IMG/VR virus record: IMGVR_UViG_3300018917_000003
Reading direction: 5' to 3' (one strand)
From: a virus
Length of the DNA stretch: 64,000 nucleotides
In this document: positions 1-64,000 of the stretch, in pieces
Position numbering within the stretch: position 1 is the stretch's first letter
Layout of the letters: each line of letters begins with the position of its first letter
Position numbers and translations under genes: made by a program
The notes under the pieces: model-generated
Told to the model about the DNA's origin: nothing
Seen by the model: only the letters and a program-made list of their open reading frames with translations
The model's database searches: none

Positions 1-105
1 TAATGACTAATGACTAATGACTAATGACTAATGACTAATGACTAATGACTAATGACTAATGACTAATGACTAATGACTAATGACTAATGACTAATGACCA
101 ATGAC
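1..105. repeat. Tandem heptanucleotide array: (TAATGAC)x14 plus one CAATGAC unit, running off the left edge of the window
   Basis: Perfect 7-nt periodicity from nt 1-98, variant unit at 99-105. The same unit in the same orientation recurs at 57952-57993. Confidence 0.95.
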
Positions 106-130
106 TGACGATTGCCTCAAGCCGCTTTCT

Positions 131-433
131 CTAGTCCCCGCCATCCGCCACGGCGTCTTTGAAGTGCTTACCAGCCGAAAACGCCGGATAGGTAGTTGCA
201 GAAATTGTCAGTGATTTTCCCGTCTGCGGGTTACGCCCTTTGCGCTCTTGCCGCTCTCGTGGCTCAAACGTAGCAAAGCCAACCAGTGTCACTTTCTCGC
301 CGCCATCAGTAACAGCATTTGTAATTGCTTTTAAAATAGTATTCAGCGTCACGGAGACGTTTTTTTCTGTTGTGCCGATCTCACTAGCCACTTGTTTGAT
401 TAATTCTCCTTTGTTCACTTGCCTATCCCTCAT
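131..433 (-). CDS. HU/IHF-family DNA-binding protein
   Basis: NKGELIKQVA...VTLVGFATFEPRERQERKGRNPQTGKSLTISATTYPAFSAGKHFKDAV is a full-length HU signature. The true start may be the GTG at 418, preceded by GAGGGA, giving the canonical MNKGEL-type N-terminus. Confidence 0.9.
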   Translation of the reverse strand: MRDRQVNKGELIKQVASEIGTTEKNVSVTLNTILKAITNAVTDGGEKVTLVGFATFEPRERQERKGRNPQTGKSLTISATTYPAFSAGKHFKDAVADGGD

Positions 434-566
434 CTTTTCGCGATGAGTATCTTGCTAATAATTAAATATTTATATCTTTAATTAATGTGTTTTTGGAACT
501 AAAGTTGTCAATATATTGAGATGTTTTATTTTTTATATTTTTCAGTCTTTTTGTCGTACGATCATA

Positions 567-1217
567 CTAATTACCGTAAGTAATATCATTAATACCCGAG
601 TCCCATCCAGCACTAAAGGTGATTGTTATATTTGTGCCTACATTTGTCCAACCAGTCGTAATCATTATTGGATTTTCTACTAAGGTAAAGAATCCGTTTA
701 TTGTTGGATTAATATTGTCAGAAATACTCCAGGTAGAATTCTCTACTCCTGTACTTAATTTAATATTTTTTAAACGAGTACCCGCTGGGATTATAAAATT
801 TTGGCTATTAGAGTTGTTGTGATAAAACCAACCACTTGTTGAACTAAACCCAAAATAATTCCCCGCTCCCCAAGTTTCTATTCCGAAATCAATACCACCG
901 TGAACACCGTTAACCAGATTATCTCCAGTCGTAGGTATATCCTCAAAACTATAAATTATGTCATTTGTCGGCATTGGAGTTGGTATTGGAGTTGGTATTG
1001 GAGTTGGAGTTGGAGTTGGAGTTGGAGATAGATTTGTAACTTGAATTTTGGTTGAACCTATGATGTTAACGCCAACAACAAATTCACCAACAAGTTCTCC
1101 GGGTTCGCTGATTTTTATATTGAATGAAAACTTGCTATTTTCCTGTATTATTGTTTTGCTTAAGCTAAACCTCATTATTCTTCCTCTATTAGTGGAGCTG
1201 ATTGTCCGCAACAGCAA
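567..1217 (-). CDS. Hypothetical protein with a PT-rich linker (PTPTPTPTPIPTPIPTPMPT) between a small N-domain and a beta-rich C-domain
   Basis: 216-aa ORF lying between the two HU genes. Two domains joined by a Pro-Thr linker. The start may be the internal Met at 1175. Confidence 0.55.
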   Translation of the reverse strand: MLLRTISSTNRGRIMRFSLSKTIIQENSKFSFNIKISEPGELVGEFVVGVNIIGSTKIQVTNLSPTPTPTPTPIPTPIPTPMPTNDIIYSFEDIPTTGDNLVNGVHGGIDFGIETWGAGNYFGFSSTSGWFYHNNSNSQNFIIPAGTRLKNIKLSTGVENSTWSISDNINPTINGFFTLVENPIMITTGWTNVGTNITITFSAGWDSGINDITYGN

Positions 1218-1226
1218 TTATCCACA

Positions 1227-1526
1227 TTAAGCTGCCTCTTCAGTCTCCATACCCTGCTTGATCGCGTCTTTAAACGCTTTGCCGGGTGAGAAGACAGGAA
1301 CAACCGTTGCAGGTATAGTTAGCAATTCCCCTGTCTTTGGGTTGCGCCCTTTGCGCTCTTGTCGTTCTCGTGCCTCAAACGTCCCGAATCCAACTAGCGT
1401 CACCTTATCGCCGCTGGCAACGGCTGCTGTGATGGTTTCTAAGATTGCGTCAAGCGTCGCTCCTGTCTTTTTCTCAGTGCCACCGATGCGGGCGACCACT
1501 TTTTTGATCAGTTCTCCCTTGTTCAT
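1227..1526 (-). CDS. HU/IHF-family DNA-binding protein (second paralogue)
   Basis: MNKGELIKKV...VTLVGFGTFEARERQERKGRNPKTGELLTIPATVVPVFSPGKAFKDAI is the canonical HU pattern. Confidence 0.92.
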   Translation of the reverse strand: MNKGELIKKVVARIGGTEKKTGATLDAILETITAAVASGDKVTLVGFGTFEARERQERKGRNPKTGELLTIPATVVPVFSPGKAFKDAIKQGMETEEAA

Positions 1527-1528
1527 TT

Positions 1529-1729
1529 TTATGCTTCCTCCGCTGGTTGCGATTTTTCTAGTTTGGTTGGATTAGATTGCGACGTTGATTCTTTCTGTGC
1601 CGCTTCTGTTGGTTCAGAGGCTTCTGTTTCCGGTTGTTCTCCTGATTGTTCTTTAGACTTGATTTTTTCGGTGGGTTCTTCCAAGGTTTCCGACTGCGTA
1701 ACTTGAGATGTTTTGGTTGTTTTGGTCAT
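1529..1729 (-). CDS. Hypothetical acidic low-complexity protein (E/T/S/Q-rich)
   Basis: 66-aa ORF whose stop lies 2 nt before the HU start at 1526. Composition is biased and no motif was recognised. Confidence 0.4.
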   Translation of the reverse strand: MTKTTKTSQVTQSETLEEPTEKIKSKEQSGEQPETEASEPTEAAQKESTSQSNPTKLEKSQPAEEA

Positions 1730-1762
1730 GATGTTTGGTTATAAATTAGATTAATTCTAGCA

Positions 1763-2845
1763 TTAAAACCATTGTGTAATCACTGCTTCGGCTACTTTTT
1801 GCATCATTTTAGGTGGGACACTCATGCCGATCATGTATTTGCCTATTTTGTCGCTTTTAGCTTGATAGTCGTCAGGGAATGAGCCTAAGCGCTTCCATTC
1901 TCGATAGGTTAAGCAACGGCATTTATTCCAGTGAGTAAAAAGCTTTGGATTGGCAGACAATGTGATACTTGGTTCAATTGGTGATAATTTTCTGTGCTGG
2001 GGAAAACTGTCTTTTCCAGATTCTTTTTCACAAGCAACAGAGTATTTTAAATCTGCCTTAGTCTTATCCCAAAACCTGACATCTGTTGGTATTGGTTTAG
2101 TCTCGCTAATTTCATCATCCGTTAAGACCTACGAATCGCTAGTCGCCTTGCCCACACTAATCCATTTATGCGTGGGCACTAACACTAATTTAGGTTTAAC
2201 AATATCGCCACGCAGGGCAATAAAAAATACTCGCTCTCGTTTTTGTGGGACGCCACAATCAGCAGCGTTGACTAGGAATAATTGAGCGTTGTAGCCTATC
2301 GCCCGAAACCTCTCCATAATTAGCTTGCAGTAGCCTTTGGCGTTACCCTGTAACATTTCTTTGACATTTTCAGCGATCGCTACTTTAGGTTTTAGATCCT
2401 CAACTAAATCTAGCCAATCAAAAAATAAGTCGTCTAATACTTGTTTTGCCTGTCCTTCGCGAGAATGCTTGTCCTTGCCCCAACCTTTTTCTCTACTGCC
2501 TGCCATGCTGAAGACAGAACAGGGTGGGCTACCATCCAAAATATCTAACTCGTACAATTCTTGAGGTAATTGTTTTTTGAGCAAATCCTTAATCGGACAT
2601 AAAAAATAATATTTGGGATTTAGATTGAGTTTGTAATGATATGCCATCTCCGGGTCAATATCATTAGCAGCTATCACGTCGCAGCCTGCCAGCTTGTAGC
2701 CCATTGAACTACCGCCACCGCAGCTAAAAGTTGTCATTACTTTTAACCCGTTTTGTGGGACGCTTTTTAAGTCTTTTAAAAACCAAGCGTGTGGGTTAAT
2801 CGTTAAACTCGAATTGACATTTGGGGCATTTGTGCTCAAATTCAT
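1763..2845 (-). pseudogene. DNA (cytosine-5)-methyltransferase: one reading frame interrupted by a single in-frame TAG at 2129-2131
   Basis: Motif I FSCGGGSS, motif IV GSPPCSVFS, motif VI ENV and motif VIII QKRERVFF lie in 2129-2845. Motif X GMSVPP lies in 1763-1960. My translation of 1961-2128 in the same frame has no further stop. Confidence 0.8.
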
Positions 2846-3419
2846 AGTCGTCGGTGTTTATTTCTTTTGTAGATGATGGTCGATTTGAGTCTTCCTCGTT
2901 GTCATCGGCTGACTCACTTCCTGTTATCAGCGAGTGTAAACTGTTTTCAACTGATTCAAAATCAATACTGAGAGGCGATTCCCCCGATCGGCTCAATGAC
3001 TCTAACTCGTTTTCCAACAACTCTGGATCGTATAGCTTTATTAACTCATCAATTGCCAACATTCCTCCAAACATTGTTAGGTTATCATCCCAGGCATAAG
3101 CCCGTGCGATCCCCTCTGACTCCGCATCAACCCCGAACAGCACCGGGACGCACCACTCCCCCGTCTCCGTGTCTTGAGCAATCCCGATCGGCAAGTCATC
3201 GCCCCGCTCCTCCATCACTCTTAGTGCCTCAACGCGACCGTTACCCGCAACGATGCCGCCGCGTCCGTCGTTGAGTGTGCTTTCCCACTTCGCGGCGTTC
3301 TTGAATCCGTACCTGGTTATTGATTCAATGATCTGATCTAGGTTGTGCAACTTGGCGTTACTGTCGAAAAGTTCAGCCTGGGAGATGGGGATGTATTTGA
3401 GAGTCAACAGATCGGTCAT
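2796..3419 (-). CDS. ParB-like nuclease domain protein with a C-terminal CxxC zinc-ribbon-like tail
   Basis: IPISQAELFDSNAKLHNLDQIIESITRYGF...IVAGNGRVEALRVM matches the ParB N-terminal/Srx-like pattern. The C-terminus has CPKC. It sits next to the methyltransferase, as is common in phages. Confidence 0.65.
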   Translation of the reverse strand: MTDLLTLKYIPISQAELFDSNAKLHNLDQIIESITRYGFKNAAKWESTLNDGRGGIVAGNGRVEALRVMEERGDDLPIGIAQDTETGEWCVPVLFGVDAESEGIARAYAWDDNLTMFGGMLAIDELIKLYDPELLENELESLSRSGESPLSIDFESVENSLHSLITGSESADDNEEDSNRPSSTKEINTDDYEFEHKCPKCQFEFND

Positions 3420-3459
3420 AATTAGAAGGTATTAAAAACTATTAAAAAATATTTGACAA

Positions 3460-4152
3460 GTGGCTACAACTAAAATTTCAACAGAGAAAATAATTAGAGC
3501 TGCCGAGATGTCGTTTGACGGGATGTCTCAAGTGGCGATCGCGGAAAAACTTGGTTTTACCCAAGGAAGGATTTCTCTGATGCAAAAAACAGAGACTTGG
3601 CAGCAGACGATCACCCGATTGGAAAATCTCAAACAAAAAGCACAAGCCGAAGCAGAGCGACAGCAAAAACTCATTTACTCCAGTGATTTCGATCGGCGGT
3701 TTGAACAATCTCGTCAGATGGTTAGTGTTTGTGCTACCACTTATTCTAAGCTAATGCTTGTAATAAATAAAGCGTTAGACGAAATTAACAAAAATCCATC
3801 TGAAGTTGATATTAAGATCCTTCCTAACTTGATAAAAGTTGCGCTACAGCTACAACAAGAAGCGTCTGGCAGACATTATGATGAGATTGAGGCGCTTAAA
3901 GTTTTAGCGGATGCAGGATGGTTGCCACGTTCAGTATTGAAGTTAGCAAATGACGAAAATCTCAAGCTTAAGTCAAACCTTCGAGAGGCGTTTGCGGGAA
4001 TCATCCCTGATCGTCCCGAAGAAGAGGGGTGCGGACTTACTCCAGAAACAGCAGCAGCGATCGGGTGGCGCATCTTGGGTATCGAACCCGCCGATATTGC
4101 TACGCTATCAGCAGAACTGGATTCGGGATCAATCTCCGATCAAGATTTGTGA
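3460..4152 (+). CDS. Putative terminase small subunit (N-terminal HTH)
   Basis: HTH-like MSQVAIAEKLGFTQGRISLMQ followed by a coiled coil, immediately upstream of and overlapping the large terminase. The call rests on position and architecture. The start is uncertain (GTG at 3460 or ATG at 3505). Confidence 0.5.
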   Translation: MATTKISTEKIIRAAEMSFDGMSQVAIAEKLGFTQGRISLMQKTETWQQTITRLENLKQKAQAEAERQQKLIYSSDFDRRFEQSRQMVSVCATTYSKLMLVINKALDEINKNPSEVDIKILPNLIKVALQLQQEASGRHYDEIEALKVLADAGWLPRSVLKLANDENLKLKSNLREAFAGIIPDRPEEEGCGLTPETAAAIGWRILGIEPADIATLSAELDSGSISDQDL

Positions 4153-5359
4153 GAAGAGTAGGCGGATCGGAATTAGTTGGGCAGATGCCGCTGATTCGGC
4201 GTTAATTGCGGCTCAAAATAACGGGTGCGACAGTTGGTATGTTGGGTTTAATTTTGACATGAGCCGACAATATATAGAAGATGTTGCATATTGGGCAAAA
4301 GGTTACAACTTAGCTTGTTCGGGTATCAATGAATCAGTTATTGAGGAGCCAGATAAAAATATTCTCGCTTACACAATTCGATTTGATTCAGGATTCAAGG
4401 TGACAGCTTTGTCGTCGCGTCCGGCAAACCTGCGGGCAAAAAAGGGACGGCTACGGATTGACGAAGCAGCTTTCCACAATGATTTAGATGAATTACTTAA
4501 AGCAGCGCTTGCTATTAATATGTGGGGTGGCAAGGTTGCTATTTGGTCTACACATAACGGCAAAAACAATTATTTTAATGAGTTAATTGAAAAGTGTAAG
4601 ACAGGAGAACTTAAATATAGTTACCATCGCTATGATTTGGCGACAGCACTTGGCGATGGTTTATATCATCGAATTTGTTTGAAATTGAGGCAGAAATGGA
4701 CGTTAGAAGGTCAACTCGTATGGGAACAGGAATTGAGAGAAGCTTACGGCATCAACGCACGGGAAGAATTAGATTGCATCCCGTTTGAGGCGAAAGGCGT
4801 TGGGATGGTCTTTAAGCGCGAATGGTTTGAGGTTGTTGACTTTGCGCCGCGTGGCGGTCAAATTCTCAGGTTCTGGGACTTGGCGGCAACAGTCAAGGAC
4901 ACTGCATACTTCACCGCTGGGGTTAAGTTGCAATTTGTTGATGATGTCTACTATGTCTTAGATGCGATCGCCGAACAAGTCTCTCCAGCCGAGGCGGATC
5001 AGCTAATCTCAAACACGGCATTAATGGACGGCAACACTTGCGCTGTTTATTGGGAGTTAGAGGGTGGTAGTGCCGGGATTCGGGACGCCGTACACTTGCA
5101 AGATTTGTTGTCTGGGTTTTCAGCAGAAGCAGTTAAACCACAAGGCGACAAAGTAAAACGGGCGGTTCCCTTTGCGTCAGAGGCTATGCGGGGCAATGTC
5201 AAGCTGGTACGGGGTGATTGGAATGATCGATATCTCAACGCGCTGTACAAATTTAACGGCAGTCGTCAACCCTTAGTTAATGATTTTACTGATGCCAGCT
5301 CTGGGGCTTTTTCTTGCGTTGAGAAAGAAAGTAATTTGTTAGTGCGGGCATTTGGGTAA
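3950..5359 (+). CDS. terL: Terminase large subunit
   Basis: YQQNWIRD...KSRRIGISWA N-terminal ATPase region and a C-terminal nuclease-like tail ending ..VNDFTDASSGAF... The ATG at 3950 overlaps the upstream ORF by 203 nt, so the true start is probably later and non-ATG. Confidence 0.8.
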   Translation: MTKISSLSQTFERRLRESSLIVPKKRGADLLQKQQQRSGGASWVSNPPILLRYQQNWIRDQSPIKICEKSRRIGISWADAADSALIAAQNNGCDSWYVGFNFDMSRQYIEDVAYWAKGYNLACSGINESVIEEPDKNILAYTIRFDSGFKVTALSSRPANLRAKKGRLRIDEAAFHNDLDELLKAALAINMWGGKVAIWSTHNGKNNYFNELIEKCKTGELKYSYHRYDLATALGDGLYHRICLKLRQKWTLEGQLVWEQELREAYGINAREELDCIPFEAKGVGMVFKREWFEVVDFAPRGGQILRFWDLAATVKDTAYFTAGVKLQFVDDVYYVLDAIAEQVSPAEADQLISNTALMDGNTCAVYWELEGGSAGIRDAVHLQDLLSGFSAEAVKPQGDKVKRAVPFASEAMRGNVKLVRGDWNDRYLNALYKFNGSRQPLVNDFTDASSGAFSCVEKESNLLVRAFG

Positions 5360-5407
5360 AGGGTAGATAGCGCCCGATCATCCCTGCGGTTTGAGAAGGT
5401 CAACACA

Positions 5408-5662
5408 TCTGCGGTATCCAAGCGAGTTAATACCGATCGGCTGGCGATTGCGCTTGAGGGTGGCACGGTTTGCTATCCCCCCAACTGGCAAGGTATTGAA
5501 GAGATGAAAAACTTTTCTACAAAAGACAGAAAAGCTGTCGCGGGTCATGATGACTGCGTAATGGCTTGGGCAGCGGCTTGGGTCTGGATTGGGGAGTTGA
5601 TAACTGTTGAAGAAAATTTGCTGGCGCGCGCGTTTGGGTTATGTCGCAAACTAGCGCCCTAA
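5408..5662 (+). pseudogene. Remnant of a second, divergent terminase large-subunit 3' end
   Basis: In frame after the terL TAA. It translates to ..RLAIALEGGTVCYPPNWQGIEEMKNFSTKDRKAVAGHDDCVMAWAAAW..ENLLARAFGL, parallel to the last ~70 aa of terL (..GNVKLVRGDWNDRYLNALYKF..VNDFTDASSGAF..SNLLVRAFG). There is no plausible start codon. Confidence 0.6.
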
Positions 5663-7042
5663 CAATTTAGCTTGCTTAATGTTTTCTGGAAGTGGATCAA
5701 CGACTACAGTCCACAATCGCTCAACTCCTGCTTTTTTGGCTGCTTCGTAAATAAACGAATTACCTACTACTTCGTATTCATAATCCTTAGTTTGCTGGAT
5801 AGGTACAGGTATCCAGTTTCGTCCAGCGGCTTTAATTAGTTTTGCTGCTTCTGCTACAGATTCTGCTGACTCAGAATGCGGTTCACCTGGATCTATTTTT
5901 CTTATTTCAAGGTGCATCATTCTTCCGGTATTCTCGCTTGATCGTCTTCTTTCAAATTCTTGTGGCGTTTCATTCTCTACTTTTTTAGGTTTTGCTGTGC
6001 TGATATTGGCTGCTGATTGGGAGTTGGTTGCTCTTTTGTTTTTTAGTTTAACTTGGCTCATGACAGCTTCTTCGTTTTCGTCATCAATTATGATTGCGGG
6101 TAAGTTTTCTCCGCTCAATGGCTTCATTGCTTTAGCAACAATTGCTGCCGCAACTTGAAATTCACCCGACACTATTTTAAACCCTTCACCTTTTCGTCGT
6201 AATATTGGACTTTCAATAAAACCCCCTACTTTTAGCATTGCTTCTGCTGCTGCCATCAATTCATTTTGATCAAATTCTTGTGTGGGTGCTGTTATACGTT
6301 TAACAGCAATAAGCGAAGGAATAAGTTTTATACTACTACCTTTATCTTTTGGTGCATCCACCTCCAGCGCTTTTGCCGCAGCAATTTGTTCCGCCATCTT
6401 TTGAGCCGTCATCTTCCCTGATGTTGTACCCGTGGTTAGCGAAGTAGTTGCAGGTGTTGTTGTCGCAGCCGTCGGCGTTTTGATTTTGGCAGCAATTTGT
6501 CCAGCGATTTCCTGCACTTCTGGCGACATCGGCTGCTTGCAAGGCTTCCCCATCGCACGACATACCGCACCGCACGGGAATGTTTTGCCGGGAGTGCAAG
6601 TCAAGGTTTTTCCGGACTTGTTAGCTTTTGCTTTGACACCTATCTTGGCTTTTGTTGGCGCATCAGCGCGAAAAAACCAGCTATCTAGCTTTTGCTCAAT
6701 CGCCCCTGTTTCTGAAATATCAAAAGCCTCCCGCGCCGAATAAATTGTTTTGAACCGATAGGCATTCTCTGCCTCAGCCAGCAATGAGTCGGCTTTGCTC
6801 GCGGTTTTGCTACCTACTGGCTCATAGGATACCGTGTTAGTTTTCATGTTCAGAATGTACTGAAAAGTCGTTCCATCAGCAATAAATTCGCCAACAATAT
6901 TTCCGCTGGGGCTTTTTCCATAAGTTTTAATGCGGTCGATGCCAGACGTATAATAAATGTTTAATATTTTTAGTAATGATTTAGAAATTTCGGCATTGTT
7001 GCCTCCAGTTTCAGTTAAACCGTTCATTGTAGTAGCTTGCAT
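5651..7042 (-). CDS. Paralogue family member P5: divergent Cys4 N-module plus two ParB/Srx-like C-terminal domains
   Basis: N-part GEFIADGTTFQYILNMKTNTVSYEP and CTPGKTFPCGAVCRAMGKPC parallel the other family members. The C-part has two ParB-like units (..GGFIESPILRR..FKIVSGEFQVAAAIVA and ..NWIPVPIQQTKDYEYEVVGNSFIYEAAKKAG). AGGAGA lies 8 nt upstream of the ATG at 7042. The ORF track extends to 7102. Confidence 0.7.
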   Translation of the reverse strand: MQATTMNGLTETGGNNAEISKSLLKILNIYYTSGIDRIKTYGKSPSGNIVGEFIADGTTFQYILNMKTNTVSYEPVGSKTASKADSLLAEAENAYRFKTIYSAREAFDISETGAIEQKLDSWFFRADAPTKAKIGVKAKANKSGKTLTCTPGKTFPCGAVCRAMGKPCKQPMSPEVQEIAGQIAAKIKTPTAATTTPATTSLTTGTTSGKMTAQKMAEQIAAAKALEVDAPKDKGSSIKLIPSLIAVKRITAPTQEFDQNELMAAAEAMLKVGGFIESPILRRKGEGFKIVSGEFQVAAAIVAKAMKPLSGENLPAIIIDDENEEAVMSQVKLKNKRATNSQSAANISTAKPKKVENETPQEFERRRSSENTGRMMHLEIRKIDPGEPHSESAESVAEAAKLIKAAGRNWIPVPIQQTKDYEYEVVGNSFIYEAAKKAGVERLWTVVVDPLPENIKQAKLLGR

Positions 7043-7058
7043 TTTATTCTCTCCTGAG

Positions 7059-7325
7059 TTAGTAAATTCTATCTGGCTCGTGTTCCGGCGGTGTTCCTTC
7101 ATCTATTATTTTTCCGTTCCACGCTTCTACTGCTGCTTCAGCGATCGTTATGTCGGGCCAGGGATTGGACGGGGAATACAACATAAAGAATGGTTCGTCG
7201 ATCATTGCGGTTCGTATTTCGTTTTGAGTCCACTCATTTAATAAGTCGGCTAAATCTTGATTATTGCTTGTCCATGTGCTATTTTCAATTACTGCATCAG
7301 CCTCGGAGAACTTAACTGTTGGCAT
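7059..7325 (-). CDS. Small acidic hypothetical protein
   Basis: 88-aa ORF. The base after the stop of 7325-8833 is its start, which suggests coupling. No motif recognised. Confidence 0.5.
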   Translation of the reverse strand: MPTVKFSEADAVIENSTWTSNNQDLADLLNEWTQNEIRTAMIDEPFFMLYSPSNPWPDITIAEAAVEAWNGKIIDEGTPPEHEPDRIY

Positions 7326-8833
7326 TATTTTCCTCTTAGTGTGTTATGAATAAAAGCAAAATATTCGGGATCGGTTTTTGCAAAAGCTACCGGATCTCGG
7401 TACATCATTTCCATGCCCATAGACAGGATTTCAGAGTTTTTATCGCTATTAGTCTTCTTCCCCATATAAGCTTTTGGCCACTTGTCCGGCTTCGCTACCT
7501 CATTATCCCCGTAGTTTGAGTTTCCCGTCAACTCGCTGAGCTTTTTCCATTTCTCTCCGGCGGTTCGACTCTCAAAAAACTTCTGCACTTTATCGTGGAT
7601 TTTTGGGTCTGATTCTTCTAGCCAGTGCGCGGCTTCGTGGACAACAACCTCTACAGGGGCTTTATCCGCCATGTAGATGCCACCTCTTCCGTAGAACGAG
7701 CGATCGGCTGCTTTTCCAAAACTGGCATCAAGCGCTGCCACTTTTAAGGTTTTCCCGTCAACAGTATCGACTCCTACCATTTTCTTGAAAGCGTTTATTC
7801 CTGCCACCAGTTTGGTTGATTGCTCTTGGTTTAACGTCCCTGTCTTGGCTTGTGTTTTTGGGTTAGCTAAGCCACCGTTAAACCCTTTCATTTTAGATGG
7901 TGGGTTTACATATAGAAATTGCCTGGCAACGTTTGAAATAAAGTCTTCGTATTTTTTGCTTTTTGCTTCAACCTCTTCGTTCCAGTTTGCTGAGTAAAAC
8001 TTTTTAGCCTCTTTTGACCCCTTTTTTTCTTTAATTTGATTAGCTTGCTTAGTAACTTCTTGTTTTTTGTCAATTATTAATTTTTGCTCACCACCTATAG
8101 CTTCGGATATTTTTTGCAAATAGTTTGCAACTTCAGCCCCAGATTTCATCTTACTGGCTGCCTGCCGTGCAAGTATTTTAGCTTCTGTAAAATTACCTGA
8201 ATCAAATGCTTTTTTTAATCCTGCCATTAACGGGTCTATCGGTGTTTGCTTCCTAACTCCAGCCTTAAACATCCCCGTCCGTTCTTTCTCTAGCGTGTTT
8301 GCTTTAGTTTTTAGGTCGTTAGCAGTGCCGTACCGCGACCACTTGTTATTGCCCTTTGAGTCTAGGTATTTAGCTAACGCTCGGATTTTGTCAATCCGCC
8401 CTTGACTGACGCTCTCGATCGAACCACCAGCCCGTTTAGTCTCTTGTCCTGCACTATTAATCCAACAGGTATGTTGCAAGGGAATGCAGATACTTCCACA
8501 CCCGTAACTGATAGCAGTACAGCGTGGCTTTTTTCCACCTTTTACGGCGTCATACCTAGATTCTAGGGATGTATACCCTAGCGAAAACACGTCAAGAAGT
8601 CTTGAGTCTGTTGCGCTGTCAGTGTTAGTTGTGGCGATCGCAGGTTTGTACCCGATGCGAGATTTTTGAACGGAATAACTGAAGATTCGGCGATTCCTTA
8701 AATCTTGAAACTTGCCAGTGATGTTTCCGTTGTCGCCAATGTCAAACGACAGCAAATTTACTCCTGATCCATAAGCGTCGTTGTTCTCAATGAGTGCTTC
8801 TAATTGTTGTATGAATTCATTTAAGTCTTGCAT
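7325..8833 (-). CDS. Paralogue family member P3: Cys4 N-module plus C-terminal HExxH zinc-metallopeptidase-like domain
   Basis: N-module LEALIENNDAYGS..ITGKFQDLRNRRIFSYSV..IGYKP..CTAISYGCGSICIPLQHTCW..SQGRIDKIRALAKYL. HEAAH is at codons 399-403 (nt 7625-7639). Confidence 0.75.
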   Translation of the reverse strand: MQDLNEFIQQLEALIENNDAYGSGVNLLSFDIGDNGNITGKFQDLRNRRIFSYSVQKSRIGYKPAIATTNTDSATDSRLLDVFSLGYTSLESRYDAVKGGKKPRCTAISYGCGSICIPLQHTCWINSAGQETKRAGGSIESVSQGRIDKIRALAKYLDSKGNNKWSRYGTANDLKTKANTLEKERTGMFKAGVRKQTPIDPLMAGLKKAFDSGNFTEAKILARQAASKMKSGAEVANYLQKISEAIGGEQKLIIDKKQEVTKQANQIKEKKGSKEAKKFYSANWNEEVEAKSKKYEDFISNVARQFLYVNPPSKMKGFNGGLANPKTQAKTGTLNQEQSTKLVAGINAFKKMVGVDTVDGKTLKVAALDASFGKAADRSFYGRGGIYMADKAPVEVVVHEAAHWLEESDPKIHDKVQKFFESRTAGEKWKKLSELTGNSNYGDNEVAKPDKWPKAYMGKKTNSDKNSEILSMGMEMMYRDPVAFAKTDPEYFAFIHNTLRGK

Positions 8834-9041
8834 TAGATTGTTGTTTTATTACCTGTGTAGTTTTGTAGTTGGCTCGATCAATCAATCGTTGCTTTAGCTC
8901 TTTTGCGGCTTCAGCATCTCCAGAATTTGCTGCAATAGTAATATATTCTAATGGATAAATAGCATCAATATCGTCTGAGTCAAGTTGTAGTTTGTTCATT
9001 TTGATGTTTTTTGTATAATGTTCTTTCATAGATTGTCTCAT
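8817..9041 (-). CDS. Small acidic hypothetical protein (start uncertain, possibly 8999)
   Basis: ORF bridging two paralogues and overlapping both neighbours. No SD seen at either candidate start. Confidence 0.35.
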   Translation of the reverse strand: MRQSMKEHYTKNIKMNKLQLDSDDIDAIYPLEYITIAANSGDAEAAKELKQRLIDRANYKTTQVIKQQSNARLK

Positions 9042-10548
9042 ATTTTTGAGAAAATCGTGTCATTATTTCGTGTTGGTGATTAGCTTCAGCGTCTTTGTAT
9101 TTTAGTTCTCCTGAATTAACTTTAGCTTGAAAATCTTTTTTGACTCCTATTTCAATATTTATTAATGCGTCTATTATTTCATTCCTTGACTGAAATTTCC
9201 AACCGTCTTTGGGTGGCTTTATACTATACCGATAACCGGGGGAGACTGCCCTCATCTCGACGGCTGCGACAGTATAAAGTAAATCAATATCTTCCATAGA
9301 AAATGAATTGCCTAGATATCTTGGATCTGTTTTAGAATGTTCAAGTCCCCTTGGGTGATTGTGGGTGATGATTGTATCTTTCAATTGTGGAATCAGTTGC
9401 TCTGGTATTTTAACGCTATATTGCTCTCCATCTAAGAATGCAACTTGCTTCCCTTTTGAGTCAAAAGCAGCTAGTGATTCAAACTTTTGAGTTTTTAGTT
9501 TATCTTCTAATACTAAAACTTGCTTAGGAGTAGTAAATTGGGCTGTTTCAGTTGGTGGCTTTTTAACACCAGAAGCTATTAATCGCTCTCTCGCTCTTTC
9601 TAGATTGCCAGCTTTAGCCGCTAAAAGTTCAGCACTGCCATACTTTGACCATTTCTGATTCCCGTTTGCCGCCAAGTATCGCGCCAACGTCCGAAGCTTA
9701 TCAATCCGTCCCTGACTAATGCTGGCTACCGCGCCGTTTGCCTTTTTTACTTTCTGTCCAGAACTGTTAATCCAGCAAGTATTTTGCAGTTGAATACAAG
9801 CTCTACCACAGTTATAACTGACTGCGGTACAACGGGGTTTTTTCCCATTTTTGACGGCATCTTGCCTGACCCCTAGCGAAGTGTAACCAAAAGAGAAAAT
9901 GTCAAACAGTTTGGCTGCAACCACACTATCCGCCCGATCGAGCGTCAATGCAGGTTTATATCCAATCCGAGTTTGCTCAACAGAGTAGCTAAAAACCCGC
10001 CTATTCCAAGCGTCCTCAAACTTCCCCGTGATGTTGCCGCCGCTAGCAACTTCAAACGATAGTAAGTAAATATTTAAGCCATAAGCGTCGTCACTTTCGA
10101 TCAATGTCTCTAGCCGTTGCACAAGCTCCGCCAATTCGTCAGCATCTCTCTTTACTTTAGACTGCTGGGCGATATCGTTTTGTAGTTGGGTGATCGAATA
10201 CTGGCTAGCCGCCCCAAACAGTTGCTTAGGGACGTGCTTCAAAAATGTCTCAACAGCCTCATCCAAATTTTCAGCCCCTAAGACATATTTATATTCGTCG
10301 ATCGCCCCTGTCGGAGTAATCTGCACTATTTTAAACACTGTTGGCGTGTCACTAACCACGTATACATCTAAGGCTTTACCATCTAACCCCGCACCCCACG
10401 ATCCTCGGATGCAGCCATAGTTGCACGTCATTGGTGGACTGAAAGAGAATCGTGGTTCCCCGGTTCTCGTAGTAATGTTTAGTGGGATACCATTCCATTG
10501 TCTAACTTCTTTAGTCGGCTCGCTGTTAGCATCTGTGTAATATCTCAT
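8980..10548 (-). CDS. Paralogue family member P2: pyrophosphatase-like N-domain, Cys4 module and C-terminal JAB/MPN-like motif
   Basis: aa 1-125 contain CNYGCIRGSWGAGLDGKALDVYVV, which resembles the family I PPase core NYGYI..DGDPxDVLV. The central module is about 70 percent identical to P1. The C-terminus has THNHP(x17)SFSMEDI at nt 9352-9363 onward. Confidence 0.7.
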   Translation of the reverse strand: MRYYTDANSEPTKEVRQWNGIPLNITTRTGEPRFSFSPPMTCNYGCIRGSWGAGLDGKALDVYVVSDTPTVFKIVQITPTGAIDEYKYVLGAENLDEAVETFLKHVPKQLFGAASQYSITQLQNDIAQQSKVKRDADELAELVQRLETLIESDDAYGLNIYLLSFEVASGGNITGKFEDAWNRRVFSYSVEQTRIGYKPALTLDRADSVVAAKLFDIFSFGYTSLGVRQDAVKNGKKPRCTAVSYNCGRACIQLQNTCWINSSGQKVKKANGAVASISQGRIDKLRTLARYLAANGNQKWSKYGSAELLAAKAGNLERARERLIASGVKKPPTETAQFTTPKQVLVLEDKLKTQKFESLAAFDSKGKQVAFLDGEQYSVKIPEQLIPQLKDTIITHNHPRGLEHSKTDPRYLGNSFSMEDIDLLYTVAAVEMRAVSPGYRYSIKPPKDGWKFQSRNEIIDALINIEIGVKKDFQAKVNSGELKYKDAEANHQHEIMTRFSQKYETIYERTLYKKHQNEQTTT

Positions 10549-10658
10549 TATTTTTTATTAATGGTTTTTATTTGGCTATAGTTTTTACTAAACCTTCTAT
10601 ATTCTCTAGATTTTGACAGTGCTTCGCTGTATAATCTCAATATACCATTCATTTTTTT

Positions 10659-10847
10659 ATGATATCCCAAAACAAAGACAATCCAAGTAAATTTGCAGCT
10701 AATTCAAACAAAAACGTACCTAGATCAATTGGTGAAAAACCAATGAGTGCAGAACGCGCTGCAAGATTTTTAGATACACAAGAAGAATTCTTAGAAAGTC
10801 TAGCACTTAGACCGGAAAGAAGCAAAAACGAATACGAGAAGAAATAG
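10659..10847 (+). CDS. Possible small opposite-strand gene in the P1-P2 gap
   Basis: 62-aa ORF in an otherwise ORF-free 338-nt gap. TATAAT lies at 10630-10635, but the nearest TTGACA is only 11 nt upstream. No SD. Confidence 0.25.
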   Translation: MISQNKDNPSKFAANSNKNVPRSIGEKPMSAERAARFLDTQEEFLESLALRPERSKNEYEKK

Positions 10848-10886
10848 AATAAGACATATCGCCAAATTAAGAAAGATCGAACTTAT

Positions 10887-12197
10887 TTAAACCTCTTTAA
10901 CGGGAATAGTTATGATTAATCCGCCTGGTGTGTGAAAAGTTTTTGTGTCGCCAGCAAGTTTGTATCTCGCTCCTTTTGGAACAAGAACTTCATCTTCTTC
11001 TGGAAATTTTGAAAGGTTTCTTATTGTAACACCTGACTTGTTTTCTATTACTTCATATATAATAGAAACCTTCTGACCTTTTTTGCTTGCTAAGGCAAAT
11101 GCACGTGCCTGAGACTCAGACGAACTAAAGCTTGACATAGCGTTTAGTTCATGAGAGTCTCCGTTTTGCAATTTTTTAATAGCGTCATCAAGAGCCTGTT
11201 GAGATTCTAGTTGTACCCCTCTATAGATAGATCTATAAAATTTGGGCATTTTTTCAATATATTGATTGATAGCTTTTACTTTGGATTTCATCTTAGTAAT
11301 GACTTCACTTGATTCTCCTGAGCTTAGTTTTCCAGTTTTTTCTAGTTCTCTATATTTTTTGTAACCTGCTCCGCTAAACTCTGCGAGAGCATCCAACGAT
11401 GCTTTCACTTCTTTATCTTTCATTCCAGTTACTTTTGATATTTTCCTGACAACTTCTGGATTTTTGATATCGGAACTAGAACCGAACGCAGCAAGTAAAT
11501 TATCCTCATCCTCATCTGCGCCAGAAGTAGCAGAAGCCGGAATTACATCATGCGTATTATCAATACTAAAGGGCTTTATTTTTGCAGTAGGTTGTGCAAT
11601 ATTAGAAGAAAATAATTTACTCCTGGCAGCTTCTAAAACATTTGCTTTAGCCGCTAAAAGTTCAGCACTGCCATACTTTGACCATTTATGATTCCCGTTC
11701 GCCGTTAAGTATCGCGCTAGCGTCCGAAGCTTGTCAATGCGTCCTTGGCTAATATTGGCAACCGCGCCACCCTCTTTTTTTACTTTCTGTCCAAAGCTGT
11801 TAATCCAGCAAGTGTTTTTTAATTGAATGCAAGCCTTGCCACAACTGTAACTAACAGCAGTACAACTAGGTTTTTTGCCACTTTTGACAGCATCCCATCT
11901 AACTCCCAGTGATATGTAGCCGGAGGAGAAAATATCAAATTGTTTGGCTGCTGTAGCACTGTCCGCCCGATCGAGCGTCAACGAAGGTTTATAACCTATT
12001 CGATTTTTTTCAATAGAGTAGCTAAAAATTCGATTGTTCCAGGTATCTTGAAACTTTCCAGTAATGTCGCCGTTGCTAGCAAGTGCAAATGAAAGCACGT
12101 AAAAATTCGAGTTGTATGCGTCGTCACTTTCTATCAACGCCTCTAACTGCTCTACAAAGTCCGTCAGTTCATTGTTCGTTTCTACACGATTTGTCAT
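10887..12197 (-). CDS. Paralogue family member P1: Cys4 N-module plus C-terminal ADP-ribosyltransferase (R-S-E type)
   Basis: The C-terminal ~120 aa carry IYRG (R about 326), FSSS (about 357-360) and EEDEVLVPKGARY (ExE about 401-403). This is the classical R / S-T-S / E-x-E triad of C3/Alt-like ARTs. Its start overlaps the portal stop. Confidence 0.8.
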   Translation of the reverse strand: MTNRVETNNELTDFVEQLEALIESDDAYNSNFYVLSFALASNGDITGKFQDTWNNRIFSYSIEKNRIGYKPSLTLDRADSATAAKQFDIFSSGYISLGVRWDAVKSGKKPSCTAVSYSCGKACIQLKNTCWINSFGQKVKKEGGAVANISQGRIDKLRTLARYLTANGNHKWSKYGSAELLAAKANVLEAARSKLFSSNIAQPTAKIKPFSIDNTHDVIPASATSGADEDEDNLLAAFGSSSDIKNPEVVRKISKVTGMKDKEVKASLDALAEFSGAGYKKYRELEKTGKLSSGESSEVITKMKSKVKAINQYIEKMPKFYRSIYRGVQLESQQALDDAIKKLQNGDSHELNAMSSFSSSESQARAFALASKKGQKVSIIYEVIENKSGVTIRNLSKFPEEDEVLVPKGARYKLAGDTKTFHTPGGLIITIPVKEV

Positions 12198-13660
12198 TAC
12201 TCTTCCTCCTCAAAAGCTGCTGCATCGTCGCCCCCTAATTCCATCGGCGGCGCGTTTTGTTCTTCTTCTAATTTTTTGCGCTTGTCAAAGTCTAAGTTTA
12301 TTTTATACTGCGGAGTCGTGCCACCAAACACTGAGTTAGCAACTTCTTCTGGCATAAGCACCTGCGAACTAATATAGCTGCTGTTCGCCCCGGCATAAAT
12401 AGAAAATAAATCTGCTTTTTCTTTCTCGGTCATGGGGTGGGTGTCAATAAAGTTCCACCGAAAACCATTAGGTATATTACCTTTTGTTGGTGAGTTTTTA
12501 GCTAGCCAGCACAGCCAATGGAAGCGGTTTAGTTGGCGCTTCATGTGTCTGTTCTGATATTGGCGGACGGTTTTATTCATGTCCGTTTGTTCGCTACCAC
12601 CACTGACCCCTAGTTTGCCCGCTGGGGATACTCCTAATAGGTAGGTGCGAGGCAAATTAGAGGCTGCTACACATTCATCAATTGTCTTTTCTACTGCCCC
12701 AAAAATACCTTCAAAATTTAGCGAACTTTCTTGTATATCTTCCGTATCTTTGTCAATCACGCGGTACTTAAAACTCGACTCCATCATTGCAGCTTCAGCA
12801 ATTCGTTTCCGTAAAAATTCTTCATCTCCCGCGATAATCATTTTAAATAAATCTTTTATTTTCCAAGTTTTTTTGATAATTTCAGGCAATAAAGAAGCAG
12901 CTAAGCTAATAGCCAGATCGTACCGAGCGAGTGGTTGAGCGAATGTTTCTAAAACTGAATTGCCCCAGCCTTGATTACGTTGTCGAGAACGATAACTTAA
13001 GCGGGTTGCGCCAGCAAATCTCAACACGCGCGATCGGTGAATTAGCCCAGTGTTTTTCTGTCCAATATTCCGCGCCAAACTTAACCGATAGTGAGTCGGT
13101 CGGCTCATGTCCCACGTAAAATCGTCTTGCATTAAAAAATTCTCGTTTTTTTCTAATGACGCATGACGCTCTGGCGTAACAGCCCAACGGTCAAATACTC
13201 GCAAAAAATTGATAGTTTTAATATTTTTTTCGTCTACCTCTTCCCAAGCTTCCCGCCCGTCGTCAATGTCAATATAGATAGCTGAGCCACCTGTTAGCCG
13301 TTCCTCTCTCATTGCTTCATTGAAGATATCAGCAGTTGATATTTCGTCTCCAACATCATCAACTAATCTGTCTTGGTATTCAATGAATTGACCTATTAAA
13401 TCTGGTGCATTATTTTCGCCCGTTATCTGATATTCAATCCACTCTCTAGTACATTCGTCGGGTAACACATCAATTAGATTCTGCACCATCCAGTGATATT
13501 CGTACAAATGGTCTATGTCTTGAGGTGCAAGTTTGCGAAGTGCTTGAATCTCGGTGTATACACTTCGATCACGCGCTGTCCCTTGTCCGGTGTAGGCATT
13601 GGCAAACAGTCCAGGTAAAAACGAATCTTGTCTACTAAATAAATCGTTTAAGTCGCTCAT
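12197..13660 (-). CDS. Portal protein (resembles DUF1073 / HI1409-type portals)
   Basis: 487 aa. ..RLTGGSAIYIDIDDG.., ..PTHYRL.., ..IHRSRVLRFAG.., ..WGNSVLE.. match my memory of that portal family. It occurs with the capsid and scaffold types that usually accompany it. Confidence 0.75.
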   Translation of the reverse strand: MSDLNDLFSRQDSFLPGLFANAYTGQGTARDRSVYTEIQALRKLAPQDIDHLYEYHWMVQNLIDVLPDECTREWIEYQITGENNAPDLIGQFIEYQDRLVDDVGDEISTADIFNEAMREERLTGGSAIYIDIDDGREAWEEVDEKNIKTINFLRVFDRWAVTPERHASLEKNENFLMQDDFTWDMSRPTHYRLSLARNIGQKNTGLIHRSRVLRFAGATRLSYRSRQRNQGWGNSVLETFAQPLARYDLAISLAASLLPEIIKKTWKIKDLFKMIIAGDEEFLRKRIAEAAMMESSFKYRVIDKDTEDIQESSLNFEGIFGAVEKTIDECVAASNLPRTYLLGVSPAGKLGVSGGSEQTDMNKTVRQYQNRHMKRQLNRFHWLCWLAKNSPTKGNIPNGFRWNFIDTHPMTEKEKADLFSIYAGANSSYISSQVLMPEEVANSVFGGTTPQYKINLDFDKRKKLEEEQNAPPMELGGDDAAAFEEEE

Positions 13661-14367
13661 ATCTCACCTTCTGGGTTTTGAGGAATATTAGCAAACATTT
13701 TGGTTAGGTCAAAATCTGCCGTGTCAAGCCCCAATGCTTTGTTTATAACATCCGGGTTTTGTTCTTTATATTTCTGGTAACTTTCTGCTAGATATTGCTT
13801 GCGTCGATCCTCTGGGGATTCCTGCGAAGCATTGTAAGCTTGCACCAGTAAATTAATACTGTTGAGGTCAAACCGATCGTACAAAGCTAATGTATCTCTA
13901 ACACTGGTTGCAGCGGTTAATTGCCCGATAGTGTCAAGTTCAACGTCGCCACAACTTTTTATTGGCGGATTCCAGTTGTCAATCTCATCCCCTTCTTGCG
14001 GTTCTTGTGCTACCTCTGTATTCACGGGTTCGTCTGACTGATGTAATGCTAAAAGCTTACTAGGAAAAGCTTGGTTATCTTCTCCAATTTTGCATAAGAA
14101 CATTAATTGAATTTCTTCTGTCTCCATTAATGAAACATCCCAACCGTAGATTGTCGGTTGAGGTGGTAGATCGAGTCGAGGGAATAAATTTGCGATTTGC
14201 TGCAAAAGTGTTTGGTAGTCCGTTGCTAAAAGTGCGGTGTCCCCTTCTAAGTTATCCCAGAGTTTTGTCAACTCTTCTGTAAGAATTTGAAATGTTGACA
14301 ATCTAGAAAAGGGAACTGGGGCAATCACAATTACTTGAGGCCCCAGCCAAAACAATAAACTTTTCAC
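13657..14367 (-). CDS. Hypothetical virion-block protein
   Basis: 236-aa ORF with a 4-nt overlap on the portal start. Confidence 0.6.
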   Translation of the reverse strand: MKSLLFWLGPQVIVIAPVPFSRLSTFQILTEELTKLWDNLEGDTALLATDYQTLLQQIANLFPRLDLPPQPTIYGWDVSLMETEEIQLMFLCKIGEDNQAFPSKLLALHQSDEPVNTEVAQEPQEGDEIDNWNPPIKSCGDVELDTIGQLTAATSVRDTLALYDRFDLNSINLLVQAYNASQESPEDRRKQYLAESYQKYKEQNPDVINKALGLDTADFDLTKMFANIPQNPEGEI

Positions 14368-14375
14368 AGGTCAGC

Positions 14376-15209
14376 TTAACAAATTCGTTGTTGTGGTAGC
14401 CATTCCCATTCATACGGTTTACAGCGACCCGCAGTAATAATGGTATAAGTGACGGCGATATTTTGCTCAGCTCCCAATGGGATATCACCTTCCGCAGGAT
14501 TTAGCACCGCTTCAGGGATTTTTAGATGCCATCGTTTTTGGGTTCGAGTTTGTCCGCAAATGTTGATTTCGCACCGCTCCAGTGGAAGTCCTTCGTTTAG
14601 ACGAATAACTCCTGCTAGGTTGTTTGGAATCATCATAGACACGTACTTACCCACTAAGTCAGCGCTAAACCCTAAACCCATGTTTGCGCCAATTGCTACA
14701 ATGTTTGTTCCAGTCGGCGGCGCAGCAGCAGAATAAGTCCCTGTCATTGTTAGAGGAGTTGGCAAGCCGTCTTCCGTAAGTGTTCCTCCTATTGCACCCG
14801 CAGGAGATGCAATTACCCCAAATCCTTCCTGCCCCTCTGTGGCTGGGGGTAAGATTTGTTCAGTAATTAGCCTAGGAGCCCAGTGAATAAACGTGCTGGA
14901 TTGACCTGTTATGACTTCTGGAGTCATGCCTTCTCGCATCCCCACAGTCAATGGAGTGAACAAAGGAAAAGTGAGTGTAAGAGAGGGTCTGTTTTCGTTA
15001 ATAAATTGATCCGCTAAGACTGTCTCCCCTTGAGAAGAAGTGGTCATGATTTCCGTTAAACTAATGCCTTTGTTTAGCGTCGGATCGTTGGGAGTTGCGA
15101 CACAAACCGGAGATCCTAATTGTCCAAGTGCATTACGGAAGCGAATCGTGATATCTGTAACTGGTCTTCGACCTTGAAATGGTGAGTTTGACATAGTTTT
15201 TACCGACAA
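14376..15209 (-). CDS. Hypothetical structural protein (possible tail tube, from size and position only)
   Basis: 277-aa ORF in the minus-strand virion operon. No motif recognised. Confidence 0.55.
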   Translation of the reverse strand: MSVKTMSNSPFQGRRPVTDITIRFRNALGQLGSPVCVATPNDPTLNKGISLTEIMTTSSQGETVLADQFINENRPSLTLTFPLFTPLTVGMREGMTPEVITGQSSTFIHWAPRLITEQILPPATEGQEGFGVIASPAGAIGGTLTEDGLPTPLTMTGTYSAAAPPTGTNIVAIGANMGLGFSADLVGKYVSMMIPNNLAGVIRLNEGLPLERCEINICGQTRTQKRWHLKIPEAVLNPAEGDIPLGAEQNIAVTYTIITAGRCKPYEWEWLPQQRIC

Positions 15210-15243
15210 TTAAAGGGAAAGTGAATGCGCTAGTCTTGCTGAC

Positions 15244-15597
15244 TTAGCTAGCACTTGTTTTAGTGACAGACGTTGCAGTAACAGCTAATACAACTTCATT
15301 CTCGTCAGTTGGCGGAACAAATTGTTTTAGATCGATTAAGACGTGATTCAGCAAGCTAGATTCGCCTAACTCTCCATTAGTGTATTGAGCCGCATTTACC
15401 GCGATTCGCTGAATCCCGTTCTCTACTTCAAGTAATTTGCATTCAATAGCACTTACTGAAACTTGCTTACCGTCGGGAGTGGGCAAGATAATCGGAACTA
15501 CAAACCCTGTTTCTGTTTCTGTTGGTTGACCAGGTACAAGTTCAAGGCTGATTTTAGTCGTAGGATTTAGTTTTGCCATCTCAAATTCAATCTTCAT
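15244..15597 (-). CDS. Hypothetical structural protein
   Basis: 117-aa ORF with a 4-nt overlap on the upstream gene. Confidence 0.6.
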   Translation of the reverse strand: MKIEFEMAKLNPTTKISLELVPGQPTETETGFVVPIILPTPDGKQVSVSAIECKLLEVENGIQRIAVNAAQYTNGELGESSLLNHVLIDLKQFVPPTDENEVVLAVTATSVTKTSAS

Positions 15598-16076
15598 GCG
15601 CTAAAAACTCCTGATACATTTGCTAACTCTATGAATTCACAATGAAATCTCACTTTGAATTCAATCTCAAAAATCAAAAGCCAATCAGACTTAGGTTCTT
15701 CGTTTATGATTACGCTACCCCTGCTTTCTATCTTTTCAATATCGGGCGATAAACAAGCAAGGTGAGCTTGTAATTGAAGAAAGCTAGCGGTCAGAATGTC
15801 TTCTGCGGAACCTCTGGGAATTTGAGTATAAGTGCAGGCGCTATCAAATCGGTAGATAATCTGAAAAGGGATTGATGTCTCTAGCAAATAAGTGCTAGTG
15901 TTACCCATTCCAAGTATTTCCACTACTGAAAATCCAGACGCTTTGCCGTCAAGCCCTGCTGAGGGAGGAGCGCGAAGGTCTTTGACTGATTCTGGCGAGT
16001 TCAGTCCCCACCGATCAATTCGTAGTTGCTGACTCAACCATTCTTTTAATTTGGCTCTCAATTCACTTGGTAGCAT
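15594..16076 (-). CDS. Hypothetical structural protein
   Basis: 160-aa ORF, start/stop coupled to both neighbours. Confidence 0.6.
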   Translation of the reverse strand: MLPSELRAKLKEWLSQQLRIDRWGLNSPESVKDLRAPPSAGLDGKASGFSVVEILGMGNTSTYLLETSIPFQIIYRFDSACTYTQIPRGSAEDILTASFLQLQAHLACLSPDIEKIESRGSVIINEEPKSDWLLIFEIEFKVRFHCEFIELANVSGVFSA

Positions 16077-16552
16077 TAAATCAGTCCTGGTAAAGATCCA
16101 GCAGAGTTAGTCTTGAATAAATCACCTTTAATCGTTAAGTCGCCTTGCCAAGTCTTATTAACAGCAAGCCCTGTTAATTGAATTTCCAAAAATAGCTTTT
16201 TAGCAGGCTGATACCAAGTTGGATCGCCTTGGCTCATTCCTAGAACTTGTCCTAAATTTTGGTCAAGTATTAAAGTCTCGGTGTCTGCGGGAGCTAATAT
16301 TAGTGATAAGTCGGCGGTTGTCAGAGTCGTGTTAAGTGTGACGGTGAAATTTTTAGGCCCAATTAATTGCACGGACTCAGCCGGATTCAATGAGTCAAGC
16401 GCCAACAATCGCACCACGGGCAAAGTTTGCGTGGAGAAGCTAGTTAATGGGATTCTGGCAGAAAATTTTACGGTATCACCCTGAATAATTACCAGGTTTC
16501 GTAGCTGGCTTGGTTTCTCGTTTACTGAGAACTTAACAGAATCTAAACTCAT
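16076..16552 (-). CDS. Hypothetical structural protein (beta-rich)
   Basis: 158-aa ORF with 1-nt overlaps on both sides. Confidence 0.6.
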   Translation of the reverse strand: MSLDSVKFSVNEKPSQLRNLVIIQGDTVKFSARIPLTSFSTQTLPVVRLLALDSLNPAESVQLIGPKNFTVTLNTTLTTADLSLILAPADTETLILDQNLGQVLGMSQGDPTWYQPAKKLFLEIQLTGLAVNKTWQGDLTIKGDLFKTNSAGSLPGLI

Positions 16553-17292
16553 TACCTGCCTCCTATGCCACGATAAACATCATCAGACACCGAAAACTTT
16601 GACCGATTAACTGTGTAATGTTCGCCATTTATCGTGCCGTCATCCAACTGAATATCGGCATAAACGATCGCGGGTGTCATCAGAGAGGCAGTGTCTTGAG
16701 GTAACAGCCGAATTTGGTATGTTGCCGCCCGTGTTTTGCCGTTGTAGGTGACAATATCTTCCACTCCCAAAAACTTAACGCCACCATTCTGTAGAGTTTT
16801 CCTAAACAGCGCTTTGCTATCTAAGTGCGCCGGGTCAACTTTACCCGTAAAGGTTACGTTGACTGAGCCATTAGTCTCCGATGCCACTCGATCACCCACA
16901 ATTCTTAAGTTGAAAGCGTAAAAATCAGCCCGCGTCAGTTGATTACCGTCTAGCTGTTCCTCTTGTCCATTTTTGAGTAGAAACAGTTCAGCACTGGGAG
17001 GAAAGACGATTTTGCCAAGTAACGACAATAGTAAAAATTCATCGCGCCCCATCTTGCTATCAGCAGCGATCGCCCGACCGAATGATAGAACCAAATCGCA
17101 AGAATCTGCCCCGACTTTAGCTGAGGCTCCAAGCGATCGGCCAAACTTAAGATTTAGCTCGGTGCTGTCTTTCCCTACTCTTGACTGTGCAGTAATTGCT
17201 CGCCCAAAAGTCCACAGCGTTTCGTTAGCATTAACACTGTCAGTTCCAACTTTTGAATAAGCTCCGACTGAGATTCCAACCATAGTTATCAC
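16552..17292 (-). CDS. Hypothetical structural protein with an N-terminal ~20-aa internal repeat (..VG.DS..L.L.FGR...A..K..)
   Basis: 246-aa ORF. KVGTDS..WTFGRAITAQSRVGKDSTELNLKFGRSLGASAKVGADSCDLVLSFGRAIAADSKMGRDE shows 3-4 tandem units. Confidence 0.6.
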   Translation of the reverse strand: MITMVGISVGAYSKVGTDSVNANETLWTFGRAITAQSRVGKDSTELNLKFGRSLGASAKVGADSCDLVLSFGRAIAADSKMGRDEFLLLSLLGKIVFPPSAELFLLKNGQEEQLDGNQLTRADFYAFNLRIVGDRVASETNGSVNVTFTGKVDPAHLDSKALFRKTLQNGGVKFLGVEDIVTYNGKTRAATYQIRLLPQDTASLMTPAIVYADIQLDDGTINGEHYTVNRSKFSVSDDVYRGIGGR

Positions 17293-18080
17293 CCCCTGAT
17301 AATGATGCCGCCGGGTTCGATTGTCAGCAGGTCACGGTTCCAGCCGTACTTACCGGGGGCCAGAGTTCCCCAGTACCACAGTTCACCTTCTGACCAAATC
17401 TGATAACCACCGATCGGGCCAGTGTCAGCAGTAAATTGATCAAAAGCGAGCGGTAGCAAGTTGTCAATTTGGCGAGTCAGTAGCGGATCTCGCCAGCTTA
17501 TTAGCGCACAAGGGTATTCTTTCTCTGCCCTAGGCGCCAGTGGTTCACCTTCGCCCGTTAGCGGGTTCAGTCCAGGCTTGACAAGTCTGACTGTTACGGC
17601 GCTTTGCGGTGTAATCGCTTGACCTTTAAAAACGGCATTCAGTCGCTTGTTTCTCAGGGCAACACTGGTGCATTGCGCTAACCCGCCGCCGTTAGATTCG
17701 TCAATGGTGAAATTCTTGGAAAAGTGTGTGTCAAACAAGAAATAATCGGGAGGCTCGATCGTCACCCCGTTCCTCAAGTGTCCGGCATAGAAAATGTCAG
17801 CACCGACCGTGACTTGCCAAGAAATCGGGTTGTAGGTTGCGGTAGCTGCGGGGTACGCAAGAATAGCGCTGTTGCTGGTTTTGCCCGCGTCAGCGGCGTA
17901 CATTTTGGCGTTGTCAAGGTCAAATGGTAAATAACCACCGCCGACAACTTCGGCAATTACTCCACTGGCGTTGGGTAGCGTTGTTCCCAATCTAAGTCGG
18001 GGAACATCTGTTAACGAGAATGCGATGCCTCGGATGACGTTGAGCTGGTGTTGAACTAAAACGGGCGATTTGGTTTCCAT
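17289..18080 (-). CDS. Hypothetical structural protein
   Basis: 263-aa ORF with a 4-nt overlap on the downstream gene. Confidence 0.6.
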   Translation of the reverse strand: METKSPVLVQHQLNVIRGIAFSLTDVPRLRLGTTLPNASGVIAEVVGGGYLPFDLDNAKMYAADAGKTSNSAILAYPAATATYNPISWQVTVGADIFYAGHLRNGVTIEPPDYFLFDTHFSKNFTIDESNGGGLAQCTSVALRNKRLNAVFKGQAITPQSAVTVRLVKPGLNPLTGEGEPLAPRAEKEYPCALISWRDPLLTRQIDNLLPLAFDQFTADTGPIGGYQIWSEGELWYWGTLAPGKYGWNRDLLTIEPGGIIIRG

Positions 18081-18081
18081 G

Positions 18082-19437
18082 TTATTCTTTTAGTTGAATG
18101 TAGTGCTTTTCTTCTCCTATAAAGTTTTTTACACCTTTGTATTTACCTTCATAGTACCCTCCTGCGGATTGCAATGTAAACTCTCCTTTAGGGCTTCCAT
18201 CTATTAAAAGCTTATCAAAGTCTTTTTCTGATATTCTATTTTTTAATACATCTTTTACCATTTCTATAGGGACAAGATTTCCCAAAATAAAACTTTTATC
18301 TAACGCTTTTTGTACGCCTATCATTATTTCGTCAAAGTCAGCTTTATCTGTAATAGCTTTTCCTTTAGCATAGGGTCTGGCAAGTCCCAAAGGATCTAGA
18401 TCGGGACGGTTTTGCAATTTTTTGTCTAATGATAGTTTTTTATTGGGCGAGTTTTTAGCAAGTACCTTTTCTCCTGCGGGTTCTAACTGAACGTATTGCC
18501 TGTATCCTGCACTGTTTATTTGTATGTCATCTTTGTCAACTTGACCTCCTCCCACAAGTCGAATTTTGTCGTCACTTTGTGATTGCACCATGTAATCATT
18601 AAACTTGTCTCTAGGTACTAATTCTCCAATAGCTTTTCTAATCTCAGCAATAGGTACAAAATTATCGTAATTCTTTTCTGTATTCAACTTGTTAAAAACA
18701 TGAAGCATTACATCTTCAAACTCTTTTTCTGTTTTTATTGAATGAGTTTTGGGATTCATTGTCGGGTCTAATGTTGACTTAGTTAGCTCCGGTTTTGGCT
18801 TTACTGGCTTTTCTTCTTGGGGTTTAGTCGCCGCCTTAATCTGTTGCGCTACTTTTTCTTTCCTTTCCTCTCTAAGTTGATTTGCTTTTTTATTTCTTTT
18901 GTCTGTGATTTTATTTGCGGCTGCCGTTCGAGCTTCAGCCCCTCCTTTGTCACCCTCGGCGTATAATCTGCCCGCTTTTGCCATTAATTTATTGAGTCGT
19001 TCTTTCCCGATCGCAGACTTTCCTCCCGAAGGTGGAATCCTACAAGTTTTTAGCAACCCAATACAACTAAAGCCACAGCCGAACGCTTCAACTCCACACT
19101 TAGGCTTTTTAGTTCGCTTGCCTGTCAACTTGCCATCAATTCGAGCGTCTTCAAATAGTGATACATACCCTTCGCTGTAAGCGTCAAACCTTACGGGTAA
19201 TTCGTCCGTATTGAAAGAATCAAGTTTCACCGCTGGCTTATAGCTAATCCCGTCAACGTCAATGATAAATTCGTAGACCCTGTTATTCCAAGAGTTTTTA
19301 AATTTGCCATTAATAACGTCTTCTTTGAGCGCATAAGTCAAAACTTGAATATTGCTCCCATAAGCTTCGTCACTCTCAAAAATTGACTCTAGCTCAGTCG
19401 TAAACTCCTGCTTGAGATTAGTTAAATCGCCGCTCAT
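18082..19437 (-). CDS. Paralogue family member P4: Cys4 N-module, Lys-rich linker and duplicated ~60-aa helical C-domain
   Basis: LESIFESDEAYGSNIQVLTY..INGKFKNSWNNRVYEF..ISYKP..CGVEAFGCGFSCIGLLKTC parallels P1-P3. The C-part has two related units (FEDVMLHVFNKL..NFVPIAEIRKAIGELV.. and FDEIMIGVQKAL..NLVPIEMVKDVLKNRI..). Confidence 0.7.
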   Translation of the reverse strand: MSGDLTNLKQEFTTELESIFESDEAYGSNIQVLTYALKEDVINGKFKNSWNNRVYEFIIDVDGISYKPAVKLDSFNTDELPVRFDAYSEGYVSLFEDARIDGKLTGKRTKKPKCGVEAFGCGFSCIGLLKTCRIPPSGGKSAIGKERLNKLMAKAGRLYAEGDKGGAEARTAAANKITDKRNKKANQLREERKEKVAQQIKAATKPQEEKPVKPKPELTKSTLDPTMNPKTHSIKTEKEFEDVMLHVFNKLNTEKNYDNFVPIAEIRKAIGELVPRDKFNDYMVQSQSDDKIRLVGGGQVDKDDIQINSAGYRQYVQLEPAGEKVLAKNSPNKKLSLDKKLQNRPDLDPLGLARPYAKGKAITDKADFDEIMIGVQKALDKSFILGNLVPIEMVKDVLKNRISEKDFDKLLIDGSPKGEFTLQSAGGYYEGKYKGVKNFIGEEKHYIQLKE

Positions 19438-19849
19438 CTGGCTTCCTCCTTACTGTGAGAATGTAAACAAGCGGGTTGTTCTCATCAATCGTCACAAACT
19501 CCACCTCCGTACCTCCAAATACGCGCCCATCACGCATTTCTGCATTTACCCAGTAGCTTGTTCCCGTCGCCTGAAGCCAGTCGCCAAAATCGAGATTGCG
19601 AGGGATGCCGGAAATTGTGAATTCGTTTTCCCGCGCTTGCGTCCCATCGTTTGACATCGTGGGAACAAAGATTGAGGGCGATGCTTTCTTCCAAATTAGA
19701 TTACTGACCGATCGCACTTCTTGCCTAGAAACGCCATCGGTCGTAAACCGCCGCACCAATAGCAGGTTGACAACGTTGGTCAAACCAAAACCATCGGCGG
19801 TCTTGGCAAAACTACAATCTCTAGCTTTCTGAGCAATTTTGGCAAACAT
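19418..19849 (-). CDS. Hypothetical head-tail joining region protein
   Basis: 143-aa ORF directly after the adaptor-like gene. Call is from position only. Confidence 0.55.
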   Translation of the reverse strand: MFAKIAQKARDCSFAKTADGFGLTNVVNLLLVRRFTTDGVSRQEVRSVSNLIWKKASPSIFVPTMSNDGTQARENEFTISGIPRNLDFGDWLQATGTSYWVNAEMRDGRVFGGTEVEFVTIDENNPLVYILTVRRKPDERRFN

Positions 19850-20199
19850 TAAGCAACAAATCCACTAAGAGGCAACGTCTGTCTGATTCGGAGAACTTCT
19901 TGACCGTAGCTCGTGCTATTTAGGTTTTCAACATTCCCACCCCCGGCTTTTGGCAGAGATGGAGTGCCGCCCTTTGCCGCCTCTACCGCCGCCCCCGCGA
20001 TCGCCCCTGCTTGAAAATACTGCATTGCTATCCTGTGCGCTGCCAAGTGTGCAATCGCTTCTTGGTGCAGGTTGCCGTAAATAGCCGCAGGACATTCTTT
20101 ACTCGCTTGGAGCAAAGCCCGTTCGACGTGATGGCGATCGCATTCAGCAAGCTCAGGAAATAGCAAACAGAAATTCTCAATAGAGACTATTCCCATCAT
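19849..20199 (-). CDS. Head-tail adaptor-like protein (resembles DUF4054)
   Basis: FCLLFPELAE...AIAHLAAHRIAMQ pattern, typical in my memory of DUF4054 connector proteins placed after the capsid gene. Confidence 0.5.
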   Translation of the reverse strand: MMGIVSIENFCLLFPELAECDRHHVERALLQASKECPAAIYGNLHQEAIAHLAAHRIAMQYFQAGAIAGAAVEAAKGGTPSLPKAGGGNVENLNSTSYGQEVLRIRQTLPLSGFVA

Positions 20200-20549
20200 T
20201 TTTTAGGAGAGATAGGAGTTTTTTCGACTTCTGGCGGGCGAGTAACAAATGCGGACACGTCAACAACTTCGGGAGCAACTTCTTGGGCAACTAGCTTGGT
20301 TTCTACCGGAGTCGATACCCGTGTTGATTTCTTGGTGTCTGGTGGTGTTATTACTGTTGGTTGATCGAAAGTAACTCGAAGGATACCTTGCTCAATCCTT
20401 TGTTTTACTAGCGGATGATCCGCGTATTCTTTCCATTTCTCGGTATCAACTTCGTTCCGACCAGGAATTAAGCGTATAGGGCCGAGGAATAAATCGCCAA
20501 TTTGCTTAACCGAGCTTAGTTGTGGAAGATATTCAACGATTCCTATCAT
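20196..20549 (-). CDS. Hypothetical protein downstream of the major capsid gene
   Basis: 117-aa ORF coupled to both neighbours. Confidence 0.55.
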   Translation of the reverse strand: MIGIVEYLPQLSSVKQIGDLFLGPIRLIPGRNEVDTEKWKEYADHPLVKQRIEQGILRVTFDQPTVITPPDTKKSTRVSTPVETKLVAQEVAPEVVDVSAFVTRPPEVEKTPISPKK

Positions 20550-21469
20550 TAGCTGCTCAACACTCCTTCAATAACTAGACCAGACAACCGAGAAAAGAAT
20601 GTGCCACCGTTGCGTTCGTGAATTAGCACTTCCTTAGAGGTATCGCTGTTGTGATGTAAAAGTTGCTCGATCGGCTGCGGAATGAACCGTTTGACGTGGC
20701 TGGGGTCTTTCTTGTAGAAAATAATGGCAGGAGTGCCATCGAATCCAGCTTCATCAGCTTCCGACACATCATCCACGTAGGTAATCTGTGGATTAGATTT
20801 GCGCCACAAATCCATGATCGTGGTGTCGCTGTTGGCATTCCTAAATGTGGTATTCATTACCGTACGAACCCGCGACGGAAATAACACAGTATCCGCCTTG
20901 AATGTGCGATTGGTAATAACGTCGTAAATCATATTTGACCACGTATTAAGATATCGCAGCATTAAGTTTGGATCTAGCTCCGGGTCGTCAAACTGGACGG
21001 GACTAAGAACTTTAGGCAAGAGCGGAAAAGTAAACAACCCATATAGCCCAGCCATCGGATCGCCAAGATACGCAATCCTGTTGGATTCGCGCATCACCAT
21101 TTCCTTCGCGCCATAAGCCTTCTCCGCCGAAATGTCGATTCCAGCGAAAGCCGCCGCCCGTACCTCTTGGAAAGTTACCCGATAAGCTGCCGTGATTGAC
21201 TTGACGTTGCTAGCGTTCATCGCTTCGCCAACAATGCCCACCAGTGGTGGATCGTCACCAGGGGCAGAGGTAATTTTCGCCCGACCTCTATAGTCGAGCG
21301 TTACTTGCGTCAACATCTCTGCACCGGGGCCGCCTTCGTAAGAAGTTGGGATATGCTCGGACGCTTTTAATTCGGGATAGGCAGCGCGTTCAACTTTTGG
21401 AATAATATGCTCAAGAGCACGTTGCAAAAGGATCGGCCCGTCCATTCGGATATCTGCTGCTGTAGGCAT
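20549..21469 (-). CDS. Major capsid protein (resembles DUF2184-type capsid proteins)
   Basis: 306 aa. It follows the scaffold-like and decoration-like genes. The N-terminal LQRALEHIIPKVERAAYPELKAS..IPTSYEGGPGAE.. resembles that family as I remember it. Confidence 0.65.
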   Translation of the reverse strand: MPTAADIRMDGPILLQRALEHIIPKVERAAYPELKASEHIPTSYEGGPGAEMLTQVTLDYRGRAKITSAPGDDPPLVGIVGEAMNASNVKSITAAYRVTFQEVRAAAFAGIDISAEKAYGAKEMVMRESNRIAYLGDPMAGLYGLFTFPLLPKVLSPVQFDDPELDPNLMLRYLNTWSNMIYDVITNRTFKADTVLFPSRVRTVMNTTFRNANSDTTIMDLWRKSNPQITYVDDVSEADEAGFDGTPAIIFYKKDPSHVKRFIPQPIEQLLHHNSDTSKEVLIHERNGGTFFSRLSGLVIEGVLSS

Positions 21470-21492
21470 TTTAGTTGTTAAAAATAAAGGGA

Positions 21493-22296
21493 TTAAGTCG
21501 CTGCGGGAGCGGTTATGTTGCCGTATCCGATCTTGATTTGCACTAAATCAGATCCCGAAGTTAAGAATTGAGCGTTTGTCAATTGCAAGTCAGCCCCAGC
21601 AGCAGTTTCACCCCGAAAAGCTCCAATTTTTCCAGCGCCAGAATAGCGATAGAAAACAGGAGAGCTTGGTGTTACTGGAGGGCCTTCGATTGCTACCCAC
21701 AGCACACCCATTTCCCGAACTAACATCACATCAGTCCGACGATAAACGTGCTTGCTCGCGCCATAGGGTGCAGCATTTGTTCGCAAACCATCATCGGCAG
21801 TGATACCTACGAATTTATGGTTTGCATCAGGTGCGCCAAGTCGAACTTCTCGATCACTATCGGTTGCGAGGCGAACAACAGCAAGACCAAGCTCAATATC
21901 GGTAGAAGCAGAAACAGGTGTCGTGATTGTTTGCGTCAATGCTGCGGTTCCAGGTGTTACCGTCAAAAGTTTTCCGGGAAGCCCAGTAATTGTCAGAGTG
22001 TTTCCTGCGCCAGTAGCAGCGTCCACGCCAGCAAACGACTGGTTAATTGCTGTAACCAAAGCATCACGCAATAACGTAATATTCCCCCCAGTCGCGGGAG
22101 TCGTAGTGGTAACTGTTACACCATTAATAGTCAGAGCGTATTCAGCGCTAGGTGTGAAACTTGCGACAGTGACCGTTACAACTCCGGGAACGTCAAGCGC
22201 TGTATTGAAGTAGCTTCTATCGTACTTAGGAGAATCTAAGTCCGCTGGCATACCGGAGTAGCCGACAGGAAAATATGGAGTAAAAGAGGTTTGCAT
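21493..22296 (-). CDS. Putative head decoration / capsid cement protein
   Basis: 267-aa Ala/Thr/Gly-rich beta protein between the scaffold-like and capsid genes. The C-terminal half resembles DUF2190-type proteins (from memory). Confidence 0.45.
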   Translation of the reverse strand: MQTSFTPYFPVGYSGMPADLDSPKYDRSYFNTALDVPGVVTVTVASFTPSAEYALTINGVTVTTTTPATGGNITLLRDALVTAINQSFAGVDAATGAGNTLTITGLPGKLLTVTPGTAALTQTITTPVSASTDIELGLAVVRLATDSDREVRLGAPDANHKFVGITADDGLRTNAAPYGASKHVYRRTDVMLVREMGVLWVAIEGPPVTPSSPVFYRYSGAGKIGAFRGETAAGADLQLTNAQFLTSGSDLVQIKIGYGNITAPAAT

Positions 22297-22297
22297 A

Positions 22298-23722
22298 TTA
22301 ATTTTTCACCTTCCAAGCTTCTGAATCTCTAGCGAAAGTCTCTTGTCGAATTTTTTCAACCGAATCAAAGTGATAATTGCTCGAATCTGCCTTTGCTTGG
22401 TCTATGAACTGAGACATAAACCCGCGTTCGGCAGTTGGTTTGACTAAGCCTTCGGCAACCATGACACCAAAAGCCGTGCGAATCACGTCATCTGGGTTAA
22501 CTGCTTCTTGAATAAGCGAATCAAGGTTTAGTCCAGGGCGAGAATTTTGCAGAGCAAGTCGCATAATTTCAACACTGTCTAGCGTGTAGTCTGGTTCATT
22601 TATGGCAATTTTAGGCAAAAATGGCTCTGCCTCTTTCCAAGTCTTAACCCAAGACTCTCGCTGAGTTATGATTGCTTTTTCTTGAGCTTCGCGGGTTAAT
22701 TGCAATTCAGAATCTAGTCGTTGAACTTTAGATTTAGCACTGTCAAGTTCGCGACGGAAAGCAGCGTTGTCTCGCTCCGCACTGTCTAGGCGACCTTCTA
22801 GTTCAGTGATCTGAATTTGCTTTTCCTTGACTCGGCGGTTGGTTGCGCTATCACTATCTGATCGGCTCAAGTCACTTTCTACAGACAAGCTATCTTCGTA
22901 AGCTGTAGCCCGACCTTGCCAATAAACAGCAGAGTCTTTGGTTTCGCTTAACTCTTCCTCTTTTTCTGCCCACATTGTTTGCATCTCAATCACAAGAGAA
23001 ATTAAGTCCTCTTTGCTTTTGCCACGCAAGTCGTCTTCATCGTGCATTTTCATGCTTTCACCTCCTACTTTTATGTGCAAATTGTCGAGCCGAACTTCTG
23101 AGTCATTCCAAGTTGGCTCCGCAAGCTGCCAGCATTTTTCTAAATTTTCTGAATCTTTATGAAGTTCAGGGTTTACATCGGGATAAAGCCGAAGATCAGC
23201 CCCACCCCGCGCTTTAATTGTTAGGGCTATGTGGTTGCCTTTGATATTTCGCTGGATAGCGTCATATCGCTGACCCTCCCAAACTCCCGGTGTCCAGTCA
23301 AGTTTTGTTATGTACCCGACTGACAATTCAATCCGCCCGCCGTCTAACGCATTTTTGACAGCGTGTTGGTCAATCAGTTTGACTTTTGTGCTGACAAATC
23401 CGCCGTCATAACTAACTGAACCATTCCAACCAACAGCGAACTGTCGAGCATTAGACGAATCCAACATTGCGGGAGGATGCTCGATCGAGATTGGCAAATC
23501 GCACAACGTTTTTAATGAGTCGCGGTTTGCCACTTCTTCTGGGGGTCGAAACTCTCGGCGGATAGTACCGTCCGGGTTGGGGTATTCTTGAATCCCGATG
23601 CGGGCAATTTTGGCATTAGCGACCAGATACCCTTCGGGTGTTAACTGCCACTCACCCAATTTGCCAGAATCGGCTCGATATTCCCAGTCGGTCTTTTCGA
23701 GAGTTTTGGACACAACAATCAA
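22298..23722 (-). CDS. Putative prohead protease/scaffold fusion (DUF2213-like N-domain plus coiled-coil C-half)
   Basis: ..SLKTLCDLPISIEHP..VGWNGSV..IELSVGYI..YDAIQRNIKGNHIALTIKARGG matches the DUF2213 pattern as I recall it. aa 230-370 are strongly coiled-coil (E/R/L/S-rich). The start is a non-ATG (TTG) and uncertain. Confidence 0.6.
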   Translation of the reverse strand: MIVVSKTLEKTDWEYRADSGKLGEWQLTPEGYLVANAKIARIGIQEYPNPDGTIRREFRPPEEVANRDSLKTLCDLPISIEHPPAMLDSSNARQFAVGWNGSVSYDGGFVSTKVKLIDQHAVKNALDGGRIELSVGYITKLDWTPGVWEGQRYDAIQRNIKGNHIALTIKARGGADLRLYPDVNPELHKDSENLEKCWQLAEPTWNDSEVRLDNLHIKVGGESMKMHDEDDLRGKSKEDLISLVIEMQTMWAEKEEELSETKDSAVYWQGRATAYEDSLSVESDLSRSDSDSATNRRVKEKQIQITELEGRLDSAERDNAAFRRELDSAKSKVQRLDSELQLTREAQEKAIITQRESWVKTWKEAEPFLPKIAINEPDYTLDSVEIMRLALQNSRPGLNLDSLIQEAVNPDDVIRTAFGVMVAEGLVKPTAERGFMSQFIDQAKADSSNYHFDSVEKIRQETFARDSEAWKVKN

Positions 23723-23842
23723 ATATTAAAAGTCGCTTATCCGTTGATACGCGAACAGGAGAACTCTAAACCCTATATTATCTGTAGGGTTTCTTGATGT
23801 TGATATTTAAACAGCGTTTTTACCTGAATTGGCACAAATCAG

Positions 23843-23873
23843 CATAAATTATGTCAAAATGACATAAGTTATG
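23843..23873. promoter_or_regulatory. 31-bp near-perfect palindrome (candidate operator) overlapping the XRE gene ATG
   Basis: CATAAATTATGTCA-AAA-TGACATAAGTTATG: 14-nt arms with one mismatch, in the divergent control region between the virion operon and the + strand operon. Confidence 0.5.
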
Positions 23874-24194
23874 CAATTTACGCTCATGCCAACTTTTGCA
23901 ATTTCTGTAGAATTTAATTGCGCGTCAAAAAAACGAGCAATGGGTTTATTGATACAATTATTTAGAGAGTCAAAAGGTTTGAGCCGAGGTCAGTTGGAAG
24001 AATTGGCAGACCTTCCAGTTAGAAGCGTAAAGGAGATAGAGAAGGGAGCCAGAGGAATTGACGCTATTGAGTTACAACGCATTGCATCAGTGTTTGGATC
24101 GCCTCTTGACGCACTTGTCCCACAGCAACTTATAAAAAATGGACAAAATAACACTGGAAACGGATTTGCTCGATCGGCTCGACAAAGCCAGTAA
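23871..24194 (+). CDS. XRE/Cro-CI family HTH transcriptional regulator
   Basis: LIQLFRESKGLSRGQLEELADLPVRSVKEIEKGARGIDAIELQRIASVFG is a typical HTH_3 pattern. The start may be the internal ATG at 23940. Confidence 0.75.
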   Translation: MQFTLMPTFAISVEFNCASKKRAMGLLIQLFRESKGLSRGQLEELADLPVRSVKEIEKGARGIDAIELQRIASVFGSPLDALVPQQLIKNGQNNTGNGFARSARQSQ

Positions 24195-24393
24195 GTTCTT
24201 AGGCTCGCTCTCGACAGAACCATTGGCGGCAGATAGCCAGCCAAGTAAGGATATTTCCCAGTCCAGACTGGCAACCAAAGATATCAGTTCCAGACGCAAG
24301 CCCACAGAAATAGCCAAAGTCAAGTCGGTGCAATCTGTTACAGATAAACTAGAGCAACAATTAATAAAGGAATTGGTGAGTTATTTTGAGTAA
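24139..24393 (+). CDS. Hypothetical small protein
   Basis: 84-aa ORF overlapping the XRE gene's 3' end. No motif. It lies two genes before the tape measure. Confidence 0.45.
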   Translation: MDKITLETDLLDRLDKASKFLGSLSTEPLAADSQPSKDISQSRLATKDISSRRKPTEIAKVKSVQSVTDKLEQQLIKELVSYFE

Positions 24394-25000
24394 TACTACA
24401 GTGACAATTGCGGGCAAGGAGTATATTTATCAAGGCGTGACAGACCTAGAAGTTGCGCCTTTGGCAGAAGTATTTGGCACTGAACGTCCAGAAGAAGGAA
24501 CTAAAGAATACAGAGACTGGGAAAAACAGTTTATGCGGAGGTTTGCTGACTACTCTAGTCAGCGGGCGATCGCTTTTTTCCTGCTGTGTGCGTTTCCAGA
24601 ACTTCCAGAGTCGATCGTTAAATACACGGTTCGCAGGATGCCTGATGGTACTGAAGAGTGCAAACCGGGGCGAGATTTGCGAGTTAAGTTAGAAGCAAAA
24701 GACTTTGAGCAAATTGTTCTAATTATTTCAGGCGAGCTAAAAAAAATAGAGCAGAAATTAAGCCAAGGAAACAACTCGCGCAGAATGATTATTGACACTG
24801 GTACACATAATACCAAGTCTATGACCCTTGATAATCGCGCTATTAGCCCTACTGCCATCAAGCGACGTGAGGCTGCACATTTTGTACTAGACGACGCTGA
24901 TGTTGACCAAGAAAACTCAATTCCTGTTCAACAGAATAATTCAGAAGAAATAGCGTCAATCGTAGCTGAAGTTTTGAAGCAGCGTCAATCAGCGAATTAA
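24386..25000 (+). CDS. Hypothetical protein (possible tail assembly chaperone, from position only)
   Basis: 204-aa ORF with a TTG start, immediately upstream of the tape measure gene. Confidence 0.45.
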   Translation: MSNTTVTIAGKEYIYQGVTDLEVAPLAEVFGTERPEEGTKEYRDWEKQFMRRFADYSSQRAIAFFLLCAFPELPESIVKYTVRRMPDGTEECKPGRDLRVKLEAKDFEQIVLIISGELKKIEQKLSQGNNSRRMIIDTGTHNTKSMTLDNRAISPTAIKRREAAHFVLDDADVDQENSIPVQQNNSEEIASIVAEVLKQRQSAN

Positions 25001-25063
25001 AAATATAGTTAACAAAATACTGCGAACAGGAGAACTTGCCAAGTTCGCTTATTTTTTAACTTT

Positions 25064-28000
25064 ATGGCTAGCGGAATTAATGTAATTTTCTCTATTACGG
25101 ACTTAGCGAGTTCTGCGCTGGCTAATGTTCGATCGGAAATGTCAAGAGTTGCCAGCGGTATTACTGAAGCTAGTACCGCGCTTTTCTTTTGGAGCGAAGC
25201 TTTTGGTCAAATACAAGTCGCATCCAGTCAATTCTATGACTTATTTATTGGTCAAAATGAACGGATGCGCCAGGATATACTGGCAACTCAGTCTAGTTTG
25301 GCTGCCGTTCAAGACGTATATATGAACGGCATTAAACTAACAGATCCTACCGCTGCAATACAAGCTTTTGAAGCTCCCATTAAAAAGTCGTTAAATCAAA
25401 TTGCGGTTGATTCCTTACAACTTGTCGGAGTCACGTCGGGACAATTGACAGACCTGTTTCAGGTTGCGCTTACTAATGCAACGAAGATAACAGCACAATC
25501 TAAAGAGTTTGCAGATCCCATCAAAGCTGCTGAGCGTTTAACTATCTCGTTTGCGGGTGCTTTTGGTGCGCTTGGCATCCCTATGGAGCAAGCCGGTCAA
25601 GAGATGGGGAGTATCTTGACTGCTCAAATTGATTCAAATAGTGTTTTAGCTAAAGGTCTTGGTATTACCAATCAGCAAGTTAGCGCTTGGAGTTCACAAG
25701 GAAAATTAGTGGATCAACTTGTAGGTAGACTTGCTCCATTTGTTGCTGGCAATGCTCTTGCTGCAAAAAGTGTAGGCAGTATTTTATCAAACCTTCAAGA
25801 GATTGTAGAGGTAACAACTCGACTATCTGGCGAAAAACTAACAGATTTGTTTGTTGAAAGTCTTGATATTATTTATCAATATCTCACCAGCATTCAACCT
25901 CAGATTCAACAAACACTAGATAATGTCACTGGATTTATCGTTGGCACTGTCGATACTATAACAAAAATATTATTACCTTTTCTTCCAACCTTTGAATCTA
26001 TTCGTGATTCCATTTTAAGCATAGGAGGTTCTTTAGGTGAGATAGCTGGAGGTTCTTTCCAGTTATTTTTGGCAGGATTAACTGGGATAATGCCTGTTCT
26101 GATGCCTGTTTTTAATTTACTTGGGGAGATTCTGAAAGTTGTGTCAGCACTTTTGGCAGATCCAGTAATTCAACAGATAGTGCAATTCGCTATAGTTGTT
26201 ACTGCCATTGCAGGGCCTTTGGCAACTATTGCCACTTTAATGGCAACTATTTCTGGACTTTTTGCAGCAGGAGGTAGTATTGGGCTATTTGTGACAACAC
26301 TGACTATCATTGCGCCGCAACTGGCAGCCACAGTTCTAACGCTAGTTTCAGCGATGGCATCAATTGCAGGATTCGCTGGATCTGCGGGGGCTGTTGTAGC
26401 ATCTGGGTCGGCAATGGCTGTACTAGGTAGCGCAATAACCACTGTAGCTGTCGCACTTGGGCCACTAGCGTTGGCAATTGCAGCGGTAGCAGCAGCAGCT
26501 TATGCTTTCCAAAATGCAAAAGCAGGTGATGCAGCAGAAGCCCTTGACACGATCGGAACCCGGAGCGATCAATCTACTACTGGAGCTAATAACACAGCCT
26601 TGAAGTTGCGCCAATTACGAGATGCAGAAATTATTCAAGGTGAGTTGACTGATGAACAAAAAGCTAACCAAAAAGCGTTGAAAACGCAAGCTACTAACTA
26701 TTCGGCGCAGATAGAAGCCGACATCGCCGCAGCCAAAGCCGTAGACACAGTTGGCAATGAGTCATTGGAAAACGCCAAGCAAGCTCTTGTAGCCGGAAAT
26801 CAACGATCTTTAGATGTTTTGGGCAAGTATGTCGGCGGGCTATCTACCTCCGCAAAAGCTTTGGCAGAGTTAGGAGGAATTTTTACACAAACAGGGAACC
26901 AAGTTATAGGCTTTGAGAAGCAAATAAAAGAAGCAACCTCAGATGCTGAGTTCCAGGCTGCCAACAAAGGATTAGCGGAATTAATAAATACTCAAGTTGA
27001 GTCTGGACAAATCGGCGCAGAACAGGGAACCAAGCGTCTACAGCAGATATTGAGTGACACCAGGGTAGAGATTGATGGCAAAGAGGCGGCTCTAAAGGCT
27101 CTCGAAGCCATCCAAAATTTGCAGCTAGAAAATGAACTAAATGCCAACGAAATAGCTCAAAACGAAATCAACAAAATGCGGGAAGAGGGGCGCATTGGCG
27201 AAGTAAAAGCTGAGCAAGAACTTACCGATCTTAAATTGAAAGAAATTGCAGCCCAATCGGATTCGCAAAAAGCATCGCATAGAGAAAGGATGCGCCAGAT
27301 TCAAGAAGAAATGAATACGGCATTAGAGGTATTAGATAAGGAGATTGCCCAAAAACAATCGAATCTTGACAAACTGAAAAGCACTAACGTTCCTAAAGTT
27401 GAGATTGTACAAGCAGAGCGAGATTTGGCAAAATCTAAAACTGCGCGAAACACAAAACAATCAGAATTCGTGAATATTCAATCTGAACAAAACGATGACA
27501 ACGCTTTAAAGTCAGCAAAATTAGCAGCAGAAGCCGCCAAAGTAGAAAAACAACAGCGAGACCTTCGCAAGCGCGAAGCGTTAAAAGACTTTGACGAACG
27601 CCAAAAAATCAACGACTCAGCCCGCGAACGGGGACTGAAAGACAACCAGGAAGCGGCGCGGGAATCTATTCAGATTGCCAAAGGTAGAGCAAAATTAGAG
27701 CTATCTCAAATTAAAGACAAAACGGCAAAACTGGAAGCCGAAGCCAAGAAGCAAGGCAAAACAGTCAAAGAGTACGACAAGGAAGCATGGGAAGCTTTGC
27801 AAGTTCAACAAGCCGAAGCATTGCAGAACTTAGCAAAAGCCCGCAAGGATGGATTTGAAAAACGTTTGTCAGATATAAAACAGGATGCCCAAGAAGCTAC
27901 TGCCATTGTTGAAGCAGCCCAAGCAAAAAATGAGATTGACAACCAGAAAGCTGCTACCAAAACGGCAGAGATTGCAACTAAAAGCATCAACACTCAGATT

Positions 28001-31000
28001 GCCTTAATTGCCAAGGAAATTGCTGCAAACAAGGGTAACAAAGAGCGACTGGAAGAATTAAACGCAAAACGAGCGGGACTAGAGAAAGACTTAACCGAGA
28101 TTCAAAAAAAGCAACTACAGCAGCGATTGTCAGACTTACAACAGGATGCCGATGAACGAATTTCTGTCATAAAAGCAAGGAATGCCACGGGTGCGATTGA
28201 CAATCAGCAAGCCGCCAAGCAAACTGCGGCGATCGAATCGGCTAGCTCTAAAAATCAACTCCAGATTGTCCAATCTCGAATTGCCGAGGTAGTAGCGGCT
28301 GACAAGAAACGAGGCAAGGTCAGCACTGAGTTATTGGAAGAATTGAGAAAACAGGAAAGTAACACCCAAGTCAAAATCACTGAGATAACCAAGAAGGAGA
28401 TGGAAACACGATTGGCTGACCTAAAAGAGGATGTAGCCGAACGCACCGCTGTAGTCAAGGCTTCTCAGGCAACAGGCGCGATCAATAATCAAGCAGCAGC
28501 GACGCAGACAGCAACGATTGAGCGCACTGGAGCCAACCAGAGACTAGAAATTGTTCGCCAGCAGATTCAGCAAGTAGCAGCCGAGGGCAAAAAGTCGGGT
28601 AATATCAACGTTGAGTTGATGGAAACTTTGAGAAAGCAAGAAGCTGAAATCCAAGTCGAAATCACAGACATTGACAAAAAAGCGATGGAGTCACGACTAT
28701 CTGACTTGCAGCAAGATGCAGATGAGCGCGTAGCTGTCATCCAAGCAGCCAATGCACTGGGGACAAAAGAAAATCAGCAGACAGCTATTTCTACTTCTCA
28801 AATTCAGCAAAAAAGTGCAAACGATCAGCTAAAGATTGTACGAGAAAGAATTAATACGGTCATTGAAGAAGGCAAAAAATCAGGCAAAGTTAATACAGAA
28901 TTACTAGAAGAACTGCGTAAAAAAGAAGCAGACATCCAAGTTAAGATCACTGAGATTCAAAAACAAGAACTACAGAAGCGATTGTCAGATTTGCAACAAG
29001 ACGCCGAAGAACGAACAGCAATTATAACGGCTGCAAACGCAACGGGAGTGCTTGACAATCAAGAAGCTGCCACAAAAACAGCAAAAATTCAACAAAGTAG
29101 TTTAGAGTCTCAATTAAAACTAATTCAACAACGGATAAAGACGACTAATCCTGCTAGCAAGGAATTACTAGAAGAGTTGAGAAAACAAGAAGCGGATACT
29201 CAGGTTAAAATTACTGAAATTCAAAAACAAGAATTGCAAAAACGGTTGACAGATTTGCGCGAAGATGCTGACGAACGTACAGCGTTAATCGCTGCCGCTA
29301 ATGCGACGGGCATAATTGACAACCAGCAGGCGGCGGCGAAGACAGCTAAAGTTCAGCAGGATGGGTTAAACGCTGAACTTGAATTAGTTCGCAAACGTAT
29401 CTCAACAGTGGGTACAAAGAATAAAGAACTGCTAGAGGAACTGCGGAAGCAAGAAGCAGACATTCAAGTCAAGATTACCGAAGTGCAAAAGCAGGAGATG
29501 CAAAAGCGATTGAGCGATCTAGAGCAAGATGCAGCAGAAAGAATCGCCATCGCTGAATCGGCAAACGCCCAAGGGTTGCTAGATAACCAGCAAGCTGCTG
29601 TTGCCACTGCCAAAATCCAAGAGGCAAGCGCCAGTAAACAAATTGAGATTATTCGCAAACGAATAGACGAGATTCGTGCGCAAGGGCAGAAAACCGGAAA
29701 AGTTAACATCGAATTACTGGAAGAGTTGCAGGCACAGGAAGCTAACGCTCAGAAAAAAATTGCCGACATTCGGAAGCAGTTTTTACAGAAGCAACTTGCC
29801 GACCTACAGCAAGACGCCGACGAACGACTATCTGTCGTTACTGCCCAAAATGCTAAAGGCGATATTGACAATCAAGCTGCTGCTACTCGATCAAGCGCAA
29901 TTCAAAAGCAAAATCTAGACTCTCAGCTTACGCTCATCCAGAATCAGTTAAAAGTTGTCGGCAGAACAAACAAAGAATTACGCGAAGAGTTGCTAAAACA
30001 GGAAGCTGATATCCAGGTCAAGATTACCGAAATCCAGAAGCAAGAATTACAAAAGCGCTTAAGTGACTTACAACAAGACTCGCAAGAGCGCGTCTCAGTC
30101 GTTGAAGCTGCCGCAGCAATCGGGGAAAAAGACAACCAGCAGACGGCGACAGAAATAGAAAATATCCAGAGCCAAAGTGTCAAAAACCAACTTGAGTTGA
30201 TTCGAGAACGAATTGCTGCAACCAGTCCGCTAAATAAAGAACTAAATGAGGAGTTGAAAGCACAAGAATCCAAGCTACAAAAAGAACTCACAGAAATCCA
30301 AGAGCAAGGCTTTCAGAAGCGGTTATCAGATTTGCAACAGGATGGGGAGGAACGATTGGCAATAGTTACATCCGAGGGTGTTAGAGGTCTAGCGAATAAT
30401 CAAGAAACTGCTATAAAATCAGCAGCTATTCAAGAAGAATCAGCAGAGCAACAGTTAGCACTGATTCGAGAAGGATTGGGTCAGGCTAGCAGTGAACTTC
30501 GAGAAAAACTGCTAAAACAAGAAGCCGACACCCAAGCCAAAATTGCTGAGATTCGCAAGCAAGCTTTTGATAAACGGTTGGCAGATGTAGAGCAGGACGG
30601 TCAAGAACAGCAAGCGATTTTAGAGGGACAATTAGCGCAAGGACTGACAACTGAATCCGAGTATGCACAGGGGCGTTATAATCAAACCCTGCAATTCTTA
30701 GACGCTCAACTGGTACTAATCCGAGAACGCAGATCGCAAATGTCTGTATCTGACATTGAGGGACAGGAAGCGCTTGCGGCACAGGAAACGTCGTTACAGA
30801 AGCGACGACAGGATGCGCTGTCCCAATTCTTGGAAGCTCAGTTAAGCTTGCTCGATCGGGAAAACAAGAAAGCAACCGACCTGCTAGAACAGTCAGAACT
30901 TGACCGCAAACTGATAACCAAGCAAGCTGCATTATCTGGTGCTGCCGACAAAGATGCTGCCGCCACCGCCGAAATTCAGGCAACTCAGCGCCGAATCCAG

Positions 31001-32401
31001 CAGGAAATAGCGCTGGAGGAACAGAAAAATGCCACGCTGCGATCACTCCCGGCATTCTCTGACCCCGCAAAAGAAGCTGAGCGTCAGTCCAGAATCCGGG
31101 CATCAGTCAAGAAAACGACTGAACTAAGACTTCAATTGATAGATGAAGAGAAGCGAGCCTTTGATTTGTTGATTGACCGCCAGATAAAAGGCATTCAAAA
31201 CCAATCTAGAGCGCAAGAACTAGCGTCTGACGTGCAGGTACGAGCAATCGAGCAACAGGGCAAGCAGTACGACTTACTCAGTCAATCGCTAGAGAACCAA
31301 AACAAGCTTCTGCAATCACGCGCAAGTTTGGCTAACGCGCTCAATGGATACATCCAAGGCGAATATAAAATTTTGCAGAACAGCGCGGGTTCTGAAGGTG
31401 AACGCAAGCGACTCATAAAAGAAGCCGCAGACGCCCAACTGGTAGCGATGCAACAGCAGCAAATCGTAGCACAGAAAAATCTTGACATTGAAATCAAGCA
31501 GGCAGAGATTGCTCAAAAACGCGCAGAGTTTGAGGCAGAGATTGCAGAGATAAAAGCCCGCGCCGGGTCAGCTAAGGCTGACGCTGAAGTTCTCAAGGCT
31601 GAAGCCACACTGCAAAAAGTACAGCGCGACCCCAACGCCAGCAATGCCGATGTAGAAGCCGCCAAACTGGATGTTGTAGCCGCCCGTGCCGCTGCGGAGG
31701 CTGCTGTTGCTGATATTGCTTTTGCGATCGCAAATAAAGAAATGGTCGGGCAGAACGGAAAAGTTCTGAAAGTACAGAACGACCTAAAACGGGAAACACA
31801 GTTGATCGAGCAAGTAACCCAAAGACGGGCGGCACAGGCGCAGGCGATCGAGGCAATAGTAGACGAGAATGAGAAAAAGCTGAGACAGCGCCAACTAGCG
31901 GGACGTTTAACACCGGAAGAGTCAGAACGACTGGCACGGATTCAACGCGAGAACCAGCAACGCGAAGCCACCAGGCGACGAGATGAAATAGAGCGAAACA
32001 CATTGATGGGGATTGTTACGCCTAATGGGGTACGGCGGGGGATTCAAGCGGCTGGAGTGCGATCGGCTTCGTTGCTAGGCGAAATCGAGCAAACTGCGGC
32101 GACAGCGCCCAAAGTGCCGGAGCTGAAAAATTTGGTTGCCCAGATGAATATACAGCGACAACAGATTGCCACGGTTAAACCGGATGTCAATCCACTTATC
32201 AGGTTACAGGAAGAAAGCACGGGATACCAGAAAGAGATGCTTGGGGTGCTCAAGCAGCTTAATGGGAAGCCGACCCCCGCGCCCGTGACTCCAGTTTCTA
32301 ATAGTTTCAATATCAAAGCAGAAGCGGGAATATCCGAGGCACAAGTGCTAGGCGTGTTTAGTCAGGTGAGTCAGCAGGTGACACAAATGTTGAAGCGCTA
32401 G
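25064..32401 (+). CDS. Tail tape measure protein (2445 aa)
   Basis: Very large, alpha-helical, Ala/Gln/Glu/Lys-rich. It has a hydrophobic Gly/Ala-rich segment (aa ~330-500) typical of TMPs and long tandem coiled-coil repeats. Confidence 0.85.
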   Translation: MASGINVIFSITDLASSALANVRSEMSRVASGITEASTALFFWSEAFGQIQVASSQFYDLFIGQNERMRQDILATQSSLAAVQDVYMNGIKLTDPTAAIQAFEAPIKKSLNQIAVDSLQLVGVTSGQLTDLFQVALTNATKITAQSKEFADPIKAAERLTISFAGAFGALGIPMEQAGQEMGSILTAQIDSNSVLAKGLGITNQQVSAWSSQGKLVDQLVGRLAPFVAGNALAAKSVGSILSNLQEIVEVTTRLSGEKLTDLFVESLDIIYQYLTSIQPQIQQTLDNVTGFIVGTVDTITKILLPFLPTFESIRDSILSIGGSLGEIAGGSFQLFLAGLTGIMPVLMPVFNLLGEILKVVSALLADPVIQQIVQFAIVVTAIAGPLATIATLMATISGLFAAGGSIGLFVTTLTIIAPQLAATVLTLVSAMASIAGFAGSAGAVVASGSAMAVLGSAITTVAVALGPLALAIAAVAAAAYAFQNAKAGDAAEALDTIGTRSDQSTTGANNTALKLRQLRDAEIIQGELTDEQKANQKALKTQATNYSAQIEADIAAAKAVDTVGNESLENAKQALVAGNQRSLDVLGKYVGGLSTSAKALAELGGIFTQTGNQVIGFEKQIKEATSDAEFQAANKGLAELINTQVESGQIGAEQGTKRLQQILSDTRVEIDGKEAALKALEAIQNLQLENELNANEIAQNEINKMREEGRIGEVKAEQELTDLKLKEIAAQSDSQKASHRERMRQIQEEMNTALEVLDKEIAQKQSNLDKLKSTNVPKVEIVQAERDLAKSKTARNTKQSEFVNIQSEQNDDNALKSAKLAAEAAKVEKQQRDLRKREALKDFDERQKINDSARERGLKDNQEAARESIQIAKGRAKLELSQIKDKTAKLEAEAKKQGKTVKEYDKEAWEALQVQQAEALQNLAKARKDGFEKRLSDIKQDAQEATAIVEAAQAKNEIDNQKAATKTAEIATKSINTQIALIAKEIAANKGNKERLEELNAKRAGLEKDLTEIQKKQLQQRLSDLQQDADERISVIKARNATGAIDNQQAAKQTAAIESASSKNQLQIVQSRIAEVVAADKKRGKVSTELLEELRKQESNTQVKITEITKKEMETRLADLKEDVAERTAVVKASQATGAINNQAAATQTATIERTGANQRLEIVRQQIQQVAAEGKKSGNINVELMETLRKQEAEIQVEITDIDKKAMESRLSDLQQDADERVAVIQAANALGTKENQQTAISTSQIQQKSANDQLKIVRERINTVIEEGKKSGKVNTELLEELRKKEADIQVKITEIQKQELQKRLSDLQQDAEERTAIITAANATGVLDNQEAATKTAKIQQSSLESQLKLIQQRIKTTNPASKELLEELRKQEADTQVKITEIQKQELQKRLTDLREDADERTALIAAANATGIIDNQQAAAKTAKVQQDGLNAELELVRKRISTVGTKNKELLEELRKQEADIQVKITEVQKQEMQKRLSDLEQDAAERIAIAESANAQGLLDNQQAAVATAKIQEASASKQIEIIRKRIDEIRAQGQKTGKVNIELLEELQAQEANAQKKIADIRKQFLQKQLADLQQDADERLSVVTAQNAKGDIDNQAAATRSSAIQKQNLDSQLTLIQNQLKVVGRTNKELREELLKQEADIQVKITEIQKQELQKRLSDLQQDSQERVSVVEAAAAIGEKDNQQTATEIENIQSQSVKNQLELIRERIAATSPLNKELNEELKAQESKLQKELTEIQEQGFQKRLSDLQQDGEERLAIVTSEGVRGLANNQETAIKSAAIQEESAEQQLALIREGLGQASSELREKLLKQEADTQAKIAEIRKQAFDKRLADVEQDGQEQQAILEGQLAQGLTTESEYAQGRYNQTLQFLDAQLVLIRERRSQMSVSDIEGQEALAAQETSLQKRRQDALSQFLEAQLSLLDRENKKATDLLEQSELDRKLITKQAALSGAADKDAAATAEIQATQRRIQQEIALEEQKNATLRSLPAFSDPAKEAERQSRIRASVKKTTELRLQLIDEEKRAFDLLIDRQIKGIQNQSRAQELASDVQVRAIEQQGKQYDLLSQSLENQNKLLQSRASLANALNGYIQGEYKILQNSAGSEGERKRLIKEAADAQLVAMQQQQIVAQKNLDIEIKQAEIAQKRAEFEAEIAEIKARAGSAKADAEVLKAEATLQKVQRDPNASNADVEAAKLDVVAARAAAEAAVADIAFAIANKEMVGQNGKVLKVQNDLKRETQLIEQVTQRRAAQAQAIEAIVDENEKKLRQRQLAGRLTPEESERLARIQRENQQREATRRRDEIERNTLMGIVTPNGVRRGIQAAGVRSASLLGEIEQTAATAPKVPELKNLVAQMNIQRQQIATVKPDVNPLIRLQEESTGYQKEMLGVLKQLNGKPTPAPVTPVSNSFNIKAEAGISEAQVLGVFSQVSQQVTQMLKR
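27783..30735 (+). repeat. Eleven tandem in-frame units (254-287 nt, about 85-95 aa each) inside the tape measure gene
   Basis: The motif (Q)KRLSDLQQDA(D/E)ER..V..A.NA.G..DNQ.AA..TA.IQ.. recurs with its KRLSDL core near nt 27860, 28122, 28405, 28692, 28977, 29240, 29503, 29788, 30052, 30318 and 30572. Confidence 0.9.
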
Positions 32402-32597
32402 AAGCGAGAGCTAATTGGCTTACTCAAATAGATGAGTCTGTCACGCAGATTATTTGTATTTTATATACTTCCTACGTGACAGACTCAACTATTACATTGT
32501 CGACTCTATTTGTATTTTACTTGATGAGGTTGATTGAGTTTTGAAAACAAAAACAAAACAGTCTCAGCGGGTAGAATGAAGAAATACTTCTCGCTTC
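32401..32597 (+). repeat. Structured intergenic element, copy A
   Basis: GAAGCGAGAG...CTTCTCGCTTC termini. Hairpin arms at 32431-32445 and 32475-32487. It begins on the last base of the tape measure TAG. Confidence 0.9.
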
Positions 32598-32743
32598 AAA
32601 AACCTATCACCATCGCCAATTTCGGAAGAAACTCGTTAAGTTCTGACAGAAACTTTGATATTAGACTAGAGCCGAGAGCAAGCATATCGCCAAATTTCAA
32701 ATTGCTAGCCGACCGACAAAGACGGTTCCGGTATTCAGATTAA

Positions 32744-32953
32744 GAAGCGAGAGCAATTCCATCAAGGGGATGATCGCTTTTCTATGGATGAGTTTGTCAC
32801 GCAGATTATTTATATTTTATAACTTTCTACGTGACAAACTCATCTATTATGTCTTTGACTGTATCTACATTTTGACTGTAGAGGTTGTTTTAGTTTTGCA
32901 AGAGGAGATAAAACCAGTCTCAACAAGTGGAATAACTAATTTGCTCTCGCTTC
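32744..32953 (+). repeat. Structured intergenic element, copy B
   Basis: GAAGCGAGAG...CTCTCGCTTC termini. Hairpin 1 carries a compensated C-G to T-A change relative to copy A. Hairpin 2 arms at 32877-32887 and 32915-32925. Confidence 0.9.
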
Positions 32954-32984
32954 AAAACCTGATTGTCACGCAAATGTTGCAGCA

Positions 32985-33416
32985 TTAGAACTGAGAGCAA
33001 GCAAATCTCCAAATCTCCGTCGCAACAGTATTCTTTGCGGGAACAGCAGGGGTTCTGTCTGTGCGACTCAAAGGAATCTGTCGAATCGGAGAACCTTGGG
33101 CATCCACCACCTCAACTCCCTGCAATGCTAGCGTCCCCTTGAAACAGTCGGATTGATACCGAACGCCCCTCAGTGGCTCTCCATCAGGAGAGACGGTGAC
33201 GGTGCGAAAAGTGTTTTTCTTGACGCCAGTGTCGAACAATCGTACCTGAGACGCGAGATCGATAAAGATTTGATCGTCAGTCTCGATCGTGGTCACTAGC
33301 ACCCATTGCTGAGGTGTGTCTTGAGCTTGAACTGTTGTTGCAACAGCGAGGCTTAATACTGAGAGTGCGATCTTTTTGATTGACTTGTTCATTTTATTTA
33401 GAAGGTAATGGTACAC
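32985..33416 (-). CDS. Secreted/exported hypothetical protein (signal peptide)
   Basis: The N-terminus KKIALSVLSLAVATTVQAQD looks like a Sec signal peptide with an AxA cleavage site. It lies in an accessory island between the tape measure and tail fibre modules. Confidence 0.6.
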   Translation of the reverse strand: MYHYLLNKMNKSIKKIALSVLSLAVATTVQAQDTPQQWVLVTTIETDDQIFIDLASQVRLFDTGVKKNTFRTVTVSPDGEPLRGVRYQSDCFKGTLALQGVEVVDAQGSPIRQIPLSRTDRTPAVPAKNTVATEIWRFACSQF

Positions 33417-33428
33417 AAATAAAGCTGA

Positions 33429-33692
33429 TCAGAGACGATCAGGCGACTGAGTGACCAAATCCTGAACTAACGTCCTCATCTTATCGATCACATTCAAGTC
33501 TTCCTGAGAAAACTCTACAGTCGAGAAATCGTTAACCAGCTTTTCTTTATGATCCGCTGCCAAGGCCTTTATGAGTCGCTGCACGGTTTTACCCAGAGAT
33601 TCAGTCGGTATCGCTTGACGCTTGATCCATTCGTGCAGCGCTGTGTTTACCCGGAAGGAGACGAGATGCGAGTCGGTGTCTGATTGGGTCAT
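33429..33692 (-). CDS. Ribbon-helix-helix (CopG/Arc-like) putative regulator
   Basis: HLVSFRVNTALHEWIKRQA.. is a beta-strand/helix-helix start typical of RHH proteins. Confidence 0.5.
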   Translation of the reverse strand: MTQSDTDSHLVSFRVNTALHEWIKRQAIPTESLGKTVQRLIKALAADHKEKLVNDFSTVEFSQEDLNVIDKMRTLVQDLVTQSPDRL

Positions 33693-33843
33693 GGTAGTGG
33701 GTTTTGCTATTGGCTATTCTCACTCACGTTAACACGATCTGTTAACATATATATACAGAAAGTCTCAAAACTTGACATTACGCCCGCAAAACCTTGTCTC
33801 ATAAGGGTTTATAATTTATTTTTAAAATTGTTTACAAAAACTG

Positions 33844-33872
33844 TTGACAAATCAGAAATAAGCTGCTAACGT
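33844..33872 (+). promoter_or_regulatory. Sigma70-like promoter candidate for 33940-34266
   Basis: TTGACA (33844-33849), 17-nt spacer, TAACGT (33867-33872). Confidence 0.4.
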
Positions 33873-33939
33873 AGTAAACATAAGGCAAGCGGAACCGACA
33901 CAACCTCATCGCCCCTCACTTCACGTAAAGGGAAAAACA

Positions 33940-34266
33940 ATGATCGACGCAACAATGATTCAATCAGCTCTCTTAGGAATGCAACAGGCAAGCGAAGCAA
34001 ACTTCAGTACAAAAACAGGCGAGAAATACAACAGAATCGGTTGGTGGTGGAAATCCTACATTGCCGAGACCTACTGCATGGAGATAATTGTATATCTCGA
34101 TAAAGCTTCACCGACAGGGTTCATGCTTGAAATTGACTACCTTGACGAAGATGCGGTAACAATCCTCAATAAGCCCCTCGTTACTTTTGAGGAATTCCAA
34201 GAAATCTTCACCAACAAAAAATTTCTCGCAACCGCGTTCAGAGCTTGGAAAAAAGCGAAGAAATAG
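33940..34266 (+). CDS. Hypothetical protein
   Basis: 108-aa ORF with GGGAAAAACAATG upstream. No motif. Confidence 0.5.
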   Translation: MIDATMIQSALLGMQQASEANFSTKTGEKYNRIGWWWKSYIAETYCMEIIVYLDKASPTGFMLEIDYLDEDAVTILNKPLVTFEEFQEIFTNKKFLATAFRAWKKAKK

Positions 34267-34364
34267 TTCACGCAACGCTCTCTACATAGGGCACACCCGC
34301 GCCCATCTATTCCAATCTATCTCACTTAACACACGTCTACTTCACTACACCTCATAGAAAAACC

Positions 34365-34946
34365 ATGCAATTATTAGCCGCCAAATTCAACCAAATCGCT
34401 TCAGCAATCGAAACCACCAACGCCCAAATCGCAGCCCTTCAAGCGAAATTGAGCGAACTTCAAGAACACCAACAACAACTCCTCTCAGTCGAGCAAGCTT
34501 GCCAGTCCGCACTTGCCCAAGTCGGGACAGCGCTGAGTATGCTCAATCATGTAGATCCCGCCGAAATTGGCACGTTTAAGGCGGCGGTTGAGGCACAGTT
34601 CGGGACTGACGCAATCGCCTTTCTAGAATCTACTACCCCCACACCAGCGGAACAGATCGAACCGGAACCGACTGCACCAACAGCACCACAACCCGCTGCA
34701 CCAGAGATTGAGCCTGTTATTGACGTGGAAGTGACCGCTACAAATACACCCGTCACCGACGCGCTGATCGAGCCAACCCCCACACCATCGGAAAAAATAG
34801 AAAGACTACTCGGCAAAATGTCACTCACTAACATCCGTAAGCTCGCCAAAAACAAAAAGGTAGACGCACGGGGAAATCTTCTCACTATCGCAGCGAGGTT
34901 AAAAGCAATCGTCACAGAGTCAGATATCTGGGACGCTACCACATAG
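34365..34946 (+). CDS. Hypothetical protein: N-terminal coiled coil, Pro/Thr/Ala-rich linker, C-terminal SAP/HeH-like motif
   Basis: 193-aa ORF. The C-terminal LTNIRKLAKNKKVDARGNLLTIAARLKAI resembles HeH/SAP DNA-binding motifs. Confidence 0.5.
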   Translation: MQLLAAKFNQIASAIETTNAQIAALQAKLSELQEHQQQLLSVEQACQSALAQVGTALSMLNHVDPAEIGTFKAAVEAQFGTDAIAFLESTTPTPAEQIEPEPTAPTAPQPAAPEIEPVIDVEVTATNTPVTDALIEPTPTPSEKIERLLGKMSLTNIRKLAKNKKVDARGNLLTIAARLKAIVTESDIWDATT

Positions 34947-34966
34947 ACTTAGCGACCAGAAAGAAT

Positions 34967-35017
34967 AAAAAATGCGGTAGAAACACAGCAGCCTGTTTCT
35001 ACCGCATTTGCAGTTTT
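34967..35017. terminator. Bidirectional intrinsic terminator
   Basis: 13-bp stem TGCGGTAGAAACA (34973-34985) / TGTTTCTACCGCA (34994-35006), with an A-run upstream and a T-rich tract downstream. Confidence 0.75.
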
Positions 35018-35080
35018 GACAATACTGCCAAACCTCTACTCGCTTAGTGACAGGCAGGGCGGTTTTGGTATTCGGATTAA

Positions 35081-35282
35081 GAAGCGAGACAACACTTAAC
35101 TTGGTTATCATTACAGATGAGTCTGTCACTCAGTTATTTGTATTTTATAACTTTCCTACGTGACAGACTCATCTATTGTATTCTGGACTCTAGTTATCTT
35201 CCACCTGTACAGGTTGCTTTAGTTTTGAAAATAGAAATCGAAGAAACTTCAACAGGTAAGATAGACAAATTGCTCTCGCTTC
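35081..35282 (+). repeat. Structured intergenic element, copy C
   Basis: GAAGCGAGAC...CTCTCGCTTC termini. Perfect 14-bp hairpin GATGAGTCTGTCAC (35116-35129) / GTGACAGACTCATC (35160-35173) with a 30-nt loop. Confidence 0.9.
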
Positions 35283-35303
35283 AACACCAGATCATTGGGT
35301 AGC

Positions 35304-35876
35304 TCAGACGATCGCATCCAAATCTTTAGTAACAAACCGAACCGAGTAGGGCTGTATGTAGTAGCGAACAATCGGCGCTGGCGCTTCTACTGCTTGCCCC
35401 GTGCCGCCAACTACCGGACAAAGAAGTTGACCATTTGACACCACGCCCGACATGGGCTGCAAATAAAGAACGCCGCGCTTGCGAGTGAGACCCGTGGTAT
35501 AGTCCTTTATCGGATCGAATCCTACGGCATCGTCAACCCAAATTGTCTGTACTTGTCCGACGATCGCCCGCTGCCGGAGCGCAATTTCCCACAGAATGAA
35601 ACGAATTTCGGCTCGCTGATCTTGAATTTCTAAATCAAATCCTTGGGTGCGGACGACAGACGTTTCATACCAAACAGAACTAAAAGCGTCAGTAATTTTG
35701 CCCCATTCCTCATTAATTGGCTTGTATTGCTGTGACTGCACTCGTAGAGTTAGATTGCCCGCAGCGTCAAATCTTGATGATAAAAGCTGACCCTGTGGGT
35801 TGCGCTCTTCAAGTTGCTCTAGGTATTTTGCCCGAAGATCGGCGGGTGTTTCAAAAGTTATTGATCGTGAATACAT
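35304..35876 (-). CDS. Hypothetical tail-module protein
   Basis: 190-aa ORF, last in the minus-strand tail fibre block. Confidence 0.55.
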   Translation of the reverse strand: MYSRSITFETPADLRAKYLEQLEERNPQGQLLSSRFDAAGNLTLRVQSQQYKPINEEWGKITDAFSSVWYETSVVRTQGFDLEIQDQRAEIRFILWEIALRQRAIVGQVQTIWVDDAVGFDPIKDYTTGLTRKRGVLYLQPMSGVVSNGQLLCPVVGGTGQAVEAPAPIVRYYIQPYSVRFVTKDLDAIV

Positions 35877-35924
35877 AATCCTATTTTTTTCTCTTTATGA
35901 GAATAAAAGCTTATGAAAATTTGT

Positions 35925-36266
35925 TTAAGCTTGTTCAACCTGTGGCGGCAACATCCCAGAATTTTCAACGGGTTCTGGGACTTCTGGCGGCGCTGTAATT
36001 TGTTCGTAGCGTTTCTGCCCGATTCGGGTCTGGATTATAGTCATCGCCGCCTCCAGCTCTGGATCATTTTCGCAATCAAAAATTAAAGCTTGAACATTCC
36101 ATGTTTCAGAAAGCTTTTCCTCGCCTAAGTGTATGGATGTCACGAAATATGCTTCCATCCGCATTTTAGTAACATCTTCTTTAGCTTCTAAAAGATTAAG
36201 AATTTGAAATCTTTCAGCAACATCTCTACGCATTGTTCCATTAGAGTTTGAAATGTCGATTGCCAT
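35925..36266 (-). CDS. Hypothetical protein downstream of the tail fibre (possible fibre chaperone, from position only)
   Basis: 113-aa ORF, 7 nt after the tail fibre stop. Confidence 0.5.
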   Translation of the reverse strand: MAIDISNSNGTMRRDVAERFQILNLLEAKEDVTKMRMEAYFVTSIHLGEEKLSETWNVQALIFDCENDPELEAAMTIIQTRIGQKRYEQITAPPEVPEPVENSGMLPPQVEQA

Positions 36267-36272
36267 TTTAGA

Positions 36273-39200
36273 TTAAGCTATGTAAGTTACAATAAGTTTA
36301 CCAGGTCTGTTGCCCATACTGGCAACAGCGTCAGGGTGCAGACTTATATAAGCCGTACCCATATACGTGTACAGACTCCAAAGTTTAGTGTTCCCGTAAA
36401 AAGAGCCGCCATAATGATTAGGTTGAAACCAATCTGTTGTTGTGGCATTTATCAATCCAGTCAATCTTACTATTTTGTCCATTGCAGGAAGTCCGCTAGC
36501 CAAGGGAGTATTAGCCGTATCGGTGGGGCTAGTAAACTGAATTATTTTTTCTTTTATTCCTGTATTATTATCTCCTAACGAAGTAAATCCTCCAATATAT
36601 TGATTGCCCCCAACTGCTTGACCACCAGCAATTATCTGAGCGCCAGTAGTAGTAGAAGTAGATTGAGTTGTATCAGAGAAAGTTTTAGCGCCTGTAAAAG
36701 TTTGGGCAATTGCTGTAACACCTCCATTTGCAGCAGGCAAGCTGCCAGTAATATCAGTAGTTAAATCTACCGAAGCTAAGGCAATGTTTACTCCATTGCT
36801 CTTTAATAATCTATTAGCAGTTTGTGTCCCTACTAAGTTATTTAGTGCGATCTGTTTGTTCGACAAATTACTTAAATTTCCTGCGCTATTTAAAAGGATT
36901 TGCGTAGCGTTAGCGCTATCTTTGAATTCTAAATTATTGATATTTCTCCAGATCATTCCGACTGCCGTACCTACAATACTCGGCAATACTAAAGCACTTC
37001 CAGTAGTAACCGTTCCCGTAAAAGTTGGTGATGCCAAAGGAGCTTTTAAACCTAAAGAATTTGCAATTGTAGTCGAAAAATTCGGGTCATTTCCCAGCGC
37101 GGTTGCTAACTCTCCCAAAGTATCGAGAACTGCGGGTGAAGAATTTATCAAACTAGCAATTGCCGTATTAACAAAAGCTGTACTTGCCGCTTGAGTCGTA
37201 TTTGTTCCTGTGGCTGCCGTAGGAACAAATGGAGTTCCGGTGAAAGTTGGCGACACCAAATCAGCTTTAGTAATAAGAGCTGAAGTAAGAGCAAACGTGC
37301 CGCTAGCTATCGCTTCCGGCGGCCCTGCCGTTGCTCCCCTCCCCCATAAAGTATTGGCAGGTAAAGTACCAGGAAATCCCGCTATAACGCCCCAACTTGT
37401 ACCTCCTAGCGAAAATAGAATAAAACTTTGATGTTGCACGGCTAAAGGTAAAGTCGTCGCCCCGTTGATTAAGTCTGTGCCGGATCTAGAAATAGTGACT
37501 AAATTGGCGGAGGCGTCTGATTTACGGATTTGCACGGCCCAACCGCTTCCGACGGTTGCAGCAGCAGGCAAGGTTATTGTAATTGCCGCCGATGTAGCAT
37601 TGACATCAATTAATTGGCGCTGATTAGCAGTTGTGAGCGTTGTGTTTGCCGAAACCGCTAAATACCCAAAAACGGCAATAGGGTCTGTGCCGCCAACGTT
37701 GTGAGTGCTGGCGTGAGAAGTCGGAGTTCGCGCATTGGAGTAAGCTGAATCCGCTGCATCCCGAATTTGTCCGGTACTGTTTCCGATAGTCCGTAACGCT
37801 GCTGCACCAAGTCCAAGAGTTGTTCTAGCTTCACCTTGAGTTGCATCATCAAGAAGCGTCCGGATAAAAGCACCTAATTGTACAATTGCAGCGCTACCGC
37901 CCGCTGTTCTCTCAATTAATCCAGCCGTTGACAGCAGCTCGATCGCCTGAATAATAGGTGAAGTGTTTGACTCGAATAAAGATTTACGATAAGCAGGTAT
38001 GCAGCCATCAGCGGTAGATTGCCGAATTCGAGTGCATTGCGTTCCCGACAGAAATGAGTAAGCGATCGCGACCTGATAAGTCCCGATTGGCAAACTTCCA
38101 CCAATAGCAGCCCCCAAAACCGTGGGCGGATCGAACAAGCAGAAATCAGTAAACGGCGGCGCTGTAGTAGCTACAACTACTGTAGTATTTGTCAAATCCG
38201 TAAGAGTAAATACTTGCGTAGTACCAATCACTACTGGCTGAGGTGAATTAAGTCGATAAATTGTCGATCCTTGTTTGATGTAAATCCGAACTTGCGGTGG
38301 ATTAAAATAAGCTTGAGTGTTGCCAGCAATTTCAGGAATCCCCGATCGTACCATCCCAAAAGCGCCGCTAACCGGGTATGTTGCCGTGATAGAGATTCCC
38401 CCAACAGCCCCCAACACAATATTGTTACTCCAGCCTGACGCGACTGATTCGCCAATACCAAAGTCAAACAAAGCGAGTAAAGCCTCACCCCCTGAAAGTG
38501 CCGTTACCCCAGCAACACCGCGCACTACAGCACGACCATCTTGAGTCATTGCTAATTGTTGATTTAGGGTATTTGGGGTAATTTGCGCGATTGTTTGTTT
38601 TGGTTGTAGCGCCGATTCGTGACCGCGCACCACAAATAATCCTGGCAGTACATTCAATGTTCCGTCGCCGGGAACTACGCGACCAAAATCAGCAATAGGC
38701 GCAACAAATCCCCCGACACTTGTTTCAAAAATCGAAGCTAGCGGAACTCTAGTGCCACCTTGAGGTAACAGGATGGGGACAATCGAAATTACACTACCTT
38801 GTACCAGTGGCGGGTAAATTTCAGACGCTCGAAATCTGGGGAATATTTTAAATACTGCTTTTTGGCTTCCCGGTAAAGTTTTGGATATTGCCAAGAATCC
38901 TGTTTCGGCGTTTGTCTGGGTCATGTCAACGCCGATACCAGTCATGCTTGCGCCGTCGCTCAATCCAGAAGCGATATCTAGAACTCCGGTTGCGGGATTG
39001 TAGAAGCCCAAAAATCTCACAACAATCCGCCGATCGAACAGCGTTGTTGCCGGAAATCCATCAACTTGAATATTCAATCCAAACCGAGAACCCGCTAAAA
39101 TATTTTCTCCAGTATCAGAACCGAAAAACACGGTTAGCCCTTTTGCGTTCGCAACTACTGAATCCGTATTGTCGGCGGCTGCATAGTTTGTGCCAAATAA

Positions 39201-39902
39201 TAAGTTTTGCGCCAGAAACTCTTCATCAACAGCGACAAGCGGACGGCAAGCGCCAGTATCTCCAGAGATGTCCCCGCCGATAGGGAATAAGCCAAAATTC
39301 GGATTGCCAAATCGAACCCAATACTCACCGGGCGATCTCTCAACAGCTTTGTCGCCGTCAACAGCGTGGCGGAAATAGGGAGAATTTGGATCGGTAATTA
39401 ACCACGGATAGTAGATATAGTAAGAAGCGCCGCTGGCGACTCCCCCGCTTACTAAGCGCACCATGCCGGGAACCAAGCTAAGGCCCGTAGGTAATCCGGC
39501 TGGTAGGCTGACGGCGGCGGGTGGCACGACTAATTGCTCATCGCGGCTGAAAACGATCGGAGCTGCTGTAGCAAAAGCATCCGAGTCTGCCTGAAACAAA
39601 CGCCAGAAACCTACAACCCAAGCATCATCCAGTATCGTGGTAAGGGATGCAACAATAAAACAGTATTTATAGCCAGTAGCAGCGTCCCGGTTGACTTCAG
39701 AAAAGCTGATAGAAATACGTCCCCCGGCTGGAGCGGTAACAGTGACGGCAGGCGACGGTAGCGATACCCCTGCCTCATTCATGAGGTAAAGCCAAAACGT
39801 TCGAGTTTGGGGAACAGAAAACGTGCCGCCTGTTGTCGCTGTCGTTACATTGCTACTTGTAAAAGCCGGACTGTATCGCCCACTGCCATATTCTGCGGTC
39901 AT
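36273..39902 (-). CDS. Tail fibre protein (1209 aa)
   Basis: The C-terminal third contains repeated phage-fibre motifs: LVSPTFTGTPFVPTAATGTNTTQAASTAFVNTAI, APLASPTFTGTVTT, LDTLGELATALGNDPNF. Confidence 0.8.
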   Translation of the reverse strand: MTAEYGSGRYSPAFTSSNVTTATTGGTFSVPQTRTFWLYLMNEAGVSLPSPAVTVTAPAGGRISISFSEVNRDAATGYKYCFIVASLTTILDDAWVVGFWRLFQADSDAFATAAPIVFSRDEQLVVPPAAVSLPAGLPTGLSLVPGMVRLVSGGVASGASYYIYYPWLITDPNSPYFRHAVDGDKAVERSPGEYWVRFGNPNFGLFPIGGDISGDTGACRPLVAVDEEFLAQNLLFGTNYAAADNTDSVVANAKGLTVFFGSDTGENILAGSRFGLNIQVDGFPATTLFDRRIVVRFLGFYNPATGVLDIASGLSDGASMTGIGVDMTQTNAETGFLAISKTLPGSQKAVFKIFPRFRASEIYPPLVQGSVISIVPILLPQGGTRVPLASIFETSVGGFVAPIADFGRVVPGDGTLNVLPGLFVVRGHESALQPKQTIAQITPNTLNQQLAMTQDGRAVVRGVAGVTALSGGEALLALFDFGIGESVASGWSNNIVLGAVGGISITATYPVSGAFGMVRSGIPEIAGNTQAYFNPPQVRIYIKQGSTIYRLNSPQPVVIGTTQVFTLTDLTNTTVVVATTAPPFTDFCLFDPPTVLGAAIGGSLPIGTYQVAIAYSFLSGTQCTRIRQSTADGCIPAYRKSLFESNTSPIIQAIELLSTAGLIERTAGGSAAIVQLGAFIRTLLDDATQGEARTTLGLGAAALRTIGNSTGQIRDAADSAYSNARTPTSHASTHNVGGTDPIAVFGYLAVSANTTLTTANQRQLIDVNATSAAITITLPAAATVGSGWAVQIRKSDASANLVTISRSGTDLINGATTLPLAVQHQSFILFSLGGTSWGVIAGFPGTLPANTLWGRGATAGPPEAIASGTFALTSALITKADLVSPTFTGTPFVPTAATGTNTTQAASTAFVNTAIASLINSSPAVLDTLGELATALGNDPNFSTTIANSLGLKAPLASPTFTGTVTTGSALVLPSIVGTAVGMIWRNINNLEFKDSANATQILLNSAGNLSNLSNKQIALNNLVGTQTANRLLKSNGVNIALASVDLTTDITGSLPAANGGVTAIAQTFTGAKTFSDTTQSTSTTTGAQIIAGGQAVGGNQYIGGFTSLGDNNTGIKEKIIQFTSPTDTANTPLASGLPAMDKIVRLTGLINATTTDWFQPNHYGGSFYGNTKLWSLYTYMGTAYISLHPDAVASMGNRPGKLIVTYIA

Positions 39903-39925
39903 AAATGTTTAAAATAATTTGAGAT

Positions 39926-40096
39926 TCAAAACCCGCGTCCGGTGCTGGAGTCGGCAGTAGATGAAGAAAGTCGAATAAAAAATTCGCCTCCATTTTTTGA
40001 CTGCACTCGGACACCTTCTTGATTTTTGGTTATTTTTTTTAATGCAGCGGTGAGAGCATTTGCTAAATCCTTAGATACTCGGCTTGTATTTTGCAT
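39926..40096 (-). CDS. Possible small protein (56 aa) between the two large tail genes
   Basis: My own translation gives MQNTSRVSKDLANALTAALKKITKNQEGVRVQSKNGGEFFIRLSSSTADSSTGRGF. It is below the ORF-track length cut-off. Confidence 0.3.
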   Translation of the reverse strand: MQNTSRVSKDLANALTAALKKITKNQEGVRVQSKNGGEFFIRLSSSTADSSTGRGF

Positions 40097-40136
40097 TGAC
40101 GTTTAGCTTTTTCTTTAAGTATACCTGCTAGCAGAA

Positions 40137-42866
40137 TTATTTCGAGTTTATCCTTGACTGCTGGCTGCTCTGGGTAATGGTTCCAATATCGTTCAAATCG
40201 CGCAATTGAAAGCGACTGACATCTTGTTTAGGATCGAGTTTGTTGGCTGATGGGTCAAGCTCAGACGATCGGACAAACCCCACTGGCAACTCCGCACCTA
40301 CTTGTAGGGATGTTCCCGGTGACTGTAAATAATTTTTACCATTAACAAAACCCTTGATAGTAACAGTATTGCTCACTCCAAAAATTCGACGCTTGCGAAC
40401 TTCACCGTTGCAAACATAGGTAATTCGATCGCCCGATCTCATCTGCGGATTGTACCAAACGAGCAAATCTTCATGCACCGAATTTTGCGCGTCGGCAATT
40501 TTAAATTCTGTCTCAGCCGCTAAATAGGTTTCAGATTTTGTAGCAGCGTGGGGGAACGATAACCCGCTACTTTCTAGCTGTTGTCTAAATTTCTTATTCC
40601 CTTTGGGCGGTAAGTGTACTGTCTCTACAAAATAACGTCGCTTCCCCCGTTCTGGGTTTTGCTCGTTCGGATCGACAGAATTACTGCGAGGTTCGATTCG
40701 CTCCCACACAGATGGCAACTGCGTAGCAGCGCCGGGGCGACCGTTGTTGGTTGAGGTTGTTTGCTCAGAAAGTTGGCTATTGAAGTTAACGCCGCCTGCT
40801 ACGGCTTTTTTTTCGATCGACAGAAACCGATCCTCGTCTTTGGTAGCCCGCGCCTGATTAAAATCTGCCATCGTTTCCCCGGGCGGCAGATTGACAGAAC
40901 CCAGCCACTTGGGAGTCTTTACCGAAGTTATTTTTATTTCGGAAAAATTCAACTCTTCAGAACCAGCAAATAATGGTGGGTATTCTGGTTTGATATCTGC
41001 GGGGGCGGCTGTTAAATTGTCGTTCCTGATTTTGATATTTCGCGGATCTTCAGTTTCTGAAAAAGACGCTGAATAACGCTGCTGTTTCCGAACAAAGCGC
41101 GGGTCTATCCATTTGCCATCCCCAATGTTGTCGATTCGTCTGTACGTCTTTTCGCCCGTTGGCGAACACACTTCTTGTAACTCAAAATCTGGCAATTCTA
41201 CATCACCGTAGTGTGCGTTGTACGGCGACAAAATATTTTCCTCAACTTCATAAATTTGAATCCGCTTAGGGAGATAACAAGTAAGCGAAGCTTGCTTAAA
41301 AGCAGTATCTGTTGCCGTGTCGCCCGTTTTAGGCTGAAATTTGATGGTAGCAAAATCTTCGCTGGGATTTGAATCTTCGTTAGAGATATCGCTAATCCCT
41401 TCGGTTTGGTGTACCGCAGTTCGCCAGCCAGTTGTTACTGATCGAAGTCGCCAACCTTCATCGTCATATTCTACCGTCTCAGTCGTGTCCTCAATAATTC
41501 CCCAGAAACCCAGCGGGTTAACTCCAGTCACTTTTTTGCTGGTTGCATTGTACAAATCAATCCCACGGATACCGCGAAAACCATATTTGAGCGTCTGCTT
41601 TTTCAAGGGCATTCCGTCAACCGTTGTAATCTTTTCGTTCGTCTTGACATAGTTACTACCACTTTCATAAAAATTAATCGAAGTGGTTTTAACCAATCCT
41701 AATCCCGACGGCGGCGACGAAGCATTTGGATCTGACTCTGTTGTCTCCTCTTTTCTAGTACGCCTCCGCCAACTAGCACCATCAGCCCCGCTATTCGCTA
41801 GTTGGTTTTTCTCGTCTGGGTTGACATAAAATCTGCTAATTTTTGTAGTTTCACCAGCTCGTTTTGTCTCCAATTTGCTGTCATCTAAAAACAGTCCCGT
41901 GAGTTCTGCTTTGGGGAAGTAGTGTTCCGAGTGCAGGTACTTTGTTAAATCTTCCTGCACCAGTGGCATTGTACCGAACGGCGGTATTGAATCGGGGATT
42001 TGCTCCCCCAGCGGTAAGAAGTGAAAAGGTCGAGATGATAAATCGGTCGATCGGCGCAATTCCCCAGAAAAAGTTCGGGTCACTTCCTTGAGCAAATCAC
42101 CCTCGGGAACGTTCCAAATCGGGGTGCTATTCCACTTTCTAGTCCGAATCTGTCGCGGTTCCGACAGCACTTTAAAGCTGCCGTTTTGCCTCAGCCGCGC
42201 GTCTAACTCGGTCATAAAATTGGTGGTAGTGTCGGGCCCCGCGTCGTTAGGAACCGTAACTTTACCGGGAAACCCTGAGTAACTGCCGCCCGATCGAACG
42301 GCTATCTGTGCCAAACTCAGTGTTTGCGATCGCATCCGCACATCTCTAGATTTATTTGCCGTCGGATCGCACCGTTCCCCCGTTTCTGTATTATCGAAAT
42401 CTTTGAGAACCAATGGCACGTCATCTGATGCCCAACCATGAGCGCCAGACAGCGATACAGACACAACAATGATCGGGCCCAATGATTTACTTCGAGGCAC
42501 TTCTATCATCCGCAGATCGCTTACCCGAAAGCCTATGCCAAACAGTTCGATCGGAACTCCAACGTGCAGCAGTTGACATACTAGATATCGGTTTTCCCAA
42601 CCAGTCTTAAAGTCGATTGAGCCGCTGGGTTCTGACTCAAAAGTTTCTGACCAAGATATTGTACCCGCCAGAATTGGGACTAAATTAAGAAATTGCGGGT
42701 ATGGTTCCGGCACATAATTAGTGCGGAGAATCTTTTTAGAACCCAAAATTCGGATACTTGAACCGATGGGCGGCGGTGGTGCGGTGAGTAGATTTCCCGG
42801 TGCTGCTATTGGCAAGCCTCCGGGTGTTGTAGGAGAATAGGTATAATTTGAGCGAGCTGTAACCAT
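40137..42866 (-). CDS. Large tail/baseplate-associated protein (909 aa)
   Basis: Large ORF heading the minus-strand tail fibre block. Call from size and position only. Confidence 0.55.
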   Translation of the reverse strand: MVTARSNYTYSPTTPGGLPIAAPGNLLTAPPPPIGSSIRILGSKKILRTNYVPEPYPQFLNLVPILAGTISWSETFESEPSGSIDFKTGWENRYLVCQLLHVGVPIELFGIGFRVSDLRMIEVPRSKSLGPIIVVSVSLSGAHGWASDDVPLVLKDFDNTETGERCDPTANKSRDVRMRSQTLSLAQIAVRSGGSYSGFPGKVTVPNDAGPDTTTNFMTELDARLRQNGSFKVLSEPRQIRTRKWNSTPIWNVPEGDLLKEVTRTFSGELRRSTDLSSRPFHFLPLGEQIPDSIPPFGTMPLVQEDLTKYLHSEHYFPKAELTGLFLDDSKLETKRAGETTKISRFYVNPDEKNQLANSGADGASWRRRTRKEETTESDPNASSPPSGLGLVKTTSINFYESGSNYVKTNEKITTVDGMPLKKQTLKYGFRGIRGIDLYNATSKKVTGVNPLGFWGIIEDTTETVEYDDEGWRLRSVTTGWRTAVHQTEGISDISNEDSNPSEDFATIKFQPKTGDTATDTAFKQASLTCYLPKRIQIYEVEENILSPYNAHYGDVELPDFELQEVCSPTGEKTYRRIDNIGDGKWIDPRFVRKQQRYSASFSETEDPRNIKIRNDNLTAAPADIKPEYPPLFAGSEELNFSEIKITSVKTPKWLGSVNLPPGETMADFNQARATKDEDRFLSIEKKAVAGGVNFNSQLSEQTTSTNNGRPGAATQLPSVWERIEPRSNSVDPNEQNPERGKRRYFVETVHLPPKGNKKFRQQLESSGLSFPHAATKSETYLAAETEFKIADAQNSVHEDLLVWYNPQMRSGDRITYVCNGEVRKRRIFGVSNTVTIKGFVNGKNYLQSPGTSLQVGAELPVGFVRSSELDPSANKLDPKQDVSRFQLRDLNDIGTITQSSQQSRINSK

Positions 42867-42867
42867 A

Positions 42868-43200
42868 TTGTTTACTATTTATAATCGAAAGCTAAAAACG
42901 GAACCGACGCCGTTTCAATCCTTGGGGGCTATCGTCTGTCGGGTGTTCAATCCAATTTTGCCACAGCACCGAGCGCGGTTGTGTATTTTGGATTATGGAA
43001 GCGGGCAGGCTATCGAGCAAAATACTCCGTTGGTTGTTAATAATGGTTTTGCTACCATCAGCGCGCCGGAGTTTTCGCGGGTGGATTATGTGGAGATTGG
43101 CGGCGATGTGTATCAAGAAGCTGAAGACTACACCGAACTGTTACCGGGTGAGTACGTTTACAATGCTCAAACTGAAATATTAACAATTAGGATTTATTAG
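42868..43200 (+). CDS. Hypothetical protein
   Basis: 110-aa ORF divergent from 40137-42866. No motif. Confidence 0.45.
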   Translation: MFTIYNRKLKTEPTPFQSLGAIVCRVFNPILPQHRARLCILDYGSGQAIEQNTPLVVNNGFATISAPEFSRVDYVEIGGDVYQEAEDYTELLPGEYVYNAQTEILTIRIY

Positions 43201-43255
43201 ACACAAAAATAGCTAGGAAAAACAAGTCTCTAGCTATTGACAATTAATATTCCAC

Positions 43256-43669
43256 TTAAATGGACACTCTTGTTATAGATTGCGATTCTAAAGTTACTTT
43301 CTTCGCGCGAATTTCAAACGTCTCTGACAATCCCTCGCCAGCAACAATTAGATAGAATTGTGCAGCAACTGAAGCTAACCTAGAATTTTTCACTAGCAAT
43401 GCGGCTTTCTCTACCGAGAATGGGTATGTCGTATACGATTGTTTTTGTCCTACTAATCCAGAAAGAAAAGAGAAAAAATTAGCATCTAAAACAAGAGAAA
43501 AAACCTGCCTACTATCAGCATCAGAGGAGAATATTTCCTCAGATGCGCTAACCAGCAATAAAGCCTTTGTATTCTTGGGGGCGGACAATTCTATGTTTAC
43601 GCAACGATTAGGAATGTCAGTTAAAAAAGATCCAATAAGAGATGAATCGCTGTGTGATAAAACGTCCAT
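43256..43669 (-). CDS. Hypothetical protein
   Basis: 137-aa ORF. No motif. Confidence 0.45.
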   Translation of the reverse strand: MDVLSHSDSSLIGSFLTDIPNRCVNIELSAPKNTKALLLVSASEEIFSSDADSRQVFSLVLDANFFSFLSGLVGQKQSYTTYPFSVEKAALLVKNSRLASVAAQFYLIVAGEGLSETFEIRAKKVTLESQSITRVSI

Positions 43670-43721
43670 AGGTGAATTACTTAAATTGTTAGGTCACAAA
43701 ACTCAAAAATCAAAGGATTAC

Positions 43722-43742
43722 AAAACCCGGATTGCTCCGGGC
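43722..43742 (-). terminator. Intrinsic terminator downstream of the KilA-N gene
   Basis: CCCGGA-GCAA-TCCGGG hairpin followed by TTTTG on the minus strand. Confidence 0.6.
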
Positions 43743-43793
43743 TAAGTAGCTCTCATGCGAGAGTTAGAATTTAGCGCAAGAGCTGATTTTAGA

Positions 43794-44600
43794 TTACATC
43801 AAACCCCGTAGCACCTCGACAATCGACTCCTGCCATTTGGTGTGTTGGTAACTGGTATTATCTCGCCCTTTCCCGGTCGCGAGCGTGTTACTAGAAAACC
43901 GCTCGCCTAACTCTGTTGGTAAGTAAGCGGGTTCAGTCTTGGACTTGCCAATGTTTTTCACCTGATAGCCGTTCTCGGTCAGCAGGGCATTAATTACCCG
44001 CGCCGATACTCCCAATCGTTCGCCAATTGCGGTCGGTGTTAGCAACACTTCGGGTATAGGGTTGGCGGCGGCAAGTAAACTATGTGCGGCGTTGATAGTA
44101 TCCTTTAGTTCTGGGTGGTGTATTTGGAGTTGATTTAACAGGAAGCCATCAACTAGCGCTTCTGGGACACTTGAAAGCAGCATTTTGAGGGGGCTTAGCA
44201 TTGCAGTCGTTTCTGCTACCGATGCGCCTAGCTTTTTCGGTTCCTGTTGCGGGGCGGGGGCGATCTCTACAACTCCCTCTGTAATCAACGTCCGAATCTG
44301 TTGAGTTACCCAAATCTCAAATTCAACGTTGCACCACATAGCAAATTTTATTGCTACTTCCTCAACAGCCCAAGTCCCTTGCGCTTCAGGTATTCCACCT
44401 TGCACAGTTTCCGTTATCCTGATCTGGAGAACGGATTCAAGCTTGTCCAAGTATTCAACCGTCCCGTCTAACCGAGTCCAATGTCCAACTTGCTTTCCCG
44501 TCGCTTTAGCCATGTCTGTCAACGAGACCCAGACGCGATCACCCCGGCGCTCAAACCGAATATTCTTGCCAGTGAAATCTAAAACTGTTAAACTTTCCAT
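43794..44600 (-). CDS. KilA-N domain DNA-binding protein
   Basis: FTGKNIRFERRGDRVWVSLTDMAKATGKQVGHWTRL...GTWAVEEVAIKFAMWCNVEFEIWV is the classical KilA-N pattern. Confidence 0.75.
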   Translation of the reverse strand: MESLTVLDFTGKNIRFERRGDRVWVSLTDMAKATGKQVGHWTRLDGTVEYLDKLESVLQIRITETVQGGIPEAQGTWAVEEVAIKFAMWCNVEFEIWVTQQIRTLITEGVVEIAPAPQQEPKKLGASVAETTAMLSPLKMLLSSVPEALVDGFLLNQLQIHHPELKDTINAAHSLLAAANPIPEVLLTPTAIGERLGVSARVINALLTENGYQVKNIGKSKTEPAYLPTELGERFSSNTLATGKGRDNTSYQHTKWQESIVEVLRGLM

Positions 44601-44703
44601 TGTTCGCCTAATTTAGGTAGGTGGACTGCCGATGACAAACGGGATATTTGCGTATCCCGATCGGCTCAATTAATTATACCACGATCGCCCCTCCCGACAA
44701 ACC

Positions 44704-47415
44704 ATGATCAACCAGAAGGATATCGCCAAGAAGCAAGCGGAAATAGTTGGTCAGTTGCAGCAGTTCCCGATCGGGCGTACCAATTCTGGCGGCAGGGCGG
44801 GGGGAACCGTTGAAGTAGTTGTCACCAATCCGCTACCGGGTCAGCCAAGTGTAGTACAGGCAAAATGCGCCAATGATTGCCCGCCGGGTGATGTGCAGTT
44901 GTTGAAGGTTGACGATGGGAGCTATGTGGCGCTTTCTCCAAATGCGGCGGTTAAGACTTCGGAGACAACGACGCGACAGGTATCAAAAAAAGAGTCAATC
45001 AAGCCGAAAACAGACGAAGATATTTGGCCATGCACTGTTTGCTTTTTATATTCAAGAATCAAACCAAATACTGAAAACTTAACTGACAATGGGGCAGCAT
45101 CGGGTAATGAAACCAGTTGGGACTTTGTTCGAGGCTATTCAACTTCAAACACCCAAAGTTTTGCTTATGTAGCAAGACAAAGATTTGACGAACTTGGAGA
45201 TTATTACACAGCTCAAGATGCAATTGATAATAAATTAAAACCGGATAGATTAATTGTTCCTATAGGTGGTAATGGAGCAGGCAAAGATAACCTAGTTGCT
45301 GCTTCTGGCTCTCCCGATGCTGTTACAGTTTGGTGGTATATCGGTCAGCTAGGGATAGAAAATGCGACAGGATTAGTAGAAGCAGGTGACGGACAAATAT
45401 TTAAGGCTTTAGGGACAAGTACTTTTCCCGGTAATCAAAACACCGAACAAGGGCCTGGTTTTTGTATGGAAATGTACAGACAAGGCTCTATTTCAGTAAG
45501 TCTTTATCCTATTCAGCAATTCGGATTAGATCCGTTAACTCAACACTTAAAAAGCTCGTTTTTCGCGTTAGGTGGCAGAATTGGTTATTGGGGCAATATC
45601 TATTCTTGGCATGGAATGCAGGATTATACGACAGGAGGAAGTCGTAGAACTTTCTTGTATCGAGAATATTGGAGTGGAATACAGGGAGTCCCTGCCTACC
45701 CTACAGAAACAATTCAAACTCCGACCAGCTTGCCTCCAGACCACGTATTAACTATAAACCCTTGGACTCTTGAGAATGCTGCATGGTATAAATACGGCTG
45801 GGAATATCCTAATAACAAAATTGCGTGTATGTCTGCTGGCGCTATAGTTGCAACCACTTCTGCGATAACAAGTTCTTTTGCTTGTGGTGACACAGTTGCT
45901 GGAGATAAATGGTATTGGTCAGGTGGAATTGGTAGCAGTGCCGGAGCTTTGGACAAGCGAGCTAATTATAGTTCTGCTAGGGGAATGTTTGTTTGCTGGC
46001 AGGGACACAAAGACAATATTGGACTAGCTCATAACTTTTGGGAAGCGTTTAGAATTTACTGGGAAATACCGGGAACCGTTACAAAGCTTCGTTCATGTAA
46101 TCTTTATGGATGCGAATTACCGGGCGGGGGAGGCAGTTATCCGCCCTCACCTCCAGCCGATGCTCAACGATTTGTTAGCGAATCTCACGGCAGAAAAGCT
46201 GAAATATGGTTAAAGATTCACAAAGAAGATTTAGAACCTGTTGAAATAAAATTACCCTTTGAATTTGCAGCAGTAATTGAAAGAATTACAGTATTAGGCG
46301 GTGGCAGCTTGAATACTGGAACTGCTTTTGAAGCAGGAAAAAATCAATCTAGATTTTTAACTTATGGAAAATTTTCGCAATTCGGTGGCGGACAATTTGA
46401 CCCGTATAGTTTAGAAAACCCCCACGCTACTTTGTCCGTGGATAGTGAATTTGCTTATATTGATATTCTTTATGGCGCACAAAGATTGTGGGAAGAACCT
46501 TTAACACTTCCGGTAAAACCTCGGTTAGCAAATATGGGCTTTGGTTCTGCTAGAACAGGAATTGGTTCACAATATGGAAGTGATTTCAATATTGAACGCA
46601 GACCAGCCCTAAATCCTGTCGATACTTCTTTTTCTAATATTAATGTTAGAATATCTGGCGCTACTTTTCATACAACTCCAGATACCCATCCCCGTATAGT
46701 TAAAGATTGCTTTACCTGCTGCCAATCATACAAAGTAAGATTGCCGACCAAAGATAATCCACTAGCAACTATTGTTGCATCTCAAAAATATAAAAATGGT
46801 GAAAACATTACACTGACAGTTGCTAACCCTGACAATGAATTTAATAATAAATTTTTGATAGCTGACTATAGGACGGAAAACTTATTAAACGATTATTTAA
46901 CACCTAATTATGTGCAAAAAGTACACCCACAACCGCATTATGCTACGTTTGGCGGACTCCCTGTATTAATGCAAATAATTGACTACACTCCCCAAAACGT
47001 AGGGCAACTTGCGCCTACGTTTTATAAAAATCAATCAGATTGGAGTGTAATGGATTGGATTCATTATCAGTTGCAAGAATCTCCTAGACGATACAATCCT
47101 CTGTTAACCGTTCTGCCTCCCGGAGTAGTTACGAGGCAGAACGAGCGAGTTGCTACAATATTTGATTTAGATAATAAATTTGACAGACAGGGGCGAGCGG
47201 AAAGAATTATGCCATCTGCGGCTTTTGGTAATTCCACATCTACGGCTCCTACCTATCGAGTATACAATTCAACAGCATATTTCCCATTGTTTGTTAGTTT
47301 CAAAGAACAATTAATTGGGAACGGACTAATTGAAAATAATAAACTAACAAAATGGTTTAGAATTAATACATCTAGCTTTCCTGTTTTTGGACAATTAAAA
47401 CGAAATCCTTTGTAA
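44704..47415 (+). CDS. Large hypothetical protein (903 aa), possible virion or host-interaction protein
   Basis: Long ORF rich in Gly/Trp/Tyr. No motif recognised. Confidence 0.5.
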   Translation: MINQKDIAKKQAEIVGQLQQFPIGRTNSGGRAGGTVEVVVTNPLPGQPSVVQAKCANDCPPGDVQLLKVDDGSYVALSPNAAVKTSETTTRQVSKKESIKPKTDEDIWPCTVCFLYSRIKPNTENLTDNGAASGNETSWDFVRGYSTSNTQSFAYVARQRFDELGDYYTAQDAIDNKLKPDRLIVPIGGNGAGKDNLVAASGSPDAVTVWWYIGQLGIENATGLVEAGDGQIFKALGTSTFPGNQNTEQGPGFCMEMYRQGSISVSLYPIQQFGLDPLTQHLKSSFFALGGRIGYWGNIYSWHGMQDYTTGGSRRTFLYREYWSGIQGVPAYPTETIQTPTSLPPDHVLTINPWTLENAAWYKYGWEYPNNKIACMSAGAIVATTSAITSSFACGDTVAGDKWYWSGGIGSSAGALDKRANYSSARGMFVCWQGHKDNIGLAHNFWEAFRIYWEIPGTVTKLRSCNLYGCELPGGGGSYPPSPPADAQRFVSESHGRKAEIWLKIHKEDLEPVEIKLPFEFAAVIERITVLGGGSLNTGTAFEAGKNQSRFLTYGKFSQFGGGQFDPYSLENPHATLSVDSEFAYIDILYGAQRLWEEPLTLPVKPRLANMGFGSARTGIGSQYGSDFNIERRPALNPVDTSFSNINVRISGATFHTTPDTHPRIVKDCFTCCQSYKVRLPTKDNPLATIVASQKYKNGENITLTVANPDNEFNNKFLIADYRTENLLNDYLTPNYVQKVHPQPHYATFGGLPVLMQIIDYTPQNVGQLAPTFYKNQSDWSVMDWIHYQLQESPRRYNPLLTVLPPGVVTRQNERVATIFDLDNKFDRQGRAERIMPSAAFGNSTSTAPTYRVYNSTAYFPLFVSFKEQLIGNGLIENNKLTKWFRINTSSFPVFGQLKRNPL

Positions 47416-47418
47416 CTC

Positions 47419-48150
47419 ATGGCATATTTCAATGCTGAAAATAAATTATCTAACTGCATAGGATGTTTCTCGACGCTAGGACAAATAATTGCTAATAATC
47501 AAGACTTTAATATTCCTGGCGATTTAATTGACTATAATACTGGTTCTAACCTTGACAGTCTTTTGTCGGGTCAATGCCAGATTTTCCTTACAACTGCTAT
47601 GGAATTTACTTGGTTTGTAGAACAGAGAGATATTATCTACGCACCGCCAGATAGTGCTAGTGGAATTCCGTTAGTTTCGTTTGGCGAAAAAAAAGTTTAT
47701 CCCGCCAAAGTGACTGGATTGAATTTACCTCTTATTGCTAATACCTTTCATACGTCAATTCCTGTAACTGTACGATGGCGAGATGAATTAATTAGACACG
47801 GAAGCTTAGCCGCTTCCTTTGACGTACAAAGTGGTAATTTTAGACCAGGGTTTGGACAGTTAATTTTATCTGATCTAAATAGACCTTTAAAGTCTGCAAC
47901 GGTTCAGACAAACAACTTGGGATTGCCTAGTCTTACGTCAGACACTAAATTCGCAATACAAAACGGCTTAACAGGCCCACTCGGTCGCCTGATGTCAATT
48001 GCCAGCTACGTCAACCCAATACTAGCCAAACAATATGATGATAGTAAAAACAAGAAAAAGAAAAAGTCTTTAAACGAACAAACTTACCAAGACCCGCCAC
48101 AATATCCAACTTATACGCAATATCAAACTAGCGGCGGTTACGGTGGCTAA
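47419..48150 (+). CDS. Hypothetical protein (243 aa) with a Lys-rich C-terminal tract
   Basis: It starts 3 nt after the preceding stop. No motif. Confidence 0.5.
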   Translation: MAYFNAENKLSNCIGCFSTLGQIIANNQDFNIPGDLIDYNTGSNLDSLLSGQCQIFLTTAMEFTWFVEQRDIIYAPPDSASGIPLVSFGEKKVYPAKVTGLNLPLIANTFHTSIPVTVRWRDELIRHGSLAASFDVQSGNFRPGFGQLILSDLNRPLKSATVQTNNLGLPSLTSDTKFAIQNGLTGPLGRLMSIASYVNPILAKQYDDSKNKKKKKSLNEQTYQDPPQYPTYTQYQTSGGYGG

Positions 48151-48971
48151 TTATTGTCTAACCTTGGCTTGATTTCTCTAATAAAATACTCTGGATTGTA
48201 TTTAACATAAACTTCGTGAGTTTCATTCAGGTTGCGCCGTTGTAAAGCTGCATTAATTGCATTTTCAGTAAGTAATGCAATTCTTAAGCGATTTAAATTA
48301 GATACACTCTCAGAATGTATTCGATAACAATACAAAAAGTCTGGAATTTTAAATATTTCGGTTATTTCTGAAATCCGTAGACATAACTCGTAATCTTCGA
48401 GCATATTAAAGTCTAAATCAATGCCACCAACCTGTTCGTAAGCCAACCGACGCATTAGTCTAAAATGAAACACCATAAAGCTAGTCAACAAAGCTTCTTT
48501 AGAATATTCGCGAGAGCAGCGCCACCCAACTCTTAATTTTTGGCCATATTCATCTATATCGAGATAATTTGTGTAAACCAAGCCACATTGCGGGTTCTGA
48601 TCTAGTCCCGCTGCCGTCAACTCGATCGCCAGGGCCTCAAGAACATCATCCGAATCAACCTGCCCCACATACTCACCCCGCGCTGCTTCAAACCCCGTTT
48701 TAAGCGCATAAGCCGCGCCCCTGTTGGTTTTGTCGGTCAACACCCGCACCCGATCGTCCTCCAGTGCAAATTGTTCTGCAATTGCCAATGTCCCATCCGT
48801 AGACCCATCATCAACAATGATGCACTCAAGATCGCGGTAGGTTTGGTCAAGAACTGATTTAATGGCGATGCCGACGTATTGCTCGCGGTTGTAGGCTGGG
48901 ATGATGATCGAGACTTTGGGCGCTTTTGATTCTGCTGGTTTATCTTTTCCGGGCGATGCTGGTTTGTTCAT
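48147..48971 (-). CDS. Family 2 glycosyltransferase
   Basis: VSIIIPAYNREQYVGIAIKSVLDQTYRDLECIIVDDGSTDGT ... QVDSDDVL: the GT-A fold N-terminus with a DxD motif. Confidence 0.85.
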   Translation of the reverse strand: MNKPASPGKDKPAESKAPKVSIIIPAYNREQYVGIAIKSVLDQTYRDLECIIVDDGSTDGTLAIAEQFALEDDRVRVLTDKTNRGAAYALKTGFEAARGEYVGQVDSDDVLEALAIELTAAGLDQNPQCGLVYTNYLDIDEYGQKLRVGWRCSREYSKEALLTSFMVFHFRLMRRLAYEQVGGIDLDFNMLEDYELCLRISEITEIFKIPDFLYCYRIHSESVSNLNRLRIALLTENAINAALQRRNLNETHEVYVKYNPEYFIREIKPRLDNN

Positions 48972-49019
48972 GAAATTGTTAAAGTGAATTCAATATGAAT
49001 AATTTTAATCAAAAAATTT

Positions 49020-49826
49020 ATGAAACGCATATTTTTAGTTGGAGCGCCCCGCAGCGGCACAACCATTCTGCAAAGCTTGCTAGCCGCGCACCCCAATATC
49101 ACGTCGTTTCCTGAAACAAAGTTTTTCCATTATCTTTGGAGCGATCGACTTCACGACAAACTCCGAGAACGACTGCACCGATGGTTCCATGCGGAAATCC
49201 GACGCCCTGATTTGTATAACGAGACAGAAATCCGGCGGCAGGCTACAAGCGATCGAATTCGTTGGTTTGTCGGAGTTCTAGATCGACTGGCAGAAGAAGA
49301 GGGCAATCAAATCTGGTTGGAAAAAACACCAGAGCATATTTATTTCATCAAAGACATTTTGGACTACTTGCCGGATGCGCGATTTATTGACATTATCCGC
49401 AATCCGCTGGAAGTAGTAGCATCTATGCGGAAAGCGACACAAGACCCCCTCAACAACATCCTATGGGGCGGAGAATGGACGCTAGAATTCTGCATTGAGC
49501 GGTGGAAGAGTGCGGCGCTAGTCACTTACTGTTCCCAAAATTCCCCCCAGCATTTAGTCGTTCGCTACGAAGACTTACTAACAGATAAAACCAAGCTGTT
49601 GTCGCAGTGTTGTCACTTTATTAATGTTGCTTACGACGTTGAGATGCTGAGGAATTACCAGGTCAAAGCGGTTAAGCTGGGACTGGGGCTGCCGTGGCAT
49701 GAAGAAATTGATCGTGAGATCGAACCTGCGGCAGTCGCCAAATATGAAAGCTTTTTTAATGAAGACGAGGTGCGACATATTCTGCGACAGACTGCGGAAC
49801 TGCGATCGTACTTTGGGTACGACTGA
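49020..49826 (+). CDS. Sulfotransferase family protein
   Basis: The N-terminal IFLVGAPRSGTTILQSLL matches the PAPS 5'-phosphosulfate-binding loop of sulfotransferases. Size is about 270 aa. Confidence 0.7.
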   Translation: MKRIFLVGAPRSGTTILQSLLAAHPNITSFPETKFFHYLWSDRLHDKLRERLHRWFHAEIRRPDLYNETEIRRQATSDRIRWFVGVLDRLAEEEGNQIWLEKTPEHIYFIKDILDYLPDARFIDIIRNPLEVVASMRKATQDPLNNILWGGEWTLEFCIERWKSAALVTYCSQNSPQHLVVRYEDLLTDKTKLLSQCCHFINVAYDVEMLRNYQVKAVKLGLGLPWHEEIDREIEPAAVAKYESFFNEDEVRHILRQTAELRSYFGYD

Positions 49827-49886
49827 GTGAGACAGGTACAAGTACGCCTCTTGTCGTCTTTTTTCGACAGGGCTTTTTTATGTCCT

Positions 49887-50084
49887 GAAGCGAGAGACAA
49901 TTTGTATAGGCTTATTGTTGAGCTTGTTGCTCAGATTTTTTATATTTATAATAATTCTACGTGACAAACTCATCTATTACATTGTCGCTTCTACTTACAT
50001 TCTGACTGTAGAGGTTGCTTTAGTTTTGAAAACAGAAATTAAACTAGCCTTAACAGGTGGAGCGAACAAAATGGCTCTTGCTTC
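49887..50084 (+). repeat. Structured intergenic element, copy D (left hairpin arm degenerate)
   Basis: GAAGCGAGAG...CTCTTGCTTC termini. The loop carries TATAAT. Hairpin 2 is conserved. Confidence 0.85.
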
Positions 50085-50143
50085 AAAACCCAGACTGTTG
50101 TTTGCGTTATCATTTAGGTAGACTTATTGCAAAAAATAAAATT

Positions 50144-50638
50144 ATGCGCCACATCAACGAAAAAGGGCTGGCACTGGTCAAAGAGTTTGAAGGGTGCGAA
50201 CTAGAAGCGTACTTGTGTCCCGCCGGAGTCTGGACGATCGGGTATGGACACACATTATCGGCGACTCCCGGAATGTCGATTGACGAGGCTATGGCAGATG
50301 CGCTGCTGCGGGAAGATTTGCAGAAGGCTGAAGAAGCGGTTGATCGGCTGGTAACGGTTCCGATCAACGACAACCAGTTTTCGGCATTGGTATCGTTTGT
50401 TTTCAACATTGGTGCATCGGTTTTTACGTTAGGTGGCGAGCCAGAGCCAGGGGCTTTTGATAGATCGACTTTATTGAAAATGCTTAACGCTGGTGCAGCG
50501 CCTGAGACGGTCGCTGCTCAATTTTTGCGATGGAACAAAGCAGGTTATCAACAATTGGCTGGACTGACACGTCGCCGTCATGCCGAGAGGGCATTATTTT
50601 TAGACCCTGTAGCTCCTCAAAACCCCACGAAAAGATAA
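50144..50638 (+). CDS. Phage lysozyme (GH24, T4-lysozyme-like endolysin)
   Basis: GLALVKEFEGCELEAYLCPAGVWTIGYGHT...FSALVSFVFNIG is the GH24 signature. The ATG at 50144 was chosen because the longer ORF (50057) runs into repeat copy D. Confidence 0.88.
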   Translation: MRHINEKGLALVKEFEGCELEAYLCPAGVWTIGYGHTLSATPGMSIDEAMADALLREDLQKAEEAVDRLVTVPINDNQFSALVSFVFNIGASVFTLGGEPEPGAFDRSTLLKMLNAGAAPETVAAQFLRWNKAGYQQLAGLTRRRHAERALFLDPVAPQNPTKR

Positions 50639-50713
50639 AGCAACGACATTACCAGCTAAGGACACAATAGCTTCAAATATCTGGCGCTGTACCTGTTATG
50701 ACTTTTAATCGAC

Positions 50714-50744
50714 AAAAAACCCGGAATGTTCCGGGTTTGTTTTA
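50714..50744 (+). terminator. Intrinsic terminator after the lysozyme gene
   Basis: AAAAACCCGGAATGTTCCGGGTTTGTTTT: GC-rich hairpin plus a T-run. Confidence 0.75.
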
Positions 50745-50749
50745 GCAAT

Positions 50750-50997
50750 CACGCAAGAGTTAGAACTTAGATCTATTGTTAAGTTTAGATTATGAGTTCA
50801 TCGGTTCAAACTTTCCAATCGATTCAGGTTTATTGCTGAGGCTGTCACTCAGATTTTTATATTCTATATCTCTTCTACGTGACAGACTCATCTATTATAT
50901 CTTCGACTCTATGGATATTCCACCTGTAGAGCTTGATCGAGTTTTAAAAAAATCAGAGCGACCTCAACCAGTGGAATAGGTAAATGACTCTCGCTTT
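50750..50997 (+). repeat. Structured intergenic element, copy E (longer, divergent left end)
   Basis: Hairpin 1, its loop and hairpin 2 are conserved. The right end is CTCTCGCTTT. The left end GCAAGAGTTAGAACTTAG is shared with a solo fragment near 43750. Confidence 0.8.
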
Positions 50998-51042
50998 AAC
51001 ACCCGCTCACCGCCACCAATTTTGCCAGAAACTCGTTAAACT

Positions 51043-51073
51043 CTGACAAAAACCTTTGATATTTTGGTATAAT
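51043..51073 (+). promoter_or_regulatory. Extended -10 promoter candidate for 51143-52183
   Basis: CTGACA (51043-51048) and TGGTATAAT (51065-51073). Followed by a nested 5'-UTR hairpin GCCACT..AGGACG..CGTCCT..AGTGGC. Confidence 0.55.
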
Positions 51074-51142
51074 TGAATATTAAGCCACTAGGACGTTAGA
51101 GCGTCCTTTTATCAGTGGCAGTCACCTAAACAACTAGGCAAC

Positions 51143-52183
51143 ATGAGTAATATAACAGTTTTGCGGACAGAGCGCAATGGCGTTGAGTTTTTCACTATCG
51201 CAGCTACGGGCGAGTCGGGGATGAGCCAAAGTGGTCTAGCGCGGGCGTGTGGGAAGGATCAATCTACTATTAGTCGGTTGATTGAGGCACTGTCAGGGGA
51301 AAAGTCTTCAAAAACGTTAAAACCCTCAACTTACAAAGGTTTTGCACCGTCAGGCAAATTTTCTTTAAAAAAGCTAAATCCTTCTGTAGACAAGGATTTG
51401 ACACTTATGCAAAAAGTGTATTCAAAATGGCTACAACCTTTTACCGGAAAGGATTTGACACTTATGCGTGACCACTCTAGCTCTGATAGTAAGACTCGCA
51501 ACGTCACGGTTTACACTGCTGAGTTTTGCGCTGCGGTAATCAAACACTACGCTTACAGCGGTTCTGAGACAGCTCAGGACTTTGATTTCTCACTGGGAAT
51601 TATTGGGTTAACGTCCTACATTCAGAGTCAGACAGGATGGTTGCCTAAAGAGTTTAAGGCAGCGCCCAAAGAGCATGACAAGCTGGATGAATTTCTAGGC
51701 TTAGCGATGGAATGGGATCGAGGGCCGATGATGGTAGTTGATTGGGAAGGTGAAGTCGATATGTCTGACAGTTGGACATTTTTCGATGCGATTGTGTTTT
51801 CTGGTTTTACCCCTGAAGAGTTTATCTTATTTGAAGATGAGACAAGAGAGCTAGGACTGCAAAAACATAGCAAGAGTGAACAAGTTAAGCTATTTTTTAA
51901 AAGGAATCCTGAAATAGAAGAAAGGCAAAAACCTTACACCGAGAATGTTAGAAGGATGTTAAGACTGCCCAAAAATTCGCAATTATTTCGGATGACTTTT
52001 TTAGACGAGTACGGATGTAATTTGGATAATCTTTATTCCAAATTAGAAACTTCCGCCTCTGCCTTACGAATATACAGGCTAGGATACGCAGATCGAACAC
52101 AATACGCAGACCCCCAATACCCATACTCCCGTAACTCAGACTATCTGGAAGGCTGGAACGCAAACATCAGCGTAAGCCAATAA
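51143..52183 (+). CDS. Hypothetical DNA-binding protein (N-terminal HTH)
   Basis: GMSQSGLARACGKDQSTISRLIEAL is an HTH-like segment. There is an internal short duplication (..DKDLTLMQ.. / ..GKDLTLMR..). Confidence 0.55.
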   Translation: MSNITVLRTERNGVEFFTIAATGESGMSQSGLARACGKDQSTISRLIEALSGEKSSKTLKPSTYKGFAPSGKFSLKKLNPSVDKDLTLMQKVYSKWLQPFTGKDLTLMRDHSSSDSKTRNVTVYTAEFCAAVIKHYAYSGSETAQDFDFSLGIIGLTSYIQSQTGWLPKEFKAAPKEHDKLDEFLGLAMEWDRGPMMVVDWEGEVDMSDSWTFFDAIVFSGFTPEEFILFEDETRELGLQKHSKSEQVKLFFKRNPEIEERQKPYTENVRRMLRLPKNSQLFRMTFLDEYGCNLDNLYSKLETSASALRIYRLGYADRTQYADPQYPYSRNSDYLEGWNANISVSQ

Positions 52184-52285
52184 AGCCGACGCGCACATTT
52201 AATCACTTGCGCCTAACAACAGAAGCCCCGACTGTTTGGGGCTTTTCCTTTGACATAATTAAATCAAGTAGAGAGAAACTAACAC

Positions 52286-52585
52286 ATGAGACGACTTGTA
52301 GATATTGCCTTAAATCTTGTAGGAATTGCGCCCGATCACCCCGCCACCCAAGTAGAAACAGAACAGAAGGAGAAAGCCCCGCCTCGTGCTATGTGCTGCA
52401 AGTGCTTTTACTGGTCAGGCAGAGTTGGCTGCTTGCCAGCGGACTTAGTGTGTGCGGTCAACTATCCGCAGCCAACTAAGGAAGATTTGGAAGTCGCTGG
52501 CAACCGCCCCGCTTACGCTGTCCACGACTGCCCAGATTTTAAACTAAAGCCACAGCCAGAGTCTAGGACAATACAGTTGCACTGA
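52286..52585 (+). CDS. Cys-rich hypothetical protein
   Basis: 99-aa ORF with CCKC..C..C..C. No family assigned. Confidence 0.45.
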   Translation: MRRLVDIALNLVGIAPDHPATQVETEQKEKAPPRAMCCKCFYWSGRVGCLPADLVCAVNYPQPTKEDLEVAGNRPAYAVHDCPDFKLKPQPESRTIQLH

Positions 52586-52636
52586 TGGCGGGGGCTGGTT
52601 TTCTGTTACAGGGTATAGGTTTGGGCGATTGGAAAA

Positions 52637-52688
52637 AAGAATTTTGGTTTAGGGGTTGACATGTCGAAGTAGATATACGATGATAGTC
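52637..52688 (+). promoter_or_regulatory. Conserved promoter-like block, copy 1 (AAGAATTTTGGyTTAGGGGTTGACA..AGTAGATATACGATGA)
   Basis: Near-identical to 53701-53753. TTGACA is at 52656-52661, about 60 nt upstream of the ATG at 52719. The -10 is not canonical. Confidence 0.45.
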
Positions 52689-52718
52689 ACATATTAAGGA
52701 AATCAAGGAAGCAAATAA

Positions 52719-53372
52719 ATGACAACCTCACTCGCTGTTACCATCCAACCGACAATCTGGCAAGATGCCACACCAGAAGTCCAAGTTAACGACGTTATCC
52801 GCCGCCCCTTCACTCCGATCGCCCGCGTCGTCCATAAGGAAGTTCTCGAAGACGGTCGCATCTGCTTAGTCGTTACTTTTCCGGGCTGTCGCGATCAGAA
52901 AAATGAGGAATGGGTGCTACCAGCGATTGAAGTCGTACCCGAACCAGCTCCAACACCCGCAGCCATCGGGACTGACAACGAACCGCCGAACAGAGGCGAC
53001 AACGGACGGGGACGAACGCAGTCAATCGCCAAGACCAACAAAGCTTTTGCTGCCGTGTTTGCGGATAGACCTAAGCAATATCAGCAATTCTTGATCATCC
53101 GGGAAGAGTTGACTGCGATCAGCGTTAAGGTCGGCAGATTAATCAACAGCCGGGAAGATGCTAAAGGCTGGCGGCTGGATTGGGATGGCGATAAGGCAGG
53201 GCTTTATTGGACGGTTGGCAATGGCTGGAAGATTGGCTCGCGCAAGTATGAAACGGAACTCACCGGGAACTGGGAAGGTTTTGATTTGATCGAACACCTA
53301 GCCTGCAACGGAATTGACTTAGAACCAGTAGATGATTTAGAGCCAAAAGATGATGAGTTGATCGCTAGTTAG
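52719..53372 (+). CDS. Hypothetical protein
   Basis: 217-aa ORF with AAGGAAGCAAATAAATG upstream. Confidence 0.55.
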   Translation: MTTSLAVTIQPTIWQDATPEVQVNDVIRRPFTPIARVVHKEVLEDGRICLVVTFPGCRDQKNEEWVLPAIEVVPEPAPTPAAIGTDNEPPNRGDNGRGRTQSIAKTNKAFAAVFADRPKQYQQFLIIREELTAISVKVGRLINSREDAKGWRLDWDGDKAGLYWTVGNGWKIGSRKYETELTGNWEGFDLIEHLACNGIDLEPVDDLEPKDDELIAS

Positions 53373-53436
53373 TCTAGATAGTTCATAATCACCCCAGTTA
53401 TTGCAATAACTGGGTCTATTCAATAAAAAAAAACCA

Positions 53437-53730
53437 ATGGACGAAACACAAAGACAAGCACAGCGCAAATACTCGGCAACAAGAAAGGGACGATCAAACC
53501 GTAACAAAGCACAGCGCAAATACTCGACGACAGAGGGAGCAAAGGAAGTCCAGCGCAAGTACGAGGCATCAGAGAAAGCCAAAGAGCGCAAGCGGCGGTA
53601 CTTTGAAAGTTTGACACCGGAACAGCGGGAGAGACTACAGGAAAACCAGCGCAAGGCTAAGCGGTTAAGCGCTCAACGGCGGCGGGAAAAAGAAAAGCAA
53701 AAGAATTTTGGCTTAGGGGTTGACACATGA
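53437..53730 (+). CDS. Small basic protein with three (A)QRKY(S/E) repeats
   Basis: AQRKYSATRKG / AQRKYSTTEGAKEV / QRKYEASEKAKERKRRY. Highly basic, probably nucleic-acid binding. Confidence 0.5.
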   Translation: MDETQRQAQRKYSATRKGRSNRNKAQRKYSTTEGAKEVQRKYEASEKAKERKRRYFESLTPEQRERLQENQRKAKRLSAQRRREKEKQKNFGLGVDT

Positions 53731-53753
53731 AAGTAGTAGATATACGATGACAG
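53701..53753 (+). promoter_or_regulatory. Conserved promoter-like block, copy 2
   Basis: Near-identical to 52637-52688. TTGACA is at 53720-53725. It overlaps the 3' end of 53437-53730 and lies about 60 nt upstream of the ATG at 53784. Confidence 0.45.
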
Positions 53754-53783
53754 TATGCCAAAGAAACAAAAGGACGCAATCAA

Positions 53784-55071
53784 ATGACTACACTCTCAGC
53801 CGTAATTAAAAAAGAACTCAAGCAAACATTCCCCAATATTAAGTTCTCTCTCTGTCACTACCAGAAATGACAATGTTAACGTCAAGTGGGAATTATCTCT
53901 AGGGACTGATGCAACAGTCGCAGCCGTGAAAACTATCTGTAACAAGCCTGAAACGGTTGTGCATCAGGGAGATTTGATGAATGATACTGCTTGGTCTTCA
54001 GGTTCATCAGTCTACGAAAACCCTAGCTACACGCAAGAAAGAAAAGACTGGGCGCTAGAACAAACTAAAGCTCGCAACTTTGCCGGAGCAACCTGGAACG
54101 AAAGACACCAAAGATTTGAAGAGGCTGATGGACGCGATGCTTACCATGCCACAAAGCAGTACCACGAATACCTACAGAATGGCGTATCTTGCGCTCTGAT
54201 TAACGAGTACGGTGGTGAGCCATCTGACAAATTTTGGTATTACGAAAGACTCAAAAAAGAGCAAACCAAACTGAACCCGCCCGCGCCACAGGCGGAACCG
54301 GAGCAAGTTGAGCCGGAAATTGAAGCGCCGATCGTCCCATTAAGAGTTTACAAAGTTGAGAACGAGGTCTATATTCAAGCCAATTTCCCCAGCGGAAATA
54401 AACGGCACTGGATTGACGAATACCGCAGCCAACCAACCAACGTCTGTCAAGCCAAGATTGTCAAAGTAGTTCACCTTACTCCTGAAGATTATCAACGGTT
54501 TATCTACTCGTTCTTGAATAACCAAGAATGGCTGGTCGGAGAAGGTGGAGGCGGTAGCCACTATGCAAGTGAGAAGTACGGCAACGATTGGGACAAGCTA
54601 TTTAGTGACGAACTAGAGACTGAAAAATGGCAGCGTGAGTGCTACGAAGTGAGCGTTTTAGTTACGGACGGCGAAGAATACGTTCTAACCAATCCAGAGG
54701 GACATAACTATGCTCGATATGTTGGACTCCCTCATGAGAAAACCTTGGAATCTATTATCGGCAAAACCGACTTAAAGCTAGCGACAGCATCCTCCGAACC
54801 TGTTGCAATCAGCCAACTAGAAACACAAGCTGAAGAACCCCAGCCGAAGGCAGAAATTCTAACACCCGCCAAACCCGAAACCAATTTAATCCCCTTTCCC
54901 TCGCCCAAACAGCCAGAACCGCAACCCGTAGCGCAGTCGCAGAGCAACGACGGCGACAGCTTTTATGTGCAGAGCTACCAGGCATGGGTTAACAAGCTTG
55001 TAGCTCGGGGCGAGTACGGGAAGATCAAGAGCTTTGATGAATGGTATGCGATCGCGGTTGAGGTGATGTAA
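53784..55071 (+). CDS. Hypothetical protein whose N-terminal ~23 codons are in a different frame (+1 shift needed near 53850-53854), or a frameshifted pseudogene
   Basis: ATG at 53784 gives MTTLSAVIKKELKQTFPNIKFSL, then a stop at 53868. The +1 frame continues SVTTRNDNVNVKWELSLGTDATVAAVKTICNK into the 381-aa ORF 53926-55071. The junction lies in TTCTCTCTCTGTC. Confidence 0.55.
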
Positions 55072-55179
55072 CCAGGAACCGCCGATCGCCTGCTCAAAGT
55101 CTGGTAGTCTTAAGCCAGAATCCGAACAATACTGCCGGGGTTATCGCTGAACCTCGGCTTTTCTATTAGAGAGAGATAA

Positions 55180-55644
55180 ATGTTAAGACAAATCCAAACA
55201 AGCATTCTGGCAAGACTTGCCCCGGTGAGGGAGTTATTACATCCTGATGAGGTATTAGGTCAAAAGTTGCCTGATAATGCGTCAAGAATGACTCAAGAGG
55301 ACGCTCGAGATGTCGTAGTGTTCATTAGGGCCGGCAATATCCGAGAGATTCAGATAGAAGTCAATGTGTTGCTCTCTAGCCACGTTAAATCGTCTACCGA
55401 TTGCTTCCCAGTAGTCGAGAAAGTTTGGGGCCTGTTGCATACGTTTTTGCCCGATAGCGCCGCCGGAGTGCTAGCAAATATGAGTTGGGAATTAACGACT
55501 AACGGAACCCGCTGGCTAGCAAAATTCAACTACACGACGGCAATATCGCCTTATGTGTTCGAGTTCCCCGATCCGAAGGCTACTCTACCGGGTATTAACA
55601 ACATAACGTCACCGATCGCACCCTCTGCCACACTCCAATTCTGA
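55180..55644 (+). CDS. Hypothetical protein
   Basis: 154-aa ORF. Its TGA overlaps the first bases of repeat copy F. Confidence 0.5.
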   Translation: MLRQIQTSILARLAPVRELLHPDEVLGQKLPDNASRMTQEDARDVVVFIRAGNIREIQIEVNVLLSSHVKSSTDCFPVVEKVWGLLHTFLPDSAAGVLANMSWELTTNGTRWLAKFNYTTAISPYVFEFPDPKATLPGINNITSPIAPSATLQF

Positions 55645-55847
55645 AGCGAGAAATCACTCAGGTTTGATCTACCTGTATAGATGAGCCTGTTACTCAGATT
55701 TTTTATATTTATAATATTTCTACGTGACAAACTCATGTATTAGGTTTCCAATTCTACCTACATCCTGACTGTAGAGGTCGATCAAGTTTTGAAAGTAAAA
55801 GTTAAACCAATCTCAACAGGTAGGATTGATAAATGACTCTCCCCTCT
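55643..55847 (+). repeat. Structured intergenic element, copy F (right terminus degenerate)
   Basis: GAAGCGAGAA left end. The loop carries TATAAT. Hairpin 2 CTGTAGAGGT / ATCTCAACAG is conserved. Confidence 0.85.
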
Positions 55848-55876
55848 GAACTAGACAGCCGCCGCTGAAACAACCC

Positions 55877-55914
55877 AAAAAACCCGGCAGTATTTTAAAT
55901 CTGCCGGGTTTGGT
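55877..55914. terminator. Bidirectional intrinsic terminator
   Basis: AAAAAACCCGGCAG-TATTTTAAAT-CTGCCGGGTTTGG between convergent units. Confidence 0.75.
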
Positions 55915-55920
55915 TATTGT

Positions 55921-56427
55921 CTAATCATCTGATTTATAGTGAAAGATGGATTCTAGTCGTTGTCTCTGTTCCTCATAATTTGTCTTCTTTTCAGTTACTT
56001 CTGCCTCTAGATTTTCGGTTGGCGGCTCCTCATCCTCTACATTTTCAAACCCCGTCAACTTAACTTTTTTCTTCTTTCTGGAGTCTTGAATTCTAGCTCT
56101 TTCTTCCCTTTCTGATCGTCGCTTCTCTGCCTCGTCTTTCCTCTGTTTAGCTAGTCTGGCTAGCTCCTCTGCCGTAGTCTTTTCGTGTCTGAGCCAATCG
56201 GGAAGATCGATAAAACATTCATCACACCAACTATCAAACTTGGATGGCGTTAAACTCGGTGGGCTTCTCCGATTCTGATGGCACATATCACAGAGACAGA
56301 ACACAACTGAGAGATGTCTCGCTTTTGCTGGTTGATAACGCCACCAATTGAACCGAAGGCGAGAGAGATTTTCTGCTAGTCTCTGTTTGACTTTTTTGGA
56401 ATATAGTTCGCCTTTCTTCATTGTCAA
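55921..56427 (-). CDS. Hypothetical Cys-rich / Lys-Glu-rich protein
   Basis: 168-aa ORF with a 4-nt overlap on rusA. CLCDMCHQ and WCDECF motifs suggest zinc binding. Confidence 0.5.
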   Translation of the reverse strand: MTMKKGELYSKKVKQRLAENLSRLRFNWWRYQPAKARHLSVVFCLCDMCHQNRRSPPSLTPSKFDSWCDECFIDLPDWLRHEKTTAEELARLAKQRKDEAEKRRSEREERARIQDSRKKKKVKLTGFENVEDEEPPTENLEAEVTEKKTNYEEQRQRLESIFHYKSDD

Positions 56428-57116
56428 GAGGTAACTAAAACTTTTCTTGAGGTTGTCTTGGAGGTTTTACTCTGTTTGGGTACTGGCGGTATCACTACTA
56501 ATTCCGAAGGCAGAGAATAAATTTTGAGTTCAGTGCGGATCACTTGCGGGTTCTTTTTAGTTGATTTGGGTAGAGCATGGTACCGCGCATATATGAGAGG
56601 GACGCGCTGCACGTTGTCGTCTTGCAGACACCAACCTTTGAAAGCTAGAACGTCTAAGATAGAGCCGATCGCGTTATCTAGATCGCTATTCCCCCGAAGG
56701 CTGTGATAGAAATCCACAAGGATGGCTACCTGGTTATCCTTATCAAACGGCAACAAATCGGCTGGAACTTTCCCGGCTGCACGTAGTTTTAAGCGAATCG
56801 CTTCCATAATTTCTTTTCCGGCGGCATCTCTCCATCGGGTATAAGTTGCCGGGAAAAAAGTAGCATTCTTTGTCACTCTTGGTCTAGATTTTGGGACCAC
56901 TTTATCCGATAGAGTACAAGCGAATATAGTCTTTGTTTCTTCTGATTGAGTCAAGTTGCATTCACAGCAAAGAAAGCTCTCATAAGGCATTAACTGAGTA
57001 ACTAGATAGCCTTTTAGGATTGAACTGTCATCTCGGTGGCGTCCGCAATTTACGCAATAATTCATCTTATTCGTTCCATGTTTAAAAGTCTCTACATCAA
57101 AATTGCATTTGAGCAT
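56424..57116 (-). CDS. RusA-family Holliday junction resolvase with an N-terminal Cys-rich extension
   Basis: VPKSRPRVT...AILVDFYHSLRGNSDLDNAIGSILDVLAFKGWCLQDDNVQRV matches the RusA catalytic core (D..DN..K...D....DD). Confidence 0.75.
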   Translation of the reverse strand: MLKCNFDVETFKHGTNKMNYCVNCGRHRDDSSILKGYLVTQLMPYESFLCCECNLTQSEETKTIFACTLSDKVVPKSRPRVTKNATFFPATYTRWRDAAGKEIMEAIRLKLRAAGKVPADLLPFDKDNQVAILVDFYHSLRGNSDLDNAIGSILDVLAFKGWCLQDDNVQRVPLIYARYHALPKSTKKNPQVIRTELKIYSLPSELVVIPPVPKQSKTSKTTSRKVLVTS

Positions 57117-57262
57117 CCAAACCCATCTTTACAAATGGCGCTCCCGTCAGTGCAACCGGAGCGCCAAAGGTTTTACTGTCCTATCGATAATTTACATCGA
57201 ATACAAACTTGGCACGAACTGAGGGGTATTTCCGTCATTCTTGCTCTCCTCAAAAACAGTTG

Positions 57263-57549
57263 TCAAATAATGTCTCTTTCCCAGTAATCCAAGCTCTCCC
57301 TTCGTTGCCGAGCGTCTCGCTCAACCTGGTTAAGACCTGCCTGAATTGTTCCGGCAATTTTTAGCAAAGTTTCTAAATTGCAGTTCCTTATCTGGGTTTC
57401 CAGATACCGCTTAATCTATTTGTAATCGTCGGATAAAGACAAGTCTAAAAGAGAATTTTTAATACCTTCAAACTGACTTTTTACCCGTTCAAATGCCTGC
57501 GATTCCTATTCAGATATTTATATTCGTCGATGAAATTCTCAGTTGTCAT
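57263..57549 (-). pseudogene. Decayed gene remnant (one frameshift plus in-frame stop codons)
   Basis: AGGAG, then an ATG at 57549 giving 22 codons and a TAA. A shifted frame then reads ESQAFERVKSQFEGIKNSLLDLSLSDDYK-TAG-IKRYLETQIRNCNLETLLKIAGTIQAGLNQVERDARQRRESLDYWERDII-TGA. Confidence 0.4.
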
Positions 57550-57612
57550 TTTTGGTTCTCCTATGCTCGAATTTTGCCCCGTAAAGGCGTAGTATAGGCA
57601 GTTAGACAGCAG

Positions 57613-57879
57613 CTAAATAAACTGAGCAATTTGATATGCTTGTTGATAGACCGAATCACTACTCTTTGGCTGCTGACCTTCTTTTTGATCGCTGACTGCT
57701 AAAACCACCTTGATTATCTGACTTTCAATTTCTAAAGGTAGTGTTTGATTGTAGCAGTAATAGTTAGCAGAAGTTTGGAGGAACGTAGGAATATCGGCTT
57801 CGTATTTCAAAAACCGAACTAATTGTTTTAAATTCATATTGCTTTTTGTTTTCAGTTTATTGTTCTTATACAATAGCAC
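57613..57879 (-). CDS. Hypothetical protein
   Basis: 88-aa ORF. No motif. Confidence 0.4.
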   Translation of the reverse strand: MLLYKNNKLKTKSNMNLKQLVRFLKYEADIPTFLQTSANYYCYNQTLPLEIESQIIKVVLAVSDQKEGQQPKSSDSVYQQAYQIAQFI

Positions 57880-57951
57880 ACGCTAACCATTTATGTCAAC
57901 AGACTTGAAAAGATTTTTAACGCAGAGCGGTAGAAACGAAAGAAAAATAAC

Positions 57952-57993
57952 TAATGACTAATGACTAATGACTAATGACTAATGACTAATGAC
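57952..57993. repeat. Tandem heptanucleotide array (TAATGAC)x6
   Basis: Same unit and orientation as nt 1-105. It directly abuts repeat copy G. Confidence 0.95.
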
Positions 57994-58000
57994 TGATGTA

Positions 58001-58169
58001 GAAGCGAGAGATAGTTTTGCTACCCATATGGTTGAGTCTGCTAATTGGTTAAATCTATTATATAGATTACTTGAGTAACAAACTCATCCATTACGACCTC
58101 GCGTCTATGAGTTTCTTGCCTGTAGAGGTTGCTTGAGTCTTGATTTAAAACTCTGTCTAAGAGAAAACC
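58001..58169 (+). repeat. Structured intergenic element, copy G (most degenerate)
   Basis: GAAGCGAGAG left end. Recognisable AACAAACTCATCCATTAC and CCTGTAGAGGTTGCTTGAG cores. Both hairpins are eroded. Confidence 0.7.
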
Positions 58170-58193
58170 GAAAAACTATCTTCAGTTTTTCCC

Positions 58194-58222
58194 TTGACAC
58201 CTTGGCAATAACCATTTAAATT
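58194..58222 (+). promoter_or_regulatory. Sigma70-like promoter candidate for the clamp gene
   Basis: TTGACA (58194-58199), 17-nt spacer, TAAATT (58217-58222). Confidence 0.55.
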
Positions 58223-58262
58223 TAAAGAAGCACGTAAAGGGTTTCTGCCAAAGATTAAAAAT

Positions 58263-59426
58263 ATGGTAAAAGTATCAGAAATAAAAGCGGATCTAGAAAC
58301 ATTGCGAGCTAGTCAGGTGACAAAGGCAGGCAACACCGATCCGCTATTGATGGGCGTGATGGTTACAAGACAGGGCGAACTCTGCAACTTAACGACGTTT
58401 GACGGCATCTCGTCAACGACTCTCACGGGTCGAGATTGGGGACAGTCAATACCGGAGGGCGGTTTTGTTCTACCTTCGGGGATTGCCAGCATTCTCAGAA
58501 TGTTGAATAAGGGGGCGGAGGTTCAGATTTCCAAGGTCAAAACAGGGCAGTTTGAAATCAAACAAGAGGCGTCAAAATGGCGATTCCCGATGTCGCTCAA
58601 CACTAGCGCGTTCTATCCCATCGGTGAGGATATTATTAACAATCAAGTTGACTCTACCTCGATAAACATTGACGGCGAACTGTTGAAAGAGGCAATAACT
58701 AATGTTTATTATTCGATCGGCAAGGAACACACGGCGCTTTGTTGCGCTGAGTTTATATTTAACTTGGAAGATTCAGAGTTTATTGCAGTGGCTACCGATT
58801 CCCGGAGAACAACAATTTGGAAAACAATAAATGTCAAATTCCCCTCCCTTCCTTTGGCAAAATATCGAATACTCATACCAGGGCAAAAACTTCTTGCTCT
58901 CGGAAAATTCGTCAAAGACTGTGCCGAGGTGCAAATATCTTTTACTGATTCCGTGATTGTTTTTGAGAACCCTGCCTTAAAAACTTCCTTATCGATACGG
59001 TTACTAGATGGGAGAGGATATCCCCCGGCTCTTAACTTGTTTAAACTGCCTTTAACCGCCGGGTATACTATTGAACCTAAAGAGCTAATCAATGCCCTGA
59101 AACGGGCAAAAGTGCTGCTACCAGAGAACAAACTAGCACAAAGTAGCACTTTACTTTTAAGATTCGAGAGTGAAAATATTCGGATATCTCACGAGTGCGA
59201 TCTATTCGTTGAGAATGTCTCATACAAGCCCTTACCCCTTGAAGGAATAGAACAACCGGAATCATTCGACATTGCTTTAAACCTTGACTATCTTAATGCA
59301 GCTTTAACACCTTTGACGGGCAAAAATTGCGATATCAAGTTGCATAGCAATGTTGCCTTGATAACTTCTGATACTCTAGGCGGATCGGTAACTCACTTTA
59401 TCGCAACAGTTACCAAAAATAATTAA
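58263..59426 (+). CDS. DNA polymerase III beta sliding-clamp homologue
   Basis: 387 aa. VATDSRR, RLLDGRGYP and IALNLDYLNAAL are collinear with E. coli DnaN VATDGHRLA, KLVDGRFPDY and IGFNVSYVLDVLNAL. Confidence 0.75.
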   Translation: MVKVSEIKADLETLRASQVTKAGNTDPLLMGVMVTRQGELCNLTTFDGISSTTLTGRDWGQSIPEGGFVLPSGIASILRMLNKGAEVQISKVKTGQFEIKQEASKWRFPMSLNTSAFYPIGEDIINNQVDSTSINIDGELLKEAITNVYYSIGKEHTALCCAEFIFNLEDSEFIAVATDSRRTTIWKTINVKFPSLPLAKYRILIPGQKLLALGKFVKDCAEVQISFTDSVIVFENPALKTSLSIRLLDGRGYPPALNLFKLPLTAGYTIEPKELINALKRAKVLLPENKLAQSSTLLLRFESENIRISHECDLFVENVSYKPLPLEGIEQPESFDIALNLDYLNAALTPLTGKNCDIKLHSNVALITSDTLGGSVTHFIATVTKNN

Positions 59427-59439
59427 TAGGAGAATCAAA

Positions 59440-59967
59440 ATGGATAAGAACCCTGATGAATTTAGACGGCTCAATCAACAGCTTGAGCATCTAAAAAAGA
59501 TGGTTGTCAGATATAAACAGGCTGAGAATTGGGAAAAATTGACCTTTAGTGATCGAGTCATGATTGACAACAGCGACTCGATCCACGACGGGGCGATCGG
59601 AAAATTCATAACTCATCAATGGAGTTCCAGCGGTTTCGTTTGCCTGTTGGTTGAATTTGAAGATGGTTCCCGGCATTACTATCTACCGATTCACCTTGTG
59701 AAACATTTTGACGTTGAGAAGATGACCGCGCAAGATTTGGAACCGCTACGCTCTAGACCAACACCCGCCCTCGTAGCAGAATCGGAACCGACGGCGACAA
59801 TCACACTGGATGAAGCGAGCGAGAGAATCATTGAGGCAAAACTGGCACAGGTTGTCAAAATGCCTGAGTCTGTCAGAAAGAAAGTTTTGTCCAGCACCCT
59901 CGCAGCCGAATTAGTACCCCAAGCGCTTGAGCTTGCCGTCAAGCGAGGCATCATTCCAGCTTTCTAG
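59440..59967 (+). CDS. Hypothetical protein
   Basis: 175-aa ORF. GGAGAATCAAAATG provides an SD. Confidence 0.55.
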   Translation: MDKNPDEFRRLNQQLEHLKKMVVRYKQAENWEKLTFSDRVMIDNSDSIHDGAIGKFITHQWSSSGFVCLLVEFEDGSRHYYLPIHLVKHFDVEKMTAQDLEPLRSRPTPALVAESEPTATITLDEASERIIEAKLAQVVKMPESVRKKVLSSTLAAELVPQALELAVKRGIIPAF

Positions 59968-59990
59968 TCAATCATCCCAAAAAACTATCA

Positions 59991-60016
59991 GACGGGCCGT
60001 TAGACCCGTCTTTTTT
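59991..60016 (+). terminator. Intrinsic terminator
   Basis: GACGGG-CCGTTAGA-CCCGTC followed by TTTTTT. Confidence 0.8.
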
Positions 60017-60021
60017 AGTTT

Positions 60022-60214
60022 GAGGCGAGAGAAGTTTTGCTGAATCCTATAGATGAGTCTGTCACTCAGATTTTTTATATTTATAATCTTCCTACGTGAC
60101 AAGCTCATCTATTGTATTGTCGCTTCTATCTGCATTCTGATTGTAGAGGTCGATCGAGTTTTGAAAATAGAAATCAAAACTGCCTCAGCAAATAAGAAAA
60201 ACAGATTGCTCCCG
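60022..60214 (+). repeat. Structured intergenic element, copy H
   Basis: GAGGCGAGAG left end. Hairpin arms at 60052-60065 and 60096-60109. TATAAT at 60082-60087. The right terminus is degenerate (TTGCTCCCG). Confidence 0.85.
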
Positions 60215-60266
60215 TTTTTCTATCCGCTCTCCCAAAAATCAATATAAACATATTTCATCTACAGGG

Positions 60267-60295
60267 TTGACATCAAGCGTTAGTCATGTTATCTT
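60267..60295 (+). promoter_or_regulatory. Sigma70-like promoter candidate upstream of tnpB
   Basis: TTGACA (60267-60272), 17-nt spacer, TATCTT (60290-60295). The preceding GGG matches the GGGGTTGACA blocks at 52652 and 53716. Confidence 0.45.
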
Positions 60296-60531
60296 ATAAA
60301 AAGAAAGTTGAAAATATAGAAGCTACAAAAGCTTTTTAAGCTTTTGACAGTTCAGGCATAAACTCTGAGAGGTAGGATACCGAAAGGATACAAACCAGAG
60401 GAAAGTGCTTAAAACTCTGACAGCGACTAGACAGGTAACTAACTGAAAAGCTGAAAGCAATTCTTGCTAGACACTAAAAGTATCACAACGGTGCAAAATG
60501 TAATCAAGTAATACAATACTGAGGTCAAACG

Positions 60532-61608
60532 ATGCTTTTGTCCATCAAAACAAAGTTAAAACTAAACAAGGATCAGGAAACAATTATGAGCAAACACGCT
60601 GGGATAGCGCGGTTTACTTATAATTGGGGCTTGGCTACTTGGAATAGTCTTTATCAAAATGGACTAAAGCCTAATAAAAATCTACTCAAAAAATTCTTCA
60701 ACAATCATGTAAAGACTGAGCTTGCATGGATGAAGGAAACGGGAATTTGTCAGAAAATAACTCAATACGCTTTTGACCATCTAGGGGATGCGTTTGCTAG
60801 ATTTTTTGCCAAAAGAAGTGATTATCCCAAGTTTAAAAAGAAAGGGCATTATGACTCTTTTACTATTGATACGGGCGGTAGACCTATCCCTGTGGGCGGT
60901 ACATCTATAAAGTTGCCGACAATCGGTTGGGTAAAAACTCACGAAGGGTTGCCTCATACAACTTGCAAGTCAATTACCATCTCGCGCACTGCCAATAGTT
61001 GGTTTATTGCGTTTGCTTACGAACAAGAACACGAGCCAACTGCTAAGAAGCATGATGTTGTAGGAGTTGACTTGGGAATTAAAGAATTGGCTACGCTTTC
61101 AACTGGTGTAGTATTCCAAAACCCAAAACACTATAAAACGCATCTTGCAAAACTCAAGAGATTGTCAAAAGTTTTCGCTAGGAAGGTAAAAGGTTCTGAA
61201 AATAGGCATAAAGCCAAAATTCAATTAGCAAGGCATCACGCTAAGATAGCAAATCTCAGAAAAAATACCTTGCACCAAATCACTACTTACTTATGCAAAA
61301 ACCACGCAAAAATAGTAGTAGAAGATTTGAACGTTTCTGGGATGCTAAAAAATCACAATCTAGCTCAAGTAATAGCTGATTGCGGGTTTTATGAGTTTAA
61401 GCGCCAATTGGAATATAAAGCTAAAAAATTTGGTTGTGAGATAATCGTTGCTGATCGCTGGTTTCCGTCAAGCAAGACCTGTTCAAATTGCGGACATATT
61501 CAAGATATGCCGTTAAAAGAAAGAACTTACGACTGCGGAAGTTGTGGTCATTCGATGGATAGAGATTTAAACGCAGCAATAAATTTATCGCGGTTGGTCA
61601 AATCGTGA
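60532..61608 (+). CDS. tnpB: TnpB (OrfB) RNA-guided nuclease, RuvC motifs intact
   Basis: 358 aa. RuvC-I VGVDLG, RuvC-II IVVEDL, zinc finger CSNCGH..CGSCGH, RuvC-III DRDLNAAINL. Confidence 0.9.
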   Translation: MLLSIKTKLKLNKDQETIMSKHAGIARFTYNWGLATWNSLYQNGLKPNKNLLKKFFNNHVKTELAWMKETGICQKITQYAFDHLGDAFARFFAKRSDYPKFKKKGHYDSFTIDTGGRPIPVGGTSIKLPTIGWVKTHEGLPHTTCKSITISRTANSWFIAFAYEQEHEPTAKKHDVVGVDLGIKELATLSTGVVFQNPKHYKTHLAKLKRLSKVFARKVKGSENRHKAKIQLARHHAKIANLRKNTLHQITTYLCKNHAKIVVEDLNVSGMLKNHNLAQVIADCGFYEFKRQLEYKAKKFGCEIIVADRWFPSSKTCSNCGHIQDMPLKERTYDCGSCGHSMDRDLNAAINLSRLVKS

Positions 61609-61690
61609 AACCTTACCGAGGGATAACCGCTCCCATGCTCCCAATGAAGTAAGAAGCAAAAACTAGATTTGTCTAGTATTTGTCTGACAG
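61450..61690 (+). ncRNA. Putative omega-RNA (reRNA) scaffold overlapping the tnpB 3' end and right end
   Basis: By analogy with characterised TnpB systems. The segment 61588-61690 is conserved in a second copy and ends in a CTAGA-TTTG-TCTAG hairpin. Extent not determined. Confidence 0.4.
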
Positions 61691-61750
61691 ATGAAGGTGT
61701 AGCGGATTTTACTTTTGATATCAGTTTATCTGGTGGTGCAAAAAATGTTA

Positions 61751-61853
61751 TTGCGGTTGGCTAAACCGTGAAAGCTTACTGAGGGATAACCGCTCCCATG
61801 CTCCCGTTGAAGTAAGAAGCAAATGCTAGCTTTGTCTAGTCTTTGTATAGCAG
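61751..61853 (+). repeat. Solo second copy of the tnpB 3' terminus / right end (about 85 percent identical to 61588-61690)
   Basis: It retains the last ~8 codons and TGA of a tnpB (LLRLAKP* versus LSRLVKS*) plus the downstream ~80 nt, 163 nt after the first copy. Confidence 0.85.
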
Positions 61854-61933
61854 AGGGTCTAAAAAACCAAACCGAGACAGACGAATTACAAGCGGAACCA
61901 ACCAAAACAATTATTAGAGGCGTATGGATCTAA

Positions 61934-62479
61934 ATGACTACCAGTGCAGCAAAAGAGAAGAATGCAACAACTAAGCGAGGGAGGAAAGCTGGAAAAAAGA
62001 CAGCAAAAAAACGTCAATTAGTTGACGAGATTATCAAAGCGGAACCCAAAAAACGTGGCAGAAAGCCCAAAGATGCAGACTTTCAACCAATCAACAGAGG
62101 GGTTAAAAAAGTCAATTTAGGGCATAGGGCTGTTCTGGCGAAGCACCTAGGTGTCTCAACTCAGACTATATACAACCGCGAAAGGGCTTTCGACAAATGT
62201 TTGCCGGAATATTTTAGGGGGATGTATTACCTGCCTAAAAGAGGGGGGGCATTAAAAGTTCTTCCCGATTTAACCCCTTACCAACAATACTGCCAGATGC
62301 AGTTTGAGAAGATAAAGCAGGGTTTGGGTGTCAAGGACTGCACCCCAAGTGAGATGCTTATCTCTAATAATTTAGAGATATTTGATATCAACCTGTTTGA
62401 AAGACAACAGCAACTAACTGTTAGTGTAGAAGTTGATTCAATTTCCATTGAGGAAATTGAAAAAACGGATATTCTTTAA
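61934..62479 (+). CDS. Hypothetical basic protein with an HTH-like segment
   Basis: 181 aa. Lys/Arg-rich N-terminus. LAKHLGVSTQTIYNRERAF is HTH-like. Confidence 0.5.
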   Translation: MTTSAAKEKNATTKRGRKAGKKTAKKRQLVDEIIKAEPKKRGRKPKDADFQPINRGVKKVNLGHRAVLAKHLGVSTQTIYNRERAFDKCLPEYFRGMYYLPKRGGALKVLPDLTPYQQYCQMQFEKIKQGLGVKDCTPSEMLISNNLEIFDINLFERQQQLTVSVEVDSISIEEIEKTDIL

Positions 62480-62522
62480 CAGCAAAGAACAGAAAGATTA
62501 ATAAAAAGAGAGAGAGTTTGTC

Positions 62523-63002
62523 ATGACTTACGAAAGTTTGAAATCATTAGCACCAGCAAATGAGAACGGTGGTGCGACCGAACCAACACCGACAAAAGCA
62601 AAGAGAGGGCGGAAAAAGAGCGCGACTAATCCTGAAAGTGCGATTGCAAAAAGCGAAGGGCATCAGTTAGCCAATCAGCAACAGGCAGAGACGGCTGAAT
62701 TGCTTGGAGGTTTAGACCAGCAAGAAAGACAACTGACGGCTTATCTCAATTATCAGCAGGGGCAGGACTATGCAAAGCTGGCAATAGCTGCACGAACTGC
62801 CGGGATGACTGATGTTTTAGTTGGTGCGAGTCTAGACCGGATTGACGCCCTCAAACAGAACTTGGACAACAATTTGAGGAATCATAACCCTCTCGCTATT
62901 TTGGACGATCTAGGTTTGAATCGGTCTAAGGAAGAAACCGACGAATTGAGATCGAAGTTTAAAGACTTCAACCCTGACGAATTTAACCGTTTTTTGTTCT
63001 AG
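62523..63002 (+). CDS. Hypothetical protein
   Basis: 159-aa ORF with GAGAGAGTTTGTCATG upstream. Confidence 0.5.
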   Translation: MTYESLKSLAPANENGGATEPTPTKAKRGRKKSATNPESAIAKSEGHQLANQQQAETAELLGGLDQQERQLTAYLNYQQGQDYAKLAIAARTAGMTDVLVGASLDRIDALKQNLDNNLRNHNPLAILDDLGLNRSKEETDELRSKFKDFNPDEFNRFLF

Positions 63003-63076
63003 AAAGTATCGCCCTAACTCAAAGGGCAATCGCTCTAGTCGAATTAAATCAGATAACAACTAAGGAAAGGGCAAAG

Positions 63077-63193
63077 ATGAATTTTTGGAAGAAAGCCAAA
63101 GCGATTTTAAAAGCTAAATTGAGAGCTTTTCAGCAGGATTTGAACAGTCATAAAGGAACGCAAGCTTTTATGATTGTTGCTGCCCCTTGGTAG
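63077..63193 (+). CDS. Possible 38-aa small protein
   Basis: My own translation gives MNFWKKAKAILKAKLRAFQQDLNSHKGTQAFMIVAAPW, with AAGGAAAGG upstream. Confidence 0.3.
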   Translation: MNFWKKAKAILKAKLRAFQQDLNSHKGTQAFMIVAAPW

Positions 63194-63252
63194 TAGTTTA
63201 ATCGGGTGTAATCGCTCATTTAATCAAAATCAAAGAGAGAGAGGTTCATGTC

Positions 63253-64000
63253 ATGGGCAACAAAAACACAAGCAACAGCGTAATAAACAATCTAAACATT
63301 CAGCCACGGGTTTTTAATGGTTCGATGAATGCTGGCAGAATCCAGACGAATCTCGGCAGAAACTTGTCAAGAGTTACAAGCGTAACGACGGCAGATGTTA
63401 AACGTTCTAATGCGGATCTGCAAGCTGCAAAAGAGCAAAAGATGAGGTCTGCTAAGTTCTCGCAGAACGAACAAGCAATCATGAATTTACTGGTTGAAAT
63501 TACGAGAATCGAGCTTGACTTGTTGAGAGCCGGATACGATACAGACAAGAAAATTGAGGCGTTAATTCAAGACGGAAAAATTGACTCTGCTAAGTATCAA
63601 AAAGCGATTCTACTTCAAGAGAAGAGGGGGCAACTAGGAATCGCTGCACAAGCTGTCGGGTATCAATTAGACGCGACCAAGATGATGCACAAGGCTGCAC
63701 AGGGTTTGCAGTTTATGCAGCATAAGCACGGCTTAGATATCAAGCTAATTGATGCAACCTACGCTCAAAAAAAACAATTAGCGACACAAGCGCAAGGGGC
63801 AAGACTAGCACAATCGAGTCAAAGGCAGCTTGAACAGGCAGCATTCAGAGCGGAATTGAACGGACTACCCGGATCGGGTTCTCAACCCGGACTGATGGGC
63901 GGCGGTGGCAATTGGTCAAATAACAACTATTCACGCGGGAACACTGGCAACGGTGACGGTGGCTGGTTAGGCGGATTAAAGAAATTATTCAGCTTTTCCT
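63253..64000 (+). CDS. Hypothetical protein, 5' partial (open to the end of the window, 249 codons)
   Basis: My own translation from the ATG at 63253 finds no stop through nt 64000. Coiled-coil middle and a Gly/Asn-rich tail. It is absent from the ORF track because it has no stop. The antisense ORF 63300-63548 is therefore spurious. Confidence 0.65.
   Translation, partial: MGNKNTSNSVINNLNIQPRVFNGSMNAGRIQTNLGRNLSRVTSVTTADVKRSNADLQAAKEQKMRSAKFSQNEQAIMNLLVEITRIELDLLRAGYDTDKKIEALIQDGKIDSAKYQKAILLQEKRGQLGIAAQAVGYQLDATKMMHKAAQGLQFMQHKHGLDIKLIDATYAQKKQLATQAQGARLAQSSQRQLEQAAFRAELNGLPGSGSQPGLMGGGGNWSNNNYSRGNTGNGDGGWLGGLKKLFSFS

Follow-up and report, generated by a model that had tools for sequence, protein, structure and literature searches.

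We place at about 70% the probability that P1–P5, five proteins encoded in the window (the whole stretch of cyanophage-like viral DNA analysed here, 64 kb), belong to a family, not described before, whose members are packaged in the virion as cargo by phages of cyanobacteria, mainly of filamentous ones. Each protein joins a constant module of ~190 aa, via a linker that is charged or of low complexity, to a variable enzymatic or DNA-binding domain. Most likely the module serves as a new 'loading handle' by which proteins are taken along in the virion. New here are the division of this module into two parts, the R-x-D-[AGS] motif in the loop between them, and the presence of the same motif in the N-termini of capsid, portal and protease/scaffold proteins.

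The first-pass annotation had listed five open reading frames sharing an N-terminal module, and all of them are present on the minus strand, four being grouped at the portal gene:

10887..12197, minus strand: P1, 436 aa, module (aa ~8-196, profile E 3e-80) and ADP-ribosyltransferase (ADPrib_exo_Tox/ART, aa 285-416); reading frame
8980..10548, minus strand: P2, 522 aa, InPase, module and C-terminal domain with an HNHP motif; reading frame, Pfam, profile
7325..8833, minus strand: P3, 502 aa, module (aa 1-190) and C-terminal HEAAH domain; reading frame, profile, phrog_33618
18082..19437, minus strand: P4, 451 aa, module (aa 4-197) and duplicated helical C-terminal domain; reading frame, profile, BLAST
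5651..7042, minus strand: P5, 463 aa, divergent module and two ParB_N-like stretches; reading frame, profile, Pfam
12197..13660, minus strand: portal protein with an S-R-Q-D-S motif at aa 10-13; Phage_portal_3, E 3.5e-49
7059..7325, minus strand: 88-aa reading frame between P3 and P5, inside the cluster; no PHROG match

As annotated, P1, P2, P3 and P5 come directly after the portal gene, and the P4 gene has head-completion genes on one side and a gene for a Gp80-like fibre on the other. The P5 frame is open up to 7102, and its start at 7042 is supported because the homologues P0016 and P0017 begin at the equivalent methionine. Both tblastn within the window and a profile scan recover the shared module: that of P1 is 71% identical to that of P2 over 203 aa (E 1e-96), 55% to P3 (E 3e-74), 37% to P4 (E 2e-29) and 24% to P5 over 131 aa (E 9e-5). 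P5 keeps all invariant positions, namely the glycine of the beta-meander, the R-x-D-A motif and four cysteines, and its subfamily (P0014-P0016) is picked up by the family profile. The cysteines are spaced C-x6-C-x3-C-x6-C in P1–P4 and C-x7-C-x3-C-x6-C in P5, just as had been described. A six-frame profile scan of the window found exactly these five copies of the module and none beyond them.

Downstream of the module, BLASTP revealed no mutual relatedness among the five C-termini, in agreement with the earlier reading. The C-terminus of P1 scores above the Pfam cut-offs for ADPrib_exo_Tox (27.8 bits; cut-off 23.4) and ART (26.9; cut-off 22.3), with the ART motifs YRG, SSFSSS and E-D-E readable, and that of P5, scanned alone, exceeds the cut-off for ParB_N (27.7 bits; cut-off 26.3) in two stretches; both assignments had been made from the sequence beforehand. 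The proposed duplication in P4 gives only a weak self-match (E 1e-3) and is supported by matches to the second repeat of orthologues (up to E 2.6e-12). PaV-LD ORF078R is an orthologue of P4 and occupies the same syntenic position. For P2 and P3, the motifs behind the labels 'JAB-like' and 'HExxH peptidase' are there, but the C-termini have no Pfam match at E<=10 and no PDB sequence match; that of P3 falls in PHROGs of unknown function (phrog_33618), and PaV-LD ORF080R/081R carry an orthologous domain. The annotation of P2 as module plus C-terminal domain had missed an InPase (PF18823, 55 bits, aa 13-123) in front of the module (aa ~136-325).

The module had not been recognised as a described domain, and that it is previously undescribed is supported by our searches. 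It lacks a match in Pfam, for the five proteins (E<=0.1) as well as for 139 homologues, and in NCBIfam and PDB sequences; a PDB fold search with the confident model gave no match either (best E 0.38, TM 0.2), and a BFVD fold search gave significant matches only to members of this family in cyanophages, themselves uncharacterised. Identity with MuF was rejected: there is no Pfam Phage_Mu_F match and no MuF-like fold in BFVD, and the portal of phage CL131 carries a separate fused MuF domain.

AlphaFold2 modelling of the P1 module with a 44-sequence alignment (pLDDT 86.7, pTM 0.82) divides it as follows:

11610..12176, minus strand: P1 module as modelled, aa 8-196; helix, four-strand beta-meander, helix, loop, Cys4 mini-sheet, two helices
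11889..11900, minus strand: R-W-D-A motif of P1, aa 100-103, proposed protease site; inter-subdomain loop
11808..11864, minus strand: Cys4 cluster of P1, aa 112-130, CTAVSYSCGKACIQLKNTC; cysteines invariant in the 44-sequence alignment

That is, what had been taken for a single unit is a shared module of two separable subdomains, a predicted alpha/beta N-subdomain (helix, four-stranded beta-meander, helix) and a small, basic Cys4 subdomain, which its four invariant cysteines may hold together, either by binding zinc or as disulfides. The near-invariant R-x-D-[AGS] motif is placed by the model in a flexible loop, the sole low-pLDDT block between the two confident subdomains. The corresponding motifs and Cys4 clusters are R-Q-D-A (aa 228-231) and aa 240-258 in P2, R-Y-D-A (aa 93-96) and aa 105-123 in P3, R-I-D-G (aa 99-102) and aa 114-132 in P4, and R-A-D-A (aa 125-128) and aa 149-168 in P5. 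Packaging cannot depend on the N-subdomain alone as its signal, since some members (PaV-LD ORF080R/081R, CL131 gp044/047) have only the Cys subdomain.

An exhaustive profile search expanded the family to 367 cluster representatives at E<=1e-3 (75 at E<=1e-30). The module is usually N-terminal: 117 of 141 proteins have its start among their first 60 aa; 20 proteins carry at least two copies, and it is sometimes repeated in polyproteins of 1000–2000 aa. Its fusion partners are variable and effector-like, as anticipated: InPase, GNAT, ParB_N, ART/PARP, kinase, pentapeptide, LRAT/NlpC-P60, lipase/alpha-beta hydrolase, cutinase and LPD1, the same pool as in polyvalent proteins. Isolated phages with the module infect filamentous cyanobacteria only (PaV-LD, CL131 and two Nodularia phages), and copies per genome amount to five in the window, eight ORFs in PaV-LD and four in CL131, the latter assigned by our own profile search (gp044, E 6e-9; gp045, 5e-13; gp047, 9e-7; gp048, 8e-35). 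The polyprotein gp048 of CL131 contains at least three hydrolase domains alongside its five Cys units. In the window and its relatives, module genes adjoin the portal gene or stand among head-completion genes, and InPase is fused to the portal itself in PaV-LD and CL131. Judged from sequence comparison, the repertoire turns over fast and differs between closely related genomes: in a syntenic relative whose structural proteins are 62-89% identical, the P4 orthologue is only 51% identical, an extra GNAT-bearing member is present and the first gene after the portal is a different one. Among 185,579 species-representative genomes scanned, the PaV-type module occurs only on four MAG contigs and the window-type module nowhere. 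A P5-type gene was found on a contig with integrases and AbiEii.

The R-x-D motif extends beyond the family, to the following head proteins:

22298..23722, minus strand: head maturation protease/scaffold; Pfam DUF2213, E 1e-31; phrog_530 'head maturation protease', E 2.8e-61
20549..21469, minus strand: major capsid protein with R-M-D-G at aa 8-11; Pfam Major_capside, E 1.6e-24

Of 180 Cys clusters, 146 have R.D[AGST] no more than 45 aa upstream, most commonly at a distance of 12-15 aa. Among 45 homologues of the capsid protein, 38 have the motif at aa 5-30, preceded by a leader that varies in length and is not conserved; in portals it lies at aa 10-22 in four phages, and in the protease at aa 4-16 in three. 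The protease/scaffold of the window has five R-x-D-[AS] motifs (aa 16, 152, 287, 311 and 335) versus ~0.3 expected, that of PaV-LD 12 versus 0.8, that of S-CBS4 five versus 0.6 and that of CL131 three versus 0.4, with strong enrichment in the C-terminal scaffold half; the PaV-LD tape-measure protein is not enriched (two versus 0.5). The motif also marks domain junctions, between InPase and module in P2 (K-R-D-A, aa 133-136) and between portal and InPase in the CL131 portal (aa 503), and precedes three of the five Cys subdomains of CL131 gp048 (aa 618, 946 and 1283). From this distribution, R-x-D-[AGS] may tentatively be regarded as a putative prohead-protease cleavage site. It is also quite possible, if short of probable, that the module stays intact in the virion as a handle for packaging or DNA binding and that the motif has a structural or docking role, e.g. 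as a scaffold contact. In the model a helix and the Cys4 unit, both well predicted, flank the motif, which could cap one or the other, and the conserved Arg/Asp pair at the capsid N-arm could contact the scaffold in the way that D14 of the P22 coat protein contacts R293/K296 of its scaffold. Literature searches for DUF2213 protease specificity and for direct cleavage data at R-x-D found nothing, the latter being in line with docking. However, docking leaves unexplained why one scaffold/protease protein has 12 motif copies in its C-terminal half, why fusion proteins and polyproteins carry the motif where domains meet, and why leaders of variable length and sequence precede it in capsid proteins.

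That module proteins are incorporated in virions is supported by proteomics of CL131, a distant relative of the window phage: LC-MS/MS of CsCl-purified virions detected ORF_044, 045, 047 and 048 with 46, 56, 38 and 55% coverage (PMC6293099 SI Table 5), and these are all four module proteins of this phage. InPase had already been argued to be packaged (PMC5512222). Thus, the incorporation part of the proposed head-incorporation or ejection role is supported, while location in the head rather than the tail is suggested by the motif common to head proteins. It is unlikely, in our estimation, that the proteins are instead tail or neck structural or ejection-apparatus components (tail-lumen/pre-ejectosome), with the module as an oligomerisation or attachment domain and the enzymes mainly breaching the envelope. 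Most members in CL131, PaV-LD and PaV-LD-like contigs do lie between head-tail connector and tape-measure genes, just upstream of the latter in CL131 and PaV-LD, and CL131 gp045, at the position expected of a major tail protein, is very abundant (123 PSMs vs 86 for the capsid protein; PMC6293099 SI Table 5) in a phage in which no major tail protein was identified (PMC6293099). Lipase/alpha-beta hydrolases, cutinase and LRAT/NlpC-P60 among the partners and the peptidase-like HExxH motif of P3-type proteins would suit such a role as well. Yet four of the five window genes follow the portal and not tail genes, ART, ParB, GNAT, kinase and InPase partners have cytoplasmic targets, InPase is fused to portals, and the R-x-D motif unites the family with capsid, portal and scaffold but is not enriched in the tape-measure protein. 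It is highly improbable that the proteins are polymorphic toxins, secreted or released on lysis, with which bacteria compete, a role suggested for the MuF toxins of temperate phages; the constant N-terminus with variable C-terminus and the contig with integrases and AbiEii would fit, whereas homologues occur in purified virions, neither signal peptides nor small neighbouring genes resembling immunity genes were noticed, and near-absence from the species-representative genomes points to phage genomes and not resident prophages.

The mechanism we propose for the module resembles that of T4, i.e. removal of an N-terminal targeting element by the prohead protease at a shared short consensus. T4 packages Alt, an ADP-ribosyltransferase, and IPI-III into the head and injects them; their capsid-targeting sequence of ~10 residues is cut at L/I-x-E, a consensus shared with capsid and scaffold. 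The module family differs in its folded ~100-aa domain, retained Cys4 unit and R-x-D site, and the proteins are not homologous. Likewise, the inner-body proteins of phiKZ and 201phi2-1 are paralogous and head-internal, with conserved N-terminal regions, and are processed by the head protease at S/A/G-x-E; these jumbo myophages have other folds and another motif, and the inner body is without recognisable enzymes. MuF polymorphic toxins (MuF/SPP1 gp7 N-domain plus variable C-terminal toxin; PMC5576092) share with the module family the portal-adjacent gene, a constant N-terminal domain believed to direct head loading and variable enzymatic C-termini including ARTs, but occur mainly in temperate phages of Firmicutes rather than in cyanophages, whereas the module family has several paralogues per genome instead of one, a Cys4 subdomain and no immunity genes seen alongside. 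Polyvalent proteins (Iyer et al. 2017, PMC5512222, which also cites T4 Alt) draw on the same effectors (ART, InPase, ParB, GNAT, peptidase, LPD1) and, much as proposed here, are predicted to be packaged alongside the DNA; CL131 gp048, a true multi-effector polyprotein, resembles them. Unlike polyvalent proteins, which rely on an embedded MPTase and are stated to be scarce in cyanobacteria, the module family mostly splits its arsenal over separate genes with the same adaptor and would use the prohead protease; none of the Pfam families that came out of that study contains the module. In the Dar system of phage P1 (DarA/DarB/Hdf; PMC12810830), anti-restriction proteins enter the head during morphogenesis and are delivered with the DNA, by hierarchical incorporation between different proteins without a shared adaptor domain or homology to the module family.

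If P1–P5 are packaged cargo, as we favour, the module genes would be expressed together with the head genes, and the module would carry each protein into the assembling particle, consistent with the homologues in virions. The DUF2213 head-maturation protease might then cut R-x-D-[AGS] between the subdomains, a step we put forward tentatively, removing the N-subdomain and splitting polyproteins so that every unit begins with a basic Cys4 handle. After maturation the proteins, which are basic (pI ~9), would stay with the DNA, exit the particle at infection and be injected into the host, where ADP-ribosyltransferase, InPase, ParB-like, peptidase-like and other domains would act on their targets. 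Lipase, cutinase and NlpC/P60-like partners could act on the envelope and fit its penetration as well as host takeover; with the polyvalent-type partner pool and the differing repertoires, it is plausible that the family provides, as first suggested, an arsenal of effectors that are injected to take over the host or counter its defences.

The five proteins P1-P5, which have an N-terminal module of ~190 residues in common, are encoded in the structural region of a phage-like genome, in which every gene discussed lies on the minus strand.

Genes of the structural region, listed in minus-strand order from the protease/scaffold to P5 and followed by the large terminase
22298-23722, minus strand, head maturation protease/scaffold (DUF2213, phrog_530)
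21493-22296, minus strand, cement protein
20549-21469, minus strand, major capsid protein
19849-20199, minus strand, DUF4054 connector
18082-19437, minus strand, P4
17289-18080, minus strand, Gp80-like fibre protein, followed by several unknown genes
12197-13660, minus strand, portal
10887-12197, minus strand, P1
8980-10548, minus strand, P2
7325-8833, minus strand, P3
7059-7325, minus strand, 88-aa ORF between P3 and P5, without family match
5651-7042, minus strand, P5
3950-5359, divergent orientation, large terminase

Gene positions bear out the first-pass annotation in that P1, P2, P3 and P5 follow the portal gene. The portal-side cluster from P1 to P5 is interspersed only with the 88-aa ORF and short gaps, among them a non-coding gap of 338 nt between P1 and P2 (10549-10886) and one of 146 nt between P2 and P3 (8834-8979); no cognate immunity gene of the MuF-toxin type stands out downstream of the effector genes. 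The gene order of the window is unusual, with terminase and portal in divergent orientation and head genes upstream of the portal, similar to the scrambling published for cyanophage CL131. The opposite strand carries a giant ORF of 2445 aa (25064-32401, plus strand), which has no Pfam match and a weak match to the tape-measure family phrog_1686 (E 8e-10). Elsewhere, the window encodes a large tail-fibre-like protein (36273-39902, minus strand; phrog_454 and others) and an unknown protein (40137-42866, minus strand; phrog_15468), a C-5 cytosine DNA methyltransferase (2129-2845, minus strand), a homologue of the DNA polymerase III beta-clamp (58263-59426, plus strand) and an IS605 OrfB/TnpB-type gene (60532-61608, plus strand; OrfB_IS605 E 3e-27, Cas12f1-like TNB domain E 1e-24).

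The module represents a real, sizeable and previously undescribed family. As already suspected in the first-pass annotation, it does not correspond to a described domain: no Pfam family covers it in P1-P5 (E<=0.1) or in 139 homologues (E<=1e-3), NCBIfam contains no match, a profile search of PDB sequences retrieved nothing significant (best E 0.3, cystine-knot proteins), and Foldseek found no similar solved structure in the PDB (best E 0.38, TM about 0.2). AlphaFold2 yields a confident model from a 44-sequence alignment (pLDDT 86.7, pTM 0.82), which supersedes a weak model based on 13 sequences (pLDDT 64). It consists of a helix, a four-stranded beta-meander, a second helix, a loop of lower confidence, a Cys4 three-stranded mini-sheet and two further helices. 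The four cysteines are invariant, and their spacing (C-x5-7-C-x3-C-x6-C) lacks the CxxC knuckles of zinc ribbons or zinc knuckles. Relative to P1, module identity is 71% in P2 (E 1e-96), 55% in P3 (E 3e-74), 37% in P4 (E 2e-29) and 24% in P5 (E 9e-5), which keeps every invariant position. Since the P1-P3 modules are only 65-81% identical in DNA, they are not recent duplicates, and recent gene conversion among them was rejected.

The family becomes visible only by exhaustive profile search. Word-indexed protein search returned three matches for P1 alone and a handful of relatives overall, whereas an exhaustive HMMER search of 1.84 billion representatives of clusters at 50% identity revealed 367 proteins at E<=1e-3, 75 of them at E<=1e-30. 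Queried with the whole region, megablast found no match in 50,697 phage records, an IMG/VR scan with the P1 module detected no relative, and a six-frame profile scan of the window disclosed no copy beyond the five. Species-representative genomes of GTDB contained no match to the window-type module and only four MAG contigs matching the module type of cyanophage PaV-LD. Among isolates, the family is limited to phages of filamentous cyanobacteria, and the module-bearing phages infect the bloom-forming genera Planktothrix, Aphanizomenon and Nodularia. The module starts within 60 residues of the N-terminus in 117 of the 141 proteins with a near-complete match; in others, an InPase domain precedes it. 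In 20 proteins, which are polypeptides of 1000-2000 aa, the module is present at least twice in full or partial form.

Comparison of relatives shows that the module is composed of two separable subdomains, that is an alpha/beta N-subdomain and the Cys subdomain. In PaV-LD, eight ORFs carry the module in whole (ORF061R, 065R, 078R and 079R) or in part. ORF080R and ORF081R have the Cys subdomain at their very start, followed by a P3-type domain, ORF083R comprises only the N-subdomain, and ORF085R combines the Cys subdomain with an ADP-ribosyltransferase (ART). Here, the module is seemingly split by the unrelated 198-aa ORF084R (ORF083R/084R/085R, positions 23160-25206 of the PaV-LD locus), and this arrangement could reflect insertion into a once-single gene. 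In CL131, the complete module is found in gp045 and the Cys subdomain alone in gp044 and gp047; gp048 is a polyprotein of 1811 aa with five Cys subdomains, one of which is preceded by an N-subdomain. The Cys subdomains of gp048 alternate with at least three alpha/beta-hydrolase domains, and the Cys4 unit is therefore a repeated, per-effector element. The N-subdomain is usually present as a single copy per polypeptide.

Downstream of the module, P1-P5 are mutually unrelated. The ADP-ribosyltransferase proposed for P1 is confirmed by profile matches above gathering thresholds (ADPrib_exo_Tox, 27.8 versus 23.4 bits; ART, 26.9 versus 22.3 bits), and the YRG, SSFSSS and E-D-E elements of the R-S-E clade are readable in the translation of its C-terminus. 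The two ParB-like stretches of P5 are likewise recovered when the C-terminus is scanned alone (ParB_N, 27.7 bits versus a cut-off of 26.3); full-length P5 scores 24.8 bits, which is under the cut-off, and ParB_N is also found in six homologues with E as low as 1.3e-7. An internal repeat supports the C-terminal duplication in P4. For P2 and P3, the motifs on which the assignments as JAB-like protein and HExxH peptidase relied are visible (HNHP and HEAAH, respectively), but the enzyme classes are unsubstantiated, as neither Pfam (E<=10) nor PDB sequences provide a JAB/RadC or metallopeptidase match. Overlooked previously was an InPase domain (PF18823) ahead of the P2 module (aa 13-123, window 10180-10512). 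Partners listed by Pfam across the family include InPase, GNAT, ParB_N, ART/PARP, protein kinase, pentapeptide repeats, LRAT/NlpC-P60, lipase-type alpha/beta hydrolases, cutinase and LPD1. The PaV-LD portal also ends in an InPase domain (positions 1811-2236 of its locus), and the CL131 portal gp012 (positions 8800-12981 of its locus) is a portal-InPase-MuF fusion of 1393 aa, in which aa 788-849 weakly match the N-subdomain (E 6e-4).

The repertoire differs between related genomes. In a syntenic relative (GCA_034691305.1, contig JAXMNA010000066.1), the structural proteins share 62-89% identity with their window counterparts (capsid 88%, portal 85%), whereas identity drops to 51% for the P4 orthologue. 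The relative encodes an additional member (14990-16348 of its locus) with a P4-type module and a GNAT-like C-terminus, which is located between homologues of window genes 16552-17292 and 16076-16552, where the window has no gene. Its first post-portal gene encodes an InPase-module protein, whereas the window has the ART protein.

Evidence for presence in virus particles comes from CL131, for which LC-MS/MS of CsCl-purified virions lists 23 structural proteins (PMC6293099 SI Table 5). All four CL131 proteins assigned to the family here are on this list: ORF_044 (46% coverage), ORF_045 (56% coverage; 123 PSMs versus 86 for the capsid protein), ORF_047 (38% coverage) and ORF_048 (55% coverage, 105 peptides). 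The central proposal of the first-pass annotation, incorporation into virions, is thus supported via these homologues. Calculated pI values are 9.1-9.7 for the CL131 family proteins and 8.9-9.5 for P1-P5 as compared to 5.0-5.5 for capsid and portal. The InPase clade has been argued to be packaged and injected in a survey of polyvalent proteins (PMC5512222).

By analogy, the family resembles in function the MuF polymorphic toxins (PMC5576092), the polyvalent proteins (PMC5512222) and the T4 Alt and internal proteins. Like MuF toxins, P1, P2, P3 and P5 follow the portal and have variable, unrelated C-termini that are diverse across the family. However, searches for the MuF domain came out negative, and the family is therefore not MuF: PF04233 matched neither P1-P5 (Pfam E<=0.1) nor the 139 homologues (E<=1e-3), the confident module model had no MuF-like match in BFVD, and MuF is absent from the window ORFs scanned. 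The search was able to detect MuF, as it did so in the CL131 portal fusion. The same fusion, found alongside module proteins, shows that MuF and module coexist and speaks against the module as a replacement for MuF. With polyvalent proteins, the window shares the pool domains InPase, ART and ParB_N, and homologues add GNAT and LPD1; the common module, however, lies outside the described domain pool and the Pfam families derived from it, and the arsenal of the window is spread over several genes with one adaptor. P2 combines InPase with an unassigned second domain, a single effector region is seen in each of P1, P3, P4 and P5, and multi-unit relatives are CL131 gp048 and the homologues P0095 and P0102. 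Judged from these architectures, most members would not qualify as polyvalent in the strict sense. The T4 Alt and internal proteins carry a capsid-targeting sequence that is removed by the prohead protease. Unlike the short T4-type sequence, which is cut at L/I-x-E, the constant region of P1-P5 is a folded module of 190 aa, and its motif is R-x-D-[AGS].

This near-invariant motif lies between the two subdomains and falls within the sole low-confidence block of the module model. Of 180 Cys clusters, 146 have the motif at most 45 residues upstream, most commonly at a distance of 12-15 residues. The motif is also found near the N-termini of the capsid protein (aa 8 in the window, aa 9 in both PaV-LD and CL131, aa 5 as RMDE in the comparison phage S-CBS4), the portal (aa 10, 22, 21 and 22, respectively) and the DUF2213 protease/scaffold (aa 16 in the window, aa 5 in PaV-LD, aa 4 in CL131). 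In the remainder of the protease/scaffold, mainly in its C-terminal half, it is strongly over-represented relative to shuffled sequences (PaV-LD, 12 observed versus 0.8 expected; window, 5 versus ~0.3; S-CBS4, 5 versus 0.6; CL131, 3 versus 0.4). In 38 of 45 capsid homologues, R-x-D follows a non-conserved leader of 2-29 residues and precedes the conserved N-arm. Domain junctions carry it as well, as K-R-D-A between InPase and module in P2 and as Y-R-A-D-A at aa 503 of the CL131 portal fusion, and in gp048 it stands ahead of three of the five Cys subdomains (aa 618, 946 and 1283). S-CBS4 retains the motif pattern without having the module family, and the pattern is thus a property of the head-assembly machinery rather than of a P3-type peptidase. 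In S-CBS4 gp013, encoded directly after the portal (9161-9823 of its locus), R-F-D-A is present at residue 11.

The most economical reading of this distribution is that the head maturation protease may cleave at R-x-D followed by A, G or S, to which we give somewhat less than even odds. The literature search turned up neither a specificity for the DUF2213 protease family nor peptide-level data; reports on N-terminal capsid processing in Pam3 and T1 contain nothing decisive, the T1 capsid model beginning at residue 27 only. Taken together, we tentatively propose, at a probability of about 0.35, a 'load and cut' mechanism in which the undescribed two-part module would target effectors and effector polyproteins into the prohead, and a single R-x-D-[AGS] protease specificity would fulfil four roles. 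That is, the protease would trim capsid and portal, shred the scaffold, cut off the N-subdomain at R-x-D as a detachable targeting element, and separate polyproteins into units that each begin with a basic Cys4 handle, with which the effectors would enter the host together with the DNA.

With 367 clusters at 50% identity, the module is a fairly widespread new adaptor domain that marks probable virion cargo proteins. The survey of polyvalent proteins encountered few of these in cyanobacterial systems (PMC5512222), a gap that the present family fills. By its sequence, the module offers an easy way to list putative injected effectors from freshwater viromes, and it might also serve as a tag with which foreign proteins are loaded into these particles. 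If R-x-D indeed is the site of the prohead protease, the specificity of DUF2213 proteases would become predictable, and this family is common to many phages of enterobacteria and Pseudomonas, too.

Follow-up and report, generated by a model that had tools for sequence, protein, structure and literature searches.

A composite intergenic element repeated in a narrow clade of cyanophages, with PeSL-like features at gene borders

Background

Gene cassette behaviour like that described here has been documented for the PeSLs of T4-type phages (PMC2839356, PMC4122927). The element analysed in this study has the same recombination outcome as the T4-type PeSL cassettes but is not homologous to them. 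It was studied in the window, the whole stretch of 64,000 nt taken from IMG/VR record IMGVR_UViG_3300018917_000003, which belongs to a phage that infects filamentous cyanobacteria and has the element about eight times per 64 kb. A first-pass annotation had listed three candidate explanations: a T4-type PeSL-like promoter/terminator cassette, a structured sRNA or 3'-UTR element, and an IS200/IS605-like element moved as single-stranded DNA. The first is the best supported in terms of function, as regards a fixed promoter-like site and cassette gain and loss at copies, but not as regards homology or a role as main terminator. The element architecture is best read as new. We give about an even chance to the explanation that we prefer, a lineage-specific composite intergenic cassette selected at transcription-unit and gene-cassette borders, with PeSL-like regulation and recombination.

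Results and discussion

Copies in the window

Covariance model R1 recovered eight copies in the window and no more, each on the + strand (132-210 bits, E 1e-27 to 1e-45), at the places first annotated; the same eight were seen in repeat families D2/D3/D7/D8 and in the alignment. With filters off, no ninth copy was found in the window, and minus-strand matches were echoes of the palindrome. The half-palindrome GATGAGTCTGTCAC had 16 matches in the window against 3.7 expected and the 3' box nine against 0.8, both counts being reached by 0 shuffles. As annotated earlier, the virion block is free of copies and two copies, c1 and c6, overlap an upstream stop codon.

32401..32603, + strand: copy c1 (R1 205.6 bits); 5' box GAAGCGAGAG overlaps the TAG stop of a 2445-aa ORF; degenerate -10 (TATATA); orthologue at contig 89592-89793 of a 151.7-kb relative
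32744..32959, + strand: copy c2 (R1 194.7 bits); longer spacer, 5' and 3' boxes intact
35081..35288, + strand: copy c3 (R1 195.7 bits); chimeric by three-way alignment and blastn
49887..50090, + strand: copy c4 (R1 209.9 bits, the top-scoring copy); 5' box 49887-49896, hairpin 1 49914-49977 with -35 TTGTTG 49924-49929 and -10 TATAAT 49947-49952, hairpin 2 50000-50062, 3' box 50075-50090
50803..51003, + strand: copy c5 (R1 180.7 bits); 3' box kept
55643..55852, + strand: copy c6 (R1 198.3 bits); overlaps the TGA stop of ORF 55180-55644; -35 CTGTTA 55687-55692, -10 TATAAT 55710-55715
58001..58195, + strand: copy c7 (R1 132 bits), the most diverged; retains 5' box and hairpin 1, its degenerate 3' half merging into a promoter at 58194
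60022..60224, + strand: copy c8 (R1 204.1 bits); 5' box 60022-60031, hairpin 1 60049-60112 with -35 CTGTCA 60059-60064 and -10 TATAAT 60082-60087 (promoter scan match 60059-60087), hairpin 2 60135-60197, degenerate 3' box 60209-60224

The element is intergenic, AT-rich and ~200 bp long, and consists in order of a 5' box (GARGCGAGAG), a variable spacer, hairpin 1, hairpin 2 and a 3' box (CTCTCGCTTCAAAACC). This general order is the one first annotated, but the 10-nt terminal inverted repeat included in it is intact in c1-c4 only; it is degenerate in c6 and c8 and one-sided in c7 (5' box only) and c5 (3' box only). Hairpin 1, described earlier with 12-14 bp arms and a ~30-nt loop, is a palindrome of 17-21 bp (ATAGATGAGTCTGTCACTCAG / CTnnGTGACAGACTCATCTAT) around an AT-rich loop of 22-23 nt, and its 3' arm, TGACAAACTCATCTATT, is nearly invariant. 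Hairpin 2 is imperfect and spans roughly 22 bp. About one third of copies lack the 3' half including hairpin 2; the palindrome is retained in all, and the 5' box persists in copies without the entire 3' half.

Co-oriented genes precede 16 of 27 copies, five of which abut or overlap the stop codon, and about half of all copies face a convergent gene. The earlier statement that copies sit at most boundaries was too strong: about 4 of roughly 13 orientation switches in the window have a copy, although a copy is present at three convergent junctions. The true start of the lysozyme gene is the ATG at 50144, which places c4 outside that gene.

Distribution and strand

At least 20 copies (19 strong matches and two weaker ones) were found in the 151.7-kb relative and two to three in each of the relatives L140, L141 and L144. 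No element DNA matches were obtained in GenBank phages, PLSDB plasmids or other IMG/VR contigs, and a pattern scan of JGI metagenomes returned likely chance matches only and no true copies. The family is private to a narrow cyanophage clade, the hosts of which are probably Microcoleus or Kamptonema. Rfam gave no match at gathering score, only sub-threshold noise, in keeping with the original view that the element cannot be assigned to a known family.

Copies in the 151.7-kb relative occur on both strands, interleaved as + + - - + - in the first 20 kb, and the same-strand rule is thus regional only. A non-autonomous IS200/IS605-type element moved through single-stranded DNA had been proposed since it would explain the strand bias; such an element would be PATE-like and served by a Y1 transposase, and the TnpB gene 307 nt 3' of c8 could be related to it. 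All eight window copies do share one strand and contain hairpins. The interleaved copies of the relative speak against such an element, as do the age of the copies and the failure to find Y1_Tnp/TnpA in the window or in the scanned proteins of the relative. TnpB adjoins none of the other copies, and that of the relative is only 32% identical and lies elsewhere, about 2 kb from any copy. The IS200/IS605 family has short subterminal hairpins, whereas the hairpin loops here measure 22-30 nt, and the element has terminal inverted repeats, which IS200/IS605 ends are not known to carry. Both orientations, the lack of TnpA among the proteins scanned and the unlinked TnpB largely refute this type of mobility, which we consider scarcely credible. 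The regional all-plus orientation is left unaccounted for by the preferred composite cassette.

Age and constraint

Identity between non-orthologous copies was 55-78%, so the motifs have been maintained and not recently copied, and orthologous copies were 70-75% identical. Judged by this divergence, the copies are old. Comparison of orthologues gave identities of 0.81-0.83 (palindrome arms), 0.79 (3' tail), 0.75 (5' box) and 0.74 (hairpin 2), compared with 0.34 in the spacer and 0.51 at four-fold degenerate sites of neighbouring genes. Boxes, arms and hairpin 2 (74-83% against 51%) are therefore under constraint.

These values bear on whether the copies derive from an old MITE with 10-bp terminal inverted repeats that once spread through the phage lineage and now persists as fixed, partly co-opted relics, with recombination at copies as a by-product. 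Size (~200 bp), AT-richness, strictly intergenic position and terminal inverted repeats (GAAGCGAGAG / CTCTCGCTTC, 82% pairable) suit this origin, as do both orientations in the 151.7-kb relative, the presence of c4 in the window phage only (no counterpart at the same site in the 151.7-kb relative, L140 or L144) and tandem 'empty' pairs (c1-c2, L144 11799/12007, contig 89592/89811). We nevertheless judge it unlikely. Near-identical copies are missing (maximum identity 78%), no target-site duplication is visible at the copies, the flanks of which differ, and conservation of the internal motifs is much higher than that of neutral sites, which would not be expected of relics. Apart from the unlinked TnpB, no transposase is encoded in the window or among 61 proteins of the relative from parts not colinear with the window; true copies were also missing from all the databases searched. 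Many copies retain the 5' half alone, so both ends are not maintained together.

Neither a promoter nor passive homology accounts for the conservation of the two 10-nt boxes. A DNA-binding protein may recognise the palindrome and boxes, and the phage encodes two HU/IHF-family proteins (131-433, 1227-1526) as well as several HTH (HTH_3, CI-like), KilA-N and ParB_N-like (5651-7102) proteins as candidates. Taken as the whole explanation, an array of DNA-level binding sites (operator or architectural regulon) at about 20 places would time transcription or organise, pair or partition the genome. Precedents are the TF1 sites of SPO1, the dispersed sopC-like sites of N15 and the stoperators found in cluster A mycobacteriophages. 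In favour of an array, it is the sequence of the arms that is conserved and not covariation, hairpin 1 has no strand asymmetry, the 5' box stays conserved where its partner is lost and the palindrome is absent outside elements. No protein is linked to the site, however; 14-bp half-sites at 44-bp centre-to-centre spacing are unusual, and hairpin 2 with its G.U bias would be left unexplained. Such an array, quite improbable alone, is compatible with the composite cassette and not exclusive of it.

Promoter-like sequence and terminators

In 21 of 31 copies a yTGTyA-N17-TATAAT sequence occupies one and the same place, and it was never found on the antisense strand. Its -35 lies within the 5' arm of the palindrome and its -10 within the loop, with 16 nt between the end of the -10 and CTCAT. 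Few loop positions are as well conserved as the TATA of the -10, and the last two positions of the -10 are only moderately conserved; the -10 is degraded in five of the eight window copies (TATATA, TATAAC, TATATC, TATAGA). We infer a sigma70-like promoter of putative activity, from which transcription by host sigma70-type RNA polymerase would begin at the 3' arm of the palindrome and run through hairpin 2. The element would then supply a further promoter or leader of its own, or else a short sense RNA. In read-through transcripts the full palindrome could serve as an attenuator or RNA-end structure. About half of the copies face a convergent gene, so driving a gene cannot be the general role. 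Genes downstream of copies possess better promoters of their own: wherever the following gene is co-oriented, a canonical TTGACA promoter comes after the element.

60267..60295, + strand: canonical promoter TTGACA-N17-TATCTT between c8 and tnpB, separate from the element
51043-51073: similar promoter after c5
58194-58222: similar promoter after c7
49849..49872, + strand: intrinsic-terminator-like hairpin with T-run, immediately 5' of c4
59990..60011, + strand: intrinsic terminator immediately 5' of c8
34970..35009, unstranded: 16-bp bidirectional terminator-like hairpin about 70 nt 5' of c3
55883..55908, unstranded: GC-rich hairpin between A- and T-runs, bidirectional terminator-like, 30 nt 3' of c6

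Canonical terminators occur just 5' of c3, c4, c5, c8 and contig copies 19705 and 116541, and just 3' of c6 and contig copy 52215. The element itself is not the main terminator; canonical ones adjoin it. The terminators and TTGACA promoters beside it mark the element as an independent unit.

Structure and RNA tests

An RNA could instead be the primary product, either ~110-nt sense RNAs from the loop promoter, with hairpin 2 as body and an invariant 17-mer as 5' seed, or a 3'-UTR processing or stability element, RNase III-site-like and read through from the upstream gene. The position of copies after co-oriented genes, at or over five stop codons, agrees with an RNA, as does a folding z-score of about -4.4; the antisense strand, however, folds equally well (-4.45 and -4.22). 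In hairpin 2, 106 G.U cells were counted against 33 C.A, on the sense strand only (binomial p 4e-10), compared with 27 against 20 and no strand asymmetry in hairpin 1 (Fisher test between hairpins, p 0.016); G.U is also tolerated in the 5' and 3' boxes of c8 and of the copies L135:4424 and L134:1627. Covariation in 22 full copies was not above the shuffle control (87.6 vs 87.3% paired; 85 of 500 shuffles reached the covariation score), and no Rfam family matched. No intrinsic terminator closes or defines the 3' end of the putative RNA, and hairpin 2 is the part lost from about one third of copies. With terminators just 5' of several copies, the element, if expressed, would need its own promoter. 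Of the sRNA/3'-UTR proposal the G.U excess stands, and it weakly suggests a structured-RNA role; RNA as the primary product appears rather unlikely.

Rearrangements at copies

About 20 dispersed copies have identical blocks of 17-25 nt in common. Under the composite cassette reading, comparison with the relatives shows the copies supplying portable homology, through which the genes in between are deleted, inserted or relocated by general recombination. On its left side c3 matches the flank of contig copy 92528 and on its right side that of contig copy 97782, between which the relative has 5.2 kb. Copy c5 likewise joins the left flank of one copy to the right flank of another (contig 115231 and 117028 in the alignment, with 1.8 kb between them in the relative), and the break just 5' of hairpin 1 removed its 5' box. 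Four of five rearrangement junctions lie at a copy, the exception being 33400/33813; breakpoints at copies are partly expected, since copies occupy a large share of intergenic DNA.

Elements flanking single-gene cassettes recall attC-like sites of a cassette system carried by the phage, on which a putative recombinase would act site-specifically. Ends that are inverted repeats, upstream stops overlapping the 5' end, same-strand copies across 60 kb and empty tandem sites fit such sites, which we still find very improbable. No tyrosine or serine recombinase was detected in the window or the 61 scanned proteins of the relative, cassette genes occur in both orientations, and sequence is conserved, not structure alone. 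The copies are mosaic, as after homologous exchange, and the crossover is not fixed: in c3 it falls about 25 nt before the 5' box, whereas c2 and c5 have it between that box and hairpin 1.

Related phages have gained, lost or moved gene cassettes at copies. The slot between the lysozyme gene and a conserved 346-aa gene differs in content in every relative:

Window: a single copy only
151.7-kb contig: copy, PAPS reductase, copy, ORF, copy
L144 and L140: copy, PAPS reductase, copy or copies
L141: copy, 203-aa gene, copy, preceded by six other genes

Copy c2 and the minus-strand gene 32985-33416, the product of which is 85% identical in the relative, move as one module, found there in a different repeat-bounded slot (94845-95488).

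Copies and layout of the element

The first-pass annotation had described eight copies of the ~200-bp intergenic element, all on the plus strand, and this was borne out by a repeat search (families D2, D3, D7 and D8), by alignment and by R1, a covariance model built from the window copies. Alignment of the eight intervals gave a mean column identity of 60% with long invariant blocks, and R1 returned exactly eight window copies, all on the plus strand, at 132–210 bits. No ninth window copy was found by R1 with all filters off, the minus-strand matches being echoes of the palindrome. The half-palindrome and the 3' box were each far commoner in the window than in shuffled sequence.

Copies of the element in the window, delimited with R1
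32401-32603, plus strand, copy c1
32744-32959, plus strand, copy c2
35081-35288, plus strand, copy c3
49887-50090, plus strand, copy c4
50803-51003, plus strand, copy c5
55643-55852, plus strand, copy c6
58001-58195, plus strand, copy c7
60022-60224, plus strand, copy c8

The lysozyme gene starts at 50144 and is not overlapped by c4. In both the window phage and its 151.7-kb relative, the first base of c1 is overlapped by the stop codon of a 2445-aa ORF (25064-32401, plus strand), which contains 8–10 tandem repeats of 264/285 nt (88–95 aa) at 28043-30586.

Order of parts, read from 31 copies
5' box: GARGCGAGAG(ATAATTGG), start of the element
Spacer: between 5' box and palindrome, unconserved
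Palindrome (hairpin 1): ATAGATGAGTCTGTCACTCAG ... CTnnGTGACAAACTCATCTAT, T-rich loop containing T(C/T)TATAAT
Linker: ..TCGA.TCTAT.., between palindrome and hairpin 2
Hairpin 2: CTGTAGAGGTTG ... CAGTCTCAACAG, ~22 bp, imperfect
3' box: CTCTCGCTTCAAAACC, end of the element

The layout was less uniform than proposed. The 10-nt terminal inverted repeat (GAAGCGAGAG / CTCTCGCTTC) was intact in c1–c4 only, c5 has no 5' box and the 3' half of c7 was not recognisable; across 22 copies 82% of the cells of this repeat were pairable. Hairpin 1 was recovered, with arms of 17–21 bp instead of the 12–14 bp given before and a loop of 22–23 nt. About one third of the copies retained the 5' half alone, and the palindrome was lost in none.

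Pairwise identity among copies was 55–78%, and orthologous copies in the window phage and the 151.7-kb relative were no more than 70–75% identical, so that a recent burst of copying has not taken place. Judged by the identities of the individual parts, the element is clearly under constraint despite the divergence of its copies.

Identity between orthologous copies by part, with a comparison from neighbouring genes
Palindrome arms: 0.81-0.83
5' box: 0.75
Hairpin 2: 0.74
3' tail: 0.79
Spacer: 0.34
Four-fold degenerate sites of neighbouring genes: 0.51

Phage genome, probable host and distribution

The window comes from a tailed phage and encodes a terminase, a portal protein (portal_3), an HK97-type capsid, a prohead protease and tail fibres, as well as lysozyme, RusA, a DNA polymerase III beta clamp and KilA-N. 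The best capsid matches (S-CBS4 and an uncultured Caudoviricetes genome) were ~30% identical. Microcoleus and Kamptonema have annotated relatives of the lysozyme at ~70% identity, and the host is therefore probably an oscillatorian cyanobacterium. Sequence identical to the window is carried by a 111-kb ENA contig, and four other assemblies of the phage were 100% identical, so that the strains offer no polymorphism for testing recent transposition.

The window and the 151.7-kb IMG/VR contig are colinear, with a nucleotide identity of 65–85%, and R1 detected 19 strong and two weaker copies in the ~103 kb of the contig that were fetched. Three relatives reached via the lysozyme gene (L140, L141/L142 and L144) carry two to three copies each; in the more distant relative L143 neither a copy nor an analogous repeat was found. 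Three broader scans were set aside: a pattern scan of JGI metagenomes (five loci, none model-confirmed at E below 1e-6, taken as chance), a less stringent 17-mer scan of IMG/VR (24 further contigs, each of them a chance match) and a scan of bacterial contigs for a pattern with just 14 specified bases (120 matches in unrelated bacteria, attributed to chance).

The earlier statement that the element belongs to no known family agreed with the database results. Rfam holds no family for it, with 0 matches for the whole window at the gathering threshold (best sub-threshold score 23 bits against a cut-off of 49), and no nucleotide match was found among 50,697 GenBank phages or the PLSDB plasmids. The element is a previously undescribed repeat family, real and constrained, and the existence of the family is essentially certain.

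Rearrangements at the copies

The copies had been said to lie at most boundaries of gene orientation or functional module; only some of the orientation switches bear one. In the alignable 28 kb between 24 and 52 kb of the window, four of the five rearrangement junctions fall at copies. Copy c3, itself a mosaic, has on its left the flank of contig copy 92528 (contig copies are named by their coordinate in the 151.7-kb relative) and on its right that of contig copy 97782, and the 5.2 kb separating these two is missing from the window. From hairpin 1 onward c5 is orthologous to contig copy 117028, and upstream of c5 the window matches the region preceding contig copy 115231. The module of c2 and the gene at 32985-33416 occupies a different repeat-bounded slot in the relative. 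Another slot, from the lysozyme gene to a conserved 346-aa gene, has a different content in each relative, with copies as its limits throughout.

What each genome has in the slot from the lysozyme gene to the 346-aa gene
Window: one copy (c5) only
151.7-kb contig: copy, PAPS reductase, copy, ORF, copy
L144: copy, PAPS reductase, copy, copy
L140: copy, PAPS reductase, copy
L141: six minus-strand genes, copy, 203-aa gene, copy

The PAPS-reductase cassette, absent from the window, is thus flanked by copies in three relatives (L140 10873-11895, L144 10732-11745, contig 115467-116489). Crossover positions differ among c2, c3 and c5, which fits homologous exchange, and the element likely acts as a cassette border. 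In the window, genes for a GT2 glycosyltransferase and a sulfotransferase are adjacent (48147-49826), and together with the PAPS-reductase cassette of the relatives they look like a sulfur/sulfation auxiliary module.

Promoter-like core and transcriptional surroundings

A promoter-like core was recognised in 21 of 31 copies, on the sense strand only, running from yTGTyA (-35-like, 5' arm) to TATAAT/TATAGT (loop) at a spacing of 17 nt; the motif position is constant in all 21, and in three copies the spacing is 16–18 nt. A generic promoter scan also detected the motif of c8. The element promoter is defined here only as a sequence match to the sigma70-like consensus. Transcription would start ~7 nt past the -10, at the first bases of the 3' arm, which would make the invariant TGACAAACTCATCTATT the RNA 5' end and hairpin 2 the RNA body. 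Two observations count against a promoter: the -10 is degraded in five of the window copies, and the gene that a copy faces is convergent in half of all cases. A minus-strand promoter was rejected after the reverse-complemented consensus was judged by eye, as no acceptable -10 lay at the right spacing. The invariant 17-mer resembles T7/SP6-type promoters (ACTCA..CTAT); no single-subunit RNA polymerase was found.

Canonical intrinsic terminators lie directly upstream of c3, c4, c5, c8 and several copies of the relative, and just downstream of c6. Promoters of the type (GG)TTGACA-N17-TAnnnT follow 0–50 nt downstream of the element whenever the next gene is co-oriented, so that the usual arrangement runs gene, terminator, element, promoter, gene. 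Downstream of the palindrome, whose loop measures 22–30 nt, comes a moderately T-rich tract; the terminator scan did not call this structure. As far as these predicted signals indicate, other sequences supply the main terminator and the main promoter, and the element fills the insulated space between transcription units. The short hairpin TGAGT..ACTCA+T6 was rejected as an intrinsic terminator, its 5-bp stem being weak and unconserved (e.g. L135:3114).

Near-consensus GGTTGACA-N17-TAnnnT promoters occur upstream of plus-strand genes at 33842, 52654, 53718 and 60265 (all plus strand); this is the ordinary promoter type of the phage, distinct from the element-borne one. A second shared leader sits downstream of some copies. 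At 51040-51115 it consists of CTGACA-N17-TATAAT, ATTAAGCCAC, a hairpin AGGACG..CGTCCT and a T-run; a truncated copy lies at 32604-32660, and it also follows contig copies 117028, 13751 and 147664.

The all-plus orientation holds in the window and in the colinear 60 kb of the 151.7-kb relative and breaks elsewhere in that contig (five plus-strand and five minus-strand copies). Its strong copies number 14 on the plus and 5 on the minus strand, interleaved within its first 20 kb. Between co-directional genes, the sole informative class, seven copies run with and three against the genes, which is not significant. A replication-related strand bias was discarded, since GC and AT skew merely track gene orientation.

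RNA, protein and DNA readings

A covariation check, suggested with the first description, gave no support: 22 full copies scored 0.181 against a shuffle mean of 0.175, and 85 of 500 shuffles reached that value. The 26-copy alignment scored higher but includes degenerate copies fitted to the model. As covariation did not exceed the shuffle control, the inverted repeats are conserved as sequence. Folding was alike on both strands (mean z -4.45 and -4.22). An RNA function is nevertheless left room by hairpin 2, with 106 G.U against 33 C.A cells (binomial p 4e-10); hairpin 1 had 27 and 20, respectively, and differs from hairpin 2 at Fisher p 0.016. Because pairing cells are not independent, this G.U excess is only a hint that hairpin 2 may matter in sense-strand RNA.

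A small protein was rejected as well. The frame of 57–72 codons starting in the 5' arm (ATG of GATGAG) is open in just 6 of 24 copies, stops at varied places and has a variable start codon, and no ORF in the element passed a codon-usage score.

A protein-binding array is another reading for which sequence-conserved palindromes leave room. The window has two paralogous genes of the HU/IHF family (Bac_DNA_binding) at 131-433 and 1227-1526, both on the minus strand, their DNA forming the 72% repeat D9 (153-303 / 1264-1414), and the pair are candidate architectural proteins for palindromic elements.

Mobile-element readings

The scanned window ORFs yielded no integrase, no resolvase and no transposase of the DDE or Y1 type, and neither did 61 proteins of the relative, taken from those parts of the ~103 kb fetched (of 151.7 kb) that are not colinear with the window; the relative's scanned proteins likewise gave no Phage_integrase or Resolvase match.

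Correia elements of Neisseria and cyanobacterial MITEs such as Nezha are promoter-carrying elements of 100–250 bp with terminal inverted repeats; they are intergenic, can supply promoters and stop codons and form co-transcribed hairpins. The element shares the terminal inverted repeats and the intergenic site, which leaves room for an ancient domesticated MITE. It differs in being phage-resident, in that its two ends are not co-maintained, and in that no host copy was found, scans of GenBank phages, PLSDB, IMG/VR and JGI metagenomes giving no confirmed copy beyond the phage and its relatives. No direct repeat flanks any of 26 copies as a target-site duplication, the maximum identity between copies is 78%, so that young copies were not seen, and no partner transposase was present among the scanned proteins. 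At c4 the intergenic DNA was too diverged for a clean empty site to be aligned. A ~25-nt direct repeat around c2 was dismissed as a target duplication, being the 3' end of gene 32985-33416 and an apparent relic of a similar gene end.

Movement through single-stranded DNA in the manner of IS200/IS605 had been offered to account for the strand bias. Like the PATEs of that family and REP elements, the copies are short, intergenic, hairpin-bearing and strand-biased; unlike these, they have terminal inverted repeats and large loops, they occur in both orientations in the relative, and no Y1 transposase (TnpA) was found among the scanned proteins. We regard the idea as effectively refuted. A link to TnpB/omega-RNA was also rejected, as the TnpB by c8 has no counterpart at any other copy; the relative's TnpB shares 32% amino acid identity with it and lies at a different site. 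The window gene (60532-61608, plus strand) encodes OrfB_IS605 and Cas12f-like TNB domains, and its 3' end with ~85 nt downstream is tandemly duplicated (61576-61691 and 61738-61854, 85% identity), the duplicated segment being omega-RNA/right-end-like.

A site-specific cassette system was considered by comparison with integron attC sites, which are likewise structured, inverted-repeat-ended sites at cassette 3' ends, keep one orientation over long arrays and border cassettes that vary between relatives. The element differs in its conserved primary sequence and in cassettes lying in both orientations; no integrase was found among the proteins scanned, and c2, c3 and c5 have no fixed crossover point. 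This rival is the least likely.

Comparison with phage repeats and interpretation

PeSL (promoter-early stem-loop) cassettes of T4-type phages (Arbiol et al. 2010, PMC2839356; Comeau et al. 2014, PMC4122927) have demonstrated promoter activity, terminator activity and mini-circles (PMC2839356). The element resembles them as an intergenic repeated motif private to one phage lineage, with a sigma70-like promoter (in our case a consensus match) and stem-loop(s), concentrated in variable regions beside ORFans and auxiliary genes, and with copies bounding insertions, deletions and replacements between close relatives, where chimeric copies remain. PeSLs are shorter than ~200 bp, and their promoter follows a GC-rich terminator hairpin, whereas that of the element is nested in the palindrome. 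The element further adds a second, conserved hairpin downstream and a pair of inverted 10-nt boxes at its ends, is adjoined by separate canonical terminators and promoters and lacks sequence homology to PeSLs. The phage in which it resides is of an unrelated type, with an HK97-like capsid, portal_3 and a cyanobacterial host. Its promoter is a candidate read from sequence, and any terminator/attenuator activity or mini-circles would be putative. With no DNA match in GenBank phages and a genome that is not T4-like, the element is not a PeSL family member by descent. The repeats of halovirus HF2, as far as the description in PMC8707807 extends, are likewise virus-specific and intergenic with AT-rich promoter motifs, and differ in being archaeal, 29–58 bp long and described there with no palindrome-embedded layout.

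The data are best matched by behaviour resembling that of PeSLs (PMC2839356, PMC4122927), within a different architecture. Specifically, we give about even weight to a lineage-specific composite regulatory cassette that also provides portable homology for cassette shuffling. This reading does not account for the conserved boxes, the strand bias of the region or the G.U excess in hairpin 2, all of which leave room for its rivals. Two further alternatives are, even taken jointly, improbable. In one, a phage-borne gene-cassette system, each element would be a self-promoting structured site (box, palindrome, hairpin, box) read by a phage protein yet to be recognised, with the HU/IHF-like pair and an unannotated enzyme as possible candidates, and this would serve to capture, express and exchange single-gene cassettes such as PAPS reductase among cyanophages. 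In the other, a family of sense RNAs would be transcribed from the ~20 copies; through their invariant 5' 17-mer these would pair with every read-through transcript at its 5' arm, giving genome-wide post-transcriptional control at cassette borders.

To our knowledge, T4-like myoviruses are the only phages from which 'mobile regulatory cassettes' of the PeSL type have been described. The composite regulatory cassette would be their counterpart in an uncultured cyanophage clade, probably infecting Microcoleus or Kamptonema; it would be independent of them, without homology to them and different in architecture. If true, this suggests that promoter-bearing repeats doubling as recombination handles are a convergent route to accessory-gene shuffling in large phages, the genes shuffled here including those of sulfur metabolism (PAPS reductase, sulfotransferase). 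The element may also serve as a compact candidate promoter/insulator part for filamentous cyanobacteria, and its covariance model can track this phage clade. With the -10 placed in the loop of some 20 conserved palindromes, the family would also be a clear test case for regulation by cruciform extrusion or protein binding.

Other features of the window

Tandem arrays of the heptamer ACTAATG lie at 6-110 and 57950-57995, the second adjoining c7; they resemble the short tandem heptamer repeats of filamentous cyanobacteria. A 903-aa protein (44704-47415, plus strand) is kept in all relatives (879–980 aa) and gave no Pfam, PHROG or PDB sequence match; PDB sequence searches with the 346- and 381-aa proteins were also without a match. 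The conserved 346-aa ORF contains a 57-nt tandem duplication (51356-51467, 75% identical) with a small hairpin and TTGACAC inside. The virion block encodes a weak ParB_N-like domain that scores below the Pfam cut-off (5651-7102), as well as an ADP-ribosyltransferase domain (10887-12197) and an InPase domain (8980-10548) in tail-fibre-like paralogues, all on the minus strand. These paralogues have common repeats at 8301-8600, 9611-9910 and 11644-11943.

What the first reader, a model, noticed from the sequence alone, without database searches (positions are those of the whole stretch)
32877..32925. Hairpin 2 of the element pairs through G-U wobbles that only work on the + strand RNA
In copy B, TGTAGAGGTTG (32877-32887) pairs with CAGTCTCAACA (32915-32925): 8 Watson-Crick pairs, 2 G-T/T-G pairs and 1 mismatch. 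In copy F, CTGTAGAGGT pairs with ATCTCAACAG and again uses a G-T pair. One position is T-G in copy B but T-A in copy F.

On the complementary strand these positions would be C-A mismatches. That favours a function as + strand RNA (or + strand ssDNA) over a symmetric duplex-DNA site. The loop (TTTAGTTTTGAAAAyAGAAAT) is itself conserved.
Basis: seen in the sequence. Interest (0 to 1): 0.6.

Follow-up and report, generated by a model that had tools for sequence, protein, structure and literature searches.

The report
Weak hairpin in phage intergenic repeat
The hairpin is real and is the right-hand module of a roughly 200-base repeat that marks gene-cassette boundaries in a small group of cyanophage-like viruses, but its G-U pairs are only weak evidence that it works as plus-strand RNA.

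Summary

The hairpin belongs to the long form of a ~200-nt intergenic repeat.
- This 110-kb virus record holds 20 copies, 11 of them long.
- A related 152-kb phage holds at least 24 copies, 10 of them long.
- I found none in other collections or in 301 genomes sampled from the order of a Nodularia genome (taken as candidate hosts).

Across the 21 long copies, 84% of cells pair, against 34-47% in slid registers. Evidence that pairing is selected is thin:
- There is no covariation above shuffles.
- Stems diverge as fast as the loop between positional orthologues.

The plus strand folds somewhat better (mean -15.9 vs -12.5 kcal/mol). Eight of 21 copies fold as well or better on the minus strand.

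G-U cells outnumber A-C cells 65 to 29, but slid registers give similar ratios, so arm composition explains most of it. Hairpin 1 of the same element shows the opposite bias (24 vs 41).

The element is best read as a PeSL-like boundary cassette:
- a sigma-70-like motif sits inside hairpin 1;
- intrinsic terminators lie beside many copies;
- positions are kept between the two phages;
- copies are homogenised within each genome;
- gene-order breakpoints between the phages fall at copies.

Whether it acts as RNA is untested.

The parts
32877..32887 (+).
   Evidence: exact sequence at these coordinates
32915..32925 (+).
   Evidence: pairs with 32877-32887 as 8 Watson-Crick + 2 G-T + 1 A-A
32866..32936 (+). 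Whole hairpin 2 of copy B: outer stem, A-A mismatch, middle stem, apical part
   Evidence: 79 bits with model R1; fold z = -0.67
32401..32600 (+). Element copy A, long form. Starts at the stop codon of the 2445-aa ORF. Hairpin 2 at 32511-32580.
   Evidence: hairpin 2 z = -4.09 on plus, -0.90 on minus
32744..32956 (+). Element copy B, long form, in tandem with copy A
35081..35285 (+). Element copy C, long form. Hairpin 2 at 35195-35265. Its 5' flank matches one copy of the related phage and its 3' flank matches another.
49887..50087 (+). Element copy D, long form. Hairpin 2 at 49996-50066. Preceded by a terminator-like hairpin at 49849-49872 and followed by the lysozyme gene.
50804..51000 (+). 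Element copy E, long form that lacks the left terminal repeat. Hairpin 2 at 50914-50980. Terminator-like hairpin upstream at 50718-50737.
55643..55850 (+). Element copy F, long form. Starts at the stop codon of ORF 55180-55644. Hairpin 2 at 55759-55829. Bidirectional terminator follows at 55879-55911.
   Evidence: (z = -2.45 plus, -2.46 minus)
58001..58190 (+). Element copy G, short form. It has the 5' arm of hairpin 2 but neither the 3' arm nor the right terminal repeat. A sigma-70-type promoter for the sliding-clamp gene follows.
60022..60225 (+). Element copy H, long form with a degenerate right end. Hairpin 2 at 60131-60201. Preceded by a strong terminator at 59990-60011.

Best explanation
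Hairpin 2 is the right-hand palindromic module of the long form of a ~200-nt intergenic repeat cassette that is specific to this phage lineage. The cassette has a terminal inverted repeat, a strongly conserved hairpin 1 with an A/T-rich loop, a middle segment, and then one of two tails. One tail is hairpin 2 plus the right terminal repeat (long form). The other is a different tail that often ends in an intrinsic terminator (short form).

The cassette most likely works like the PeSL promoter/stem-loop cassettes of T4-type phages. It is regulatory punctuation at the borders of gene cassettes, and it supplies dispersed homology where recombination shuffles cassettes between related phages.

Within that frame, hairpin 2 is probably transcribed in the sense orientation, either by read-through or from the sigma-70-like motif inside hairpin 1. 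It would then fold as an imperfect, wobble-tolerant RNA stem-loop that attenuates, processes or stabilises transcripts.

Shown here: copy number, the two forms, conserved positions, homogenisation within genomes, breakpoints at copies, flanking terminators, and base complementarity.

Inferred only: promoter activity, transcription of the element, and any RNA role of hairpin 2.
For: Copies.
- 20 copies on the 109,786-bp record, on both strands.
- At least 24 copies in a related 151,712-bp phage whose sliding clamp is 59% identical.
- The long and short forms are distinct.

Conservation.
- About a dozen copies sit at positions that correspond by their flanks, and the form is kept between the two phages. 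I judged this by eye from the flanks.
- Twelve positional pairs are 72-83% identical, like the mostly coding flanks at 68-88%.
- Copies cluster by genome rather than by position (6 label changes vs 14.8 in shuffles).

Gene-order differences between the two phages break at copies.
- Copies A and B are adjacent here. In the relative, a block of three or four ORFs (two of them orthologous to window 33940-34946) plus an element copy lies after A's orthologue, and further ORFs follow before B's.
- Copy C carries the 5' flank of one relative copy and the 3' flank of another.
- The surroundings of the lysozyme gene differ by blocks that end at copies.

Regulatory signals.
- A sigma-70-like motif with a 17-nt spacer lies in hairpin 1, with the -35-like hexamer in the stem and the -10-like hexamer in the loop. 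By my count from the alignment, the -10-like hexamer is the consensus TATAAT in 29 of 44 copies.
- Seven copies are directly preceded by a same-strand intrinsic terminator, and at least 9 are followed by one.

Hairpin 2.
- 84% of cells pair, against 34-47% in slid registers.
- The plus strand is modestly more stable.
- In tandem gene contexts the element is co-oriented 15 to 4.

Defining features of PeSLs are taken from PMC2839356 and PMC4122927.
Against: - No expression data exist. Promoter and terminator activities are untested.
- The last base of the -10-like hexamer is T in only about two thirds of copies (my count).
- The element is several times larger and more elaborate than a PeSL, with terminal inverted repeats that PeSLs lack.
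- Hairpin 2 has no U-tract after it, so it is not a standard terminator.
- Hairpin 2 shows no covariation and no slower stem evolution.
- Many copies lie between convergent genes (15 of 44). A promoter there would fire antisense into a gene.
- Only two genomes could be compared.
Confidence: 0.4

Rival explanations
1. A cis-acting structured plus-strand RNA element whose helices are under selection. It could act like the RNase III processing and stabilising hairpins between T7 genes. Or it could be a multi-copy small RNA or leader transcribed from the motif in hairpin 1, with hairpin 2 as its main domain.
For: - Hairpin 2 is more stable on the plus strand on average.
- G-U cells outnumber A-C cells 65 to 29.
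- Orthologue substitutions keep plus-strand pairing more often than minus-strand pairing (33 vs 12).
- Co-orientation is 15 to 4 in tandem gene contexts.
- Several short-form copies are followed by an intrinsic terminator about 160 nt from the element start, which is the layout of a small RNA gene.
Against: - The G-U excess is matched by slid registers.
- No covariation exceeds shuffles.
- Stems are not more conserved than the loop.
- Hairpin 1 has more A-C than G-U cells (41 vs 24), and the terminal repeat is neutral.
- Seven copies lie just after a terminator.
- The orthologue of copy B lies antisense within a run of minus-strand genes in the relative.
- No Rfam family matches.
Confidence: 0.2
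2. A non-autonomous mobile element (MITE-like) that spread within the ancestral phage genome. Its hairpins and terminal repeats would be relics or transposase recognition sites, and its regulatory and recombination effects would be by-products.
For: - Terminal inverted repeat of 10 nt, extendable to roughly 16-18 imperfect bases by my reading of the alignments.
- About 200 nt long, many dispersed intergenic copies on both strands.
- Long and truncated forms.
- No conserved ORF. The frame set at the ATG-like site in hairpin 1 stays open for 6 to 64 codons, and only 23 of 42 copies have ATG there.
Against: - I saw no target-site duplication in the flanks.
- The protein-family scans of the ORFs I sampled found no transposase other than one unrelated tnpB. 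nhmmer finds no element-like sequence at that tnpB's ends.
- No copies in 301 genomes sampled from the order of a Nodularia genome (taken as candidate hosts), in plasmids or in phage records.
- Copies differ by 20-40%, yet positions and forms are kept between two phages.
- The two terminal repeats do not co-vary.
Confidence: 0.2
3. Duplex-DNA binding sites for a phage or host protein, such as an operator, stoperator-like roadblock or nucleoid-type organiser. The arms would be half-sites, and hairpin formation would be irrelevant.
For: - Primary sequence, not only pairing, is conserved. The 3' arm of hairpin 1 is almost invariant even where the 5' arm has changed and two pairs are lost, and the loop is conserved too.
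- The 5' arm of hairpin 2 is kept in short-form copies that have no 3' arm.
- Genome-specific variants of the upper part of hairpin 1 recur across many copies, as expected if sites track a trans factor.
- Orientation linked to transcription is also known for the stoperators of cluster A mycobacteriophages (from my own knowledge, not checked here).
Against: - No candidate binding protein was identified.
- Arms of 14-19 bp separated by 22-30 bp are unusual for operators.
- Hairpin 2 folds better on one strand, which a duplex site does not predict, although the effect is small.
Confidence: 0.15
4. Plus-strand single-stranded DNA hairpins, either recognition structures of an IS200/IS605-type (PATE-like) element or priming/replication signals.
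For: - G-T mismatches are tolerated in such DNA hairpins (from my own knowledge).
- Two hairpins whose arms share a short core motif could correspond to left and right ends. This is my reading and is not statistically tested.
- The phage carries a tnpB gene.
Against: - No Y1 transposase turned up in the ORFs scanned.
- Elements of that family have no terminal inverted repeats, and their hairpins are short with small loops (from my own knowledge).
- The orientation of copies alternates locally with gene orientation rather than in long replication-linked runs.
- The tnpB ends are unrelated to the element.
Confidence: 0.05

Closest known systems
PeSL (promoter-early stem-loop) cassettes of T4-type phages (PMC2839356, PMC4122927)
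   Same: - Dozens of repeated intergenic cassettes per phage genome.
- A sigma-70-like promoter motif combined with a stem-loop that can overlap the -35/-10 boxes.
- Placed at the borders of variable gene cassettes.
- Differences between related phages are bounded by copies, pointing to recombination between copies.
   Different: - About 200 nt with two hairpins, a terminal inverted repeat and two alternative 3' tails, instead of a short promoter plus G/C-rich stem-loop.
- Found in a non-T4, siphovirus-like cyanophage lineage (distant head-protease similarity to S-CBS4 and CL131).
- Promoter and terminator activities were measured for PeSLs and are untested here.
- No sequence relationship.
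RNase III processing hairpins between genes of phage T7 (from my own knowledge)
   Same: - Several sense-oriented imperfect hairpins with internal loops between genes of polycistronic units.
- They would leave a stabilising 3' hairpin on the upstream message.
   Different: - T7 sites are single hairpins of about 60 nt without terminal repeats or an internal promoter motif, and their cleavage is demonstrated.
- Here no processing data exist, and some copies lie behind terminators or antisense to their neighbours.
Bacterial intergenic MITE-like repeats with RNA-level effects: Correia/NEMIS of Neisseria, ERIC of enterobacteria, BOX of pneumococci (from my own knowledge)
   Same: - Structured intergenic repeats of 100-200 nt with terminal inverted repeats.
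- Long and short or modular forms.
- Co-transcribed with neighbouring genes.
- Can carry promoters and affect mRNA processing.
   Different: - Those are chromosomal families with tens to hundreds of copies in bacteria, and for Correia elements a TA duplication.
- This family was seen only in two phage genomes, shows no target duplication, and was not found in 301 genomes sampled from the order of a Nodularia genome, taken as candidate hosts.

Membership tests
PeSL cassettes (T4-type phages) | Sigma-70-like early promoter consensus in the repeat | tested here: inconclusive
   A -35-like hexamer in the stem, a 17-nt spacer and a -10-like hexamer in the loop of hairpin 1. By my count, the -10-like hexamer is the consensus in 29 of 44 copies and its last base varies. 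Activity is untested.
PeSL cassettes (T4-type phages) | Stem-loop adjacent to or overlapping the promoter that acts as terminator/attenuator | tested here: inconclusive
   Hairpin 1 overlaps the motif and hairpin 2 follows it. Neither has a U-tract. Separate intrinsic terminators flank many copies. Function cannot be tested with these tools.
PeSL cassettes (T4-type phages) | Copies flank variable genes, and differences between related phages are bounded by copies | tested here: met
   Synteny breaks at copies A/B, C and around the lysozyme gene when compared with the 152-kb relative.
PeSL cassettes (T4-type phages) | Short composite motif of T4-type myoviruses | tested here: not met
   The element is about 200 nt with a terminal inverted repeat. 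The phage has no detectable T4-like kinship in the searches run. It therefore works like a PeSL but is not a member.
MITE (non-autonomous transposon) | Terminal inverted repeats | tested here: met
   A 10-nt inverted repeat at both ends of long-form copies. 148 of 200 cells are Watson-Crick in 21 copies.
MITE (non-autonomous transposon) | Target-site duplication flanking the repeats | tested here: not met
   The flanks of the long copies show no direct duplication (read by eye).
MITE (non-autonomous transposon) | Partner transposase or autonomous element with the same ends; copies in host genomes | tested here: not met
   Among the ORFs I scanned, only an unrelated tnpB. No element copies in 301 genomes sampled from the order of a Nodularia genome, taken as candidate hosts (the two weak hits are not copies). 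The end motif occurs once per genome in 29 of 301 genomes, with broadly similar numbers for the reversed-pattern control.
Any Rfam RNA family | Match at the family's gathering score | tested here: not met
   No match in the whole window at gathering thresholds. With E-value thresholds on four copies, only generic hairpin hits far below gathering.
Hammerhead ribozyme | Conserved catalytic core flanking stem II, followed by the second core block | tested here: not met
   A few copies have a core-like heptamer in the 5' arm of hairpin 2, but most differ at an essential position. The second core block is not placed after the stem, and Rfam finds nothing.
IS200/IS605-type PATE | Subterminal hairpins without terminal inverted repeats, mobilised by a Y1 transposase | tested here: not met
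   The element has terminal inverted repeats. No Y1 transposase was found in the ORFs scanned. The ends of the resident tnpB element are unrelated.
Structured RNA with selected helices (general criterion) | Compensatory covariation above background | tested here: not met
   Four pairs show double changes, against a shuffle mean of 4.0-4.8. The covariation score equals the shuffles. Power is limited: 21 sequences from two genomes.

The most novel reading that the evidence does not exclude
The elements are a multi-copy family of phage genes for small RNAs or leaders. Each copy would fire from the sigma-70-like motif in hairpin 1. Short-form copies would give an RNA of about 120 nt ending at the intrinsic terminator. 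Long-form copies would give a longer RNA whose main domain is hairpin 2. The near-invariant 3' arm of hairpin 1 would be the 5' end of all these RNAs, and it is complementary to the 5' arm present in every read-through message. That would make a phage-wide RNA-RNA regulatory network of 20 or more loci.
Probability: 0.15. Interest if true: 0.65.

Novelty: new variant of a known kind. Interest (0 to 1): 0.3.

Why it matters
Taken alone, the hairpin is a minor feature. Its wobble pairs do not settle whether the element acts as RNA or DNA.

The element it belongs to fills about 4% of a 110-kb cyanophage-like genome. It is kept in place in a diverged relative and marks the points where gene cassettes have been exchanged. 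If it is a PeSL-like boundary cassette, recombination-prone regulatory repeats would be a more general route to mosaic phage genomes than the T4 group alone suggests. It would also give a handle for finding cassette borders in uncultured cyanophages.

The methodological point is also useful. A G-U versus A-C count is not evidence of strand unless it is compared with registers that carry no structure.

Tried and rejected
**Searches for more homologues**
- blastn of a copy against plasmid and phage records: nothing.
- A 22-nt pattern in viral and genome contigs: nothing.
- A looser 16-nt pattern in viral, genome and metagenome contigs: many hits, but nhmmer confirmed only the one related phage.
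- Sliding-clamp relatives: single-protein queries found nothing. The alignment query and P0022 found only the same 152-kb record. The metagenome scan found none.
Contigs holding closer clamp relatives (88%, 85%, 76% identity) could not be fetched.
- Earlier findings searched by sequence: nothing.

**Structures considered and not supported**
- A middle hairpin between the mid segment and the 5' arm of hairpin 2: not in the consensus fold of 44 copies.
- A long-range stem between the end of hairpin 1 and the long-form tail: not predicted.
- A closing stem formed by the terminal repeats: no compensation and no strand bias.
- The RNAalifold inner helix of hairpin 2 is dominated by one U-G column. 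An alternative register pairs 75% of cells. I left the apical part unassigned.

**Other readings rejected**
- Protein-coding: the frame is not kept.
- Hammerhead or any Rfam family.
- Phage-specific RNA polymerase promoter: no polymerase was found among the large ORFs, which look like tail fibre and structural proteins.
- Host-derived repeat.

Full report
**1. Observation**

The two 11-nt arms are at the stated coordinates. They pair as 8 Watson-Crick, 2 G-T and 1 A-A. Copy F behaves as described.

It comprises:
- an outer stem of up to ten pairs;
- a conserved A-A mismatch;
- an A/U-rich apical part whose register is ambiguous.

Copy B alone folds no better than shuffled sequence (z = -0.67). 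Copies A, C and D have z near -4 on the plus strand and near 0 on the minus strand. Copy F is equal on both strands.

**2. What it belongs to**

The window is the minus strand of a 109,786-bp virus record. A profile of the eight window copies finds 20 copies on that record, on both strands. They fall into two forms.
- Eleven long copies have a left terminal repeat, hairpin 1, a middle segment, hairpin 2 and a right terminal repeat.
- Nine short copies share everything up to the 5' arm of hairpin 2. They then continue with a different conserved A-rich tail, often ending in a G/C-rich bidirectional terminator.

Hairpin 2 as a complete helix therefore exists only in long copies. A covariance model of it finds no solitary copies.

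**3. Relatives**

The neighbouring sliding-clamp protein has relatives in public assemblies. An alignment of them retrieved one IMG/VR record of 151,712 bp whose clamp is 59% identical. That record carries at least 24 copies, ten of them long.
- By their flanks, about a dozen copies occupy corresponding positions in the two phages, and the long or short state is the same (my reading).
- Twelve such pairs are 72-83% identical. The mostly coding flanks are 68-88% identical.
- No copies were found elsewhere: plasmid and phage records, pattern scans filtered by nhmmer, and 301 genomes of the order of a Nodularia genome.

**4. Is the helix selected, and on which strand?**

I aligned the 21 long copies (A3 for the whole element, A4 for hairpin 2).

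*Pairing.* 84.3% of cells pair, against 34-47% in slid registers. With the RNAalifold structure the figures are 90.1% against 40-51%.

*Covariation.* There is none above shuffles. Four pairs show double changes, against a shuffle mean of 4.0-4.8. Nearly all variation is on one side of a pair.

*Strand stability.*
- RNAalifold gives a consensus of -4.3 kcal/mol on the plus strand and none on the minus strand.
- Mean MFE is -15.9 vs -12.5 kcal/mol. The plus strand is better in 13 of 21 copies (Wilcoxon p = 0.04).
- Mean z is -1.98 vs -1.16, and z is below -2 in 10 vs 7 copies (p = 0.08).
- Several copies of the relative do not fold beyond chance on either strand.

*Wobble count.*
- In the 17 outer and middle pairs there are 65 G-U cells against 29 A-C cells.
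- Registers slid by 1-4 columns give G-U fractions of 0.47-0.72 overall and 0.57-0.91 for the core. The observed fractions are 0.69 and 0.85.
- The bias therefore largely follows from the base composition of the two arms.

*Other helices and orthologues.*
- Hairpin 1 in 44 copies has 24 G-U against 41 A-C cells. The terminal repeat has 16 against 17.
- Between eight orthologous pairs, stem columns differ at 28.4% and the apical loop at 30.3%.
- Of 68 pair changes in those orthologues, 33 keep plus-strand pairing and 12 keep minus-strand pairing. Thirty-one break the pair in one member.

*Net result.* A real but weakly constrained palindrome with a modest plus-strand advantage.

**5. Context**

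Gene calls here are crude ORF calls.
- 30 of 44 copies follow a co-oriented ORF, and several start at its stop codon.
- Where both neighbours point the same way, the element is co-oriented 15 times against 4.
- One exception is confirmed by orthology. The counterpart of copy B lies antisense within a run of minus-strand ORFs in the relative.
- Seven copies are directly preceded by a same-strand intrinsic terminator, including D, E and H in the window. At least nine are followed by one.
- Several copies sit just upstream of canonical promoters of the next gene.
- Hairpin 1 contains a sigma-70-like motif: the -35-like hexamer in the stem, a 17-nt spacer, and the -10-like hexamer in the loop. By my count, the -10-like hexamer is consensus in 29 of 44 copies.
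- The 3' arm of hairpin 1 and the loop are conserved beyond what pairing needs.

**6. Recombination**
- Copies cluster by genome rather than by position. Genome-specific variants of hairpin 1 recur across copies. Together these indicate homogenisation.
- Gene order differs between the two phages at the copies.
  - A and B are adjacent here. In the relative, a block of three or four ORFs (two of them orthologous to window 33940-34946) plus a copy follows A's counterpart, and further ORFs lie before B's.
  - Copy C joins the 5' flank of one relative copy to the 3' flank of another.
  - The neighbourhood of the lysozyme gene differs by blocks ending at copies.

**7. Interpretation**

These features match the behaviour described for PeSL cassettes of T4-type phages: a promoter plus a stem-loop, intergenic, bounding shuffled cassettes (PMC2839356; PMC4122927). 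The element fails membership on size, architecture and phage type.

I therefore read it as a new, larger variant that works like a PeSL. Hairpin 2 would be its optional right-hand module. An RNA role for hairpin 2 is plausible but unproven.

Rivals are given with their odds in the Rival explanations section: a selected plus-strand RNA, a MITE-like mobile element, a duplex protein site, and single-stranded DNA hairpins.

**8. Annotation used**
- Lysozyme, sulfotransferase, sliding clamp and tnpB.
- Regulator-like, glycosyltransferase and RusA-like proteins.
- Methyltransferases and a helicase-like protein.
- Tail-fibre-like large ORFs.
- A head protease distantly like those of Synechococcus phage S-CBS4 and Aphanizomenon phage CL131. 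The CL131 paper reports no such repeats (PMC6293099).

Noticed in passing
window 51091-51114: A 16-nt perfect G/C-rich hairpin followed by a T-run lies just after an extended -10 promoter (51065-51073) and before gene 51143. Near-identical hairpins follow another element copy outside the window and the orthologous copy in the related phage. It could be a conserved leader attenuator.
   Followed up: partly
window 6-110 and 57950-57998: Tandem arrays of a 7-nt unit. From my own knowledge, heptamer arrays of this kind are typical of filamentous cyanobacteria and their phages. The second array abuts the left end of element copy G.
   Followed up: no
window 52635-52672 and 53699-53736: Two 87%-identical 38-nt segments, each ending in a consensus -35 hexamer preceded by a G run. 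The same G-run plus -35 motif also follows copy H at 60264. This is probably the phage's own promoter type, distinct from the element.
   Followed up: partly
window 27863-30607: Eight or so tandem repeats of 264-285 nt lie inside the 2445-aa ORF (25064-32401), which ends at the first base of element copy A. The ORF has no Pfam match.
   Followed up: no
window 60532-61854: A tnpB gene (OrfB_IS605 and Cas12f1-like TNB domains) with two 84%-identical 114-nt copies of its 3' end region (61578-61691 and 61741-61854). It is unrelated in sequence to the element.
   Followed up: partly
L350 (related phage, record positions 89837-89953): The related phage has an extra, degenerate partial copy of the element right after the orthologue of copy A. 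Several ORFs between its copies have no counterpart in this window.
   Followed up: partly
window 34970-35009: A 16-bp perfect hairpin with its strong T-run on the minus strand lies upstream of copy C. Transcripts of the minus-strand tail-fibre operon would therefore cross copy C in antisense before terminating.
   Followed up: partly
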